Shown here: positions 1 through 64,000 of the stretch, piece after piece
Position numbering within the stretch: position 1 is the first letter of the stretch
Layout of the letters: each line of letters opens with the position of its first letter
DNA from: Eledone cirrhosa
Taxonomy: Eukaryota
Assembly: GCA_964016885.1 (NCBI GenBank)
Contig: OZ024743.1
Span: forward strand, 280,488,001-280,552,000
Reading direction: 5' to 3'
Length of the DNA: 64,000 bases
Position numbers and translations under genes: made by a program
The notes under the pieces: model-generated
Databases searched by the model: none
What the model was told of the DNA's origin: nothing
What the model saw: only the letters and a program-made list of their open reading frames with translations

Positions 1-1000
1 CTACTGCAGTGGATTAAATGTTTCCTGATAAACAGATACCAGTATAATGACTCAAAGTCAGTAGCGGAGTTTCACAAGGCACCGTGCTGGTCTCACTACT
101 CTTCATTATTTACATAAACGACGGTGGATTGGCAGTATTGGTAGAGGGTCGGACGCCATGCTTTGACGTATAGAGTTACGGCCCTTGCTATTCTGAGTTC
201 AAATCCCGCCAAGGTTAACTTTGCCTTTCATCCTTACGGGGTCTATAAAATAAAGTACCAGTAATGCACTGGGTAATTGCTGGCCTTGTTCCTAACGTAG
301 AAACAATTATTTACATAAACGACATTATAAACGCCATCAAGCATAGCAAGATAGGAATTTTCGCAGATGATTCAAAATTCCAGAAGGTAATCAACGGAGT
401 GGGAGACCGGACATGCCTTCAATCGGGTCTGTTCGCTATTATCCAATGGCCGACAAAAAACAATATACTACTAGAGGATTTTAAATTTGAATTAACCCAC
501 TTTCTAAAAAGGGATGCATTGAAGTTACCATATTCTCTTCCGCCAGGTGAAACCCTCGTGGAATTAGACAACACCAGAGATTTTAGAGTAATTGTTGACA
601 ACATAAGCCGTTAAACTCACATAAACAACAAAGCTGGCTTGAACCGCAGGGTGTGTTCGTGGATTCTCAGTACATTCTGGTCTACAGAAATTTATACCAT
701 CATTTAACTCTATTCTACCTTTGCCTGGCCTTACATTAAATACTGTTGCCCACTGTGGTCGCCTCACACAAAACAAAGTATTATGAAAATTGTAGCATCC
801 CAGAGGTCAATTACAAAAACAATGAACGGTATGACAGACTTTGACTATTGAGCTCGACTAAAAAAACTCAAACTCTTTAGCGCTACATCATATGCATGAT
901 GTGCAAAATATTCTATTAATATTGCCCAAATAATGTTGGTATCATTTTTAATATCGACCCAATTCTTGGTATCCGTGCTATCCGCCCACTACAAAAAATC
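1..1000 (+). pseudogene. Decayed CR1/Jockey-group LINE reverse transcriptase 3' fragment, interrupted by a SINE
   Basis: RT remnants across frames: SGVSQGTVL..LFIIYIND, IFADDSK (YADD box), RVIVDN, YCCPLWSP; many frameshifts; right boundary approximate. Confidence 0.7.
123..305 (+). mobile_element. tRNA-derived SINE with 18-bp TSD
   Basis: A-box-like TGGCAGTATTGG, B-box GAGTTCAAATCC, central GCCTTTCATCCTTACGGGGTC..AAAATAAAGTACCAG (resembles the MetaSINE/MESC core as I recall it); TSD ATTATTTACATAAACGAC at 105-122 and 306-323. Confidence 0.9.
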
Positions 1001-1801
1001 GAAAACTACTTTTTATTAGAGTGGGTCACATTGTCCAAAACATAACTAGGCTGTAAACCCATTATCTGAAATACTTCATCGGGCGATGCTATTAAGGTAG
1101 ACTTGGCCTGGGCCAACACAGGCCAAAACATATCAAAGTTATATATATATATATATTGGATACATATAAAAATAAGAAAACTCATCGTTAGAACAGCCGT
1201 TAAAACAGCTAAATGTTGTCAAATACAACCATGGGCAAAAATGCTTCAGAGAACAAGGACCAGCAGCCAGTGGTCAACAGAGAGACAATCTATAAGCAGA
1301 TGAAATATAGAAACGATTGAAAGAGGAGGAGGACAAGGAGAAGTGCACTGGCACACAGAAGTGACTAGAAGAAGGAAATAAAGAAAGGTGATGTACAAGA
1401 CAAGTTTACGCACCCACACATATTCACCCTCATCAGCTCTCAAACCAGCAAAATGGTTTCGCACGATTTAATTGAGAATACCATTTTAAAAAGCTGAAGC
1501 GTGCAACAGTATAATAAGGCTTTCAGTTGGTATAATTTAACATCTACATGGTTGTTCTAGTTGACTGAAAACAGCAGCCAATATTCAGCAAATTTCACAC
1601 TGTTGCCTTGAAAAAGAACGAATTGAGTTATCCAAGATATACTATACTAGCAAAAAATATCAGCATAACTATAGTTGTTATGCCTTTCATCATTGGTATT
1701 TTCGATTAATGCTGACCTGGGACGTAACAAAAACTAAAACGTTATTGTATTTCATGTCTCTGAATATTTTATTCTCTAAAGAAATCAAAGGCTAACGTTT
1801 T

Positions 1802-1823
1802 GTAGCAGCAGCAGCAGCAGCAA

Positions 1824-1887
<64 letters not shown>
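1802..1887. repeat. (AGC)n/(AGT)n trinucleotide microsatellite
   Basis: Direct reading. Confidence 0.95.
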
Positions 1888-2450
1888 TTTTGCTGCTGTT
1901 GTTGAGAAGTAAGTTTCTTTATTCTTATTTAAAATTACTTTTTCGTCTCGGTCATCTATACCATCTAAGTGGATTATGCCGTTGAGAATCAAATGTTTTC
2001 TGGGTAACAATGAAATGTAATTAGCGGGATCTTATTTACCTAATATTTCAATATCTCATTGTTTCTATAACTTGCAAATCAATATCGATCTGTTATGAAT
2101 GTATAAAGATATATCAAAGAGTTACGCTGGGTCATCATTTACGATCGTTTCCTACACGTATATGAGCAATAAACCAATTGTTGTAATGTCAGCAAATTTT
2201 CTATGTTTTAGAAAATTTACATAATTTATCTGTGTTTATATTTATCTTTCTTTATATATAACTTTCATATTAATTATTCATATATCAGGGGCCGTGGAAG
2301 CATTTGTGAATTTGGAGAGGGGGGAGGAGTTGTGTCAATTTAGTTGTAGTGATTAGTTTACCTCTTTGTACGCTAAAATGCTACGAAAACTTCGATTAGC
2401 TTAGAAATCTGGTACAGACAACTTATATATATATATGTATATATATATAT

Positions 2451-2505
2451 ATGTAAGTATGTATGTATACGTACATACATATATGTATACAGACGTACAG
2501 TAGCA

Positions 2506-2561
<56 letters not shown>

Positions 2562-2991
2562 CAGGTACACATACATATATGTACGTATCAGTTTAGCGGA
2601 CGCTTATTATAGCGCCCGCTTTGTTCGTTTGTAAACAAACTGAACAGCCTGAATTTATGCCGTACGGTGTTAAGGCAACCACGTCACCTTTTTGTTCAAC
2701 ACTGACACAGGAACGATGTACTAGTTTCAAGCTTGTTAGCTACAATCAGCACCGTATACCCTTCTGCCAGATGGTTGAACGTTCGAAAGTATATACTTTC
2801 CTTATGAAAATTAACGGCTGAGCAGCCTATTTCGCATATCCAGTGAGTTAAATCGGTCAGGCGTACCGAAAACGATAAGTTGTAATAAAATGAAAACGAA
2901 ATTTCATTTCTCACTCTTAGTACGGCACTTACTTAAATGTAAGTATGTATGTATACGTACATACATATATGTATACAGACGTACAGTAGCA

Positions 2992-3041
<50 letters not shown>

Positions 3042-3070
3042 CAGGTACACATACATATATGTACGTATCA
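2451..3070 (-). mobile_element. Hammerhead-containing non-autonomous repeat (retrozyme/pLTR-like), about 1.3 tandem units
   Basis: 2451-2590 repeats at 2937-3070 (period about 486 bp including TA tract); nearly identical to 47196-47860; mutated hammerhead at 2713-2755. Confidence 0.75.
2713..2755 (-). ncRNA. Type I hammerhead ribozyme, core-mutated copy
   Basis: Minus strand acggtg-CTGATTG-tagctaacaagctt-GAAA-ctag-TA-catcgt; core CTGATGA changed to CTGATTG relative to the 47490 copy. Confidence 0.65.
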
Positions 3071-5071
3071 AGCCCTCAATGCCCATATGGTGATGTGGAC
3101 GAATATAATGCAGCCCAACAAAAGGACTGCCAACAACTTCCAGGCCTGGAACAATGACGTGCCGGCGTTGTATGGGCTTCGAAAAGACCATAAAACGGGC
3201 TGTGACCCTGTCACGGGACCACCAACACGGCCAGTCTGTGGAGCTAACATTGCTAATAACTACAGACTGTCCTACTTCCTCTCCCTGATCATACGCCCCA
3301 TCATTGAAATGTCCCCAGATGTATGTGAGAGCACGGAGGACCTCCTCAGCAGAATCGGCGTGAGTAACCGATCTGGGGACCTAACAAACTGCATATTAGG
3401 CAGTATCCTGTATCCATCTATTGACGTGTCCCTGTATCCATCTATTGACGTGGATTTTGCTGTGGAGAAATGCGTAGAAATGATCAGTGAGAGCAAGCTT
3501 GAGTTCCGTGGGATTGATACCAGTGAGCTGGGACTCCTACTTAAGCTTACCTATAGTAATAGTTACCTAGACACTTATGACCTTAGCAACCTGTGCCCTA
3601 CAAGACCAGCAAGAGGCAGACCACCTACCATTACCTCAATGGCCAAGAAAACCCACACAGATAGATGGAACGGGTGGACCAGAGACATACGGACACCCGA
3701 AAACCACGATGAACTGAAGAAAATGATTGCACATGCGGTAGGGGCCAGCATAAAACTAACCCTTAAGGAACATATGTTCAAATTTAATGGAAAAACATAT
3801 GCCCAAGAGGAAGGAGCAGCCATTGGTGTTAGCATTGCAGGCGACATAGCTAACTTATTCATGGTATGGTGGGACAGTAGACTTAAACTTAAACTTAAAG
3901 AACAATTAGAAGACAGCTTAACCCTGATAATGTACTCCCGCTACGTAGATGATATAAACATCGTAGTTAAGACACCCCCACTAGAGAACAGTCAGAAACT
4001 AGAGAAAAACACAATGGAAAGCATCCAGCAAATAGCAAACTCCATCCACCAGAGCATTAGAGTTACTATAGACTACCCAAGTAAACACCCAACCATCGAT
4101 TACCTGTACTAGACACAGAGCTCTGGTTAGATACCGTTAACAACAAAAAACAAATCCTCCATTCCCATTATGCCAAACCCATGACTTCCAAACATCTGAT
4201 CCACCGAAACTCGGCCATTTCGGACCATACCAAAATCAACATACTGATTGCGGATTTGGTACGGGTGATGAGAAATGTGTCCCGCATGTGCAACCCCGAA
4301 GAACTAGAGAGACACATACAACACTTCATCCACCGTATGCAGTTCTCTGGCTACAATCAGAGAGATAGAATCAGAGTGTATAGAGGAGCCAGAACCAAAT
4401 GAGAAAAAATGGTAAATAATGACATAAATGGGACCTGCCCCTTGTATAGGAGCAAATTTTGGAATAGAATAGAAAGAACTAGGAACAAGGCTAATAGAAT
4501 AAACTCATGGTATGATAGCAATAAATACCAGAGTGTAATGTTCATCGATACAACCCCTAGAGGTGAACTAGCTTACAAATTTAGAAGGGCCCTAAATAAA
4601 CATAAACTCAATATTAAGATAGTAGAAAGACCAGGTACCTCCGTAAAAACACTTATTAGCAAGACATACCCTTATCTAAGACCCTCATGTATAGATAAGA
4701 AATGTGTAACCTGTAAAATAAGCCCCCATATTAACTGTAAAACTAGAAATGTAGTGTATAGCATAAGATGTACTGAAGGACAATGTAGAGACAAAAATAT
4801 AGTGTACATAGGTGAGACAGCTCGTAGCGTAGGGGAACGGATAAATGAACACTGGCGAGACCTTCAAGATAATAAAGAATCATCTGTATTCTACCAACAT
4901 GCTAAGATAGAACACAAGGGTAAATTAGAAAACATAGAAATAAAAATAGAATCTACACACAGAAAAGACGCAATGTTTAGACAAATTACAGAGGCAATAA
5001 ACATAAAAGAATTACAACCAAAATTAAATAGAAAATATGAGTGGAACAGCAACATCACAACTTACAATTAA
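3071..5071 (+). pseudogene. Penelope-like RT/GIY-YIG ORF, disrupted
   Basis: ORF pieces up to 4112, 4181-4402 and 4409-5071; frameshift near 4090 (other frame reads PNHRLPVLDTELW); in-frame TGA at 4400-4402; 24-bp duplication at RT motif A. Confidence 0.88.
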
Positions 5072-5271
5072 GGACAAAATGAAAACACACACACGCATAG
5101 AACAAACAACCAACCAGTAACATGTAAATAAACAAATAGATAAATGAACATAAACACACACAGACACCCGGATGTGGCGCATGCGCAGACTGAGCACACA
5201 ACACACACACAGAAACAAAATGGCGTAGGACAGAATAAAGGAGAGGCACAGAAACAAAGAAAGGAATCCCC

Positions 5272-5316
5272 AGTCACTGAAGAGGTCACAGAGTGTGTGA
5301 CGAAAGGACTATGACT
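5272..5316 (+). ncRNA. Minimal type I hammerhead ribozyme in Penelope 3' region/pLTR
   Basis: Stem I agtca/tgact; CTGAAGA 5277-5283; stem II gtcaca/tgtgac; GAAA 5302-5305; short stem III AG-ga-CT; UA cleavage site 5310-5311. Confidence 0.8.
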
Positions 5317-5517
5317 ATATATAAACAACTATCTGGTTGTGGAACCAACCAACCAGAAATTTATAAATTTGTAAATTTATAAATATATAATAAATTGAAA
5401 GTGAAAGCAACTGGTGCGTGTCTTTCTTATTGGCAACATGGCCCTCCCAAAGTATAACAATATCGGTTTCAACACACGATTTCAGATAAAGAATCTTGCT
5501 AAACAAATTCAGAAACG

Positions 5518-5555
<38 letters not shown>

Positions 5556-5587
5556 CAAAATATTAACAAATGAAAAGTATTCTCTAT

Positions 5588-5650
5588 TCTTTATTATATA
5601 TATTTCAAAGGTACTGTGTTGTTTTTTCAGTACGTCCTCATCACGAAGGT
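5588..5650 (-). ncRNA. Degenerate hammerhead, related to 50930 and 54749 copies
   Basis: Minus strand GTGATGA-(gtactg/cagtac stem)-GAAA-tatata-TA; C3 lost and stem I poorly paired. Confidence 0.4.
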
Positions 5651-5957
5651 AAAACAATTGTTCTCGGTATGGTGAACTAACTGTTCTGTTACCACTTCTA
5701 TATATATATAGATATATGGCCAAAGATTAGTATGGTTCGTTCGTTGATTACTCAATGAATATAATTTTACAATAGATTAGAAGCACTCCACGGGAAGTTT
5801 TCCTGGAGTTTTTAATATCATTGAAAATATTAACAACTCAAAAATATTCTCATAATCAAAATATATACTTTATTATATATATTTCAGTACCTTTGAAATA
5901 TATATAATAAAGTATATAATTTGATTATGAGAATAAATTTCATTTGTTAATATTTTG

Positions 5958-6024
<67 letters not shown>

Positions 6025-6079
6025 TATGTATAGTATGTATCAGCCGTACTAAGAGTGAGAAATGAAATTTCGTTTCATT

Positions 6080-6199
<120 letters not shown>

Positions 6200-6369
6200 T
6201 ACATATACATATATATATAAGTTGTCTGTACCAGATTTCTAAGCTAATCGAAGTTTTCGTTCATTTTATCGTCGGTATGGTGAACTAACTGTTCTGTTAC
6301 CACTTCTACCTAACTCGTTCCATGGTCTGAGTGCTCTACCACTACGGATATTACCTTCCAGTGTTCTAC

Positions 6370-7214
<845 letters not shown>

Positions 7215-7748
7215 AGTGTCAAGAACAGTCAGATAAAATATATCCAATGCTTTACCTCCTTAGTCCGTAGAAATAAACATTCAAACGGAGCTAAGTTTAA
7301 AATGTATCTTTGGAGAAATAACAGATAAATGTCACAGACTTTCCTCTGTAAGGAACAGTCAGATAAAATTTACCTAGTCTTTCCTTTTAGTCCGTAGAAA
7401 TTAACTTGACAAATAATTATAATCAATTAAACAGAGCTAATTCTAAAATGTAAGTTTAAAGAAAAAAATGCATATAAATCTTACCAAAGTTCTTCTAGTC
7501 CCGACTATCGATAGTTTCGCTCGTACTTTGTGGATATGTCCAATCGTGGTATTATCCATGAGACTTCGAGCTTTTCAAGAGACTCCCTCAGTTAGAACTA
7601 AAGTTTCTAAAGTGATCGCCGCCAGTAACGAATTCAAAAGGGGTGAAAAACATCACGTGGCTAGCGTGTTGTAAAGGGTAGGCCGGATGGCAGGTAGATT
7701 CATTGCTAGAAGAAGCAGTTAGTTACCGCCTATAATATATATATATAA

Positions 7749-10548
<2,800 letters not shown>

Positions 10549-11189
10549 TACACAATTATCAAAGTTATGTTCAAATCCTTTTATTGCTGACAATGGTTTC
10601 TTCCAAATTTCGTTTGGAGTCATCGAAGCATTCGCAATGTAACCTCCTATTCAACTGAACAATCATATAGATACATATATATTGATGTTGTGAACAACAG
10701 TTTCGTATTTACAGGGTGGAATGGATGCGAGATATATTATACGAGAATTGTACAATAATTCAAATTAAAATTAAAAGCACAGAGTGGAATACATGCGACA
10801 GACAATACAAGGGAATAGTCTAATAATTAAAGAGGCATTGAGGAAGAATGGAGACACTAGCAATACATATGCAAGCGTGTAGAGAGTGCACATGCGTTAG
10901 TCATATATCTGAAGGAAACAAGCAAAGGTATTAGGTATATATAAATACTGTATGGCAAAGGTATCACATAAAATAACACAGGTATACAAGCATATCAAGC
11001 AAAGGTGTTAGTGTATTAAAATTTATGGTGGATGTAATGTGATGATTGTTTCTCTTACTGGTAATAAGGTAGTAATAAATTACTGACCTTTCCTGTTTAT
11101 AGTTGTTTATAGTATATACATAACTATAAATAGTATCATTATTATTATTATTATTATATATCAATATATATATATATATATATATATAT

Positions 11190-12078
11190 ATGGTACGCAG
11201 CAGGTGCGACGACGCCCTCGGAGAAGCCCTAGACATGGAGGAGGACGAACTGGCCAGCCTGTTCGGTAGGACATTCAGCCCGGGACCTATGGACAACTTC
11301 CAGAAGTCCCTGGCCTGGCAGTGCTACCGAGGGGCTTTACCCGTTCGAGAAAGGCTCTACAGACACGGGCGCCCGGGTAGGGACCCCGCCAAAAAGATCT
11401 GTCCCAGATGCGTGTGCGACGAGGAAACCGTTGCACACGCATTGGTACACTGCTCGGGCGTAGCCGATCTGTGGGGCTATGTCGAACAACTGCTGTCAAG
11501 GGTGGGACCGATCCGGTTGACCACCGAGTCTATTGTAATGATCAAGCCGCCTCCCCCCTTCAAAGATGAAGCAGAGGCGGTGTTTCTGTGCGTAATAGCC
11601 ATGGCGAAAGAGGTTGTATGGTGGACGCGTCTGAAAGGACTGAGGTCAGGCACCTTTCTCTCTGGCCAACAACTGGTCCGTTTCTTCCGATATCATTTCG
11701 GAAGAAGGATCAGGATGGAGAGAGAGGTGCTGCACCCCAGTCGTTTTTATGAAAGGTGGGTGAAAGTGGCGAGAATGGCCCGTGTGAATGGGCCTTCTCT
11801 TTACATAAGCCTGTAGGTGGAAAAGAGGAAGGAACGAGGGAGCACCCCCTCTCTGTGCTCCTGAGGAAAAGGGTTGCACACTTTTTTCGGGGGTGTGTGC
11901 GACCCCCCAAGGCGCCTCCTCTCTATTGAGGATTTTGTTAAAAATTTTATTTTTGTTATATCTTATTTTATTTTTATATTTTGTTATTGCCTCCTCCTTA
12001 TTGAGGACGCCTTTTTGTGTAAACTCCCCCCTTTGTACTTGTCCCACTTTTGATGCCCTAGTGGCAAATAAAAGAAAC
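11190..12078 (+). mobile_element. 5'-truncated Tx1-like LINE, subfamily A (ORF2 C-terminus plus 3'UTR)
   Basis: ORF 11190-11816 closely matches the ORF2 C-terminus at 19375-20001, including CPRC..ETVAHALVHC; ends GCCCTAGTGGCAAATAAAAGAAA; (TA)n on both sides. Confidence 0.92.
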
Positions 12079-12089
12079 TTATATATATA

Positions 12090-12915
<826 letters not shown>

Positions 12916-13000
12916 ATATATGTATACATATGTATGTCAATGTATGTATAGTATATTTGGCAATATACCGTATGTTTGATATATATAATAATGATAATAA

Positions 13001-13156
13001 TAATACAAAGACGATTTATTAAGTCATCATTACGTTTATTGATTGGTGACGCGCGTTTCGCTATTGATACAGATCGAACCTTGAGCTGATCAATAGCGAA
13101 ATGCGCGTAACCAATCAATAAACGTATTGAAGGCTTAACATATCGTCCTTGTATTA
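13001..13156. repeat. Imperfect 156-bp palindrome (foldback/MITE-like)
   Basis: TAATACAAAGACGAT..TACGTTTATTGATTGGT pairs with ACCAATCAATAAACGTA..ATCGTCCTTGTATTA. Confidence 0.85.
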
Positions 13157-13401
13157 CTATATTACATTCTGTCTAGCTCTACACCTCGCCACTTATGTGA
13201 ACCTAAACATTGAGTGCTTACCTGGGTGAACCTACAGTAACTTCATGTTACACACCCTGGATATATATATATACATTTACATATATATATTTACATATAT
13301 GTGTTTATATATATATATATAAATATTTGTGTGGGAGGGGGTATATGTTGTGTGTAATCCTTATCGAGCCCCCTTCGGATTCTAATCTTTACATATATTA
13401 T

Positions 13402-13464
<63 letters not shown>

Positions 13465-13467
<3 letters not shown>

Positions 13468-13565
13468 TCTACTTTTGGCACACAGTGCATTACTGGTACT
13501 TTATTTTATCGACCTCGTAAGGATGAAAGGCAAAGTTAAGCTCGGCGGATTTGAACTCAGAACGC
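13465..13565 (-). mobile_element. SINE fragment (internally deleted)
   Basis: Reverse complement of B-box, core and tail of the 123-305 family. Confidence 0.8.
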
Positions 13566-13608
13566 AAATATATATTAATATATATGTATATATATATATA
13601 TAAAGGTT

Positions 13609-13760
<152 letters not shown>

Positions 13761-14021
13761 GCAACGGGTCACTTTGTGGCTCAATGAAGAGTTAATAAAT
13801 TAAATAATCAGAGCTATATATCATAAAACATGTCTATAGAATCACCAGATAAAATATATTCCTCTCCCAATTAGCATAATTAACCATATAAAAAAAATCG
13901 ATTAGACCAAACTATAAGAATAAATGCTTCTATGAAGAAATCTCCGACAAATAACCGAAAGCAGCCATTCGCGGCAGTTGCGACGGATTATTTATCGGGC
14001 ATTTCGACAGCGTGTATAAAT

Positions 14022-14185
14022 CGTCCAAATATACAGTCAACTAAGCAGAATTAGGTGTAAAATAAACTAGGAGAAAAGTGAACATATTTAGTTACCTCTA
14101 CCATGGTAGAGGTAACTAAATATGTTCACTTTTCTCCTCGTTTATTTTACACCTAATTCTGTTTAGTTGACTGTATATTTGGACG
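14022..14185. repeat. Near-perfect 164-bp palindrome without spacer
   Basis: 82-bp arms centred on CCATGG 14101-14106; two mismatches seen. Confidence 0.95.
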
Positions 14186-14469
14186 GTTATTGTTCCACCC
14201 CCACCCCACCCCTCGCTTATTGAAGTTTGCTAATATAATTCATTTTAATTGACTCATATTGATACAGCAGCTGGAGAATCTAATAACAATGTTATTTTAC
14301 ATTTTAAAATAAATATTATATATGACAAAAAAAGAACATTACAGAAATCCCATATTTACGAACGTACATTATACAATTACCGATTCCCCACCCCCGCTTA
14401 TAAGAATTTAAACAAATGTCCACCCACTGCTTGTTCCAGCCCCTCCTGTTATTTGGCACTCGAGATACT

Positions 14470-14650
14470 ACCAAACTCTCCCCCTCTCTATGCCTATCAC
14501 ACAAAACCCTTCTTTTAATACTCTTCTCTACATCTACTACCACCAAATTTCTCCCTCTCTATATCTACTGCACGGAACTCTCTTCAAATCCCCCTCTCTA
14601 TATTTACTACACGGAACACTCTTACAATCTCCCTCTCTATATCAATTACC
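14470..14650. repeat. Pyrimidine-rich minisatellite (unit roughly 36 bp), resumes at 20245-20720
   Basis: Recurrent CCCCTCTCTATATCTACTACAC units on both sides of Tx1 copy A. Confidence 0.75.
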
Positions 14651-14849
14651 ACTTGATATAGACGTGAATTACTTCGCTCCGGATTTTTACGGATTATTGT
14701 CAAAAAAACTGTGAGTTCATTGCTCAATTTAATAGCATTGTTTAGTTTAACCCCTTGCCTGGGCCGTCAGACTTTGAGTCAACTAATTTTCGCCCCTTTC
14801 TGGGGCGAAATTTTCATTTTCATCTCAAAACTGTGTAGACTTGGTAGCA

Positions 14850-16539
14850 ATGGATGCCATTTCCACCTCGCACACTGTCGTGAGTGCCACGCCCATTAAG
14901 AAAAGTGGTGGAGGGAAGGTAGGAGTACAAAGCTTGCAGCCTTCCCCCCTCGCATTATCGAAAAACGTTGAAAATATTGAAACCACGAAACCAAACCCGG
15001 TAAATAATACCAGCACCAACAACAAGAACAATGACAATAACACCACAACCAACAACTGCAACAATAGCAACACCAAGGAAAACATGAACAATATTACCAA
15101 CAGTGACAGCAACAAAAAAGACAACACCAAAACAACATTCGCACAGACTGTAAAAAAAAACGAACTATACACGCCAAGAGACATAACAATTGCTAAACAA
15201 CTATTACAAGACGCAAAACAATTCGTGACGTTTGGCGAAAACGGTGCTTTTAGCATCAATTCTCCACAGGAACTACGTAGAGAAGCTGTCCTTAAAACTG
15301 TGGTTTTCAGGACAATATCGAACGAGACAAGAAAACCAGCTCAATTATCACAAAATGAAATTGAGCTGGTTCTAAAAGATGCAATGAAGGACTTAAACTT
15401 CATACAAAAAGGTAAACTGTTTGGTAGCATTTCGGTGCTAATGAACAATCAGTCAACAGCACAAAAGTACTCGGTATCACCCATTGTGTCCCCCCACTTC
15501 ACCTTTTTCCCCACATACAGGGGGGAAAAGGACACAAAGAATAAAAATAATGAGTATCACACCAAATGTAAATATTTGGTGGATACTATGTGGAATCATT
15601 GACTATGACGAAGACAAGATAATTTCAATAGGAAAGTCCTCCAGAGGTGTATTTGGTGGGACCAGCGTAGAAGTTCTGGTGCAAAGGAGCCCAGAACGAA
15701 TAGCGAATATCCCACAACGCATGCCTCTGGACGGGCTAACTTATAGAAACATTTCAGTGGGGGGAAGGCGGCCGTCATGTTACCACTGCTTAAGCAGGGG
15801 TCGCCTGGGGGCTGCCTGTCCTCAATTAACGAGTCAAAAAAAAAGGCTCTTCTGCCAACCCCGAACACAACAACACAGCCACCACCACCACCACCACAAC
15901 AACAACAACAACAACAACAACAACCACAACAACACGGAAAAATAACAACACAAAACACTGTTCCACCCAACCCCTCCCCACCTAAAACAAATACAAAAGC
16001 AACCACAACAAAACCCCAAAATATACCCCTCCCCAACAACACGGAAGAGGACTCCGTATCAACGTCACCCAGTGACGACGAGGGAGAAGCCTTTCAACAG
16101 GTGAAAAGGAAAAAGAAAGGCACCACATTAACAAAACTGCCACAAACACACAACCACCATCACAAACAGAACAAACATCACAAATAAAAAAACTCACCCC
16201 TCCCTAAAACATAACACGTACTACAAAACGCAAACACGCACAAGAACAACAAACAAAAACAATACACAACGCAACAAAAACTCTATACATACATTAACAA
16301 GAACAATAAAACGTTGATGAAAACAGTAGAAAATAACCCTTCGGTGGAAACCACTTAACAGCACCAAACCACTTAACAGCGTCCTATTGAGATGTTTCCC
16401 CACCCCCACACCAGACACCCACACCCCACCAAACACCCTAATCCCACCACACACTGATGTCCTCACCCCACCAAACACCCCTTCCAACACCCCCATGTAA
16501 ATTGTGCAACCTGGTCCCAGGAGACGAATAGGTAAGTAA
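14850..16539 (+). pseudogene. Tx1 ORF1 (zinc-knuckle nucleic acid chaperone), frameshifted
   Basis: ORF pieces 14841-15602, 15484-15945 and 15777-16187; degenerate knuckle CYHCLSRGRLGAAC; ends GGTAAGTAA like copies B and C. Confidence 0.8.
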
Positions 16540-16577
16540 TTTCCTTTCCTCTTCCTTTTTAACTCTTCAGCACCAAC

Positions 16578-19500
16578 ATGGCCAATATAAGAGTTGGATG
16601 TGTAAATGCACGCGGCCTGGGGATGTCCTGGAAACAGGGCAAACTCTTAAATGACCTCAGGTTGCACAGAGTGGATGTAATGGTTATTTGCGAGTCCAGG
16701 ATCAGCAGCGAGCGCCAACTGGCCCCCTTCTTCGACGACTTTGAGATCTACGCATCTCTCTGTCAGCCGAGGGGTGGGGGTGGGGTTGTCGTTCTGCTGC
16801 GAAAATACCTGGGTCTTGCCACACAGAAGGTACACCTGGACCCGGAGGGTCGACTGGTGGTTTTAGACGTCGGCAGTGGTGAAGGTGAAGCTTTCAGGCT
16901 GGTGGCAGCGTATGCCCCATCTGGGACACCGCGACCGGACTTCTTCCGACGCCTGGAGAATTTCCTGGGAACGTCTCGCTCCTTGCTTCTAGTGGGGGAC
17001 TGGAATGGTATCCTGGATGCACGTTGGGACTATGTAGCGGCATGTCCCGATAGAGGGGGGTGTAACAGCCTCAAACAATTAATCGGCCGATTTGATCTGG
17101 CCGATAGATATCAACTAGATTTTCCGACTGTGCCACTGTGGACGTGGACTAATCGCAGCGGAACATCTAGGTCGTACCTAGATAGGTTCCTAGTTAGAAA
17201 TAAGGATAGGGACATATTAAGCTGTCCACGAATGTTCATGGTTGACTATTCGGATCACAAGTTGGTGACCGGAGTGGTCAAACTTGATAGAACTCATAGA
17301 CAGGGACCCGGTTACTGGAAGCTTAACTTGTCTTTGCCGACAAACAAAGCTTTTAGTAAGCGGATTAGCACACTAGTTAAGCAGCGTTTGACGGGGGCAA
17401 TTATCAACAGCAGGTGGTGGGGCTCTCTCAAGATAGAAATTAGAATAGAATTGATAGGTTTTAGTCGGGAATTAGCATCAGATAGGGATAGAACTGAAAG
17501 GGAATTAACAAATAGAGTAGAAGAGGCGATTAGGAGTGAAAACGTGGCCGGCGTGCTGGCGTCAAGAACGGCCCTAGACTAGTTCTTTGATGCGAAGCAC
17601 GAGAGCTGCGTTGTCAGGAGTAAAATACGTGCTCTGGGTAACGAGAGAGCCAAAGCTGTTAGCTGGGCCCGAGTGACAGAGGCAAAAGGTGGAAACAAGT
17701 CCACGATTCGGTCTTTGAAGGACCAGGATGGACGCGTGATCCTTGAACCTGAGCGGATGAACGCGGCCTTTCAACGGCGCTTTGCACGACTGTTCGGTAG
17801 GGGCGGCGGGCCGGGTGGGGCCATGGATTTCGGTCCATACCTCGACGGTCTGGCGCGGCTCTCGGACGGGGAGGCGAAGTCCTGCGAGAGGCCGATTTCA
17901 GCCGCTGAAATAGGGGAAGCGCTGAGCCAATGCGGCAAACGCAAATCTCCGGGTCTCGATGGTCTACCATACGAACTTTATGTAGCGATGCCGGGCTTGT
18001 TCTCCGGTCTCCTCGAGGCGGTCTACTGCAACTGGCAACAGAACGGGAGAATTCCCAGTTCTGTGACCAAGGGCGTAGTCACGCTGGTGAGGAAGGACGA
18101 GAACAAGGGGGATGACATAGATAACTTCAGGCCCATAACTCTGCTAAACACAGAGTTAAAGATTTTGGCCAAGGTATTAGCGAAGAGGTTGGCGCTTGTC
18201 GTGGGGAACCTGATGGGAGAAGCGCAGACATGCGCAATCCCGTCCAGGTCCATACACGACAACCTCCACCTCATGCGATACATCGTAGAGAGGGTGGGGA
18301 ACGAACCCGGCTTTGGTGGGGCCCTGATCAACTTCGATCAATCTAAGGCGTTCGATAGGGTTGACTATCGGTACCTGGATGCGGTGCTCGCGGCGGCAGG
18401 CTTCGGACCCGTTTTCAGGGGTTGGATTGCTGCAATGCACAGTAGCAACACCTGCTCGAGGGTCAAGGTGAACGGCTACCTCTCGGAGCCGTTCCAATCA
18501 CGCGATCCATCCGACAGGGATGCCCTCTCTCCTCTCTCCTGTATGTGCTGGCTCTCGAGCCACTACTGCGGAAGCTGGAGCTGTTGCAGGGCATACCCTT
18601 TGAACCGGGATTGCGGAAAGCGGTGTCGGCCTACGCCGATGACGTGACAGTAATGGTGTCGTGCGCCTCGGAAATCGGGCAGATCGGCACCTTACTGGAG
18701 GAATATGAAAGGTTGACAGGAGCCAAGTTGAACCGGGACAAGTCCGTCGGTTTGCAACTAGGGACGTGGAGGGGCAAAACGATGCCCTCCGACGGCATCG
18801 TCGGACGCTGGACGGAAGGATCGGTGAAGCTGCTCGGGGTCTGGTTCGGACCGGACTTCCAGGTGGAGAAAAACTGGGACGAGGTAACGGGCAAGGTGTT
18901 TGCACTCGCCGAGTGCAAACTATCCTTGAAAGGTCGAGCGGAGGTGGCGAACGCTTATATAGCGTCCGTCATCTACTACCTCTTGACCGTCGTGCTTTGC
19001 CCAGAGAAAACACTCGCCAAAATGGAGCGCGCGCTCTTCCGATTTCTTTGGAAGAAGCGGGCTCCTTTGGTGAGAAGATCCATCTGCTGTCAACACCCTT
19101 CGAACGGAAGGAGGGGATGCCATGGCTGACGATGCGTAGACACGCATTAAGGCTACGGCACCTCCAGGTATTCCTCACCGGTCAGCCGGTGTGGGCCCTG
19201 TTTGTGAGGCGAGCCTTTCCGAGACTCGTCTCACTCACCGAGCTGCAATCCTGGGTCAAGCAAAGACCGAGAAAAGTGGGCGACTGGCACATTGAATGTG
19301 CCCAGGCGCTCACCATCCTCTGGCAAGCGGATCCGGCAATCAGTGGAGACTCAACCTCAACATTCTATAGAGGGTTGGTGCGCAGTAATTGCGACGACGC
19401 TCTCGGAGAGGCTCTGGGCATGGAGGAAGATGAGCTGGCCAGTCTGTTCGGTAGAACGTTTGGCCCGGGACCGATGGACAACTTCCAAAAGTCCCTGGCT

Positions 19501-20001
19501 TGGCAATTTTACCGAGGAGCTCTACCTGTTGGGGACAAGCTCTACAGACACGGGCGCCCGGGTAGGGACCCCTCGAAGAAGATCTGTCCAAGATGCGTGC
19601 GTGACGAGGAAACCGTCGCACACGCATTCGTACACTGCCCGGGCGTTGCTGACCTGTGGGGCTATGTGGAACGACTACTGTCGAGGGTGGGACTAATCCG
19701 GTTGACCACCGAGAACATTGTCAAGATCAAACCGCCTCCCCCTTTCAAAAACGAAGGAGAGGCGGTTTTCCTCTGTGTGATAGCTATGGCAAAAGAAGTT
19801 GTATGGTGGACGAGGTTGAAAGGGCTGAGGTCAGACACCTTTCTCTCCGGCCAACAACTGGTCTTTTTTTTCAAGTACCACTTTAGAAGAAGGATCAGAA
19901 TGGAGAGAGAGGTGCTCTACCCCAGCAAGTTTTATGAAAGGTGAGTGAAAGTAGCGAGAATGGCCCGAGTGAATGGGCCTTCTCTCTATATCAGCCTGTA
20001 G
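16578..20001 (+). pseudogene. Tx1 ORF2 (APE-RT), disrupted
   Basis: Collinear with intact ORF2 58366-61785; stops at 17580 and 19942, frameshifts near 18450-18500 and 19110. Confidence 0.92.
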
Positions 20002-20752
20002 GTGAGAGAGGAGAAGAATGAGAAGAGGAAGGAAGCACCCGCTCTTTGTGCTCCTGAAGAGGAGGGTTGCACATTTTTTCGGGGGTGTGTGCGACCCATG
20101 TCAACGCACCTCCCTATTGAGGACATCGATTGTTAAATTTAATTTGTTATATGTTTTTTACACGTCTTTTTAAATGTATGTAAACTCCCCACTTTGTATT
20201 TGTCCCAATCTTTGATGCCCTGGTGGCAAATAAATAGAAATTTATATCTACTACACGACACTCTTTTATTATCCCTCTCCCTATATCTACAACCACCAAC
20301 CTCTCCCCCTCTCTATATCTAATATACAGTACTCTCTCTCTTTTTCAATCAATACTACATTTTCCCCTTCTCTATATCTTCCACACGGCACTTACACCCA
20401 ATCCCCCTCCCTATATTAAAAACCACTACACTCTCCAACTCTCTATATTTACCATACGAAATATTCCCTGAATCCCCCGCTATATATACACTACCAACAA
20501 TGTTAATGTGTATATAGAGTATATCTACCATACAACACTCTCTTTCAATGTCCCTCTCTATATCAATTACCAATATACTATCCCTCCCTCTATATCTACT
20601 ACATGGTACTCTTCCAATCCCCTTCTCTTTATCAATTTACACTAACCTCTCCCCCTCTTTATATCTACGATGACACTTTCTCTCTCAATGCCTCTCTCTC
20701 TATCAATTACTCTTAGATATTGACTACCCCCCCCCCCCACTTATTAATTTTT

Positions 20753-21140
20753 CAGGGGGTGGAAATTTGGACACTTGAGTTGTAGTGATTAGTTTAATTC
20801 TTTGTACTCTAAAATGATCAGAAAATGCAATTTGAGTCCAAGCAGATCATATTACATTTAAAACTTTCAACAATTATAAAGTGATTATAGCAAAATGACC
20901 TATGAAATCTGTCTCTGAATACACATACTAGCAATTGTCAAATAGTGATATGTGGGGAAAAAGTTATGACATGACAAAAAAAATACACTATGAAGGTTAA
21001 CATAATATATTACAGTGTTATCAAATATCAACCAAGATATAAAAAAACTTGTTTTGGTAGTTTTGGGAGAACAATATAACTATTGGGGAAGGGGGTGGGA
21101 GGGTACATGACCTCCTTGGTTTCCCAGTTCCACCACCCCT
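20753..21140. mobile_element. Possible old hAT-type MITE
   Basis: Imperfect termini CAGGGGGTGGAA / TTCCACCACCCCT; left part related to 2286-2378. Confidence 0.4.
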
Positions 21141-21171
21141 TTATATCAGATATTTTTAGGTGTGGATTGTC

Positions 21172-21355
21172 GGTGGACTGGCAGTATCGGTAGAGTGTCA
21201 GACGCCATGCTTTGCAGCATAGAATTACTGCCCTTTACGGTCTGAGTTCAAATCCCACCGAGGTTAACTTTGTCTTTCATCCTTACGGGGTCGATGAAAT
21301 AAAGTACCAGTAATGTACTTGTATAATTGCTGGCCTTGTGCCAAAAGTAGATACA
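21172..21355 (+). mobile_element. tRNA-derived SINE, full length
   Basis: Same family as 123-305; degenerate TSD ATTTTTAGGTGTGGAT / ATTATTAGTTGTGGAT. Confidence 0.9.
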
Positions 21356-21759
21356 ATTATTAGTTGTGGATAATCAATTGGATTGTTGAACTGCTACTGA
21401 CGTAGGTCGTTAAACATTAAGGGATGCCTTCAGAAACTGAGATGGATATAAAGAGTGAAGACTTGTATTAATTTGTATTTGCAACCACTACACTCGGAAG
21501 ACATCATATAGACAGATATATTATTTCATCAAAGCAGAAGTGTAGTTACCCCCATCTAACAGAGTTATTAATAAAACTTTAGGATATATATACACACATA
21601 TATATATATATAGTGGTGGAACACTGTAAGGTAATATCCGTAGTGATAGAGCACTCAGTCCATGGGACGAGTTAGGTAGAAGTGGTTACACAACAGTTAG
21701 TTCACCATACCGAGAACAATTGTTTCACCTTAGCAGAATATATATATATATATATATAC

Positions 21760-21868
<109 letters not shown>

Positions 21869-22467
21869 TTTCAACAATGTCAGTATTCCGTGAGTCATAA
21901 TTCTCGATTATCATTGGTTCATAGGTTTCAAACGACTCCGCCCACCTCTACGACGCCTAACGTAAATTAATATGCATAATGCTAATGAGGGAGTGAGAGG
22001 GGAGAGTAAGAAACAGAGAGGCAAAGTGAACGCAGTAACCATGTGTGCGTGTGTATGTACGTGCTCGTATGTTTATGTGTGTGTGCGTGCGTGCAGCGTT
22101 CCATAGAAAGTAAAAACTATTAACATGTGTGAATGTGCGCGTGTGTGTAAGTGCACGGGTGCGTGTGTAAGTTTGCGTGCGTGTGCGCGTTTCCATGCGT
22201 GTATGTGTGTGTACGTGGGGCGTTCCACAATCGCCACGCAGTTTATCTGTCTGTGTGCCTGTCTGTCAGTTATAGTCTTGCAAAGTTTTCTGCACTTCCA
22301 TGAAAATGTCTTTTCCAGTTGTTGTTCCATGCATACAGCAAACGGATGCCAACTCTTCCGTTATCTGAAAGTTCAAATTGACACCGAGTTGTGAATGGAG
22401 TAAATAGGGTACTTTTTTTTCATTGACGGACATCTTTTATATGTATTATTGTGTAATTTTTTGACAA

Positions 22468-22725
22468 TTGCTCGAAATGAATACTGATAATAAAAGCAAT
22501 TCGACTTTATCAAACAGTGAACTACAGCAGCGACAGCGTGCAGCTAGGAATGAAGAAAAACGGGCCGAACAGCGCCATCGGAACGCCGAACTTCAGAGGC
22601 GAAGGCGTGCCGCCATGAATGAAGAGGAGCTGGCTGAACAACTCCAACGAAACACTGGAGCCAAGCAGCGACGGCGTGCTGCGATGGTTGAAGACGAACT
22701 GGCTGAGCATCATCTTTTATATTAA
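22468..22725 (+). pseudogene. R/E/Q-rich repeat ORF fragment resembling the N-terminal repeats of Helitron RepHel proteins
   Basis: Three roughly 23-aa repeats (Q.RRRAAM.EEE.AEQ..RN); no catalytic motifs. Confidence 0.4.
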
Positions 22726-22858
22726 TTATCTATATCTATATCTACATATAATATAAAAGATTGGAACTTCCATCATCCTTTTGAGAAACCTGGAACAACC
22801 ACGTCTATGCAATGATATACGTTTTACAGTCAGGCAGAAGATGAACCATCTCCTAGAG

Positions 22859-25106
22859 CAGGGGTCACCAAACTACGGCCCGCGAGCCGGATGAGGCCCG
22901 CGACGTCAGTTCATCAGGCCCGCCGACGGTACTTGCATTTGCGTGATAAAACGGATGGAACACGAGATGTTTTTAATTCAATGTCTTTTTCATTTTCAGA
23001 TCCCGTTTTCTTCACCCTTTATTATGTCTACTAAGAAAAGAAAAGTGGACGCCGAGTGTCGCGTTTTCAATTAAGAATGGGGAGTAAAGTACTTCTTTAT
23101 GGAAACAAAGGACCAGAAAGCTAGTTGCGTGGTATGCAGCGAAAGTGTTGCCGTTTTGAAAGACTACAATCTTCGGCGTCACTATGAAACAAAACATCTA
23201 TCAACATATTCAAAGTTGTCTGGAAAGTTACTCTCTGAGAAATATGAGTCCATGAAACGTGGTTTAGAAACTCAAAGAAATCTCTTCACGAGAAAGTTTA
23301 CTGAAAATGAATCTGTCACTCGTACAAGTTACAAAATAGTGCATAAGTTGGCAGAGCGAGGAAAACCGTTTACTGATGGCAACTTCATCAAAGAGTGTAT
23401 GATGGAAGCAGCAAATGACTTGTGTCCTGAGAAAGCCGATTTTTTTGGAAGTATCACGCTTTCGCCAAGTTCAGTTGTGCGGAGAACAGAAGAACTTGGA
23501 GAGAACATAGTGCTACAGATACGTGAGAAAGCTAGGAACTTGTTGTGGTATTCTCTGGCGCTGGATGAGTCTACTGATCTCTCGAGTACGTCACAACTTC
23601 TCGTGTTCATTCGTGGTGTCAATTTGGACTTTCAGATAACGGAAGAGTTGGCATCCGTTTGCTGTATGCATGGAACAACAACTGGAAAAGACATTTTCAT
23701 GGAAGTGCAGAAAACTTTGCAAGACTATAACCTTCAGTGGAATCAGCTTCGAGGTGTTACAGTTGATGGAGGAAAAAACATCGCTGGAGTGAGGAAGGGT
23801 CTGGTCGGGTAGATCAGGACTCAGTTGGAAGATTTCCAAATTCCGGGCGCTCTGTTCATACACTGCATCATACATCAGCAAGCACTCTGTGGGAAAGACG
23901 TGGATATTTCTTGTGTACTGAAACCAGTCGCTTCTGCTGTGAACTTCATTCGCAGACATGCACTCAATCAGTCAGTTCCAGGATTTTCTTGAAGAAATTG
24001 ATTCTGATTTCTGTGACTTGCCCTATCACACAGCAGTGAGGTGGCTCAGCTGCGGTAAAGTCCTGTTTCGTTTTTACAAGCTCCGAAACGAAATAGATGT
24101 TTTTCTCACTGAAAAAGATAGAGCTGATCCACAGCTGTCAGATCCTACCTGTCTATCAAAGTTGTCATTTTTGGTCGACATCACATTCCACATGAATGAA
24201 CTGAACTTGAAACTTCAGGGAAAAGATAACCTCGTCTGTGATCTCTACAGAATCATCAAAGGATTTCGGAGAAAGCTGTCATTGTTTGAAGCACAACTGG
24301 AAGGAGAAAACTTCTTATTTTCACTGTTTCAAAGAGTTTTGAGCTACAATTGCTGAAGATGTCAACCTCGATTTTCCTAAAAAGATTATTCGTGACTTGA
24401 AGAAGCATTTTTTGGAGAGATTTTCAGATTCTTCTGTTACAGAATCCGTTTGATTGTAACCGTGATGATGTGCCAGTTGCACTACAGTTGGAGCACATTG
24501 ATTTGCAAGCAAATGACTTGTTGAAAGAGAAGCACAGAGAAGGAAAACTTGTTGAATTTTACCGCTTCTTACCTGATGTTGAGTTTCCGAAATTGAAGAA
24601 ATTTGCCGCTGGTTTGGCATCTTTTTTTGGAACAACTTATGTCTGTGAGCAAACATTTTCAAAAATGAAGTATGTGAAGTCAACACATCGAACGAGATTG
24701 ACTGATGAACATTTGAAAGCAATTCTCTTGATTGGATGCAGCAATTCCAAACCAAACATTGATGATATCTTGAAAGCCAAACGTCAGTTTACAAATCTCA
24801 CTAATCTTTTTTGCTGCTTAGTTTGTAAGATTCGGATATGTGCACACTAGGTCTGATGTAACTATATTTTTGCTAACGTCGCCTTCTTTGATAACTTTTT
24901 AGTAAATAAATATGCTGGTTGTCTTTGTTTTTTGTGCATTGCACGCCACTCACCCATGATTAACATGGAATGCTAAACGTAGTGTTTCGTCTTTTTTACC
25001 AGAGCTTTCGTTCTGGCTTGCAAGTATTGAACAGAGTGATTATGCGGCCGGCGCTCGTCATTCTTTCAGTTATCCGGCCCACTGTGAAAAAGTTTGGTGA
25101 TCCCTG
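22859..25106 (+). mobile_element. Buster-subfamily hAT DNA transposon (SPIN/GTF2IRD2-like)
   Basis: TIRs CAGGGGTCACCAAACT / AGTTTGGTGATCCCTG; 8-bp TSD TCCTAGAG at 22851-22858 and 25107-25114 (NNNTANNN). Confidence 0.95.
23024..24805 (+). pseudogene. hAT transposase, disrupted
   Basis: MSTKKRKVDAECRVF; BED-like CVVC..NLRRHYETKH; YSLALDESTD; TVDGG; HCIIH; VRWLS; FGTTYVCEQTFSKMK; several stops and frameshifts. Confidence 0.92.
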
Positions 25107-25323
25107 TCCTAGAGGTTACTTTAATTGTTCATATACTATGCACAAACGGTACAACGAAGGATCTGGTATATCTGGAAGATTTTTGTTAGTGTTCTCTGTA
25201 TCACACAGACACCACGGACTCGCCTCATACTGTAACCAGACAAACATCCAATACAGTCAATTTCTCTTTAACCTGTCTTCTCTTATCATCTGTTTACCCG
25301 GGCGAAGCTGGGTACGTCAGCTA

Positions 25324-25363
<40 letters not shown>

Positions 25364-25480
25364 ATACTTGGGGAGGGTCATATTTGTGTAATAATATTGC
25401 CAGAATTAATAACAGAACACACCCACTGTTTGGTTGGTTTTCGCTTCTATCAAAAACCTCGCAAAACTAATTCATCGCCG

Positions 25481-25606
<126 letters not shown>

Positions 25607-26819
25607 GCACGTATATATATACAAATATATATATATATATATATGAATATCACACCTTCTGAGGGAACACAGAACTTGAAAGAGTACTATTTGGCTTCTC
25701 ACTAATTCGTTTATGAAAATTGTTATACAACTAACGGCAAAACTTTAGTATGAACGTGTAAAAGTACTGAGATAAATGTTGATCTTTCAGTCTCTCACTG
25801 ACACAATCAATGGTGTTAATATATAGTACACGTGAGCTTCATATTATAATCTATCACTAACAGTGGTTTTAATAAAAGGACATGTGACGTTGTTCTTACG
25901 ACCTAACACTAATATATATATAGGACATAGTATAGGTTGATACTACGGTCGAACACTAATATATGAAATATGCGTGGTTGAACTTACAGTAGTCTACCAC
26001 TGACAGTAACGTTGATTGCAGGCTATCACTATAATCCAGTAGCCGCAATATATAGGACATGTTATGCTGAACTTAATATCCAAAGGTACAACGTTTGGCT
26101 TGCAAACCACATGCTTCTCTCAATTCTAGTATACGCAGCTCTTCATATAATATTGGTTTCTAATTTAGGCACAAGGCCAACAAGTTGGGGGAAGGGAAAG
26201 TCGATTAAATAGAATCCAGTGCATTACTGGTACATATATGATATTGGGCTTCAGTACTATTCTACCAAAACGTCACCCTCTGGATTACAAAGGGAGCCAA
26301 CTTAGAAAATGAAAGATTGTTCATAGATGAATTTTTAATTTTCTGTTTTCTGAGTTGTCTTCCCGTCATACTGTATTATTGAAGTCATAAGAGTGCCTTC
26401 TATCGGCAGAAATTTAAAGTTCAAATAGTGATAATGCCCATAGCTAATCCGATGTGAATTGATTGTTTGTACTTCAAATTACTGAATGGGTGTGAACAAA
26501 AGTTAATCGCAGTTAACATACAGGCAATTCACATTATCCTTATGCATTATCAGTCCAAATTCTGGCTTTAACTATCTTAATGCGATCTCTCATTAGATTA
26601 GATAAATGCGCCTCTCCCTAATTAGATTTCTGTATAAAAGTTTTCTGGATTATATTTCAGGAAACAAACTTTTTTGTGTTAATTGAACTTTAAGCATTAA
26701 AAATTATATCTGTTTTTGTGATTAATGAATTAATGACTACTCAAGATTGATTTTTATGTGGAGATGGATTAATATTTCAGTTAGACGAGTTAAATTTAAA
26801 TAGCCCTTGTTTAAAATGA

Positions 26820-27350
26820 CCGATCAATACAAGAATTAAAAGCGAAAATACGAACCAGAAAATAGTTTTCATTCAACAATGGGAGAATATGTTTCGCCTT
26901 TACTTTTAACCCTGAAATGAACATTAGGTAGTTGTGGACAGTAATCTAAAAGTCAATATTAGTCTCACCATAAAAACATCAAGCGGAGTGAGTTGACTAC
27001 TGTAGTTATTGTTGATATATTATGAAATGTTCTTTATAGTCATGGATAATTTTTGCACCAGAAGCCTCAGAACTGTGATGAGCAATAAGAGTTTTTATAT
27101 CCCGTTACACTAACCATAGATGTATATCTAAAATCTGTGTTACAATTGTGTGTTCACTTCATAGCGATTTGAAAAGCTGTGAGGATTTCTGTTTAATATT
27201 AGATGGATCTACAAAGATTCAAGATATCTATCTATTGCTTCAAGATGCTTCTCTATTAACTACCTCTAACGCTTTTTCTAAATGTAGTGAAAATCGAAAC
27301 CAGTTTGCGACGATATTTGGTCTCTCATTCTAAACTGTTTTCACTATAAT
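26820..27350 (+). pseudogene. Highly decayed hAT transposase remnant
   Basis: KRKYEPEN near 26840 and DLKSCEDFCLILDGSTKIQD (compare YSLALDESTD) at 27163-27225. Confidence 0.4.
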
Positions 27351-27679
27351 GAATTTAGGTTTCTTTATATAAAGAGAAAAGATCGCCAACATTTTCTGTT
27401 ACAATGACATCCACGTCCCTACTTTATAAAGTATTTTCTTTTTACTATGCACAATGGTCTTTTATAGATCGTGAGAGTGAATGGAATTTTGTAGCGCTTA
27501 TTGTTTTTCCCAAGGACATTTGCGACACGAATGAAGAGAATTGTTTCAATTGTGATTTAAAAGTGCCAGGCAATTTCTGTTCAGTTTTATTAATGATTTA
27601 CCTAAACGTATATTTATTTCTAGCATAGTCACAAGATCTCAAATTTAGGATATCAGAAGAGTTGATTAGATTAGCCCTT

Positions 27680-27820
27680 TCAGTTAACTGGTACTTATTT
27701 CATTGACCCGTACACGATAAAAGTCGACACCAGTGGAATTGGAAATAAGAACGCAAATGCACCCAACTAAATACCGCAAGATATATCGTCCGTCGCTCTA
27801 CAGATCCACCAATTATCGCC
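27680..27820 (-). mobile_element. Old diverged SINE copy
   Basis: Reverse complement remnants CTGGTACTTATTT..AAAGTCGAC..and tRNA-like head. Confidence 0.6.
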
Positions 27821-28299
27821 TTCTCCCTACACGAATACTAACGTTTGTTCATCTTTTTTATATATATATTTCTATATTTATTTGTTCATTCATTTACGTA
27901 TTTCTGTAGTTTGTGAGTTGACAAGGCACAAGTTAGCATGGATTTACTGAATTATAATGTAGTTTTTAAACTGATTACTTGCGTCTCTATCAGTTGCAGA
28001 CGACAATAACATTTTTACGTCATTAATTCGCCATTTTTGTTTTTATCGTTTCTTGCTTTTCGGTAGAGAGAAAAAATTTGTGAAAAAAAATGTGATTTGT
28101 GTCATTCATCTTTGGTGTTGCTATTGTTTTTGCTGTTACAACATATTGTTATTTTTATTATTATCGCTGTTGCTACTGCTGCAGCAGCTGTTGTTGTTGT
28201 TGGTGTTGTTGTTATCATTATTGTTATTGCAGCTGTTACTGTTGTAGCTGGTGTTGTTTTCCTGTTACATGCGTTCTTATTGTTATCTGCAGTTATTTT

Positions 28300-28499
28300 N
28301 NNNNNNNNNNNNNNNNNNNNNNNNNNNNNNNNNNNNNNNNNNNNNNNNNNNNNNNNNNNNNNNNNNNNNNNNNNNNNNNNNNNNNNNNNNNNNNNNNNNN
28401 NNNNNNNNNNNNNNNNNNNNNNNNNNNNNNNNNNNNNNNNNNNNNNNNNNNNNNNNNNNNNNNNNNNNNNNNNNNNNNNNNNNNNNNNNNNNNNNNNNN
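28300..28499. other. Assembly gap (200 N)
   Basis: Run of n. Confidence 1.
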
Positions 28500-28672
28500 G
28501 TTACGGCCCTTGCCATTCTGAGTTCAAATCCCGCCAAGGTTAACTTTGCCTTTCATCCTTACGGTGTCGATAAAATAAAATACCAGTAATACACTGGGTA
28601 ATTGCTGGCCTTGTGCCAAAAGTAGAAACAATTATTATTATTGTTATTATTATTGTTATTATTATTATTATT
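28500..28672 (+). mobile_element. SINE 3' portion with (ATT)n tail
   Basis: B-box, core and tail; ATT tract 28631-28672 directly precedes Tx1 copy B. Confidence 0.9.
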
Positions 28673-28878
28673 GGTCTAAGAAGACGTATTTTGCTCGCTC
28701 ACAGTAAGTCGCTTTATTTGCCTGTTAAAATTATTTGTTGTTAAATATTTCTTGTTGTGTAAGGGATATAAGCCCTTAGACTTTGCCCCGTGAAGGGGAA
28801 AGTATAATATTTGGGCCTTTTGGCCCAAATATTTGAACTTTCTTTACATGTTAAAAAATTTACGAAGAAAAAAAAAAC

Positions 28879-30650
28879 ATGGCTGAGCCACGCCCCACCC
28901 CACCCCACAGCGATATGTTGGCTGTCGTGCGACAACGACGTAGAAGTATAGAGGAGCGCTACAGCGAAATTAACACACATTGATAACACAAGCACCACCA
29001 CAAACAATGTAAACAAAGACACCAATGATACCAATGAGAACTCTAATTTTGAAAAAAATGACAGTAACAGCGACAACGAAAATACAGATAACGAAAAAAA
29101 ATACAGATAACAAAAAAAAAAATATCAAATACAACAACAATATCAACACCACTAACATGAAAACAAATAGCGACAACACCAACAGCAACAATACCAACTG
29201 CACCGAGAACAACGGTGGCAACAAAGGCAACAATTATAACAGCGACAGTGCTAACAACAACACCAACAAGAACAACGACAAAGACCACAACACCCCCAAC
29301 GAAAACAAGGAGAACACTTTCGCTGCGGCAGCAGCAAAAAAGAGGCCATGCTTCAACATGGACCTCTCAAACAAAGATGAAAAGTTGGCCCAGGCATGGA
29401 AGCTCATCAAGCAAGAGCAAACCTGGGCCAACTCAACTGTCCCGGTAGAAGCTATTGAGGCAGTGGAGCGCAGAACGGTGCATTATAGATGCATCTCAGC
29501 ACAAACCAAAAGGGCAGCTTTAATCCCACAAGAAGATGTCGAAATCGCGCTGAGGTGCATCAGAGAAGACACCCAGTACATAGAGAGGGGCAGACAGTAC
29601 GGCACCATTTCGGTGTTGTTCAAGTCAGAAGCCCTCGCTATGAAACACGCTATGACTCCTTGCAAAACCAGCAAGGTCATAATGTACCCCTTCCACATGG
29701 GAAAAAGAACGGCCCGTCTCCGCATTCAGTGTTTTGTTTGTGGGGAAAAAACCCATTTGGGAGCCTTCTGCCCTCAACTGTTGAAAGAGGCAAAGGGTCG
29801 AAAGGCTCCACTGCTTTCGACGCCGGGGCGAGGACCACAACCAACACCAGTACCGGCAAAATCACCAACAACAACACCAATAGAAAGACCACCACCAACA
29901 TTGACCACCCAGCGGGGAAACGAGGAAAGCTGTCAAATTCCCCCTCCCCCCCCCAAAAAAAATACACACACCAATAAAACCATAAACATACATACAGACA
30001 CACTTACAGACACAGACCCCTCATCTACCAGTAGTGAAGATGAGGGAAAACCAAAATCCCCAAAATACAAAAAAGGAAACACAAAAAGAAAAAAAAACTC
30101 AACAAAGCACAAAATCACCCACAATGAAAAACGCAGAAACCACCCACGAAAACATCTCTCCAATAACACCAACATCAACACCACCATCACCATCACCAGA
30201 ATCCCCCAAACGCAAGAACAAATATACATACAAAGATCTGAAACCACAGACACCGCACTCACAACAAACACAGATACAACCGAAACAACACCACCAAAAC
30301 CATCACCACCACAGCCACGCAAACAAATAAAATCACACCAACAAAACATACAAAACTTCGTGCTCGTCAGGAGGGCCAACAAGGAACTGATGACCCTCGT
30401 AGCACGAAGTGAAAATATACAAAAAGAGGGGGACATTTTTAAATCGAGCACATTTCGTGTGCCGGAAGATTTGGTTCTAGTGCGAATGTCGCTCGACATA
30501 TTCAACGAAATACGAGACAGCTTTCCTCGGGACGTGGGAGCCCCGAACGTAAAACCCACTTCAAGACTTTTAAAGGGGTTCCCAAAAGAAACCCCACCAA
30601 CTATGGAGGTCGAACAACCCGACCTTCACAAGAGCCCGGAAGGTAAGTAA
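28879..30650 (+). pseudogene. Tx1 ORF1, frameshifted with internal deletion
   Basis: MAEPRP start out of frame with ORF 29025-30650; CCHC CFVCGEKTHLGAFC; lacks about 77 aa present in copy C. Confidence 0.85.
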
Positions 30651-30681
30651 ACCTTCCTCTCTCTTTGTTTAACCTGCCAAC

Positions 30682-33600
30682 ATGGCCGTATTAAGAGTAG
30701 GATGTTTAATTGTTCGAGGCCTGGGATCGTCCTGGAAGCAGGGTCACCTGCTCAACAACCTCGGGTCTATAGAAATGGATGTAATTGTAGTCAGCGAGAC
30801 CAGGTATCCGACACGCGCGCACTAGCCCCCATTTTCGACGACTATCAGATCTTTGCATCTGTTAACCGGCCAGGAATGGGAGGCGGGGTGGCAGTGCTGT
30901 TTAGGAAAGGCCTGGATCTCGAGGTAAGGTCGATCTTCCGGGACCCGGGCGGGAAGTTGGTGGTTCTGGACGTGAACAATAACGAAGGTGGTGCCTTTAG
31001 ACTGGTGGCCATCTATGCTCCTACTGGGGCAGGACGGCCGGACTTCTTTAGACGCCTGGAAGCCTTTCTGGGTACGTCTCGCCCTTTACTGTTAGCGAGG
31101 GACTGGAATGGCATCTTAGACGCACGCTGGGACTGTGTGGGAGTATCCGATAGGAGCGGGGGGCGCAAAAGCCTCAAGAACCTGATCAGCCTGTTCCAAC
31201 TGTCTGACAGGTACCGACTAGATTTCCCTAATGCGCCAGCGTGGATCTGGGCTAACCGCATAGGGTCATCTAGATCGTATATAGACAGGATATTCATTAG
31301 GAAAATAGACAGAAATAGTGTAAGCTGTCCACGTTTTGAAACGGTCGCCTATTCAGATCACAAGTTTGTGATCTGTATGTTCGACCTAGATAAGACGCGT
31401 AGGTTAGCACCTGGTTACTGGAAGCTAAACATGTCATTTCCGGCACGTAAGGCTTACAGGGACCAGGTCAACAATTTAGTTAAGAAAAAGTTGACAGGGG
31501 GAGTCGTCAACAATAGATGGTGGGGGGCTCTCAAAAGAGAGATTAGAGTAATGTCGATAGAGTTTAGCAAAGAAGTAGCGTTAGAGAAAAATAGAAAGGA
31601 GGGGGAGTTGGTAGATAAGTTAGACGAGGCTATTGGTAGTGGCATTGCAACTGACGTGCTAGCGGCGAGAATGGCATTAGACCATTTCTTCAATGCGAAA
31701 CACGAAGGTTGCATTGTCAGAGCTAAGGCGCGTGCTCTGAGAAATGAGGGAACCAAAGCTGTTCGATGGGCCCGCGTGGCAGAGGCGCAGCGTGGTAATA
31801 AAACCACGATTCGGTCTTTGACGGACCGAGACGGGCACGAGCTGACCGATTCCAAGAGATGTGTGAGGCCTTTCGCCAACATTTTGCTCGGTTGTTCGGG
31901 GGAAGTGGCGAGTCAGATTAGGTGGCGTGTCAGAGATGGTGGCGGACTTCAGTCCCTATCTCGATGGCTTGCCGCAACTCTCAACGGCTGACGCTGGGCG
32001 CTGCGAAAGGCCAATTACTTCAGCCGAGATTCAGGATGCCCTTGTCGGCTGCATGAGGCGCAAGTCACCCGGTTTGGATGGTCTGTCCTACGAGCTTTAC
32101 GTAAATATGCCAGACTTGTTCTCCAATCTCCTCGAAGCTCTCTACTGCAACTGTCAGCAAAACGGGAGTATTCCCAGTTCTGTGAGATGGGGCGTAGTGA
32201 CGCTGATAAGGAAAGACGAGAAAAATAGGGACACATTAGACAATTTCAGGCCCATAACTCTGCTCAACACAGAGTTTAATATTTTGGCCAGGGTGTTAGC
32301 AAAGTGGTTGGCGCTTGTCGTCGGGGATTTGGTTAGGGAGGCGCAAACTTGCGCAATCCCAACCAAGTCCATACACGACAACCTCCACCTAATGCGATAC
32401 GTCATAGAGAGGGTAGGATGTAAACCTGGCTTCGGTGGGGCTCTGCTCAATTTAGATCAATCGAAAGCATTCGATAGGGTCGACCATCGGTACCTGGAAA
32501 GTGTCTTCAAGGCGGCTGGCTTCGGCCCTGTCTTCAGAGCTGGATCGCTGCAATGCACAGCGGCACCTGCTCGATGGTCAAAATTAATGGCCACCTCTCG
32601 GAACCGTTTCAGGTCTCCCGATCGGTCCATCAAGGGTGCTCTCTCTCTCTCCTCCCTTCTGTACGTATTGACTCTCGAGCCTTTACTGCGGAAGCTGGAG
32701 CTGTTGCAGAGCATCCCGCTCGAACCGAGACGCGGAAAGGCTGTGTCGGTTTATGCGGACGACATCACCGTGATGGTGGCGGACACCTCAGAAATCGAGG
32801 TGGTCGGCAACTTATTGGAGGAATGTGAAAGGTTGACGGGAGCAAAACTTAACACGGAAAAGTCAGTAGGCTTGCAAATAGGCACCTGGAGAGGCAAGTC
32901 CATGCCGTCCAACAGCGTCGTTAGGCGCTGGACGGACGGACCGGTAAAGTTGCTAGGGGTTTGGTTCGGGCCAGACCTCCAGGTGGATAAGAATTGGGAC
33001 GAGGTGACGGGCAGGGTAGCCAGTCTCACCCAGAAATGGGCTGGGATGAAGCTATCACTGAGAGGTCGGGCGGAGGTGGCGAACGCGTACATCGCGTCCG
33101 TCATCTACTACCGTCTGACTATCGTCCCTTGCCCCCGTTCGCGCCTCGCCATCTTGGAGCGGCTTTTCTTCAAATTCTTGTGGAGGGGTCAGGTTCCGCT
33201 GGTGAGGCGGTCCATCTGCTGCCAGCACCCTCTACGTGGAGCGCTGGGCATGCCGTGGTTAATGATGCGCAGGCACGCGCTGAGGCTGCGGCATCTCCAG
33301 AATTTCTGCCTAAACGGTGAACAGGTGTGGTCGCCGTTTGTCAGACGGGCCTTTCCGCAGCTCGTTTCCTTGACTGAGCTGCAGTCCTGGGTCAAGAAGA
33401 GACTGAGACTGGGTGACTGGCATCTGGAATGTTTCCAGGCACTCACTGCCCTCTACCAGGCGGGCAATGCGGTCAGTGGAACTTCCACTCTCGAGTTCAA
33501 ATAGAGGATTAGTGGTGGGAAAGTGCGACGACGCATTCGGAGAGGCTCTGGGAGTCAACGAAGTCGAACTAACCAGTCTGTACCGGAGGACTTTCGAACC

Positions 33601-34127
33601 GGGGACGATGGATAATTTCCAAAAATCCCTCGCTCGCTTGGCAGTGCTACCGGGGGTCACTGCCGGTTCGAGATAAACTCTACAAGCACGGAAGTGCTGT
33701 CAGACGGACCTGCTTGAGATGCACGCAGAGCGACGAAACCGTTCTGCACGCACTCGTCCAGTGTCCGTGCATTACTGACTTGTGGAGTTATGTTAAACAG
33801 CTGTTGTCGCTTGTAGAACGGATCCGGCTATCAGCCGAGTCCATAGTGAAGATCGACCCGCCGCCTTCTTTTGGCCAGGAAGGGCAGGCAATTTTCCTCT
33901 GTCTGGTGGCAGTAGCGAAAGAGGTTGTATGGTGGACGAGGTTGAAAGGACTGAAGACAGACACTTTTCTCTTCGGCCAATCCCTCATCAACTTTTTCAA
34001 GTTTCACTTGGAAAGGAAGGTGAGGGTGGAGAGAGAAGTGCTTCCCCCCAGTACATTTGCTGAAAGGTGGGTGAATGTGGCGAGAATGGCCCGTGTGAGT
34101 GAGCCTACTCTGGTCATGCGGCTGTAG
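30682..34127 (+). pseudogene. Tx1 ORF2 (APE-RT), disrupted
   Basis: Pieces 30702-31991, 31927-33504, 33413-33676 and 33714-34127 are collinear with intact ORF2. Confidence 0.92.
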
Positions 34128-34446
34128 GTAGGTAAATTTGAGGAGGAGAGGGGTGCCCTTCCAGGGTGCTCTCGAAGCGTCGGGTCGTTCAGGACTGGTG
34201 GTGTACCTGAGCGAACCCTAGGTGGTCATCCCTCTATTGGGGAATTTTTTCTTGTTGTAATTTTATTGTTACTTTATTGTTACTTTGTTATTGTTACTTT
34301 GTTTATTTATATTGTTTACTCGATTTTTTTGTAAAACCCCACTGTCCCAGTCTTTTGTATTGTCCCCTATATGTCGGCCCTTGTGGCCAATAAATGAAAT
34401 CGTTATTATTATTATTATTATTATTATCATTATTATTATTATTATT

Positions 34447-37400
34447 CTTTGGGTCTCAGTCATTGATGTTATTTAACTGGAAAGTTTGTTGAAATGAATA
34501 TCAAGCCGCTACCTGCAACCTCAGATATTCAGAACGTATCGGAGGATTATTGCTGTTCCCAGCAAGCATGCCTTTTGAAGTGTTCCAAAAAGCGGGGCTG
34601 GACTAATCTTCTTTAACCATCATTGGAAACTCTTTGAGATAGTACCTAGTACGCCTATGACAATCGGGACGACTTTGACTTCATAGCAGTTCCAAATCCT
34701 TTTTACCTCCCACTTTAAGTCCTGGTATCGGTTAATTTTCTCCCTCTTTTTTTCTTGCACTCTCGTGTCAAATGAGCAGGCTACATCTACAATCAGGCAC
34801 GATCTTTTTTCCTTGTCCAAAACCACCAGGTCAGGCCTATTGTGTTCTAATTTCTTGTCCGTCTGTATCCTAAAATCCCATAGCACCTTCACCTGATCGT
34901 TTTCTATCACCGACTCTGGCTTATGCTCATACCACTTCTCAGAATGTGGTAAATTGTTTACTTTGCATAGATTCCAGTGGATCACCCTGCCCATCACATC
35001 ATGTCTCCAGCCTTTATAGTGAGTCTGGGCTTGGTGTTTACACTCGAATACAATGTGAGCCACAGTCTCCTCTCTCTCTCTCCACAGATCCTACACAGTG
35101 GGCTAGTCTCCTCCTTGTAAATATGGTGTTTCAGCCACTTCGTTTTGAGGGCCTGCTCTTGCGCAGCCATTAGCATTCCTTCTGTAGCCTTTTTAAGGTC
35201 TCCTCTTTTCAACCAGTTCCATGTATTTGGATCTCTAAATTCAGTTTTCTCAAAGAAAGTACTATGAAGGGATTTTTCATGAAGGTTGCTCTTTCTCCTT
35301 GTTGTTATTTCCTCCTTGGACATCTCCTGGTCTATTGTCCTCTCCTTCAGTACAATTCTGAGCATTGGCTCCCTACTATCAGTCACGTATTTGTGTAGGT
35401 TGTTTCTCTCCATCTGAACACAGTCCTCTATGCTGATAAGACCTCTTCCACCTTCAGATCTCCTTAAGTAGAGTCTATCGACATCACTCCTCCAGTAAAT
35501 TGAACAAAAAGAAATGGATAGGAAGAATAGGAAGCTATTGACTATCTACAACATGTTCCACGAGAGGAGTGATGTCGATAGACACAGGCTAGGACAAGAT
35601 TTGGTTGATATCCTAAACTTAGTGGTAGATGAAATGCACAATTTACCCCTCTTCATCACAAGGACACCACACTTACTAATACCAAATTGCATACATATAT
35701 CATTGCTGAAAATACGGACAGTGTCAACAAGCACATCCAACTCCTTCTCACTCTTTCCGAAGAGCTTAAGATCGTCCATGAAGAAGAGGTGATTGATGGT
35801 AAGCTCTCCCTTTCCCAACTTGTATCCTGCTCTCACTTTTCGCAGTATAATGGTCAGGGGGATCAGGGCAAGGACAAACAACAGAGGGGACAAACTATCT
35901 CCCTGGAAGATACCTCTCTTGATCTTCACGCCTCCCAAGGATTCTCCGCCCGATGTTAACTCTGTTTTCCAGGACTTCATACTTTTACTCAACAACTGTC
36001 TGATGTTATCTGCCACGCTGAAGATCTCTAGGCTTTTGGTTATCCAAGAATGCGGAACCATGTCCCATGGCAAGAACAGTGTGTCTCCTCCTGCCATTCC
36101 TCATTACCATCTTATCAATAAGTAACTGGTCCTTTGTACCACGGGACTTCTTTCGGCATCCTTTCTGTTCGTCCGGTAACAAGTTGTTTATGTGGAGGTG
36201 ATGGTAGATTTCCTCAGACAAAATGCTTGTTAACAGTTTCCACATTGCGGACATACATGTGATAGGTCTATAGTTGGTAACATCATTACCCTTGGTTCGG
36301 TCTTTCATTACCAGAACTGTGGTACCTTTTGTCAACCACTCTGGTACCTCATCCGACATCAAGCAGTCATTGAACATGGTTGTCAGTTTCGGGTGGAGGG
36401 ATGTTATATTTCTAATCCGATACCATCTGGGTCTGGTGATTTCCAGTTGGTTAGTTTTCTGGCCTGCTCCTTAAGAGTTTTAACTGTGATACTCAAATTA
36501 GTTTGTTGGTGTGCCTGTTCACTAATCTCCTTTTGTACTGTCTCAATCCACACTGCCTGATCATTATGTTTAACATCCTGCTCCCATATTCCTCTCCAGA
36601 ATGTTTGTTCCGCCTCAGGGATCAAGTCGTTGCCTCTTCCTTTCCCTTCAAGCTGTCCAAACAACATCTTCTGGTTGTTGTCAAACATGCGGTTCTGTCT
36701 ATACTGAATGACTCTGCTCTCGTATCGCCTAATCTTTGCGCTCTTTGCTACTACGCGTTGCTTCAGTTCCTCTATGATAATATTTAGCTTTTTCCTCCTA
36801 GTTTTGTACTTTATTTCCAGTCTATTTTTAGTGTCTATGTTTTGTAGTGTCCCATTCAGTAGGGACTCAAGCTTTCCAATGTCATTTCTCATTTCCCTGA
36901 TTTGACCATTCAGTCGTTTCTTCCACCAAGGTTCTGATCTTTCTTGTTTGTTGTTTTCTCTCACTTTTATGCCAAGTAATTTCCTCATCGCATTTGCTGT
37001 TGCTTTGAGGATATTGTTGCACTGGTGAAGGTTCCTCGCCTCAAGGTATTGGATGACTTTGTTTACCTTAGCTGTTGTTTCTTTTAACTTTTTCCTTTCT
37101 ACAAATCTTAGGTTCATAGGTTTCCCACTATCATTGTTCATTTCATCTACCACTAAGTTTAGGATATCAACCAAATCTTGTCCTAGCCCGTGTCTATCGA
37201 CATCACTCTTCTTGTGGAACATGTTGTAGATAGTCAATAGCTTCCTATTCTTCCTATCCATTTCTTTTTGTTCAGCAACATTCCATTTCAGAATTCCCGC
37301 ACTGTACCTAATAATAGACACAGCTCGGGAATTTACTGCACTTATGGCATTCCTACTGTTCAGATGTGACTTTAATACGCTCCTTACTCTCCGAATGTAT

Positions 37401-37646
37401 TCAGATCTTATCAATTCCTTCATTTTTTTGTTCTTGGTGTCATCAACCTCCAGAACATCCAAATACTTGTGTCCTTCTTCAGTGTCAATTTCCTTTATCA
37501 TCTCACCTGTTGGTACCTGGATTCCGTTGCTTCTGCTCAATTTACCCCTCTTCATCACAAGGACTCCACACTTACTAATACCAAATTGCATACATATATC
37601 ATTGCTGAAAATACGGACAGTGTCAACAAGCACATCCAACTCCTTC
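34447..37646 (-). mobile_element. Decayed, internally rearranged R4/Dong-like RLE retrotransposon
   Basis: RT (FMDD, QGDSLS), CRICGE..HIV..C, RHD and RPD motifs in broken frames; an RT segment is placed upstream of the N-terminal region; inverted insert at 35503-35636. Confidence 0.9.
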
Positions 37647-37659
37647 TTTATTATTATTG

Positions 37660-37874
37660 TGAATTGGCAGTATTGGTAGAGGGTCAGACAGAGGGCGGTG
37701 AATTGGCAGTATTGGTAGACAGTCAGACACGTTTTCCAGCGTAGTTACGTCCCTTTACGATCTGAGTTCAAATCCCGCTGAGGTTAACTTTGCCTTTCAT
37801 CCTTACGGGGTCGATAAAATAAAGTACCAGTTATGTACTGGGTAATTGCTGGCCTTGTGCCAAAAGTAGAAACA

Positions 37875-37923
<49 letters not shown>
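37660..37923 (+). mobile_element. SINE with duplicated 5' head and (ATT)n tail
   Basis: GTGAATTGGCAGTATTGGTAGA twice, B-box, core, tail, ATT tract 37876-37923. Confidence 0.9.
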
Positions 37924-37925
<2 letters not shown>

Positions 37926-37930
37926 TGATA

Positions 37931-38133
37931 GGGCGGTGGATTGGCAGTATCGGTAGAGGGTCGGACGCCATGCTTTCCAGCATAGTTACGTCCCTTTACG
38001 ATCTGAGTTCAAATCCCGCCGAGGTTGACTTTGCCTTTCATCCTTACGGGGTCGATAAAATAAAGTACCAGTAATGCACTGGGTAATTGCTGGCCTTGTG
38101 CCTAAAGTAGAAACAATTATTATTATTATTATT
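37931..38133 (+). mobile_element. SINE, full length, in tandem with previous copy
   Basis: GGGCGGTGGATTGGCAGTATCGG..GAGTTCAAATCC..GTAGAAACA(ATT)n; tail abuts the Dong 3' end. Confidence 0.92.
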
Positions 38134-41100
38134 GTTATTGTTATTCCTTGAATCTCAGTCATTGATGTTGGTTAACTGGAAAGTCCGTTGGATTGAATAT
38201 CAAGCCACTACCTGCAGCCTCAGATATTCAGGACGTATCGGAGGGTTCTTGCTGTTCCAAGCAAGCATGCCTTTTGAAGCGTTCCAAAAAGCGTGAAGGG
38301 GCCGATTTTCTTTAACGATCCCTGGAAACTTTTGGAGATAGTCCCCAGTGCGCCTATGACAATCGGGATCACTTTGACTTCATGGCAGTTCCAAATCCTT
38401 TTCATCTCCCACTTTAGGTCCTGGTATCGGTTAATTTTCTCCCTCTCCTTCTCCTGCACTCTCGTGTCGAACGGGCAGGCCACATCCACAATCAGGCACG
38501 ATCTTTTTTCTTTGTCCACAACCACCAGGTCAGGTCTATTGTGTTCCAGTTTTTTGTCCGTCTGTATCCTAAAATCCCACAGCACCTTCACCTGTTTGTT
38601 CTCCATCACCGCCTCTGGCCTATGCTCATACCATTTCTCAGAATGTGGTAGATTGTTTACTTTGCACAGGTGCCAGTGGATCACCCTGCCCATCACATCG
38701 TGTCTCCAGCCCTTATAGTGGGTCTGGGCTAGGTGTTTACACTCGGACACAATGTGAGCCACAGTCTCCTCTCTCTCTCCACAGATCCTGCACAGTGGGC
38801 TAGCCTCCTCCTTGTAGATATGGTGCTTCAACCACTTCGTTTTGAGGGCCTGCTCCTGCGCAGCCATTAGCATTCCTTCTGTAGCCTTTTTGAGGTCTCC
38901 TCTTCTCAACCAGTTCCATGTCTGTGGATCTCTAAATTCAGTTTTCTCAAAGAAGGTACTATGAAGGGATTTTCCCTTAAGGCTGCTCTTCCTCCTTGAT
39001 GTTATTTCCTCCCTGGACATCCCCTGGCCTACTGTCCCCTCCTTCAGTACAGTTCTGAGCATTGGCTCCTTACTATAGGTCACGTATTTGTATAGGTTGT
39101 TTTTCTCCATCTGAACACAGTCCTCTATGCTGATAAGACCTCTTCCACCCTCAGATCTCCTTAGGTAGAGTCTATCGACATCACTCCTCTTGTGGAACAT
39201 GTTGTAGATAGTCAATAGCTTCCTAGTCTTCCTATCCATTTCTTTTTGTTCAGCAACATTCCATCTCAGAATTCCCACACTGTACCTAATAATAGACACA
39301 GCTCGGGAATTTACTGCGCTTATGGCATTTCTGCTGTTCAGATGTGACTTCAATACGCTCCTTACTCTCCGAATGTATTCAGTTCTTAACAATTCCTTCA
39401 TTTTTTTGTTCTTTATGCCATCAGCCTCCAGAACGCCCAAATACTTGTATCCTTCCTCAGAGTCAATTTCCTTTATCATCTCACCTGTTGGTATCTGGAT
39501 CCCGTTACTTCTGCTCAACCTACCCCTCCTCATCACAATGACTCCACATTTACCAATACCAAACTGCATACATATATCACTGCTGAAAATACGGACAGTG
39601 TCAACAAGCACATCCAACTCCTTCTCACTTTTCCCGAAGAGCTTAAGATCGTCCATGAAGAGGAGGTGATTGATGGTAAGCTCTCCCCTTCCCAACTTGT
39701 ATCCTGCTCTCACTTTTCGCAGCATAATGGTCAAGGGCATCAGGGCAAGGACAAACAACAGAGGGGACAGGCTATCTCCCTGGAAGATACCTCTCTTGAT
39801 CTTCACGCTTCCCAAGGATACTCCAGTTGATGTCAACTCTGTCTCCCAGGACCCCATACTCCTGCCTAGCAACTGTCTGATGTTATCTGCCACCCTGAAG
39901 ATCTCCAGGCTTTTGGTGATCCAGGAATGAGGCACCATGTCAAATGCCTTTCTGTAGTCTATCCATCCCATGGCAAGATCAGTGTGTCTCCTCCTGCAAT
40001 TCCCCATTACCATCTTATCAATAAGCAACTGGTCCTTTGTACCACGTGACTTCTTTCGGCATCCTTTCTGTTCGTCCGGTAACAAGTTGTTTGTGTGGAG
40101 GTGATGGTAGATTTCCTCAGACACAATGCTCGTCAACAGTTTCCACATTACGGGCAGACATGTGATAGGTCTATAGTTGGTAGCATCATTACCCTTGATT
40201 CGGTCTTTCATTATCAGAACTGTGGTACCTTTTGTCAACCACTCTGGCACCTCACCCGACACCAAGCAGTCATTGAACATGGCCGTCAGCTTCGGGTGGA
40301 GGGATGTTAGATGTTTAATCCAATACCCCTGCACACCATCTGGGCCTGGTGATTTCCAGTTGGTTAGTTTTTTGGCTTGCCCCTTAAGAGTTTCAACTGT
40401 GATACTCAAATCAGTCTGTTGCTGTGCCTGCTCACCGATCTCCCTCTGTACTGTCTCAATCCACCCTGCCTGGGCATTGTGTCTAACATCCTGCTCCCAT
40501 ATTCCTCTCCAGAATGTTTTAGTTTGTTCCGCCCCAGGGATCAAGTCGTTGCCTCTTTCTTTGCCCTCAAGCTGTCCAAACAGCATCTTCTGGTTGTTGT
40601 CGAACATGCGGTTCTGTTTATACTGACTGACTCTGTTCTCGTATCGCCTGATTTTTGCACTCTTTGCTACAATGCGTTGCTTCAATTCCTCTATGATAAT
40701 ATTTAGCTTTTTACTCCTAGTTTTGTATTTTATTTCCAGTCTATTTTTAGTGCCTATGTTTTTTAGTGTCCCATTCAGTAGGGACTCAAGCTTTCCTATG
40801 TCATTTCTCATTTCCCCGATTTGCCCACTCAGTCGCTTCTTCCACCACGGCTCTGCTCTTTCTTGTCTGTTGTTTCCTCTCGCTTTTATACCAAGTAGTT
40901 TCCTCACCGTATTTGCTGTTGCTCTGAGGATATTGTTGCACTGGTGAAGGCTCCTCGCCTCAAGGTATGGGATGACTTTGTTTACCTTAGCTGTTGTTTC
41001 TTTTAACTTTTTCCTGTCTACAAATCTTAGGTTCATAGGTCTCCCACTATCATTGTTCAATTCATCTACTACTAAGTTTAGGATGTCAACCGAATCTTGT

Positions 41101-41728
41101 CCTAGCCCGTCAGCATTCATCTCCTCAGTGGCCGTATCTCTGTTCCAGGTATTATTTATCTCAGTACTCAGATCATTGTCTGCTTCGGGTGGTTCCTCCG
41201 TTCTCAGGACCTCCTCACCTTCATTTCCCACCGGCTCGCTTGTCTGGCATACTACACCCGCCATCTCCAAGCCATTCTCTCTGCTCAGTTCCTCCAGTTC
41301 CAGCTCGCTTATCCACCCATTAGTTCTTATTACCCGAGCCTGCCCGGCCAATTTTTGTTCATCTAATTTAAATAAACCAATCTCGTTCCAGATGTTATGC
41401 ATCCGTCTCCTGTAGCCCCTCTCCTTGGGGTTACTTTTCAGGTAGCATTGCATAACAGTTCTATTCAATTCTTTCGTCCAGTTGGTTCTGGCCCCTTTCC
41501 TTCTTCTCCTTCCTCCAACATCAGCAGTATTTGGTTGACAGTCAGGTTCCTGCTGCTGAGCCAGGGGGCACCTGTTGGGTGAGAGTCTGTCACATGACGT
41601 TCTAGTCTCCATTTCACCGTTATTCGAACTGTTTATGTTCGATATTTAAACACTCTTATCGAGGATTGGCGAATGTATGTTTACATAGCCATCTGTGGAT
41701 CCGCCATCCCACTTGGCCCTTGTGTGGC
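38134..41728 (-). mobile_element. Apparently full-length R4/Dong-like non-LTR retrotransposon
   Basis: Single long ORF; short 3'UTR ending in AATAACAATAAC(AAT)n; 5' boundary approximate. Confidence 0.9.
38220..41612 (-). CDS. RT plus CCHC plus restriction-like endonuclease polyprotein, 1130 aa, intact
   Basis: [81 protein letters not shown]. Confidence 0.95.
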   Translation of the reverse strand: METRTSCDRLSPNRCPLAQQQEPDCQPNTADVGGRRRRKGARTNWTKELNRTVMQCYLKSNPKERGYRRRMHNIWNEIGLFKLDEQKLAGQARVIRTNGWISELELEELSRENGLEMAGVVCQTSEPVGNEGEEVLRTEEPPEADNDLSTEINNTWNRDTATEEMNADGLGQDSVDILNLVVDELNNDSGRPMNLRFVDRKKLKETTAKVNKVIPYLEARSLHQCNNILRATANTVRKLLGIKARGNNRQERAEPWWKKRLSGQIGEMRNDIGKLESLLNGTLKNIGTKNRLEIKYKTRSKKLNIIIEELKQRIVAKSAKIRRYENRVSQYKQNRMFDNNQKMLFGQLEGKERGNDLIPGAEQTKTFWRGIWEQDVRHNAQAGWIETVQREIGEQAQQQTDLSITVETLKGQAKKLTNWKSPGPDGVQGYWIKHLTSLHPKLTAMFNDCLVSGEVPEWLTKGTTVLIMKDRIKGNDATNYRPITCLPVMWKLLTSIVSEEIYHHLHTNNLLPDEQKGCRKKSRGTKDQLLIDKMVMGNCRRRHTDLAMGWIDYRKAFDMVPHSWITKSLEIFRVADNIRQLLGRSMGSWETELTSTGVSLGSVKIKRGIFQGDSLSPLLFVLALMPLTIMLRKVRAGYKLGRGELTINHLLFMDDLKLFGKSEKELDVLVDTVRIFSSDICMQFGIGKCGVIVMRRGRLSRSNGIQIPTGEMIKEIDSEEGYKYLGVLEADGIKNKKMKELLRTEYIRRVRSVLKSHLNSRNAISAVNSRAVSIIRYSVGILRWNVAEQKEMDRKTRKLLTIYNMFHKRSDVDRLYLRRSEGGRGLISIEDCVQMEKNNLYKYVTYSKEPMLRTVLKEGTVGQGMSREEITSRRKSSLKGKSLHSTFFEKTEFRDPQTWNWLRRGDLKKATEGMLMAAQEQALKTKWLKHHIYKEEASPLCRICGEREETVAHIVSECKHLAQTHYKGWRHDVMGRVIHWHLCKVNNLPHSEKWYEHRPEAVMENKQVKVLWDFRIQTDKKLEHNRPDLVVVDKEKRSCLIVDVACPFDTRVQEKEREKINRYQDLKWEMKRIWNCHEVKVIPIVIGALGTISKSFQGSLKKIGPFTLFGTLQKACLLGTARTLRYVLNI

Positions 41729-42447
41729 ATTATCACCACGCTGTATACGAACACACATAAACAAACAAACACACAGGCAGAAAGGCCCCCAAAAATGAAT
41801 AAGCATAAGTTTCATTGTAATGTAGTGTTCGAATGTCTGACTTAGTTTTAGTTTTTTAAGTTTTACTTTTTCCCCCCTCTTCTCTGTCCGTCCGCCTGCT
41901 TCTCTCTTCATTCTTATTTTCTTTACGTTTTTGGGGTTTCTTTTTTTTGTTTTTGTTTTTCTCTGTTTGTTTTTCTCGTTTTTTGCTGTTGTTGCTGTGC
42001 TGCTTTGGTTTTGTTGTTTGTTTTTTCTTTTTTCTTTTGAGTCTATCTATATATTTTGATGCCTTCCTCTTTGTTAGTAGTAGGAATTCTATAATGTGGA
42101 AGTAGCAGCCAGCAGGGGGAAGTGGGAGACTGGCGGCGTTAGCGATACTGAGACAGTGGTGGTGGTGATGTCGATACCGAGGCAGTGGTGGCGGTGATGT
42201 GACCGTATTACTGTAGTGATGGTGCTGTAGCGGAGTCAAGGGGTGGTGGCGGCGGTGATGGGATAGTGGTGGTAATGATGGCCGTAGTGAGCGGTGGCGG
42301 TGAAGGTGAAAATGTGTCGTTATCTGGCTGTTGTGTTTAGTGTACACAGATGATGGGGTGGGTGGTGTATCTAGTTTCTGGTGTTGGTGAGTTTAGCTGT
42401 CCTATATAGTGTAGCCAATTATTATTATTATTATTATTATTATTATT

Positions 42448-42928
42448 TATGGTGGACCAGATTAAAAGAACTGAAGACTGACACTTTTCTCTTCGGACAA
42501 TCCCTCATCAACTTCTTCAAGTTTCACCTGGAAAGGAAGGAGAGGGTGGAGAGAGAAGTGCTTCCCCCCAGTACATTTGCTAAAAGGTGGATGAATGTGG
42601 CGAGAATGGCCCGTGTCAATAGGCCTACTCTGACCATGCGCCTATAGGCTAGCTAACTTGAGGAGAGGGGTGTTCTCGCTGGGTGCCCGAGAAGCGCAAG
42701 GTGGTTCAGGATTGGTGGGGTACCTGAGTCACCCCAGGGTCTTCCACTCCCTATCGGGGAATTTATTTTGTTATTTTTATGCATACTTTATCTCATATTA
42801 TTTTATATCTTCATTGTTAAATTAGTCTTGCCATTGTGCACTTTTACTCGACCTTATTGTAAACCCCCACTGTCCCTGTCTTTGTATTGGCCCCTACATG
42901 TCGGCCCTTGTGGCTAATAAATGAAATC
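42448..42928 (+). mobile_element. 5'-truncated Tx1-like LINE 3' end (subfamily B/C)
   Basis: WWTRLK..MRL matches the ORF2 end; tail GGCCCTTGTGGCTAATAAATGAAATC; ATT tracts at 42418-42447 and 42932-42949. Confidence 0.92.
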
Positions 42929-42949
42929 ATGATTATTATTATTATTATT

Positions 42950-43135
42950 CATCTTCTTCTTGTCGACACTGTCGTCATCATAATCGTCATCAACATTACC
43001 ATCTTCTTCATGGTCATCATCATTTTATCACCATTATCTTCATCATCGTTATCATCATCATCATCATCATCATTAGCATCATCATTAGCTTCATTATCAT
43101 CATCATCATCATCAGCATCATTATCATCATCATGA
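42950..43135. repeat. Degenerate (CAT)n microsatellite
   Basis: Direct reading. Confidence 0.85.
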
Positions 43136-43539
43136 TTTTCTTCAACAACAATAACAATAACGGCCACGTTTTACAGAGTTCCTCCTAGAAGATTACCTAA
43201 CGAGTTATTTGTTATTATTTTTTTCTCTTTTTTGTTCTTTTTATGAACAAAGTCTTTCGGAGCATTTAAACGTGTAGCTCAATTACTCTGGAGTATTAAA
43301 GAACATCCGTCCTAAGATTTTCTTTTTTTTTTTTTTTACTTATATACACATTTTGCCTTAACAGCAATATTTGTTTTTTTTTTCTCAGTGATTCAATATG
43401 ACGATCTGTGGAGTAGTAACGAGAACATAAAGGTGTTAGCAGTGAATACACCCCACATAATTTTAGAATATAAACATACATTTTAAATAAAAAGTTGAAC
43501 AAAAATATTGTCAATGAAAATAATCAGACACAATTATAA

Positions 43540-45289
43540 CACCGTGTAACATATGTTTTGTTCCCCGGTTTTAAGTGTCATTTCCTGGTTTGTTATATTC
43601 CAATATTATTTTTAAAAATCACTATTATTTAATCAGAAGTTTGGGTTTGTGGTCAGGAGTTTGATATTTCGAAATTTTCATATTTTTCAAGAAAAAACAC
43701 ATTTTCTTTTAATTTATCAGTTCATATAATTAAATCAACAGAGTATATATTTATTTTATTACACAAGCTTATCAAAAGCAAACAAGTAAAAACAAATAAC
43801 ACTTATAAAGCAACTTATACACGTCAGAAATGACTGGATTTCCTGGATTTGTGGTTGTAGTCCAGATCGCATTCCCGCACTAGCCCCCAGATATAGTCCC
43901 CCATCATGTTTTCATTGTAGTGGCCCTGGTACCTCCGCTCTATCTCTTTCACATCTTGGTGGAATCCTTCGCCTTGTTCTTCTGAGTAGGCGCCCATATT
44001 GTCCTTGAATTTTTCCAGGTGAGCGTCCAGCATATGGAGTTTAAGCGACATCCTGCATCCCATGGCGCCAAAAGCCTTTATCAGATCCTGCACCAGTTGC
44101 TGGTAGTTTTCAGTTCTGTAGTTGTCCAGGAAGCCCTTAACAACTGCCTTGAAACAGTTCCATGCTGTTCTCTCAATCCTATTGAGCTTATTGGAGAACT
44201 CGGTAGACTCAAACACCTTCTTTATCTGAGGTCCAACAAAAATTTCACCTTTGATTTTGGCCTCAGATAACTTGGGGAAGAACTCAAGAAGGTACTTAAA
44301 AGCGGCTGATTCTTGGTTGAGAGCCTTCACAAACTGCTTCATCAACCCCAACTTAATGTGCAGTGGCGGCATGAGCACAATCCTGGGATCAACCAGTGGC
44401 TCCCACATGACGTTCCGGGTCCCAACTACAAATTCTGTTCGCTGCTCCCAGTTCTTTCTTTTGTAGTGGTCAGAGGTGGCTCTGCTGTCCCAAAGGCAGA
44501 GGAAGCATTGGTATTTTATAAAGCCTCCTTGGAGTCCAAGCAGGAAAGCCACCATCTTGAAGTCTCCAATGATTTCCCAATTGTACTGGTTGTATTGCAG
44601 AGCTTCCAAGAGGACTTTCACACTGTAGTAATCTTCCTTCAGGCAGACTGAATGAGCTAGGGGCAGTGTCGCGAACTTGTTTCCATTGTGGAGGGGGGCA
44701 GCCTTCAAACTTGTGGTGGAGCTGTCTATAAATAGCCGCCACTCCTTGGGCACAAACGGCACCCCAAATAACGGCAAAAAGTCCAGGCACGTCATGGCAG
44801 AAGCAGAGGCCATCCCTAAGAGTGTAAAAGCCTGAGAAAGGTTCGTGTCGACTTCTCTGACTTGTCACCTGCACTTCCTCCTTGACCAAGTTCCACTGCT
44901 TCATCCTGGAGACGAATGCTTAAAACACAACTTACCCTTTATTCAGGGTGCGAAAATCCAGTATCAATAAATCACTTTAATCCACTTTTTAACAATTTTA
45001 TACTTTATTGCACTTTTATAATTTTCTTTAGGTATTACTCTTTATTTTATAATTTTAATTTAACCTCAAACATATATAAAAAAAAATCATTAAACATAAG
45101 CAAATTAAACTTACATACAACGTAAAATCCAGCATACAAATAACTCTAGTGAATAGCTTAGAATTTTACAAACCCAAACTTTTAACTGTTTAATAGCATT
45201 TTTTTTTTATTTATTTGGGACCTAAGCAACACAAAAAAAATGATTACAAGCCACTAACAGAGAAAAAAAATTTTTTTTGTTACACGGTG
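43540..45289 (-). mobile_element. Chapaev3-like (CMC) DNA transposon, internally deleted
   Basis: 12-bp TIRs CACCGTGTAACA / TGTTACACGGTG; 3-bp TSD TAA at 43537-43539 and 45290-45292. Confidence 0.85.
43824..44910 (-). pseudogene. Chapaev3-like transposase C-terminal part
   Basis: EWRLFIDSS..SLKA..LHNGN, GDFK, CFLCLWDSRA, PPLHIKLGLMKQFVKAL, MSLKLH.LDAH, SEEQGE.FHQD; frameshift near 44800; N-terminus missing. Confidence 0.85.
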
Positions 45290-45921
45290 TAATCACAGAA
45301 AATTACAACTTGACACGCCGAAATACAAACGTATACAACATTTAAAATGAATTACCACAAAAACAGCAATTCATCGTTTACTAGCGTTTTTAGTTAGAAG
45401 TGAATATTGGACTCGATCAACTCCAGGTAAAGGAAAAAGCGGGAAAGAGCGACTGGAATTTTTCCAAATCACAGTGAAAAATTCCCTATGCCCTCAAATG
45501 TGGAGTTGGAGGAATCCCTAGTCGATATAGTATAAGGTATGCTCTATCGGCTAGGGAAGATGTAGGTCTGATTTGTAAGATTGCGAAGCAACGCACACAA
45601 TTCACCAGAATTTCAGGACCGTTTACCTTACGTTATTTAATTACTGCTATTTGCGTTCGGAGTTCAAATTTCGACGACATAAATCTGCTTTTCATTCTGG
45701 GCCAATGAAGTTGTAATGATGGTGGTATTGGTGACATCTCTTGTCATGTCTACAATGTTACTGAAATGATTAATGGACTTAGAATATGCATGCGCTTTTC
45801 TTGGTCCTTTCACAAAAGAGAGAAGTGTGAGCAAGAGTGGGACGAAAATGACTGCCAGTACTTTAGTAGATGAAGGCTACGTTATTTATTGGCCCCAAAT
45901 ATTCTTGAAAACTCCAGACTG

Positions 45922-46029
<108 letters not shown>

Positions 46030-46509
46030 CGCTAGTACAGTGGTCTCTACTCCTCGGTCTGGCTGGTCTCGTTTCATTTCCCATCGGCCACACCAAAAAT
46101 ACTCGTCTCCCCAATTTTAACAGCCATGTCCGCTGTTCGACCCCTAATCCAAACTCTAAGGAGTATGCCCAGACCCTCTTGTCCAGAACGACGGGCAATA
46201 ATTTAAATGGTATATCAACGGCATCACTTTACCGGTCACGTAGGGTCTGCGAAGATTATGGCATCCAGAATATCAATGATGTATACAAAATACAGAATTG
46301 ATCCAGAAAAGTAGATGATTAATAATGGAAGTGATATAACAAGAAGAATAGAAGAGTATAATTCTAAGAACCATTACATACCATAAGGAAATAATGACTA
46401 CACCTTCATATGATACGAACCAGGAGTCCTGCTACTAGTAAATCTTGTTGATGCGGGCAGATGCAATCTCCTATTGTCGGATAACAATGCGGATCTATGC
46501 TTGTTGTTA

Positions 46510-46546
<37 letters not shown>

Positions 46547-46979
46547 ATAAGAATTTATGTATACATGCGTTTCTGTGTGTATGCATGTGTGTTTGTGGTG
46601 TGGACATATGAATATATGACAACGTATACATGTGCGTGAAATGCGTGCGTGAGAGCAGGTGAACTCAGCAATTGAACTGTCGGTACTAGAAAACTGAATG
46701 GCAGACATTAATTCAGCGTGGTAAATTAATTGAAAGGAACCTATGCGTGTTGGAAGTTTGAAGAATGTTCCAAGATTTGGTGCCTACAGAATAGAGGGAA
46801 GGAAGACACGAAACATCCAATACTCTTGACTCAGTTATTTCCTCAAATATTAATCGGAATATTTCTGTGAAATAAACACAAAAAAATGTTTAAAAAATTA
46901 ATAATTATTGAAGCATAGAAAATAATATTGAAGAAGATAATATAAAAATACGGTGTGATATAATATTATATCATATTAC

Positions 46980-47061
<82 letters not shown>

Positions 47062-47069
47062 ATATTTAC

Positions 47070-47100
<31 letters not shown>

Positions 47101-47164
47101 TATATGTGTGTGTGTATGTATGTATATATATATATATGTATGTATGTATATATATGTGTATGTA

Positions 47165-47195
<31 letters not shown>

Positions 47196-47196
<1 letters not shown>

Positions 47197-47989
47197 AGTT
47201 GTAATAAAATGAAAACGAAATTTCATTTCTCACTCTTAGTACGGCACTTACTTAAATGTAAGTATGTATGTATACGTACATACATATATGTATACAGACG
47301 TACAGTAGCATGCATATATATATATATATATATACATACAGGTACACATACATATATGTACGTATCAGTTTAGCGGACGCTTATTATAGCGCCCGCTTTG
47401 TTCGTTTGTAAACAAACTGAACAGCCTGAATTTATGCCGTACGGTGTTAAGGCAACCACGTCACCTTTTTGTTCAACACTGACACAGGAACGATGTACTA
47501 GTTTCAAGCTTGTTAGCTATCATCAGCATCGTATACCCTTCTGCCAGATGGTTGAACGTTCGAAAGTATATACTTTCCTTATGAAAATTAACGGCTGAGC
47601 AGCCTAATTTGCATATCGAGTGAGTCCGGCCAGGCGTACCGAGAACGACAAGTTGTAATAAAATGAAAACGAAATTTCATTTCTCACTCTTAGTACGGCA
47701 CTTACTTAAATGTAAGTATGTATGTATACGTACATACATATATGTATACAGACGTACAGTAGCATGCATATATATATATATATATATACATATATACATA
47801 CAGGTACACATACATATATGTACGTATCAGTTTAGCGGACGCTTATTATAGCGCCCGCTTTTAGCGTCCGCTAAACTGATACGTACATATATGTATGTGT
47901 ACCTGTATGTATATATGTATATATATATATATATATGCATGCTACTGTACGTCTGTATACATATATGTATGTACGTATACATACATACT

Positions 47990-47994
<5 letters not shown>
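47196..47994 (-). mobile_element. Hammerhead-containing non-autonomous element: 1.5 tandem units plus inverted terminal segment
   Basis: Unit 47196-47649 (454 bp), partial repeat 47650-47860, inverted copy 47863-47994; long similar TA/TG-rich flanks near 47061-47175 and 48043-48160. Confidence 0.85.
47490..47532 (-). ncRNA. Minimal type I hammerhead ribozyme with palindromic stem III
   Basis: Minus strand acgatg-CTGATGA-tagct aaca agctt-GAAA-ctag-TA-catcgt; 6-bp stem I; ACTAGT is self-complementary. Confidence 0.85.
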
Positions 47995-48046
<52 letters not shown>

Positions 48047-48051
48047 TTTAC

Positions 48052-48082
<31 letters not shown>

Positions 48083-48150
48083 TATACATGTGTTTGTGTA
48101 TGTATGTATATATATATGTATGTATGTATATATATGTGTATGTATATATG

Positions 48151-48189
<39 letters not shown>

Positions 48190-48356
48190 CAGGGGGGGGG
48201 GGGGTGTACGTCTATATAAATATACATAGATATAGTATATATAGTATCACAAAGAAAAACATATATCATTATATTACGGTCAGTTCACAACAGCATCAGC
48301 TACTATATCAATATTGAAATGAAATACAACTATTACAACGATATCGTAATCATTGG

Positions 48357-48662
48357 CAACAACAACAACAACGACAACAACAACAACAACGACGACGACG
48401 ACGACAACAACAACAACAACGACGACGACGACGACAACAACGACGACGACGACGACAACAACAACGACGACGACGACGACAACAACAACGACGACGACGA
48501 CAACAACAACAACAACGACGACGACGACGACAACAACAACGACGACGACGACGACGACAACAACGACGACGACGACAACAACAACAACAACGACGACGAC
48601 GACGACAACAACGACGACGACGACGACAACAACAACGACGATGACGACGACGACAACAACAA

Positions 48663-48693
<31 letters not shown>

Positions 48694-48945
48694 ACAACGA
48701 CGACAACAACAACAACGACGACGATGACAACAACAACGACGACGACGACGACGACGACAACAACGACGACGACGACAACAACAACGACGACGACGACGAC
48801 GACGACAACAACGACAACAACCACAACAACCACAACAACCACAACAACCACAACAACAACATCGACAACAACAACGACGACAACAACAACGACAACAACA
48901 ACAACAACAACAACGACGACAACAACAACAACCACAACAACCGCT
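48357..48945. repeat. Compound (CAA)n/(CGA)n trinucleotide repeat
   Basis: Alternating blocks of AAC and GAC triplets. Confidence 0.95.
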
Positions 48946-49439
48946 ACAATAAAATGACAATAAGTAAATTAATGATAATAGCAACAATAATGTTGCTGAC
49001 AAAGTGGTAAAGCTGATGAAAATGCAGTTGTCCCTGTTGAAAAAGATGGCTGATGGTGATGATGAGGAGGAGGGGGAGGGGGCATAGGGAGGCTTATGAT
49101 GATGATAAGGATGATGATGATAAATATTATGTCAATGAAGGGGAGATGAGGAGGAGGAAGGAGGGGGGTGAAGGAGGGGGACGATAATAGGAAGGCTTAT
49201 GATGATGATGACGGCGATGAATATTTTCTCCATGAGAGGAGGAGGGGAAGGACAGAGGCGGAGGAGGGGGAAGGAGGGAGGCAGAGGGCGATGAACTTGA
49301 GGAGGATGTGACCGGTGGGTTGGTGGTACGAGCCATATTGGTTATGATGTGTAGTGGTCTAAGTTTAAGTTGGAAACTACATAGGAGAGAAACTGAAAAC
49401 GAAATGATGATGATAATTATGATGATATGAGAAACACAG

Positions 49440-49492
<53 letters not shown>

Positions 49493-49784
49493 TAACAGAT
49501 TAAAGTTTAAGCAAAGAATCGCTGCTTCCACCCTTAACGGGATCTTCTGAAACTAACAAAGCCAATCTGTAAACGCAGAAGTGGATATTTCAAAAAACGT
49601 TGTAACCGTGGGAAGACAGGAAGACGATACTTTGGTTCGTGGAAACGTTCGCTGGCAAAGAACGGGAAAAAACGAATATAATACGTCATTAATAGGAGCG
49701 GTGAAAAACAATTACACCGGTTCTTATATATTTGATATATATTTATCCTTATCGAGCCCTCTTTGTTTCCATTTATTTAATATC

Positions 49785-50735
<951 letters not shown>

Positions 50736-50758
50736 TATATATATATATATATATATAA

Positions 50759-50841
<83 letters not shown>

Positions 50842-50929
50842 TGTATATATCTTACCAGGAGATTCCAACCAGAGTGGTTGCATTTTTTCCGGGTATGTCA
50901 ATATTTATTTATGAAACTAACGTATATTA

Positions 50930-50995
50930 TATTTTATCTGATGAAAGCGCACCAGAATTTGCCTTGGTGGCACTTGAAATATGTATAATGAAATA
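50930..50995 (+). ncRNA. Type I hammerhead ribozyme (AT-rich family)
   Basis: tattttat-CTGATGA-aagcgcacca..tggtggcactt-GAAA-tatgta-TA-atgaaata. Confidence 0.7.
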
Positions 50996-51019
50996 AATAT
51001 AGTTTCCATTTGTTAATAT

Positions 51020-51592
<573 letters not shown>

Positions 51593-51701
51593 TTAGAAAT
51601 GTAAGCTATCGCCGTATTTTGACTAAAGAAATTAAAGAAATTATTTAGCCTGATAGTGGGGTTAAGGAGCCTCGGAGAAATGGAAAAAAATGAGTATTGA
51701 C

Positions 51702-51741
<40 letters not shown>

Positions 51742-51821
51742 TTTCTCTTTCTCTTAATTTCGAGTATATTTTTTTGACCGGCCACCTTCCTGGTGGCAAG
51801 GTTGTAAAAGAAAAGAAATTG

Positions 51822-54190
51822 TCATTCCTTGAATCGCAAGAATGTTTTGCAAATTATGAAGGTGCCAGCTATCGCAGTCATTTGTAGACTATGAATTAGG
51901 GAGCTGCACTTTTTGTCCGCAAATCCAAGTTCAGTCATACTTTGGTCCAAGCGGGTTGGTATATAACCCGTAGCACCAATAATGATGGGTATGAAGCTAA
52001 AGGTGTATCTTGGATACTGGATTTGTAAACTCCTCATCAATGGTCCGTAGATGTCCTCCTTCTCCTGTATTTTTCTGACAACGTTTACATCAAGTGGGCA
52101 GCTGATCTCCACAACAGAACACGTTTTCAATGTGTGGTCCCAAACTACAATATCAGACAGGTTGTGCTTTAATTTGGTGGCAGTTTTTATTTTCAGGTTC
52201 CACCAGTATTCCTTAGTGCCATCTGTCTCAATATATTCTTCCTCGTTTGTTGTTAATTTTGTTTTCCGAAGTGCGTTCCAGGTGGTTCTAGCTATCCCAT
52301 CGTGTCTCATGGGGAGGTAGTAGCGAGATGACATTATTTCGCAGCTGGCAAATCCCTGAGTTCAAATCCCGCCGTGGTTGACTTTGCCTTTCATCCTTAC
52401 GGGGTCGATAAAATAAAGTACCAGTAATGCACTGGATAATTGCTGGCCTTGTGCCTAAAGTAAAAACAATTATTTCGCAGCTGGCAACAATGTGGCTTAC
52501 ATCCTCGATCTTTGTTTTACATAGCCTACATTTATTGTCAGTTGCTGGCCCTCCTCTTTTGTGCAGCAGATATTTGGTAGGGAGTTCTTGTTCCTGTATT
52601 GCATAGAGATATCCCTCAAGGTGTGATGTCATAAACTTGTCGGAACTCCATGCCAGGCTTTTTGAGTGGTTTATCCCCTCTATGGTCTGTGTTTTACGCC
52701 TCAAGTATCCATGCACAACTTTTTCTGTAAATTGGTCAATTTTTTTATCTTTTTTGAACATTGAATAGGATCTTCCGATTTCTCTAGGTGAGAGATTTAT
52801 ATCAGGCTTTATTCCATATCTCCCCTCCAGATCAGTCGCTATTCTAATGATATTTCTTTTTTCATGCTCATAACCCTGGGCAAGATGGTTGCCAACCTTT
52901 TTCCTCTGTTGAAGGTGTTGCTTCAGTGTTACTATCCGGGTCTCATATGTTGTTAATATTGATTTTAGACCCCAGCCACCTTCCTTGCGTGAGAAGTATA
53001 GCCTATTCACATCACCATTGATGTTAAAGTTCCCAGTAACACTGAGAAGTTTTCGAGTTCTAACATCCATCTCACTTAGTTCTTGCAATGACCAGTTCAG
53101 TAGGCCAAATGTTGGCGTTAGAATTGGCACAGCATAAGTATTGTGGGCAATGTATTTGTTGTATGCTGACAGTTCTGATGACCATATTTTCTTTACTCTT
53201 CTGAGGTATTCAGTTCTGGTTCTCTCCTTATTTATGGGTCCATCATATCTGACATTCTCATCCTGTCCAAGATATCTGTAGTTGTCACCTGACTGCAGAG
53301 GTTGTATTGTCAGGCCGTTCATCTCTAGATTTCTAGAGGAGGGCACAGCTCTTCCACGTTTTACTGCCAAATATGCACACTTGGACTCACCAAATTTAAT
53401 TTTGATGTCGGTTGAAAATTGTGTAATGAGGTCCAATTGTTTCTTGATGTCATTGATATTTGGCCCATACAACTTCAGGTCATCAACAAAGAAAAGATGG
53501 GAGATACTTCTGGGCCCACTTCTTTGTCCACCTTGTTTCCTGAGTAGGTAAGATAATGGATTCAGTGAGAGAACGAAGAGTAGCACTGACAAGCTATCAC
53601 CCTGAAAGATGCCCTTCTGGTAATGTATCTTATCAGTCTTAACCTGCTCCTTCTCACCTCTAAGGATCAATTTGGTGTACCAGTTCTTGGTCAGGCGTTC
53701 AACAGCAGCTACCAATGGTTGTGGGACTTTAGCTAACTGTAAAGCCTTAATAATCCACCCATGAGGTACACTATCAAATGCTTTTTGATAGTCCAGCCAC
53801 ACGACAGTTATGTTTCTGCGATTCTTTGTTGTTTTTTCCTGAATCATTTTGTTAGTTAGTAGGTGATCTATGCAACCCACACCTCCCTCTTTCCACCAGC
53901 TTGCTCAGGTGTTATGATGTTGTTGGTAGCACAGTGATCCTGTAAGAACAGGTTAAGGCACCCAGTATATAATTTATACATGATATTTTGGCAGGCAATT
54001 GGGCGGTAATTTTTAGCAAGGGTGGTTTGGCTATTTTGGGGAATGAGGAGAGTAGTGGCAGTTGATAACCATCTGGGCAGTTCTTGTGTGCCCTTAATGG
54101 TTTCTGTAAACAGCCGTATGAGATCTTGCCGATAGAAAGTGAAATTCTTCAACCTGTATCCTGTAATGAGGTCTGGGCCTGGCGATTTCC
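51822..54190 (-). pseudogene. Decayed second family of R4/Dong-like RT-RLE retrotransposon, 5'-truncated
   Basis: KSPGPD, NYRPIACQN, WLDYQKAFD, QGDSLS, FVDDLKL, CRLCK..EDVSHIVASC, RHD; clearly divergent from the 38220 family; SINE insertion; truncated at (ATGT)n. Confidence 0.88.
52352..52468 (+). mobile_element. 5'-truncated SINE with 19-bp TSD
   Basis: TSD ATTATTTCGCAGCTGGCAA at 52333-52351 and 52469-52487. Confidence 0.92.
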
Positions 54191-54643
54191 TATGTATGTA
54201 TGTATGTATGTATGTATGTATGTATGTATGTATGTATGTATGTATGTGAGGGAGCTTATAGATAGGACAACACACGCTGTCTTTTCGTGGGGTAAGTTTT
54301 TTAATCAATTTTTGTATTCTGAAACATCAAAATACAACAATTTGTTGGTCACTGGACTCGGGAATGTCACGACAGAAGTTTGTGGAAGTTACACAAATAT
54401 TTTAGTATATTTTAGCAGAGCAATCCTTATTTATATTTTACATTTAACATTTACTTACATCTCAATATAACATGGCTAAAATTCAAATTTTGCAAAGAGA
54501 AGAAAACGGTCAAATGAACTAGATACATCGCACTGTCCCCCGCCACCACAATAACTTCTACACTCTCTCCCCACCATCACATGTCATTACCCTATCTAGA
54601 CTAAAGTCATCGACCTGTTGTCAAACTCTCTACTCTCTGTTGA

Positions 54644-54708
<65 letters not shown>

Positions 54709-54748
54709 CGATATTAATAAATGGAAACTATATTTATAAAACCATATT

Positions 54749-54813
54749 TATTTCATTATATATATTTCAAGGATACCAAGTTACATTATGGTATGCCTTC
54801 ATCAGACAAAATA
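54749..54813 (-). ncRNA. Type I hammerhead ribozyme (same family as 50930)
   Basis: Minus strand tattttgt-CTGATGA-aggcatacca..tggtatcctt-GAAA-tatata-TA-atgaaata. Confidence 0.7.
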
Positions 54814-55469
54814 CAATATATAACAGTTTTATAAATAGACATTGACGTACCCCTTTAAAAATTGACCGTTGCTTTTGGAGGCCATCAGGATAGTGATTTG
54901 TTTACTTTAGTGTTAAGAGTAAGTAAAAAGATGGAGAGAGAGAGAAACGTGGAGAAAAGAAGGGGAGAGATAGATAAAGAAAAAGAAGAAAGCAAAAAGA
55001 GAAGAGAACAGAGGAAAAATAACGGGGAGATATCAAATCATCAGACAGAGAAAAAATCCAGAGAGAGATATATAGAGATAGAGAAATATTTGTCGAGTGC
55101 TTTATATCAGTTATAAAAATATTTGCTTGTTGTATCCCAACAATTTAAATAAAACTTTTGCATATATATATGTATGTATATGTGTGTATATACATCACTC
55201 AGTCAAACAACCAGATTTCAACCCCAACATCTACAACAACAACACCAGCACTAATGTTTACAGCAACAACAGCTTCAGAATGAACTGAAATGAACATTTA
55301 CAACAACAACAGCGGCATCAAAAGATTTAAAAAAAAAAAAAAAAACTCAAAATAACAAAACACACACACACACGAACACAACACAACAACAACATCAACT
55401 GCCACCATCACCACTACCGCCGCCGCCATCACCATCACCAGCGACCGGGCCTTAAGAAAACAACTTTAA

Positions 55470-55620
55470 TAATAATTTTTCTGCTTTTGGCACGGATCCA
55501 GCGACTGGCCCAGCGCATCACTGGTACTCTCTTTTGTTGACTCCGTGGGGGTGAAAGGCAAGGTTGACCTCGGCGGGATTTAAGCTCAGAGAGTGGAGAG
55601 CCATAACTCTATGCTGTAAA
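55470..55620 (-). mobile_element. Diverged SINE copy
   Basis: Reverse complement CTGGTACT..GAAAGGCAAGGTTGACCTCGGCGGGATTTAAGCTCAG. Confidence 0.7.
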
Positions 55621-55718
55621 GCAATTATAATAATACTGGACTGTAGTACGATCGGCTTCAACTATACAAACTCTTGAAAGTCAACAGATGACATAATCTT
55701 GTATCAGTAATGACGGTA

Positions 55719-55756
<38 letters not shown>

Positions 55757-55889
55757 AAGTGAGTAGAGTAGCGTGTGTGTGTTTGTTTGTATGTATGAGT
55801 GTTGCTGTGTGCGCGCATATGTATGCGCGTGTGTGTATGTCGTACGTATAAGTGTCAATAAGTGATTTTTTTTTTTTTTTTTTTTCGCG

Positions 55890-56185
55890 CGGGGACATAG
55901 AAATAATCGGGCTGGATGCCCGATCGCGCAGTTAAACCACTGGGAGTGAAGAACCCCTAGCCCTTGTCAGGGCATTCTTCTAGGAGAAGGCATCTCAGGA
56001 AACTGGGTTAACTCCGACTTAAAACCTGCGGCTCAGTAGTTACCGATGATGTTGATCTTTTCTTCTTTTCGGGTTATAGCTACTGTCGCTCAGAGAGTGG
56101 GATTGGCTCAGTGCACAGTCTTTCCTCACTTTAAAAATATTCGTCACGCACAGGCATTGCACGAGTGCATTAATAATTATTAATA
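55890..56185 (+). mobile_element. Possible short RTE-derived non-autonomous element
   Basis: CAGGGCA..TCTAGGAGAAGG resembles RTE 5'UTR motifs as I recall them; ends in TAATAATTATTAAT. Confidence 0.35.
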
Positions 56186-56352
56186 GTGTACCATTATTAT
56201 TATTATTATTATTATTGACGAAAGTGGATGTACGTTTTTTGAAGCTCCGTGAGTAAGCAATTTTTGAGGATTAATTGTAGAGAATTGTTTATTTTTTGTA
56301 CCGCTGAAGCATTATAAGACATTAATTTGTATCCTGTGAAGGAATAACTCAT

Positions 56353-56380
56353 AATATTTGGGCCTTTTGGCCCAAATATT
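56353..56380 (+). promoter_or_regulatory. Conserved 5'UTR stem-loop of Tx1 element
   Basis: AATATTTGGGCC-TTTT-GGCCCAAATATT, identical at 28806-28833; different-sequence hairpin at 14788-14810. Confidence 0.7.
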
Positions 56381-56425
56381 TGAACTTTATTTTGAAAAAA
56401 ATAATAATTTTTTTCTCAAAAAAAC

Positions 56426-58336
56426 ATGGCGGAGCCACGCCCCCTAGAGGCGGGTCTGCTGTCGTGCAACGGCGACTTGAGCGTTGAGAGGAGAGGTGAG
56501 GCGAGGAGCGCCACCAGCACGAATGTGAGCAGCGACAGTGCCAGCACCAACGGGCCGAGCGGCGCGGAAGGTGGTAACAGCGACAACACCAACACCAACA
56601 AGCCGAACAGCGCAGAAGGTGGTAATAGCGAGAGCACCAACAAAACGAACAGCACAGAGAGTAATAGTAGCGACAGCAGCAGCACCAACAAGGCCAACAG
56701 CACAGAAGGTAACCACGACACAGGGGAGAACAACAACAGCAATAGCAGCAGCAACACCAACAAGAACAACAACAGTGACAACACCAACAAGAACACTTTC
56801 GCTGCTGTGGCAGCGGCTAAAAGGAGACCATGCTACAGCATCGACTTAACCAACAGAGAGGAAAAGTTGGCCCAGGCCTGGAAAATCATAAATCAAGAGC
56901 AGACCTGGGCAAACTTAACTGTCCCGGCAGAAGCCATTGAGGCAGTGGAAAAAAGAACGGTGCATTTCAGATGCATCTCAGTAGAGACAAAGAGGGCAGC
57001 GATAATCGCCCAAGCTGACATAGAAGCCGCACTGAAATACATCAGAGAGGACACAGACTTCATAGAGAGGGGCAGGCAATACGGCACCGTTTCGGTGCTG
57101 TTCAAGTCTGAAGCCCTCGCTGTGAAGCATTCAATGACCCCTTGCAAAACCAGCAAGGTCATAATGTACCCCTCCCACATGGGAAAACGAATAGCACGTG
57201 TGCGCATTCCCAGGATTCCACCAGGACTTGATATGTGGTGGCTCCTGGGTTGCGTAATCGTGGAAGGAACGGATACAGTCCCGGTAGAGGCAACGAGAAC
57301 TGCCAGGGACGACTGGTCCGGGGTTGATCTGGAGATACTGCTCCAAATCAGACCCGAAAACGTAAAAACAATCCCGGACCACATCCGCCTCCAAAACGGG
57401 AGGGTGTTGCATATAATGACTGAGGGCAAAAGGCCGCATTGTTTCCTTTGTGGGGAAACGACACACTTGCGAGCCTTCTGCCCTCAACTGCCGAAAAGCG
57501 CAAGGGGTCGAAAGATTCCACTGCTGGCGACGCCGGGACAAGGACCACCAGCAACACCGTCAACAATGGAACCACCAAAATTGCACACCCAGGAGGGAAA
57601 CGAGGAAAGCTCTCCCATTCCCCCTCCCCCCCAAAATACACACACGAACAAGAACATAAACACTCACTCAGACACAAACACGCTCACAGCCACAGACCCC
57701 TCATCCTCCAGCAGTGAAGATGAGGGAAAACCAAAGTCCCCCAAAATACAAAAAACAAAACACAAAAAAAAAAGAAATCCACAAAGCACAAACACCCCCC
57801 CCAAAAAAAATACACACACCACCCACACAAACATTTTCCCCACAGCATCACCAACACAACCACCAAAATCCCCCAAACGCAAACAAGCTAAACAGACACA
57901 AGAACAAATAGACACACAAACATCAGAAACTACAGACACCCCACCCACAACAAACGCAGACACAATAGAAACAACACTAACAAAGCTATCACCACCACAA
58001 TCACACGAACAAATAAAACCCGAGCAACAAAACATTAAAAACTTCGTGCTTGCCAGAAGGGCCAACAAGGAATTGATGGCCCATGTAGCACGAAGCACAA
58101 ACATCGAAAAAGACGGGGAAACATTTGAAGCGAGCACATTTCGCGTACCAGATAATTTGCTTCTGATGCGAATGTCGCTCGCTTCATACAAAGAAATTCG
58201 AAAGAGCTTTCCTCGGGATGTGGGAACCCCGAACGTAAAACCCACGTCAAGACTATTAAAGGGGTTCCCAAAAGAAACCCCACAAACCATGGAGGTCGAA
58301 CCACCCGACCTTCACAAGACCCCGGAAGGTAAGTAA
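56426..58336 (+). CDS. Tx1 ORF1 protein, 636 aa (S/N-rich repeats, CCHC zinc knuckle, P/T/K-rich tail)
   Basis: Open frame; CFLCGETTHLRAFC fits CX2CX4HX4C; homologous to copies A and B. Confidence 0.92.
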   Translation: MAEPRPLEAGLLSCNGDLSVERRGEARSATSTNVSSDSASTNGPSGAEGGNSDNTNTNKPNSAEGGNSESTNKTNSTESNSSDSSSTNKANSTEGNHDTGENNNSNSSSNTNKNNNSDNTNKNTFAAVAAAKRRPCYSIDLTNREEKLAQAWKIINQEQTWANLTVPAEAIEAVEKRTVHFRCISVETKRAAIIAQADIEAALKYIREDTDFIERGRQYGTVSVLFKSEALAVKHSMTPCKTSKVIMYPSHMGKRIARVRIPRIPPGLDMWWLLGCVIVEGTDTVPVEATRTARDDWSGVDLEILLQIRPENVKTIPDHIRLQNGRVLHIMTEGKRPHCFLCGETTHLRAFCPQLPKSARGRKIPLLATPGQGPPATPSTMEPPKLHTQEGNEESSPIPPPPQNTHTNKNINTHSDTNTLTATDPSSSSSEDEGKPKSPKIQKTKHKKKRNPQSTNTPPKKNTHTTHTNIFPTASPTQPPKSPKRKQAKQTQEQIDTQTSETTDTPPTTNADTIETTLTKLSPPQSHEQIKPEQQNIKNFVLARRANKELMAHVARSTNIEKDGETFEASTFRVPDNLLLMRMSLASYKEIRKSFPRDVGTPNVKPTSRLLKGFPKETPQTMEVEPPDLHKTPEGK

Positions 58337-58365
58337 ACCTTTCCTCTCCCATTCATCCTGCCAGC

Positions 58366-61300
58366 ATGGCCATAAGAGTAGGAAGTTTAAATGTTCGTGG
58401 CCTGGGGTCGCCCTGGAAGCAAGGTCACTTGCTCAACGACCTCAGGTCACTAGGAATGGATGTAATTGCCATCAGCGAGACCAGAATTTCCGACACACGC
58501 GCACTGGCGCCGATTTTCGACGATTATCAGATCTTTGCATCTGTTAGTCGGCCGGGAATGGGAGGTGGAGTGGCTGTGCTGTTTAGGAAATGTCTGGATC
58601 TCGAGGTAAGGTCAATCTTCCGGGATCCTGACGGAAAGTTGGTGGTCCTGGACGTGAGCAATAGCGAAGGTGGTGCCTTTAGACTGGTGGCCGTCTACGC
58701 CCCTACTGGGGCCGGTCGGCCGGACTTCTTTAGGCGCCTGGAAAACTTTCTGCTTACGTCTCGCCCTTTACTGTTAATAGGGGATTGGAATGGCATCTTA
58801 GAAGCACGCTGGGATTGTGTGGGAGTATCTGATAGGAGCGGGGGGTGCAAAAGCCTCAAGTACCTGATCAGCCAGTTTCAACTGTCTGACAGGTACCGAC
58901 TAGATTTCCCTAATGCGCCAGTATGGACCTGGACCAATCGCATAGGGTCATCTAGATCGTACATAGATAGGATTTTCATTAGGAAAAGAGATAGAAATAG
59001 TGTAGGATGTCCACATTTTAAAACGGTTGCCTATTCAGATCACAAGCTTGTGATCTGTATGGTCGACCTAGATAAGACACGTAGGTTAGGACCTAGCTAC
59101 TGGAAGCTAAACATGTCGTTTCCGGCACGTAAAGCTTACAGGGACCGGGTCAACAACTTAGTTAAGCAAAAGTTGACAGGGGGGGTTGTCAACAACAGGT
59201 GGTGGGGGGCACTCAAAAGAGAGATTAGAGCAACCTCGATAGGATTTAGCAAAGAAGTAGCAATAGAGAAAAATAGAAAGGAGGAGGGGCTGATAGCTAA
59301 GTTAGACGAGGCTATTTGTAGTGGCATTGCAACAGACGTGCTAGCGGCGAGAATGGCACTAGACCATTTCTTCAATGCGAAACACGAAGGTTGCATTGTC
59401 AGAGCTAAGGCGCGTGCTCTGAGGAACGAGGGAACCAAAGCTGCCCGATGGGCTCGCTTTGCAGAGACGCAGCGTGGAAATAAAACCACAATTCGGTCTT
59501 TGACGGATCGAGATGGACACGAACTGAGCGATTCCAAGCGGATGTGTGAGGCCTTTCGCCAGCACTTTGCTCGATTGTTCGGGAGGATGGGTGAGTCGGA
59601 GACGGCGGCGGACTTCAGTCCCTACCTCGACGGCTTGCCACGCCTCTCGACGGCCGACGCTGGGCGCTGCGAAGAGCCGATAACATCAGCCGAAATTCAG
59701 GACGCCCTTGTCGGCTGCTCGAGTCGCAAGTCACCCGGTTTGGATGGTCTGCCCTACGAGCTTTACGTAAATATGCCAGACTTGTTCTCCGATCTCCTCG
59801 AAGCGCTCTACTGCAACTGGCAGCAGAACGGGAGCATTCCCAGTTCTGTGAGCCGTGGCGTAGTGACGCTGATAAGGAAAGACGAGAACAAGAGGGACAC
59901 ACTAGATAATTTCAGGCCCATAACCCTGCTCAACACAGAGTTTAAGATTTTGGCCAAGGTGTTAGCGAAAAGGTTGGCGCTTGTCGTCAAAGATTTGGTT
60001 GGGGAGGCGCAAACTTGCGCAATCCCGACCAGGTCCATACACGACAACCTCCACCTCATGCGATACATCATAGAGAGGGTTGGGTGCAAACCTGGCTTCG
60101 GTGGGGCTCTGATCAATTTAGATCAATCGAAAGCATTCGATAGGGTCGACCATCGGTACTTGGAGGCTGTCCTCGAGGCGGCTGGCTTCGGCCCCGTCTT
60201 CAGAAGCTGGATCGCTGCAATGTACAGCGGCATCCGCTCGGTGGTCAAAGTTAATGGCCACCTCTCGGAACCGTTTCAGATCTCTCGATCGGTCCGTCAA
60301 GGATGCCCTCTCTCCTCACTTCTGTACGTATTGACTCTTGAGCCTCTACTGCGGAAGCTGGAGTTGTTGCAGGGCATCCCGCTCGAACCGGGACGTAGAA
60401 AGGCTGCGTCCGCTTATGCGGACGACATCACCGTGATGGTGTCGGACACCTCGGAAATCGAGGTGATCCGCACCCATTTGGAGGAATATGAAAGGTTGAC
60501 GGGAGCAAAACTTAACCCGGAAAAGTCGGTGGGCTTGCAGCTCGGCACCTGGAGAGGCAAGTCCATGCCGTCCAACAGCGTCGTTGGGCGCTGGACAGAC
60601 GGACCGGTAAAGTTGCTCGGGGTTTGGTTCGGACCAGACCTCCAGGTGGATAAGAATTGGGACGAGGTGACGAGCAGGATAGCCAACCTCACCCAGAAAT
60701 GGGCGGAGAGAAAGCTATCACTGAAAGGGCGGGCGGAGGTGGCGAACGCGTACATCGCGTCCGTCATCTACTACCGCCTGACCGTCGTGCCTTGCCCCCG
60801 TCCACGCCTCGCCAATTTGGAACGGCTCCTTTTCAAATTTTTGTGGAGGGGACGGGTCCCGTTGGTGAGGCGGTCCATCTGCTGCCAGCACCCTCTTCGT
60901 GGAGGGCTGGGCATGCCGTGGCTAATGATGCGCAGACATGCGCTGAGGCTGCGACATCTCCAGATATTTTGCCTAAACGGTGAACAGGTGTGGTCGCCGT
61001 TTGTTAGACGGGCCTTTCCGCAGCTCATCTCTTTGACTGAGCTGCAGTCCTGGGTCAAGAAGAGACCGAGACTGGGCGACTGGCATCTGGAATGTTGCCA
61101 GGCGCTCACTGCACTCTGCAAGGTGGGCAATGCGGTCAGTGGAACTTCCACTCAAGATTTCTATAGAGGATTAGTGGAGGGCAAGTGCGATGACGTACTA
61201 GGAGAGGCTCTGGGCGTCAACGAAGTAGAACTGACCAGTATGTTCCGGAGGACTTTCGAGCCGGGGACGATGGATAACTTCCAGAAATCCCTCGCTTGGC

Positions 61301-61785
61301 AGTGCTACCGGGGGGCGCTGCCGGTTCGGGATAAACTCTACAGGCACGGAAGTGCTGTCAGACGAACCTGCCCGAGATGCGCGCAGAGCGACGAAACCGT
61401 TCTGCACGCACTCGTCCAGTGTCCGTGCATTGCTGACTTGTGGGGTTATGTCGAACAGCTATTGTCGCGTGTAGAACGGATCCGGCTATCGTCCGAGTCC
61501 ATAGTGAAGATTGACCCGCCGCCTTCTTTTGGTCAGGAAGGGCAGGCAATTTTCCTCTGCCTGGTGGCAGTAGCGAAAGAGGTTGCATGGTGGACCAGGT
61601 TGAAAGGACTGAAGACAGACACTTTTCTCTTCGGCCAATCCCTCATCAACTTCTTCAAGTTTCACTTGGAAAGGAAGGTGAGGGTGGAGAGAGAAGTGCT
61701 GCCCCCCAGTACATTTACTGAAAGGTGGGTGAATGTGGCGAGAATGGCCCGCGTGAGTGGGCCTACTCTGATCATGCGCCTGTAG
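58366..61785 (+). CDS. Tx1 ORF2 protein, 1139 aa (AP endonuclease, reverse transcriptase, Cys/His finger)
   Basis: SLNVRG, ISET, VYAP, GDWN, IDR, SDH; KSPGLDG, FRPITLLN, LDQSKAFD, QGCPLS, YADD; CPRC..ETVLHALVQC. Confidence 0.97.
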   Translation: MAIRVGSLNVRGLGSPWKQGHLLNDLRSLGMDVIAISETRISDTRALAPIFDDYQIFASVSRPGMGGGVAVLFRKCLDLEVRSIFRDPDGKLVVLDVSNSEGGAFRLVAVYAPTGAGRPDFFRRLENFLLTSRPLLLIGDWNGILEARWDCVGVSDRSGGCKSLKYLISQFQLSDRYRLDFPNAPVWTWTNRIGSSRSYIDRIFIRKRDRNSVGCPHFKTVAYSDHKLVICMVDLDKTRRLGPSYWKLNMSFPARKAYRDRVNNLVKQKLTGGVVNNRWWGALKREIRATSIGFSKEVAIEKNRKEEGLIAKLDEAICSGIATDVLAARMALDHFFNAKHEGCIVRAKARALRNEGTKAARWARFAETQRGNKTTIRSLTDRDGHELSDSKRMCEAFRQHFARLFGRMGESETAADFSPYLDGLPRLSTADAGRCEEPITSAEIQDALVGCSSRKSPGLDGLPYELYVNMPDLFSDLLEALYCNWQQNGSIPSSVSRGVVTLIRKDENKRDTLDNFRPITLLNTEFKILAKVLAKRLALVVKDLVGEAQTCAIPTRSIHDNLHLMRYIIERVGCKPGFGGALINLDQSKAFDRVDHRYLEAVLEAAGFGPVFRSWIAAMYSGIRSVVKVNGHLSEPFQISRSVRQGCPLSSLLYVLTLEPLLRKLELLQGIPLEPGRRKAASAYADDITVMVSDTSEIEVIRTHLEEYERLTGAKLNPEKSVGLQLGTWRGKSMPSNSVVGRWTDGPVKLLGVWFGPDLQVDKNWDEVTSRIANLTQKWAERKLSLKGRAEVANAYIASVIYYRLTVVPCPRPRLANLERLLFKFLWRGRVPLVRRSICCQHPLRGGLGMPWLMMRRHALRLRHLQIFCLNGEQVWSPFVRRAFPQLISLTELQSWVKKRPRLGDWHLECCQALTALCKVGNAVSGTSTQDFYRGLVEGKCDDVLGEALGVNEVELTSMFRRTFEPGTMDNFQKSLAWQCYRGALPVRDKLYRHGSAVRRTCPRCAQSDETVLHALVQCPCIADLWGYVEQLLSRVERIRLSSESIVKIDPPPSFGQEGQAIFLCLVAVAKEVAWWTRLKGLKTDTFLFGQSLINFFKFHLERKVRVEREVLPPSTFTERWVNVARMARVSGPTLIMRL

Positions 61786-62065
61786 GCTGGTGAATTCGAG
61801 AAGGAGAGGGGTGCCCTTCCCGGGTGCCCTAGGAGCGTCGGGTGGCTCAGGACTGGTGGGGTGCTTGAGTCAACCCTGGGTGGTGATCCCTCTTATTGGG
61901 GAACTTTCATTGTTGTATTTTTATTGTTATTTTGTTTTTGTTTTTTTGTTATTTATACTTACTCGATCTCTATGTAAACCCCCACTGTCCCTGTCTATTG
62001 TGTTGTCCCCTATATGTCGGCCCTTGTGGCCAATAAATGAAATCATTATTATTATTATTATTATT

Positions 62066-64000
62066 GTTATTGTTATTCCTTGAATCTCAGTCATTGATGT
62101 TGGTTAACTGGAAAGTCCGTTGGATTGAATATCAAGCCACTACCTGCAGCCTCAGATATTCAGGACGTATCGGAGGGTTCTTGCCGTTCCAAGCAAGCAT
62201 GCCTTTTGAAGCGTTCCAAAAAGCGTGGAGGGGCCGATTTTCTTTAACCATCCCTGGAAACCTTTGGAGATAGTCCCCAGTGCGCCTATGACAATCGGGA
62301 TCACTTTGACTTCATGGCAGTTCCAAATCCTTTTCACCTCCCACTTTAGGTCCTGGTATCGGTTAATTTTCTCCCTCTCCTTCTCTTGCACTCTCGTGTC
62401 GAACGGGCAGGCCACATCCACAATCAGGCACGATCTTTTTTCTTTGTCCACAACCACCAGGTCAGGTCTATTGTGTTCCAGTTTTTTGTCCGTCTGTATC
62501 CTAAAATCCCACAGCACCTTCACCTGACTGTTCTCCATCACCGCCTCTGGCCTATGCTCATACCATTTCTCAGAATGTGGTAGATTGTTTACTTTGCACA
62601 GGTGCCAGTGGATCACCCTGCCCATCACATCGTGTCTCCAGCCCTTATAGTGGGTCTGGGCTAGGTGTTTACACTCGGACACAATGTGAGCCACAGTCTC
62701 CTCTCTCTCTCCACAGATCCTGCACAGTGGGCTAGCCTCCTCCTTGTAGATATGGTGCTTCAACCACTTCGTTTTGAGGGCCTGCTCCTGCGCAGCCATT
62801 AGCATTCCTTCTGTAGCCTTTTTGAGGTCTCCTCTTCTCAACCAGTTCCATGTCTGTGGATCTCTAAATTCAGTTTTCTCAAAGAAGGTACTATGAAGGG
62901 ATTTTCCCTTAAGGCTGCTCTTCCTCCTTGATGTTATTTCCTCCTTGGATATCCCCTGGCCTACTGTCCCCTCCTTCAGTACAGTTCTGAGCATTGGCTC
63001 CTTACTATAGGTCACGTATTTGTATAGGTTGTTTTTCTCCATCTGAACACAGTCCTCTATGCTGATAAGACCTCTTCCACCCTCAGATCTCCTTAGGTAG
63101 AGTCTATCGACATCACTCCTCTTGTGGAACATGTTGTAGATAGTCAATAGCTTCCTAGTCTTCCTATCCATTTCTTTTTGTTCAGCAACATTCCATCTCA
63201 GAATTCCCGCACTGTACCTAATAATAGACACAGCTCGGGAATTTACTGCGCTTATGGCATTTCTGCTGTTCAGATGTGACTTCAATACGCTCCTTACTCT
63301 CCGAATGTATTCAGTTCTTAACAATTCCTTCATTTTTTTGTTCTTTATGCCATCAGCCTCCAGAACGCCCAAATACTTGTATCCTTCCTCAGAGTCAATT
63401 TCCTTTATCATCTCACCTGTTGGTATCTGGATCCCGTTACTTCTGCTCAACCTACCCCTCTTCATCACAATGACTCCACATTTACCAATACCAAACTGCA
63501 TACATATATCACTGCTGAAAATACGGACAGTGTCAACAAGCACATCCAACTCCTTCTCACTTTTCCCGAAGAGCTTAAGATCGTCCATGAAGAGGAGGTG
63601 ATTGATGGTAAGCTCTCCCCTTCCCAACTTGTATCCTGCTCTCACTTTTCGCAGCATAATGGTCAAGGGCATCAGGGCAAGGACAAACAACAGAGGGGAC
63701 AGGCTATCTCCCTGGAAGATACCTCTCTTGATCTTCACGCTTCCCAAGGATACTCCAGTTGATGTCAACTCTGTCTCCCAGGACCCCATACTCCTGCCCA
63801 GCAACTGTCTGATGTTATCTGCCACCCTGAAGATCTCCAGGCTTTTGGTGATCCAGGAATGAGGCACCATGTCAAATGCCTTTCTGTAGTCTATCCATCC
63901 CATGGCAAGATCAGTGTGTCTCCTCCTGCAATTCCCCATTACCATCTTATCAATAAGCAACTGGTCCTTTGTACCACGTGACTTCTTTCGGCATCGTTTC
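62066..64000 (-). mobile_element. R4/Dong-like retrotransposon 3' half, running to the window edge
   Basis: Nearly identical to 38134-40068; tail-to-tail with Tx1 copy C. Confidence 0.93.
62152..63996 (-). CDS. RT-RLE polyprotein C-terminal part (open frame, partial)
   Basis: 602-aa ORF differing at only a handful of residues from 38220-41612. Confidence 0.9.

Follow-up and report, generated by a model that had tools for sequence, protein, structure and literature searches.

Tx1-type and Dong-type LINEs occupy shared (ATT)n tracts in opposite orientations in the genome of Eledone cirrhosa

LINEs of the Tx1 clade are described from several microsatellites; the accessible parts of the published accounts give (TC)n as the target of Kibi, (TTC)n as that of Koshi and (TTCC)n/(TTTC)n as those of crocodilian Tx1 families (PMC4494074, PMC3812793), and they place Dong, of the R4 clade, in the (TAA)n repeats of Bombyx, Anopheles and Biomphalaria (PMC3812793). 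PMC13282606 counts both Dong-R4 and L1-Tx1 among the recently active elements of Octopus vulgaris; the portions of the octopus literature consulted contain no discussion of their insertion targets. In the octopod-like genome analysed here, thousands of copies of these two unrelated families lie in one ATT repeat in opposite orientations. The telomeric TRAS and SART elements of Bombyx, both of the R1 clade, are similar in that two LINE families use opposite strands of one simple repeat and form nested arrays; in Eledone, by contrast, an APE and a restriction-like nuclease have arrived at the same dispersed microsatellite, of which the elements create more copies themselves. Like Kibi, Koshi and the crocodilian families, the Eledone Tx1 is an APE-RT LINE of the L1 group lodged in a microsatellite, but it is found in (ATT)n, with a nested sister lineage in (TATC)n/(TA)n, and approximately 18,000 tails are present in the genome; the (TC)n or (TTC)n target of the Kibi and Koshi type was not found, a single tail of 70 having entered a (TC)-like repeat. 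A literature search outside Repbase and outside the figure and supplements of PMC4494074 found no ATT-specific Tx1. The Dong-type elements resemble those of Bombyx, Anopheles and Biomphalaria, as far as these are described in the parts consulted, in their (TAA)n target and in a single ORF with RT and C-terminal nuclease, but here two families occupy the tract jointly with an opposite-strand APE element, and (ACAT)n is the target of a third R4-like family.

The window, that is, the whole stretch of 64,000 nt with coordinates counted from its first letter, contains two nests. The first (28500-42949) is a single continuous nest because its young Dong-type element extends to 42417. At its left end, a SINE (28500..28630, plus strand, 5' part behind an N gap) is followed by an (ATT/GTT)n tract (28631..28672, plus), and the phrase GTT(ATT)5 that closes this tract also opens the one at 34402, as expected from target duplication; between them lies a full-length Tx1-type LINE of subfamily B with broken reading frames (28673..34401, plus), which begins within a SINE tail as an earlier note on this DNA had claimed. 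The tract at 34402..34446 (plus), with the Tx1 B tail on one side and a Dong tail on the other, adjoins an older Dong-type copy (34447..37644, minus) that is 5' truncated and rearranged, includes an inverted piece (35501-35642), and is 90.5-90.7% identical to both young copies. Next come a brief run of ATT and a piece of a SINE head (37649-37691), followed by a SINE (37692..37874, plus; 3' hairpin TGGC-CTTGT-GCCA at 37850-37862), an (ATT)17 tract (37875..37925, plus), a full-length SINE (37927..38115, plus), (ATT)6 with a GTT-interrupted Dong tail (38116..38145, plus), and the young Dong-type element (38146..42417, minus), with its 5' UTR cut at 42417. The nest ends with (ATT)10 (42418..42447, plus), a 5' flank for both this Dong copy and a 5'-truncated B-like Tx1 (42448..42931, plus), and with (ATT)6 (42932..42949, plus).

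The second nest is hosted by an RTE-type LINE, overlooked by the earlier note, whose 5' UTR (55861..56192, plus) lies in the window and whose body continues about 2.95 kb past its end. The left half of an RTE-borne tract, (ATT)8 (56193..56216, plus), leads to a young Tx1-type LINE of subfamily C (56217..62044, plus; ORF1 56426-58336, ORF2 58369-61785; 3' hairpin GGCC-CTTGT-GGCC at 62019-62031, plus), then to (ATT)7 with a GTT-interrupted Dong tail (62045..62077, plus) and a young Dong-type copy (62078..64000, minus) with 99.3% identity to the one at 38146. In the right-hand neighbour this Dong copy continues to its full length, contains an internal duplication and is followed by (ATT)n and the RTE body. 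The carrier has ATT tracts within its UTRs, an (ATGT)n tail of its own, a single reading frame, broken once, with APE and RT, and C2H2-like fingers; we take it to be of the RTE clade from the single APE-RT frame, the lack of an ORF1 and the short-repeat tail. RTE tracts held 10 of 64 Tx1 C heads versus 0 of 41 random tracts (p = 0.006), RTE flanks diverge by 2.5% versus 0.75% for the Tx1 copies, and RTE tract A averages 7.6 units when empty (n = 5 copies) versus 11-15 in total when filled. Across both nests, all six ATT tracts described as flanking three Tx1 copies were present, both ORFs named in the earlier note (58366-61785 and 38220-41612 regions) are open, and the three main Dong copies lie tail-to-tail in ATT tails, adjoining those of Tx1 B, a SINE and Tx1 C respectively. 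The Dong sequence proper starts near 34447, 38146 and 62078; the GTT-interrupted units that precede the last two of these positions probably belong to the Dong tail itself.

ORF2 of Tx1 C matches Pfam Exo_endo_phos, RVT_1 and zf-RVT (APE, RT and C-terminal zinc finger), in the two-ORF layout of the L1 group and Tx1 clade, and its best solved relative is human L1 ORF2 (E 4.6e-56), far above R2. A CCHC zinc knuckle in ORF1 is a Tx1 trait, and this motif is visible in the translated ORF1 of Tx1 C, for which Pfam gave no match up to E 0.1. The named Tx1 references (Tx1L, Kibi, Koshi, Keno) were absent from the protein-search relatives, and the tree comprises unnamed relatives only. Sequence-specific insertion into a repeated target, another Tx1-clade trait, is evident genome-wide: (ATT)n lies immediately 5' of 64/64 young Tx1 C heads, the enrichment that the earlier note had proposed to look for, compared with a frequency of 0.00025 for (ATT)4 immediately before randomly chosen positions, these full-length heads being not fully independent evidence of target choice because the left run may partly derive from RNA and is not always a plain duplication. 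The phase of the head joint is constant (ATT|GACG), the tails of Tx1 C lie in (ATT)n in 30/30 cases, and at least two ATT units start 57 of 61 tails of the ATT lineage (B, C, D1, D2, E), supporting the existence of an ATT-specific Tx1 lineage. Among 24 junctions of 5'-truncated Tx1 copies, 10 have ATTRTT at most 22 nt away (2.5% background; p ~1e-10), 10 lack any ATT and 4 have partial ATT only; exact 16-17 bp duplications beginning ATTRTT occur at truncated copies L349 and L342. These junctions omit L330 and L343 (internal deletions) and L348 (duplicate junction); the truncated-Tx1 loci numbered 40, out of 55 ATT-type rows among rows 31-100 of the tail list, and are merely 2.4-2.5 kb long, so that only short truncations are visible. 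As a side observation, among contigs of four sequencing runs with small shares that were compared with the Tx1 3' end, three cover its last 40 bases, with thin coverage of the preceding UTR, a weak hint on which no argument here relies; a search of sequencing runs listed no RNA data set among its matches.

The Dong-type ORF of the 38146 copy (41612-38220) encodes an RT, a CCHC finger and a C-terminal nuclease region that aligns weakly to R2. It has no APE domain, of the solved structures R2 is the one nearest its RT, with a second, weak match over the PD-like nuclease region; this single ORF, with RT, CCHC finger and restriction-like nuclease in that order, is the layout of Dong in the R4 clade. 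Named Dong or R4 elements (Bombyx Dong, Ascaris R4) were not among the best 120 of 1115 protein relatives. Copies were located by an exact 3'-end pattern, as a DNA search with the Dong 3' end gave no matches because its words are too common. All 30 of the 3' ends lie in an ATT tract on the strand opposite to Tx1, bearing out the opposite-strand use of the same tract that had been proposed, with GTT adjoining the junction in 25 of the 30; 12 of 13 visible truncated 5' ends also lie in an ATT tract, and (TAA)n thus stands on both sides. A second Dong family (36% protein identity) has the same opposite-strand placement in ATT tracts.

The flanks, their phase and polarity, the presence of a tract on either side of each inserted Tx1 and the independence of the junctions were observed directly; on these grounds we consider it probable (about 0.78) that Tx1 and Dong share (ATT)n/(AAT)n tracts in opposite orientations and that each insertion leaves tract on both sides, likely feeding polarised nests. 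The 46 paired Tx1 C copies average 8.1 units on the left and 7.1 on the right, with at least four units on both sides in 42, which agrees with the proposed multiplication of targets; the other 4 have fewer than four on the right and 4-9 on the left, so that the left run is not always a plain duplication. Since each Tx1 insertion turns one tract into two, and a member of this guild of elements touches 26 of 41 random tracts with five or more units, the feedback is real. The predicted polarised arrays were also recovered: pairs 0.3-100 kb apart have the same polarity in 96/101 Tx-Tx and 58/60 Tx-Dong cases, falling to ~50% beyond 1 Mb, with an anti-concordant bin at 100-300 kb (17/105 and 9/76), in a sample of 43 Mb of one contig whose pairs are not independent and whose clustering may partly reflect regional tolerance of long insertions. 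The opposite orientations would likely arise because the unrelated Tx1 and Dong nucleases nick opposite strands. To judge from the junctions, the Tx1 APE would nick the (AAT)n strand at a site reading Y|ATTAT(T) on the top strand, the end of the Tx1 RNA would pair with the primer after this first nick, and a second nick 7-18 bp off would duplicate about five units; the Dong nuclease would nick the (ATT)n strand and add its own AAC-interrupted tail. Tail-to-tail and head-to-head joints could then result from the two polarities without contact between the families, and the RTE-type LINE ending in (ATGT)n, because it carries ATT tracts in its UTRs, would bring in tracts and seed new nests.

A process without any sequence-specific nuclease, in which an (AUU)n RNA tail pairs with existing nicks or AT-rich context and the tracts are slippage-grown tails, would accommodate both the bare ATTAT site used by SINEs and the truncated Tx1 junctions without ATT, and the consulted part of PMC6007223 considers pairing of the RNA with its target at 3' repeats in RTE and further LINEs. 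We regard it as quite improbable, however, as truncated Tx1 and Dong copies have tracts on their 5' side, the sister lineages A/F/G hold a different repeat on both sides, some 3' flanks open with the target's GTT variant (the window B copy; C1:114410263), and C is enriched at position -1 of SINE duplications (16/35 versus 18% background). The earlier note had allowed that the joints might stem from one segmental duplication, and indeed 29727-35492 is colinear with 57437-63121 at 87% across the joint, and one pair of distant loci, L227 and L348, has both junctions in common. Yet the closest Dong pair (99.3%) lies in different tails, SINE and Tx1, the Tx1 parts of the two Tx1-Dong joints are 9% apart, as are their Dong parts, the outer flanks differ, and the 603 genomic joints mix several Tx1 subfamilies and tract lengths; the junctions are independent, and a duplication or a Tx1-Dong composite moving as a unit is largely refuted and deserves almost no credence. 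A Tx1-RTE composite was likewise rejected. A true coupling of the families, in which Dong favours the tails of Tx1 or SINEs, or they those of Dong, more than tract supply would give, also appears unlikely. Young Dong ends do fall in Tx1 tails in 603/4182 cases (14.4%) versus ~8.6% of tracts (range 6.4-12%), ~1.7 times supply, per-tail occupancy by Dong is 5.7% for Tx1 versus 1.5% for SINEs, and a guild element stands on Dong's other side in 26/30 cases versus 23/41 random tracts (p = 0.009). Against this, either insertion order yields the same joint, which alone can give up to twofold, and locus-level counts do not differ significantly (8/30 versus 7/41, p = 0.39); SINE tails are under-used (149/4182, 3.6%, versus ~8% of tracts), Tx1 C is seldom beside a Dong head (4/64 versus 9/41, p = 0.03), and the commonest neighbour is of the same kind (Tx1 after Tx1 in 24/64, Dong beside Dong in 13/30). 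A special link between Tx1/SINE and Dong is not supported.

The statement that SINEs end in (ATT)n applied to three of nine window copies (at least four units); the majority terminate instead in a brief target duplication, ATTAT(T). In a random genomic sample, 2 of 62 SINEs finished with at least five units, and SINE tails were rejected as a main source of long tracts. Exact duplications of 7-18 bp flank 35 of the 62 (1.3% by chance), 34 of them beginning ATTAT, and a 5'-truncated window copy outside any tract (52356..52468, plus), with an exact ~18 bp duplication starting ATTATT after C, illustrates this short target. A-box-like and B-box-like motifs were read by eye against the consensus; ARAGORN and Rfam returned nothing for the SINE. 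Its 3' hairpin, with a 4-bp stem and CUUGU loop, is common to Tx1 and has two of four pairs changed on both sides in a compensatory manner, which makes Tx1 the likely mobiliser of the SINE and names a likely driver for a family covering ~1.8% of the sampled genome; the tRNA-type SINE would use Tx1 proteins through this hairpin and insert at relaxed ATTAT sites. A count of this terminal signature over 1.0 Mb gave 78 occurrences, of which about one lay elsewhere than at a SINE or Tx1 end, and the shared 3' sequence, stem-loop and target signature are those of a stringent SINE-LINE pair, over a short likeness. Stringent pairs such as eel UnaL2 and a monocot L1 lineage follow the same pattern, described in the consulted part of PMC3747384, of a short hairpin at the terminus whose loop is conserved and whose stem varies, with compensatory changes; here the partner is of Tx1 type and the shared region ~25 nt. 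In the SINE-Tx1 comparison other windows of the element score higher than the Tx1 3' end (rank 6-544 of ~5,800), and a single-sequence fold of one SINE tail showed a different stem. Crocodilian SINEU, in the sections of PMC4494074 available, is likewise attributed, on the strength of a common target, to mobilisation by a Tx1 family, Tx1-Mar, but has an snRNA head, a poly(A) tail, a Mariner target and, for SINEU-1, no common 3' sequence, unlike the tRNA-type SINE here with its Tx1-shared hairpin and ATTAT duplication signature. Rfam had no match for the hairpins, and a U2-like look was dropped on that account. Mobilisation by another LINE (CR1, L2 or RTE type), the ATTAT site and hairpin being convergent or an old tail capture, is doubtful but would suit the shortness of the likeness and a SINE far less tract-bound than young Tx1; CR1 and L2 are the partners published for mollusc SINEs, and OR1/OR2/OK the octopus SINE families, in the accessible parts of PMC4824008 and PMC4758252. 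Nevertheless, no SINE tail was found on non-SINE sequence in 1.87 Mb (of 144 tails, 141 adjoin SINE bodies and 3 are truncated), 11 other LINE pieces lack the hairpin at their own end and have (ATG)n-type tails where visible, (ATGT)n is the terminal repeat of the RTE, no match to the SINE tail was seen at Dong ends, and the register GAAA-NN-ATTAT is identical in the SINE and ATT-lineage Tx1.

The earlier note had all Tx1 copies on the plus and all Dong-like copies on the minus strand; the strands are as it said, but three copies lie outside ATT tracts, two Tx1 copies (11191-12079 and 14659-20242) in (TATC)n/(TA)n and a copy of the third R4-like family (51741-54190) in (ATGT)n, and their strand is unexplained by the ATT model because they sit in other repeats. 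These (TATC)n and (ATGT)n sister systems had been overlooked. It is an evenly balanced prospect that octopod genomes are split into microsatellite niches, each held by a guild in which an APE LINE on the plus strand and its SINE are joined by an R4-type element on the minus strand, with self-multiplying and cross-seeding targets, and that the huge octopus tRNA-SINE expansion was driven by Tx1 via the CUUGU hairpin; (ATT)n would then belong to Tx1, the SINE and two Dongs, (ATGT)n to the RTE, its SINE and the R4-like family, and (TATC)n to a target-switched Tx1 lineage. The sharing of ATT tracts by these elements provides a feedback that can be measured, through which elements bound to a specific target overcome its limited supply and assemble arrays as long as ~100 kb, and it supplies an intact young copy of each player. 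Tx1 lineages A/F/G, with (TATC)n on both sides, form the nested sister lineage of the ATT lineage; the APE nucleases of the two have 72% DNA identity and different repeat targets, and a tree-based comparison yielded 21 candidate lineage-splitting APE residues. With this related pair, the intact young copies and the 21 candidate residues, microsatellite choice by the APE is therefore testable by swaps.

Inspection of the window (locus G000:C4:280488001-280552000; genome 3.0 Gb) located all of the ATT tracts and element joints described in the earlier note, arranged in two nests. The first (28500-42949) runs in the order SINE, Tx1 B, Dong, SINE, SINE, Dong and truncated Tx1, with an ATT run at every joint, and it is a single nest because the Dong copy from 38146 extends on to 42417. 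The second (56193 to ~2.9 kb beyond the window end) was placed within an RTE-type LINE, in its 5' UTR, because another locus, L063, displays the same layout. The clade labels Tx1, Dong and RTE are putative, based on architecture and targets, with named references absent from the trees. The genome is octopod-like: the closest named relative of the Tx1-type ORF2 is an Argonauta protein (69% over part of the query), and Tx1, Dong-R4, RTE and SINEs are given as large octopus repeat classes in the sections consulted of PMC13282606 and PMC8967140.

The Tx1-type LINE is ATT-specific genome-wide. All 64 distinct young heads of the Tx1 C subfamily were immediately preceded by 4-16 ATT units in a single phase (background frequency of (ATT)4 directly before a random position, 0.00025), and (ATT)n directly followed the tail in 30/30 fetched copies, the best of 867 candidates matching the 115 bases that precede the tail (40 scored, 30 fetched). 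Truncated 5' ends carried ATTRTT within 22 nt in 10/24 cases, partially in 4/24 and not at all in 10/24 (background 2.5%), and two truncated copies had exact 16-17 bp duplications opening with ATTRTT. The tail pattern marks 18,169 Tx1-type ends genome-wide, and a similar pattern with at least five ATT units occurs 10,606 times. Among 70 copies drawn from the tail-pattern list (one table row reassigned by best BLAST hit), 61 belonged to the ATT lineage, 57 of them with at least two units, and nine to a second lineage, with TATC or TATA next in eight and (TATC)n often upstream of truncated copies. In a quick, midpoint-rooted RT tree, whose thorough counterpart was incomplete, the TATC families cluster together with support 99, as sister to B + C and within the ATT families; this nesting suggests that ATT was targeted first and that TATC arose by a later switch. 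Sister-lineage copies in the window (11191-12079 and 14659-20242) are flanked by (TA)n or a TATATC-rich minisatellite, and their lineage targets (TATC)n genome-wide. A perfect long hairpin, TATTTGGGCC-TTTT-GGCCCAAATA, at 56357-56381 and 28808-28832 is conserved between the 5' UTRs of Tx1 C and B, which are otherwise divergent. Tx1 C is likely still active, because the youngest copies fetched, in a search biased to best matches, were nearly all full length and 99-100% identical.

Dong-type elements use the opposite strand of the ATT tract from Tx1. Among the first 30 of 4018 genomic exact matches to a 34-mer from the young subfamily, the Dong 3' end lay within a tract, with Dong reading (AAT)n, in 30/30; visible truncated 5' ends also had a tract in 12/13, and the GTT-interrupted units at 25/30 joints are likely an element-borne tail. 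A second Dong family (36% protein identity) showed the same tract behaviour. Full-length 5' ends often merge into the tract via (CTT)n runs that differ in length (L069, L071, L075, L078, L135, L141).

The RTE-type LINE acts as a tract carrier. Its end motif occurs 5826 times; 18 of the first 30 matches were the LINE and the other 12 belonged to a short derivative that lacks tracts, implying roughly 3,500 carriers genome-wide, and at least four ATT units lay within 420 bp upstream of the motif in 17/18 LINE copies. RTE-borne tracts held 10/64 young Tx1 heads (p=0.006), 3/30 young Dong ends and 0/41 random tracts. The Tx1 copies within them are separate insertions, because across five compared loci the RTE flanks were 2.5% apart and the Tx1 copies inside 0.75%. 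Empty RTE 3' UTR tracts held 7.6 units (n=5) and filled ones with both halves intact 11-15 in total (five copies); the increase of about five units is what a duplication of 15 bp would produce.

The self-reinforcement and polarised nesting proposed earlier were borne out. Where both ends of a Tx1 C copy were available (46 copies), tracts averaged 8.1 units on the left and 7.1 on the right, with at least four on both sides in 42. A sample of 100 evenly spaced 10-kb stretches of eight contigs (C1-C8) held 41 merged tracts of at least five units, corresponding to ~123,000 genome-wide (95% range 88,000-167,000), and a member of the guild sharing these tracts touched 26/41 by automatic labels, one of which rests on a CTT run only. 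The left neighbours of the 64 young Tx1 C copies were Tx1 (24), RTE-internal (10), SINE (5), Dong head (4) or none (21). In the first 43 Mb of C1, 40/99 gaps between tails were below 20 kb (4.6% expected), and polarity, counted over non-independent pairs, was shared up to 100 kb by 96/101 Tx-Tx and 58/60 Tx-Dong pairs, was anti-concordant at 100-300 kb and was ~50% beyond 1 Mb. Unit gain, guild-touched tracts, clustering and shared polarity thus show both a real feedback through target supply and real polarised arrays.

A specific Tx1/SINE-Dong coupling, as the earlier note envisaged, did not emerge. Of 4182 young Dong ends, at least 603 had a Tx1 tail no more than 68 nt away and at least 149 a SINE tail no more than 60 nt away, both lower bounds. 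Long-tract tails (10,606 Tx1; 9,893 SINE) represent about 8.6% and 8% of tracts, so Dong ends exceeded supply ~1.7-fold in Tx1 tails and fell below it in SINE tails. Either-order insertion can explain the Tx1 excess, same-family neighbours were commoner than cross-family ones, and two fixed, opposite polarities suffice for the tail-to-tail geometry. Derivation of the joints from one segmental duplication was ruled out: a 99.3%-identical Dong pair had different hosts, and the window's two Tx1-Dong joints were 9% apart in the Tx1 part as well as in the Dong part. Among ~70 loci, one pair was duplicated.

The SINE (99 matches in 800 kb, covering 1.8%) did not generally end in (ATT)n as first described: of 62 readable tails, 51 were followed by ATTAT, eight by at least three units and two by at least five. 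Exact 7-18 bp duplications flanked 35/62 copies (chance 1.3%), 16 with C at -1, a weak fit to the L1-group range (7-18 bp; RTE 7-15 bp; PMC6007223 in part, citing Ichiyanagi and Okada 2008). Tx1 ends form a CTTGT loop on a 4-bp stem that varies with pairing kept (GGCC/GGCC, AACC/GGTT, TGCC/GGCA). The SINE end carries an identical loop on a TGGC/GCCA stem, followed in matching register by GAAA-NN-ATTAT. This signature occurred 78 times in 1.0 Mb, essentially confined to SINE and Tx1 ends, with a rough, post-hoc chance of ~1e-6 per family. Tx1 is moderately probable as the partner mobilising the SINE, although the shared stretch is short, other windows of Tx1 outscored its end and a different fold was obtained for one SINE tail. 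Tandem arrays of a 45-bp unit from the SINE head (L286 1826-3027; L289 1946-3025) constitute a SINE-derived satellite, in both cases adjoining RTE tails.

Published precedents exist for Tx1 families specific to microsatellites, for Dong specific to (TAA)n and for a SINE moved by Tx1 (consulted sections of PMC4494074, PMC3812793 and PMC4640811). The literature searched, with most subscription papers and Repbase outside its scope, yielded no octopus SINE paired with a Tx1, no ATT-nested Tx1/Dong arrays and, with the target figure and supplements of PMC4494074 also outside scope, no ATT- or TATC-specific Tx1. The Tx1/Dong/SINE system is real, genome-scale target-specific retrotransposition of a known general kind in a new form.

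A second guild, parallel to the ATT system and outside it, uses another repeat: an R4-like element at 51741-54190 (-), ~33% to the main Dong, has (TATG)n flanks, and its relatives lie tail-to-tail with RTE (ATGT)n tails (L292, L299, L307). The short RTE derivative, the RTE 5' UTR plus its last 40 bases, ends in (ATGT)n (L285, L287, L293, L294, L300, L303, L305, L309). Runs of (ATG)n or (TGA)n after other LINE families (L142, L146, L177, L194, L262, L266, L269) possibly represent a further repeat niche.

Elsewhere in the window, broken DDE-transposase-like frames at 43826-44919 (-) are likely a Transib/Chapaev-type DNA transposon, because RAG1 RNase H clusters (0.90-0.93) are among their look-alikes in the Atlas. 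A frame at 23075-23812 matching the Spin-doc zinc finger (PF18658) is likely a DNA-transposon remnant, and an inverted 117-bp repeat occupies 22269-22385 and 23615-23731. A weak RT match that stays below cut-off (Pfam RVT_1, E 0.0005) lies at 2943-4112, 2448-3070 is repeated at 47253-47829, and 9256-9647 is a tandem repeat of 2.3 copies of a 173-bp unit.

Follow-up and report, generated by a model that had tools for sequence, protein, structure and literature searches.

LINEs require far more ORF1 than ORF2 protein, and the textbook source of this excess is inefficient reinitiation on one unspliced RNA. The locus described here raises the question of why LINE copies should carry a consensus 5' splice site exactly where ORF1 ends. 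The window (the whole stretch of DNA analysed, 64,000 nucleotides) holds three such copies, A, B and C, which we take to be members of the Tx1 group. The window elements have two ORFs, lack LTRs and end in a 3' tail that follows a poly(A) signal, all of which fits an L1-clade/Tx1-group LINE. Copy C (56217..62044; forward strand, like all features below) is a full-length, young L1/Tx1-type LINE with (ATT)n runs at both ends. Its ORF1 (56426..58336) encodes 636 amino acids with no Pfam match and, judged by eye, a CCHC-like knuckle. Its ORF2 (58366..61785; 1139 amino acids) has an APE-type endonuclease, a reverse transcriptase and a zf-RVT domain (profile matches PF03372, PF00078 and PF13966). 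Family C consists of numerous young, near-identical copies, and the 251-nt copy C junction is identical in all of the 40 genomic matches listed.

A splice donor at the end of ORF1 had been reported by the first-pass annotation for all three copies, and this was correct. The first intron base is the G at 16532 in copy A, 30643 in copy B and 58329 in copy C, and AGGTAAGT occurs exactly three times in the window, both strands counted, at these three donors. The motif occupies 58326..58336 in copy C, where it lies in phase 1 of the reading frame; the segments from donor through spacer to ORF2 start are 30640..30682 in copy B and 16529..16578 in copy A, whose family state is phase 2. The U2-type 5' splice site consensus is G/GTRAGT. 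When ORF2 starts were sampled without regard to the donor motif (the first 100 listed of 10,931, scored by eye), 94 had GTAAGT, GTGAGT or GTAGGT upstream, and the other six look like single decayed copies. Across 25 lineages, columns -1G, +1G, +2T and +6T are invariant, +5G is present in 24, and +3 and +4 are only A or G, while the flanks vary; by comparison, 8 of 95 fourfold ORF2 sites are invariant (21 rows). Among 18 distant relatives, whose best segments are mostly 23-31% identical to the query (relatives at 40-44% were left out), a donor lies on the ORF1 stop in only one.

The end of ORF1 had been read as Gly-Lys-stop in every copy. The letters of the copies bear this out, but it is not the family state of A, copy A having lost 1 nt a short way 5' of the motif. 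Of 30 A-type loci, 26 have Arg-stop as the end of their longest open frame, with the TAA inside G-TAA-GT; two of the others are in phase 1, one is in phase 0 and one was left unparsed. Long ORF1 frames stay open up to the donor in every phase: 0 (613 codons, L132), 1 (640 codons, copy C) and 2 (714 codons, L134). On the ORF2 tree, phases 1 and 0 each turn up repeatedly, in separate clades, and one lineage has no stop codon on the motif at all. In phase 2 the variants GTAAGT, GTGAGT and GTAGGT correspond to the three stop codons. Synonymous variation that kept the peptide alone, which the first-pass annotation had named as evidence against a functional site, was looked for, and what we found was one motif held in three frames. 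Thus, the U2-type consensus is maintained independently of coding. Because the motif is conserved whatever the frame of ORF1, the sequence comparison indicates that the motif is real and is under selection as RNA rather than as peptide, in agreement with the earlier proposal of a selected U1-type site. We infer that U1 binds there.

The donor does not stand alone. The end of ORF1, the donor and the spacer are predicted to pair with the ORF2 stop and the start of the 3' UTR, 3.4 kb away. In copy C the predicted helix has 37 bp. Its 5' arm (58319..58366) takes in the end of ORF1, the donor, the spacer and the first base of the ORF2 ATG, where the helix terminates, and its 3' arm (61781..61825) comprises the ORF2 tail, the stop and the purine-rich start of the 3' UTR. 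The partner arms of copies B and A start at their ORF2 stops (34127 and 20001, respectively). This pairing had not been noticed in the first-pass annotation. Complementarity between the spacer region and the start of the 3' UTR is lineage-matched and goes beyond composition. In 17 of 19 lineages the true partner comes out first among about 568 windows; cognate arms give -52.3 kcal/mol against -41.9 for non-cognate arms, and pairing at 11 other offsets gives only -2.0 to +1.4 kcal/mol. Cognate pairing was better in all five deeper lineage pairs, but in only four of nine close sister pairs. Spacers are longer where the arms are longer (rho 0.86, n = 25). In an alignment fold just six top pairs came out, three of them with double changes, a result matched by 19 of 2000 row permutations; permutation p-values in this material are too small because the lineages are related. 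Pairing at the ORF2 stop was found in none of seven distant relatives. We infer that the helix forms in vivo.

If the donor is used, where would the intron end? The candidate 3' splice site in copy C is 61762..61786, in which the AG (61784-61785) belongs to the ORF2 stop. By a home-made score this AG ranks fifth of 257 AGs in copy C. Most A-clade copies place the corresponding AG at rank 1-7 of about 260; for the B/C/F7 clade the range is only 5-30, and for cluster 3 it is only 5-15. A join from the donor to this AG would end ORF1 two codons later in copy C. Read on in the frame proper to each lineage, the joined sequence meets a stop within three codons in 13 of 21 lineages, against 8.5 when permuted (p = 0.013, again too small for related lineages), and the same outcome follows for 12.6% of other AGs. 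In 8 of 13 phase-2 lineages the join would add 28-44 or more residues. The lineage whose ORF2 ends in TAA is alone in having a U-tract plus CAG in the 3' UTR, in 8 of 8 copies. We therefore regard the ORF2-stop AG, or this CAG in the TAA-stop lineage, as the candidate usual acceptor. Pairing also accounts for the conservation of the ORF2 end and for the stops close by. A site about 60 nt 5' of the ORF2 stop was rejected as acceptor; it ranks 17-121 of about 260 and is accounted for by the protein sequence.

Two other splicing schemes would end in or soon after the spacer (58337..58365 in copy C, pyrimidine-rich and within the 5' helix arm). The spacer does end in CAG in copies C (58364) and A (16570) and in CAA in copy B, as described earlier, but the two CAGs are not homologous, lying 1 nt from the ATG in C and 7 nt in A. 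It had been suggested that the tract serves as an acceptor for an ORF2-only mRNA; such an mRNA would be spliced from a donor in the 5' UTR. Copy C has a donor-like hexamer at 56249 in its 5' UTR, and an AG is found in the spacers of 7 of 20 clusters, at 1, 7, 9 or 19 nt from the ORF2 start. However, no copy has a spacer AG in the other 13 clusters, and the CAG of copy C is matched by its 3' UTR partner in the predicted helix. The pyrimidine tract is explained as an arm of that helix, and we consider an ORF2-only acceptor highly improbable. We give just as little credence to a short intron that fuses ORF1 and ORF2 in frame. In phase 1 reading, in-frame AGs do lie 50-62 nt past the donor in the three window copies, but nearly every lineage retains an ATG for ORF2, the donor-to-start distance is only 27-47 nt, and a 36-nt intron in copy C would, as already pointed out, be out of frame with ORF2. 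Fusion cannot be general because the donor stands in phase 0, 1 or 2 while the AGs are fixed in ORF2.

Possible signs of donor use come from chimeric elements. At two genomic junctions the exact exon end of one lineage is joined to the base after the CAG of another: L217, and L260-L263 (four loci on three contigs). In those regions 2% of positions follow a YAG. These donor-to-CAG chimeras suggest that the donor is used in vivo. At each junction a 2-nt AG is common to the two parents, and a template switch could also account for both. Among further breaks at the donor, L257 is one base off a splice, L258 and L259 are not splices, and two more run into unrelated DNA.

Direct searches for products gave little. 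Run X4, whose kind is not on record, contains one 576-nt contig that is identical to 58285-58860 and crosses the donor unspliced. No joint starting at the donor was seen among the 15 listed of 2,049 (contigs, with no run on record as RNA). Contig depth and ends (breaks at 58314 and 61722) were rejected as a sign of splicing, since depth cannot rank parts of the gene and 58314 misfits a join at 58328. Genomic copies lacking ORF2 were not found in family C, the cluster-3 type, the A, F5 and F9 types or the TAA lineage. Nor were any found with two gapped patterns, which catch just 14 of 67 simulated joins in one case and 17 of 61 in the other, or with a pattern for copies that skip ORF2 yet retain the spacer, which covers 8 of 67. 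As side results, no family-C variant was seen at 58315 among 18 matches, and ADAR editing of the unpaired A of the stop was rejected for copied RNA: the 31 variants are 12 G, 16 T and 3 C, with no excess.

Based on these observations, we propose that the conserved donor, inside a helix predicted to loop out ORF2, works as a splicing switch, and we put the probability of this at about 50%. RNAs that splice first would lose ORF2 and become ORF1-only messages, whereas RNAs that fold into the helix before they are spliced would remain whole and serve for ORF2 translation and copying. Because the helix would cover the donor flanks and the candidate acceptor, and could form only after the 3' UTR is transcribed, it would compete with commitment by the spliceosome. 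The switch would thereby set the share of RNA that is spliced or whole. The normal product is likely to be an ORF1-only mRNA, and ORF2 is probably made by reinitiation on the unspliced RNA, by analogy with other LINEs. If the donor is now and then spliced into a neighbouring copy, an intact ORF2 would be retained, so the products would be copied as chimeric lineages. Among the roles earlier considered for the site, splicing-out of ORF2 seems the best reading and a plausible one. A broader version is tentative, and we regard it as somewhat doubtful: these elements would form a LINE clade with retrovirus-like expression, in which the helix clamps the ends of ORF2, masks a real donor and a real acceptor and thereby fixes how much RNA is ORF1-only and how much is full-length. 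Splicing across tandem arrays into neighbouring copies would yield recombinant lineages with swapped 5' modules.

The same donor conservation and helix would be expected if U1 binds and splicing is rare, the donor serving as a checkpoint or decoy. RNAs that are still incomplete and leave the donor exposed would then be retained in the nucleus or shielded from early cleavage, and the helix would free only those extending into the 3' UTR. Export of unspliced mRNA has been reported to be inhibited by an intact 5' splice-site motif (PMC4380460, PMC9074902); moreover, the donor is invariant and the acceptor is not, and the genome searches found no ORF2-less copies. However, there is little in ORF2 to protect. 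AATAAA is absent between the donor and the ORF2 stop in 17 of 25 lineages, and no lineage has one in the 600 nt that follow the donor, so that the suppression of premature polyadenylation suggested by the first-pass annotation survives only as a weak possibility. Acceptor turnover in the TAA lineage and the donor-to-CAG chimeras also point to real splicing, and we think a checkpoint unlikely. A translation device has, in our judgement, a similarly small chance. Here the helix would set the ORF2 start beside the stop and the 3' UTR for coupled reinitiation, and the donor look-alike would be a cryptic by-product of stop codon and pairing. The last position of the helix is the A of the ORF2 start codon, the three donor variants are the three stop codons in phase 2, and one lineage starts ORF2 at ATA. 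There are also precedents: structure near the SART1 ORF1 stop couples ORF2 translation (PMC5972666), and pairing over 3.5 kb governs tombusvirus readthrough (PMC3542737). But the motif survives in phases 1 and 0 without a stop at that place, and positions +2 to +4 are bulged out of the helix in about half of the lineages, the partner sequence varying while the donor stays constant. A role in translation can in any case be compatible with the splicing switch.

The closest parallel to the splicing switch is EVD, a Ty1/copia element of Arabidopsis, in which a U1-type donor where the structural gene ends gives a short gag mRNA for the structural protein alone and sets an excess over the enzyme (PMC5580714). 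In both systems a conserved U1-type donor ends the structural gene. EVD, as described there, has LTRs and one gag-pol frame, and the splicing of its short intron is coupled to early termination, whereas the present case, known from DNA alone, is a two-ORF LINE whose 3.4-kb candidate intron is ORF2, with a normal poly(A) site and a long-range helix. With no single gag-pol frame and no early AATAAA in any of the 25 lineages, the window LINE is, by this comparison, a functional analogue of the short-gag system and not a member of it. Human L1 also has a functional donor, possibly masked, and its spliced RNAs occasionally become genomic copies, the SpIREs, which are called dead ends that inhibit transposition (PMC5860796). 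That donor lies in the 5' UTR, unlike the one at the ORF1 end described here, and the copies that may have arisen by splicing in the present elements are two-lineage chimeras at several loci. In tombusviruses and luteoviruses a sequence next to an internal stop codon base-pairs with an element some 3.5 kb further 3' (PMC3542737). That pairing drives readthrough or frameshifting, whereas the helix here contains a splice donor, and readthrough is unlikely because the frame from ORF1 stop to ATG is not conserved. SART1 and human L1 share with the window elements a bicistronic LINE RNA with a short spacer and use termination-reinitiation; the passages describing this mention neither 3' UTR pairing nor a splice donor at the ORF1 stop (PMC5972666).

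In the human L1 view, splicing is harmful. If our reading is right, a frame-independent donor with a co-evolving 3.4-kb helix would solve the ORF1:ORF2 problem in a second way, parallel to gag splicing in copia, and would offer a concrete path for swapping 5' modules. A literature search by titles and the starts of abstracts, with most subscription journals outside its scope, found no such architecture in LINEs. Most copies viewed by eye end in (ATT)n or (ATCT)n, which indicates a preference for microsatellite targets. In this they resemble Kibi and Koshi, Tx1 elements that target microsatellites (PMC4494074) and are likewise APE-RT LINEs inserted in simple repeats, with the difference that the targets here are (ATT)n or (ATCT)n.

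The donor motif at the end of ORF1 (GTAAGT, GTGAGT or GTAGGT) is a real, selected feature of these elements. It lies where the first-pass annotation had placed it in the three full-length Tx1-type copies A, B and C (donor G at 16532, 30643 and 58329), and the motif sequence of these copies has no further occurrence in the window. That annotation had also taken a G-K-stop ending to be common to the three copies, which proved to be an accident of copy A, where one base is lost. In 26 of 30 A-type loci, an Arg-stop closes the longest open frame via a TAA within the motif; one of the other loci was unparsed and three were in other frames. The finding gains weight from this, since two different frames then use identical motif letters.

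When we sampled ORF2 starts with a pattern anchored solely in the ORF2 N-terminus, we obtained 10,931 matches; by eye, 94 of the first-listed 100 carried one of the three hexamers upstream of ORF2. To represent lineages, 80 stretches were hand-chosen for visible sub-lineages from the first 63 Mb of contig C1 of the assembly, and the three window copies were added. These 83 sequences (ORF2 end located in 67) formed 20 clusters, with ORF2 identity among sampled lineages down to 69% and 8 of 95 fourfold sites invariant. Among 25 representatives picked from the clusters, donor positions −1, +1, +2 and +6 showed no variation, +5 had one exception, and +3 and +4 were A or G only; the positions flanking the motif were freely variable. 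Subsets of 19 and 21 of these representatives served for the helix-window and donor-join counts given below. Assigned by the longest open frame and a conserved C-terminal motif, the donor occurs in phases 0, 1 and 2 of ORF1, each with at least one copy having more than 600 open codons. The motif had been described as straddling the ORF1 stop in every full-length copy. Such straddling is common, but ORF1 of the phase-0 lineage F6 extends 12 codons beyond the donor; therefore, it is not required.

In all six copies of lineage F6 (L117, L118, L130, L131, L132 and L221), ATA stands at the usual ORF2 start position, and no in-frame ATG lies upstream of it. In L118, ORF2 is open over 1146 codons, and F6 terminal branches are very short, which suggests non-AUG initiation in a young lineage.

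The purine-rich beginning of an element's 3′ UTR is complementary to the pyrimidine tract that the same element has in the spacer between donor and ORF2. Spacer-only duplexes averaged −26.5 kcal/mol for cognate arms (those of the same lineage) versus −21.4 kcal/mol for non-cognate arms, and at most 12 of 200 shuffles were equally good in any lineage, for arms that are both low-complexity and lineages that are not independent. A longer helix is predicted. Its 5′ arm would take in roughly the last 20 nt of ORF1 with the donor, then the spacer, ending on the A of the ORF2 start codon ATG; its 3′ arm would comprise the ORF2 tail, the stop and about 45–60 nt of UTR. In copy C, 58319–58366 would form 37 pairs with 61781–61825. 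With the same reservation as to complexity and independence, of 540–571 windows the true partner was the best one for 17 of the 19 lineages compared, cognate arms were ahead by 10.4 kcal/mol at the true window and by no more than 2.0 at any of 11 other offsets, and arm length correlated with spacer length (rho 0.86). Close sister pairs displayed no cognate advantage (cognate better in 4 of 9), and an alignment-based fold retained just the top 6 helix pairs. In RNA that has not yet reached the UTR, a local hairpin is predicted to contain the donor of copy C. In all 8 TAG copies examined, the predicted helix leaves the A of the ORF2 TAG (61784 and its homologues) without a partner, and no A-to-G excess was found at this A among copies.

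The candidate acceptor is the AG of the ORF2 stop, which in most lineages is TAG followed by G and preceded by a pyrimidine run. In a home-made score over about 260 AGs, it ranked 1–7 in most larger-clade copies, 5–15 in cluster 3 and 5–30 in the B/C/F7 clade. It is absent from cluster 1 (stop TAA), the only cluster with a U-tract and CAG at a homologous 3′ UTR site (8/8 copies); this is a single contrast, in the predicted direction. These acceptor signs are not independent of the pairing because the same stop context also belongs to the helix. Joining the donor to this AG would remove exactly the spacer and ORF2. After the join, 13 of 21 lineages would meet an ORF1 stop within 3 codons, namely all eight of phase 0 or 1 but only five of 13 of phase 2; in several phase-2 lineages, the spliced protein would be identical to the unspliced one.

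We propose that U1 engages the donor during transcription and that the polymerase reaches both the acceptor and the helix arm 3.4 kb further on. Splicing would yield an ORF1-only mRNA, and helix formation would keep the RNA whole. Such a donor/helix splicing switch is, as a whole, the most likely reading, with a probability of about 0.5. The switch would thus resemble in its working the short-gag splicing of copia (PMC5580714), but the LINE studied here does not belong to that system. We found no ORF2-less copies when we searched the genomic copies of several lineages and used gapped patterns. ORF2 protein may act in cis; if so, this absence is expected. U1 binding without productive splicing is a tentative alternative that we consider clearly less probable than the switch. 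Equally doubtful is a helix that serves translation, the donor being incidental; long-distance pairing near an internal stop in plant viruses (passages of PMC3542737) and structure-dependent coupling in SART1 (passages of PMC5972666) form the background to it. The pyrimidine tract had earlier been read as an acceptor, which is not supported: 13 of 20 clusters have a spacer that lacks any AG, and the 3′ UTR start is complementary to the tract. The distance from donor to ORF2 start is 27–47 nt, shorter than a typical intron. An ORF2-only mRNA is very improbable, and an ORF1–ORF2 fusion just as much so.

Two of the searches for ORF2-less copies (29 and 49 matches) returned mostly point or one-base variants, and nine matches were fetched. 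At four loci on three contigs (L260–L263, 92–94% alike), a cluster-2 5′ module, to its exact exon end, is joined to a cluster-3-type ORF1 end, followed by a cluster-3 ORF2. L260 has just about 120 nt of the module, and L263 was placed by BLAST owing to indels. The recipient side begins directly after a CAG in a context of 13 pyrimidines in 16 bases. A locus of the recipient type, L217, has a second such junction 23 nt upstream of its own donor, again after CAG; only 2% of positions in that region follow YAG. Both junctions keep the recipient's helix-forming segment. Under the splicing switch, read-through into a downstream array copy would give chimeras that retain ORF2 and are able to spread. 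Template switching could also account for the junctions, as the exon ends in AG, giving a 2-nt microhomology. Of the five remaining loci, L257 misses a 128-nt GT-AG splice by a single base, L258 and L259 have breaks that are not splices, and in L264 and L265 the sequence continues into unrelated DNA.

A donor-like hexamer lies in the 5′ UTR of copy C (56249–56254), and many of 13 copies viewed have one no more than about 100 nt from their 5′ end; judged from sequence, a retained 5′ UTR intron is possible. In human L1, too, a donor is retained in the 5′ UTR; passages of PMC5860796 term its products dead ends.

In distant metagenomic relatives, donor and pairing are mostly absent. One of 18, L154 (27% identity), carries the donor motif over its ORF1 stop (about 1925–1935), in the same phase as copy C (phase 1), and has no pairing at the ORF2 stop; its motif is possibly due to chance. 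Proteins P0002–P0042 make up a large ORF2-related group at 37–45% identity. An octopus repeat annotation (PMC13282606) includes L1-Tx1, and neither ‘splic’ nor ‘ORF1’ occurs in the portion of its text available.

The assembly is that of an animal with 3.0 Gb, and the three window copies are of an APE-RT LINE. Copy C (about 56217–62044) is flanked on both sides by (ATT)n runs and is a member of a young family, whose ORF1/ORF2 junction was identical in all 40 matches listed; some matches are arrayed with a period of 5,840 bp. Head-to-tail arrays of this family with (ATT)n between units were seen at L031 and on C1 near 423.37–423.42 Mb. In other lineages the repeat is (ATCT)n, and some arrays are mixed; Tx1 target habits are covered in part of PMC4494074. 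Copies B and C are closely followed by minus-strand copies of an unrelated RT element (38220–41612 and 62152–64000), one of which has an intact 1130-aa ORF.
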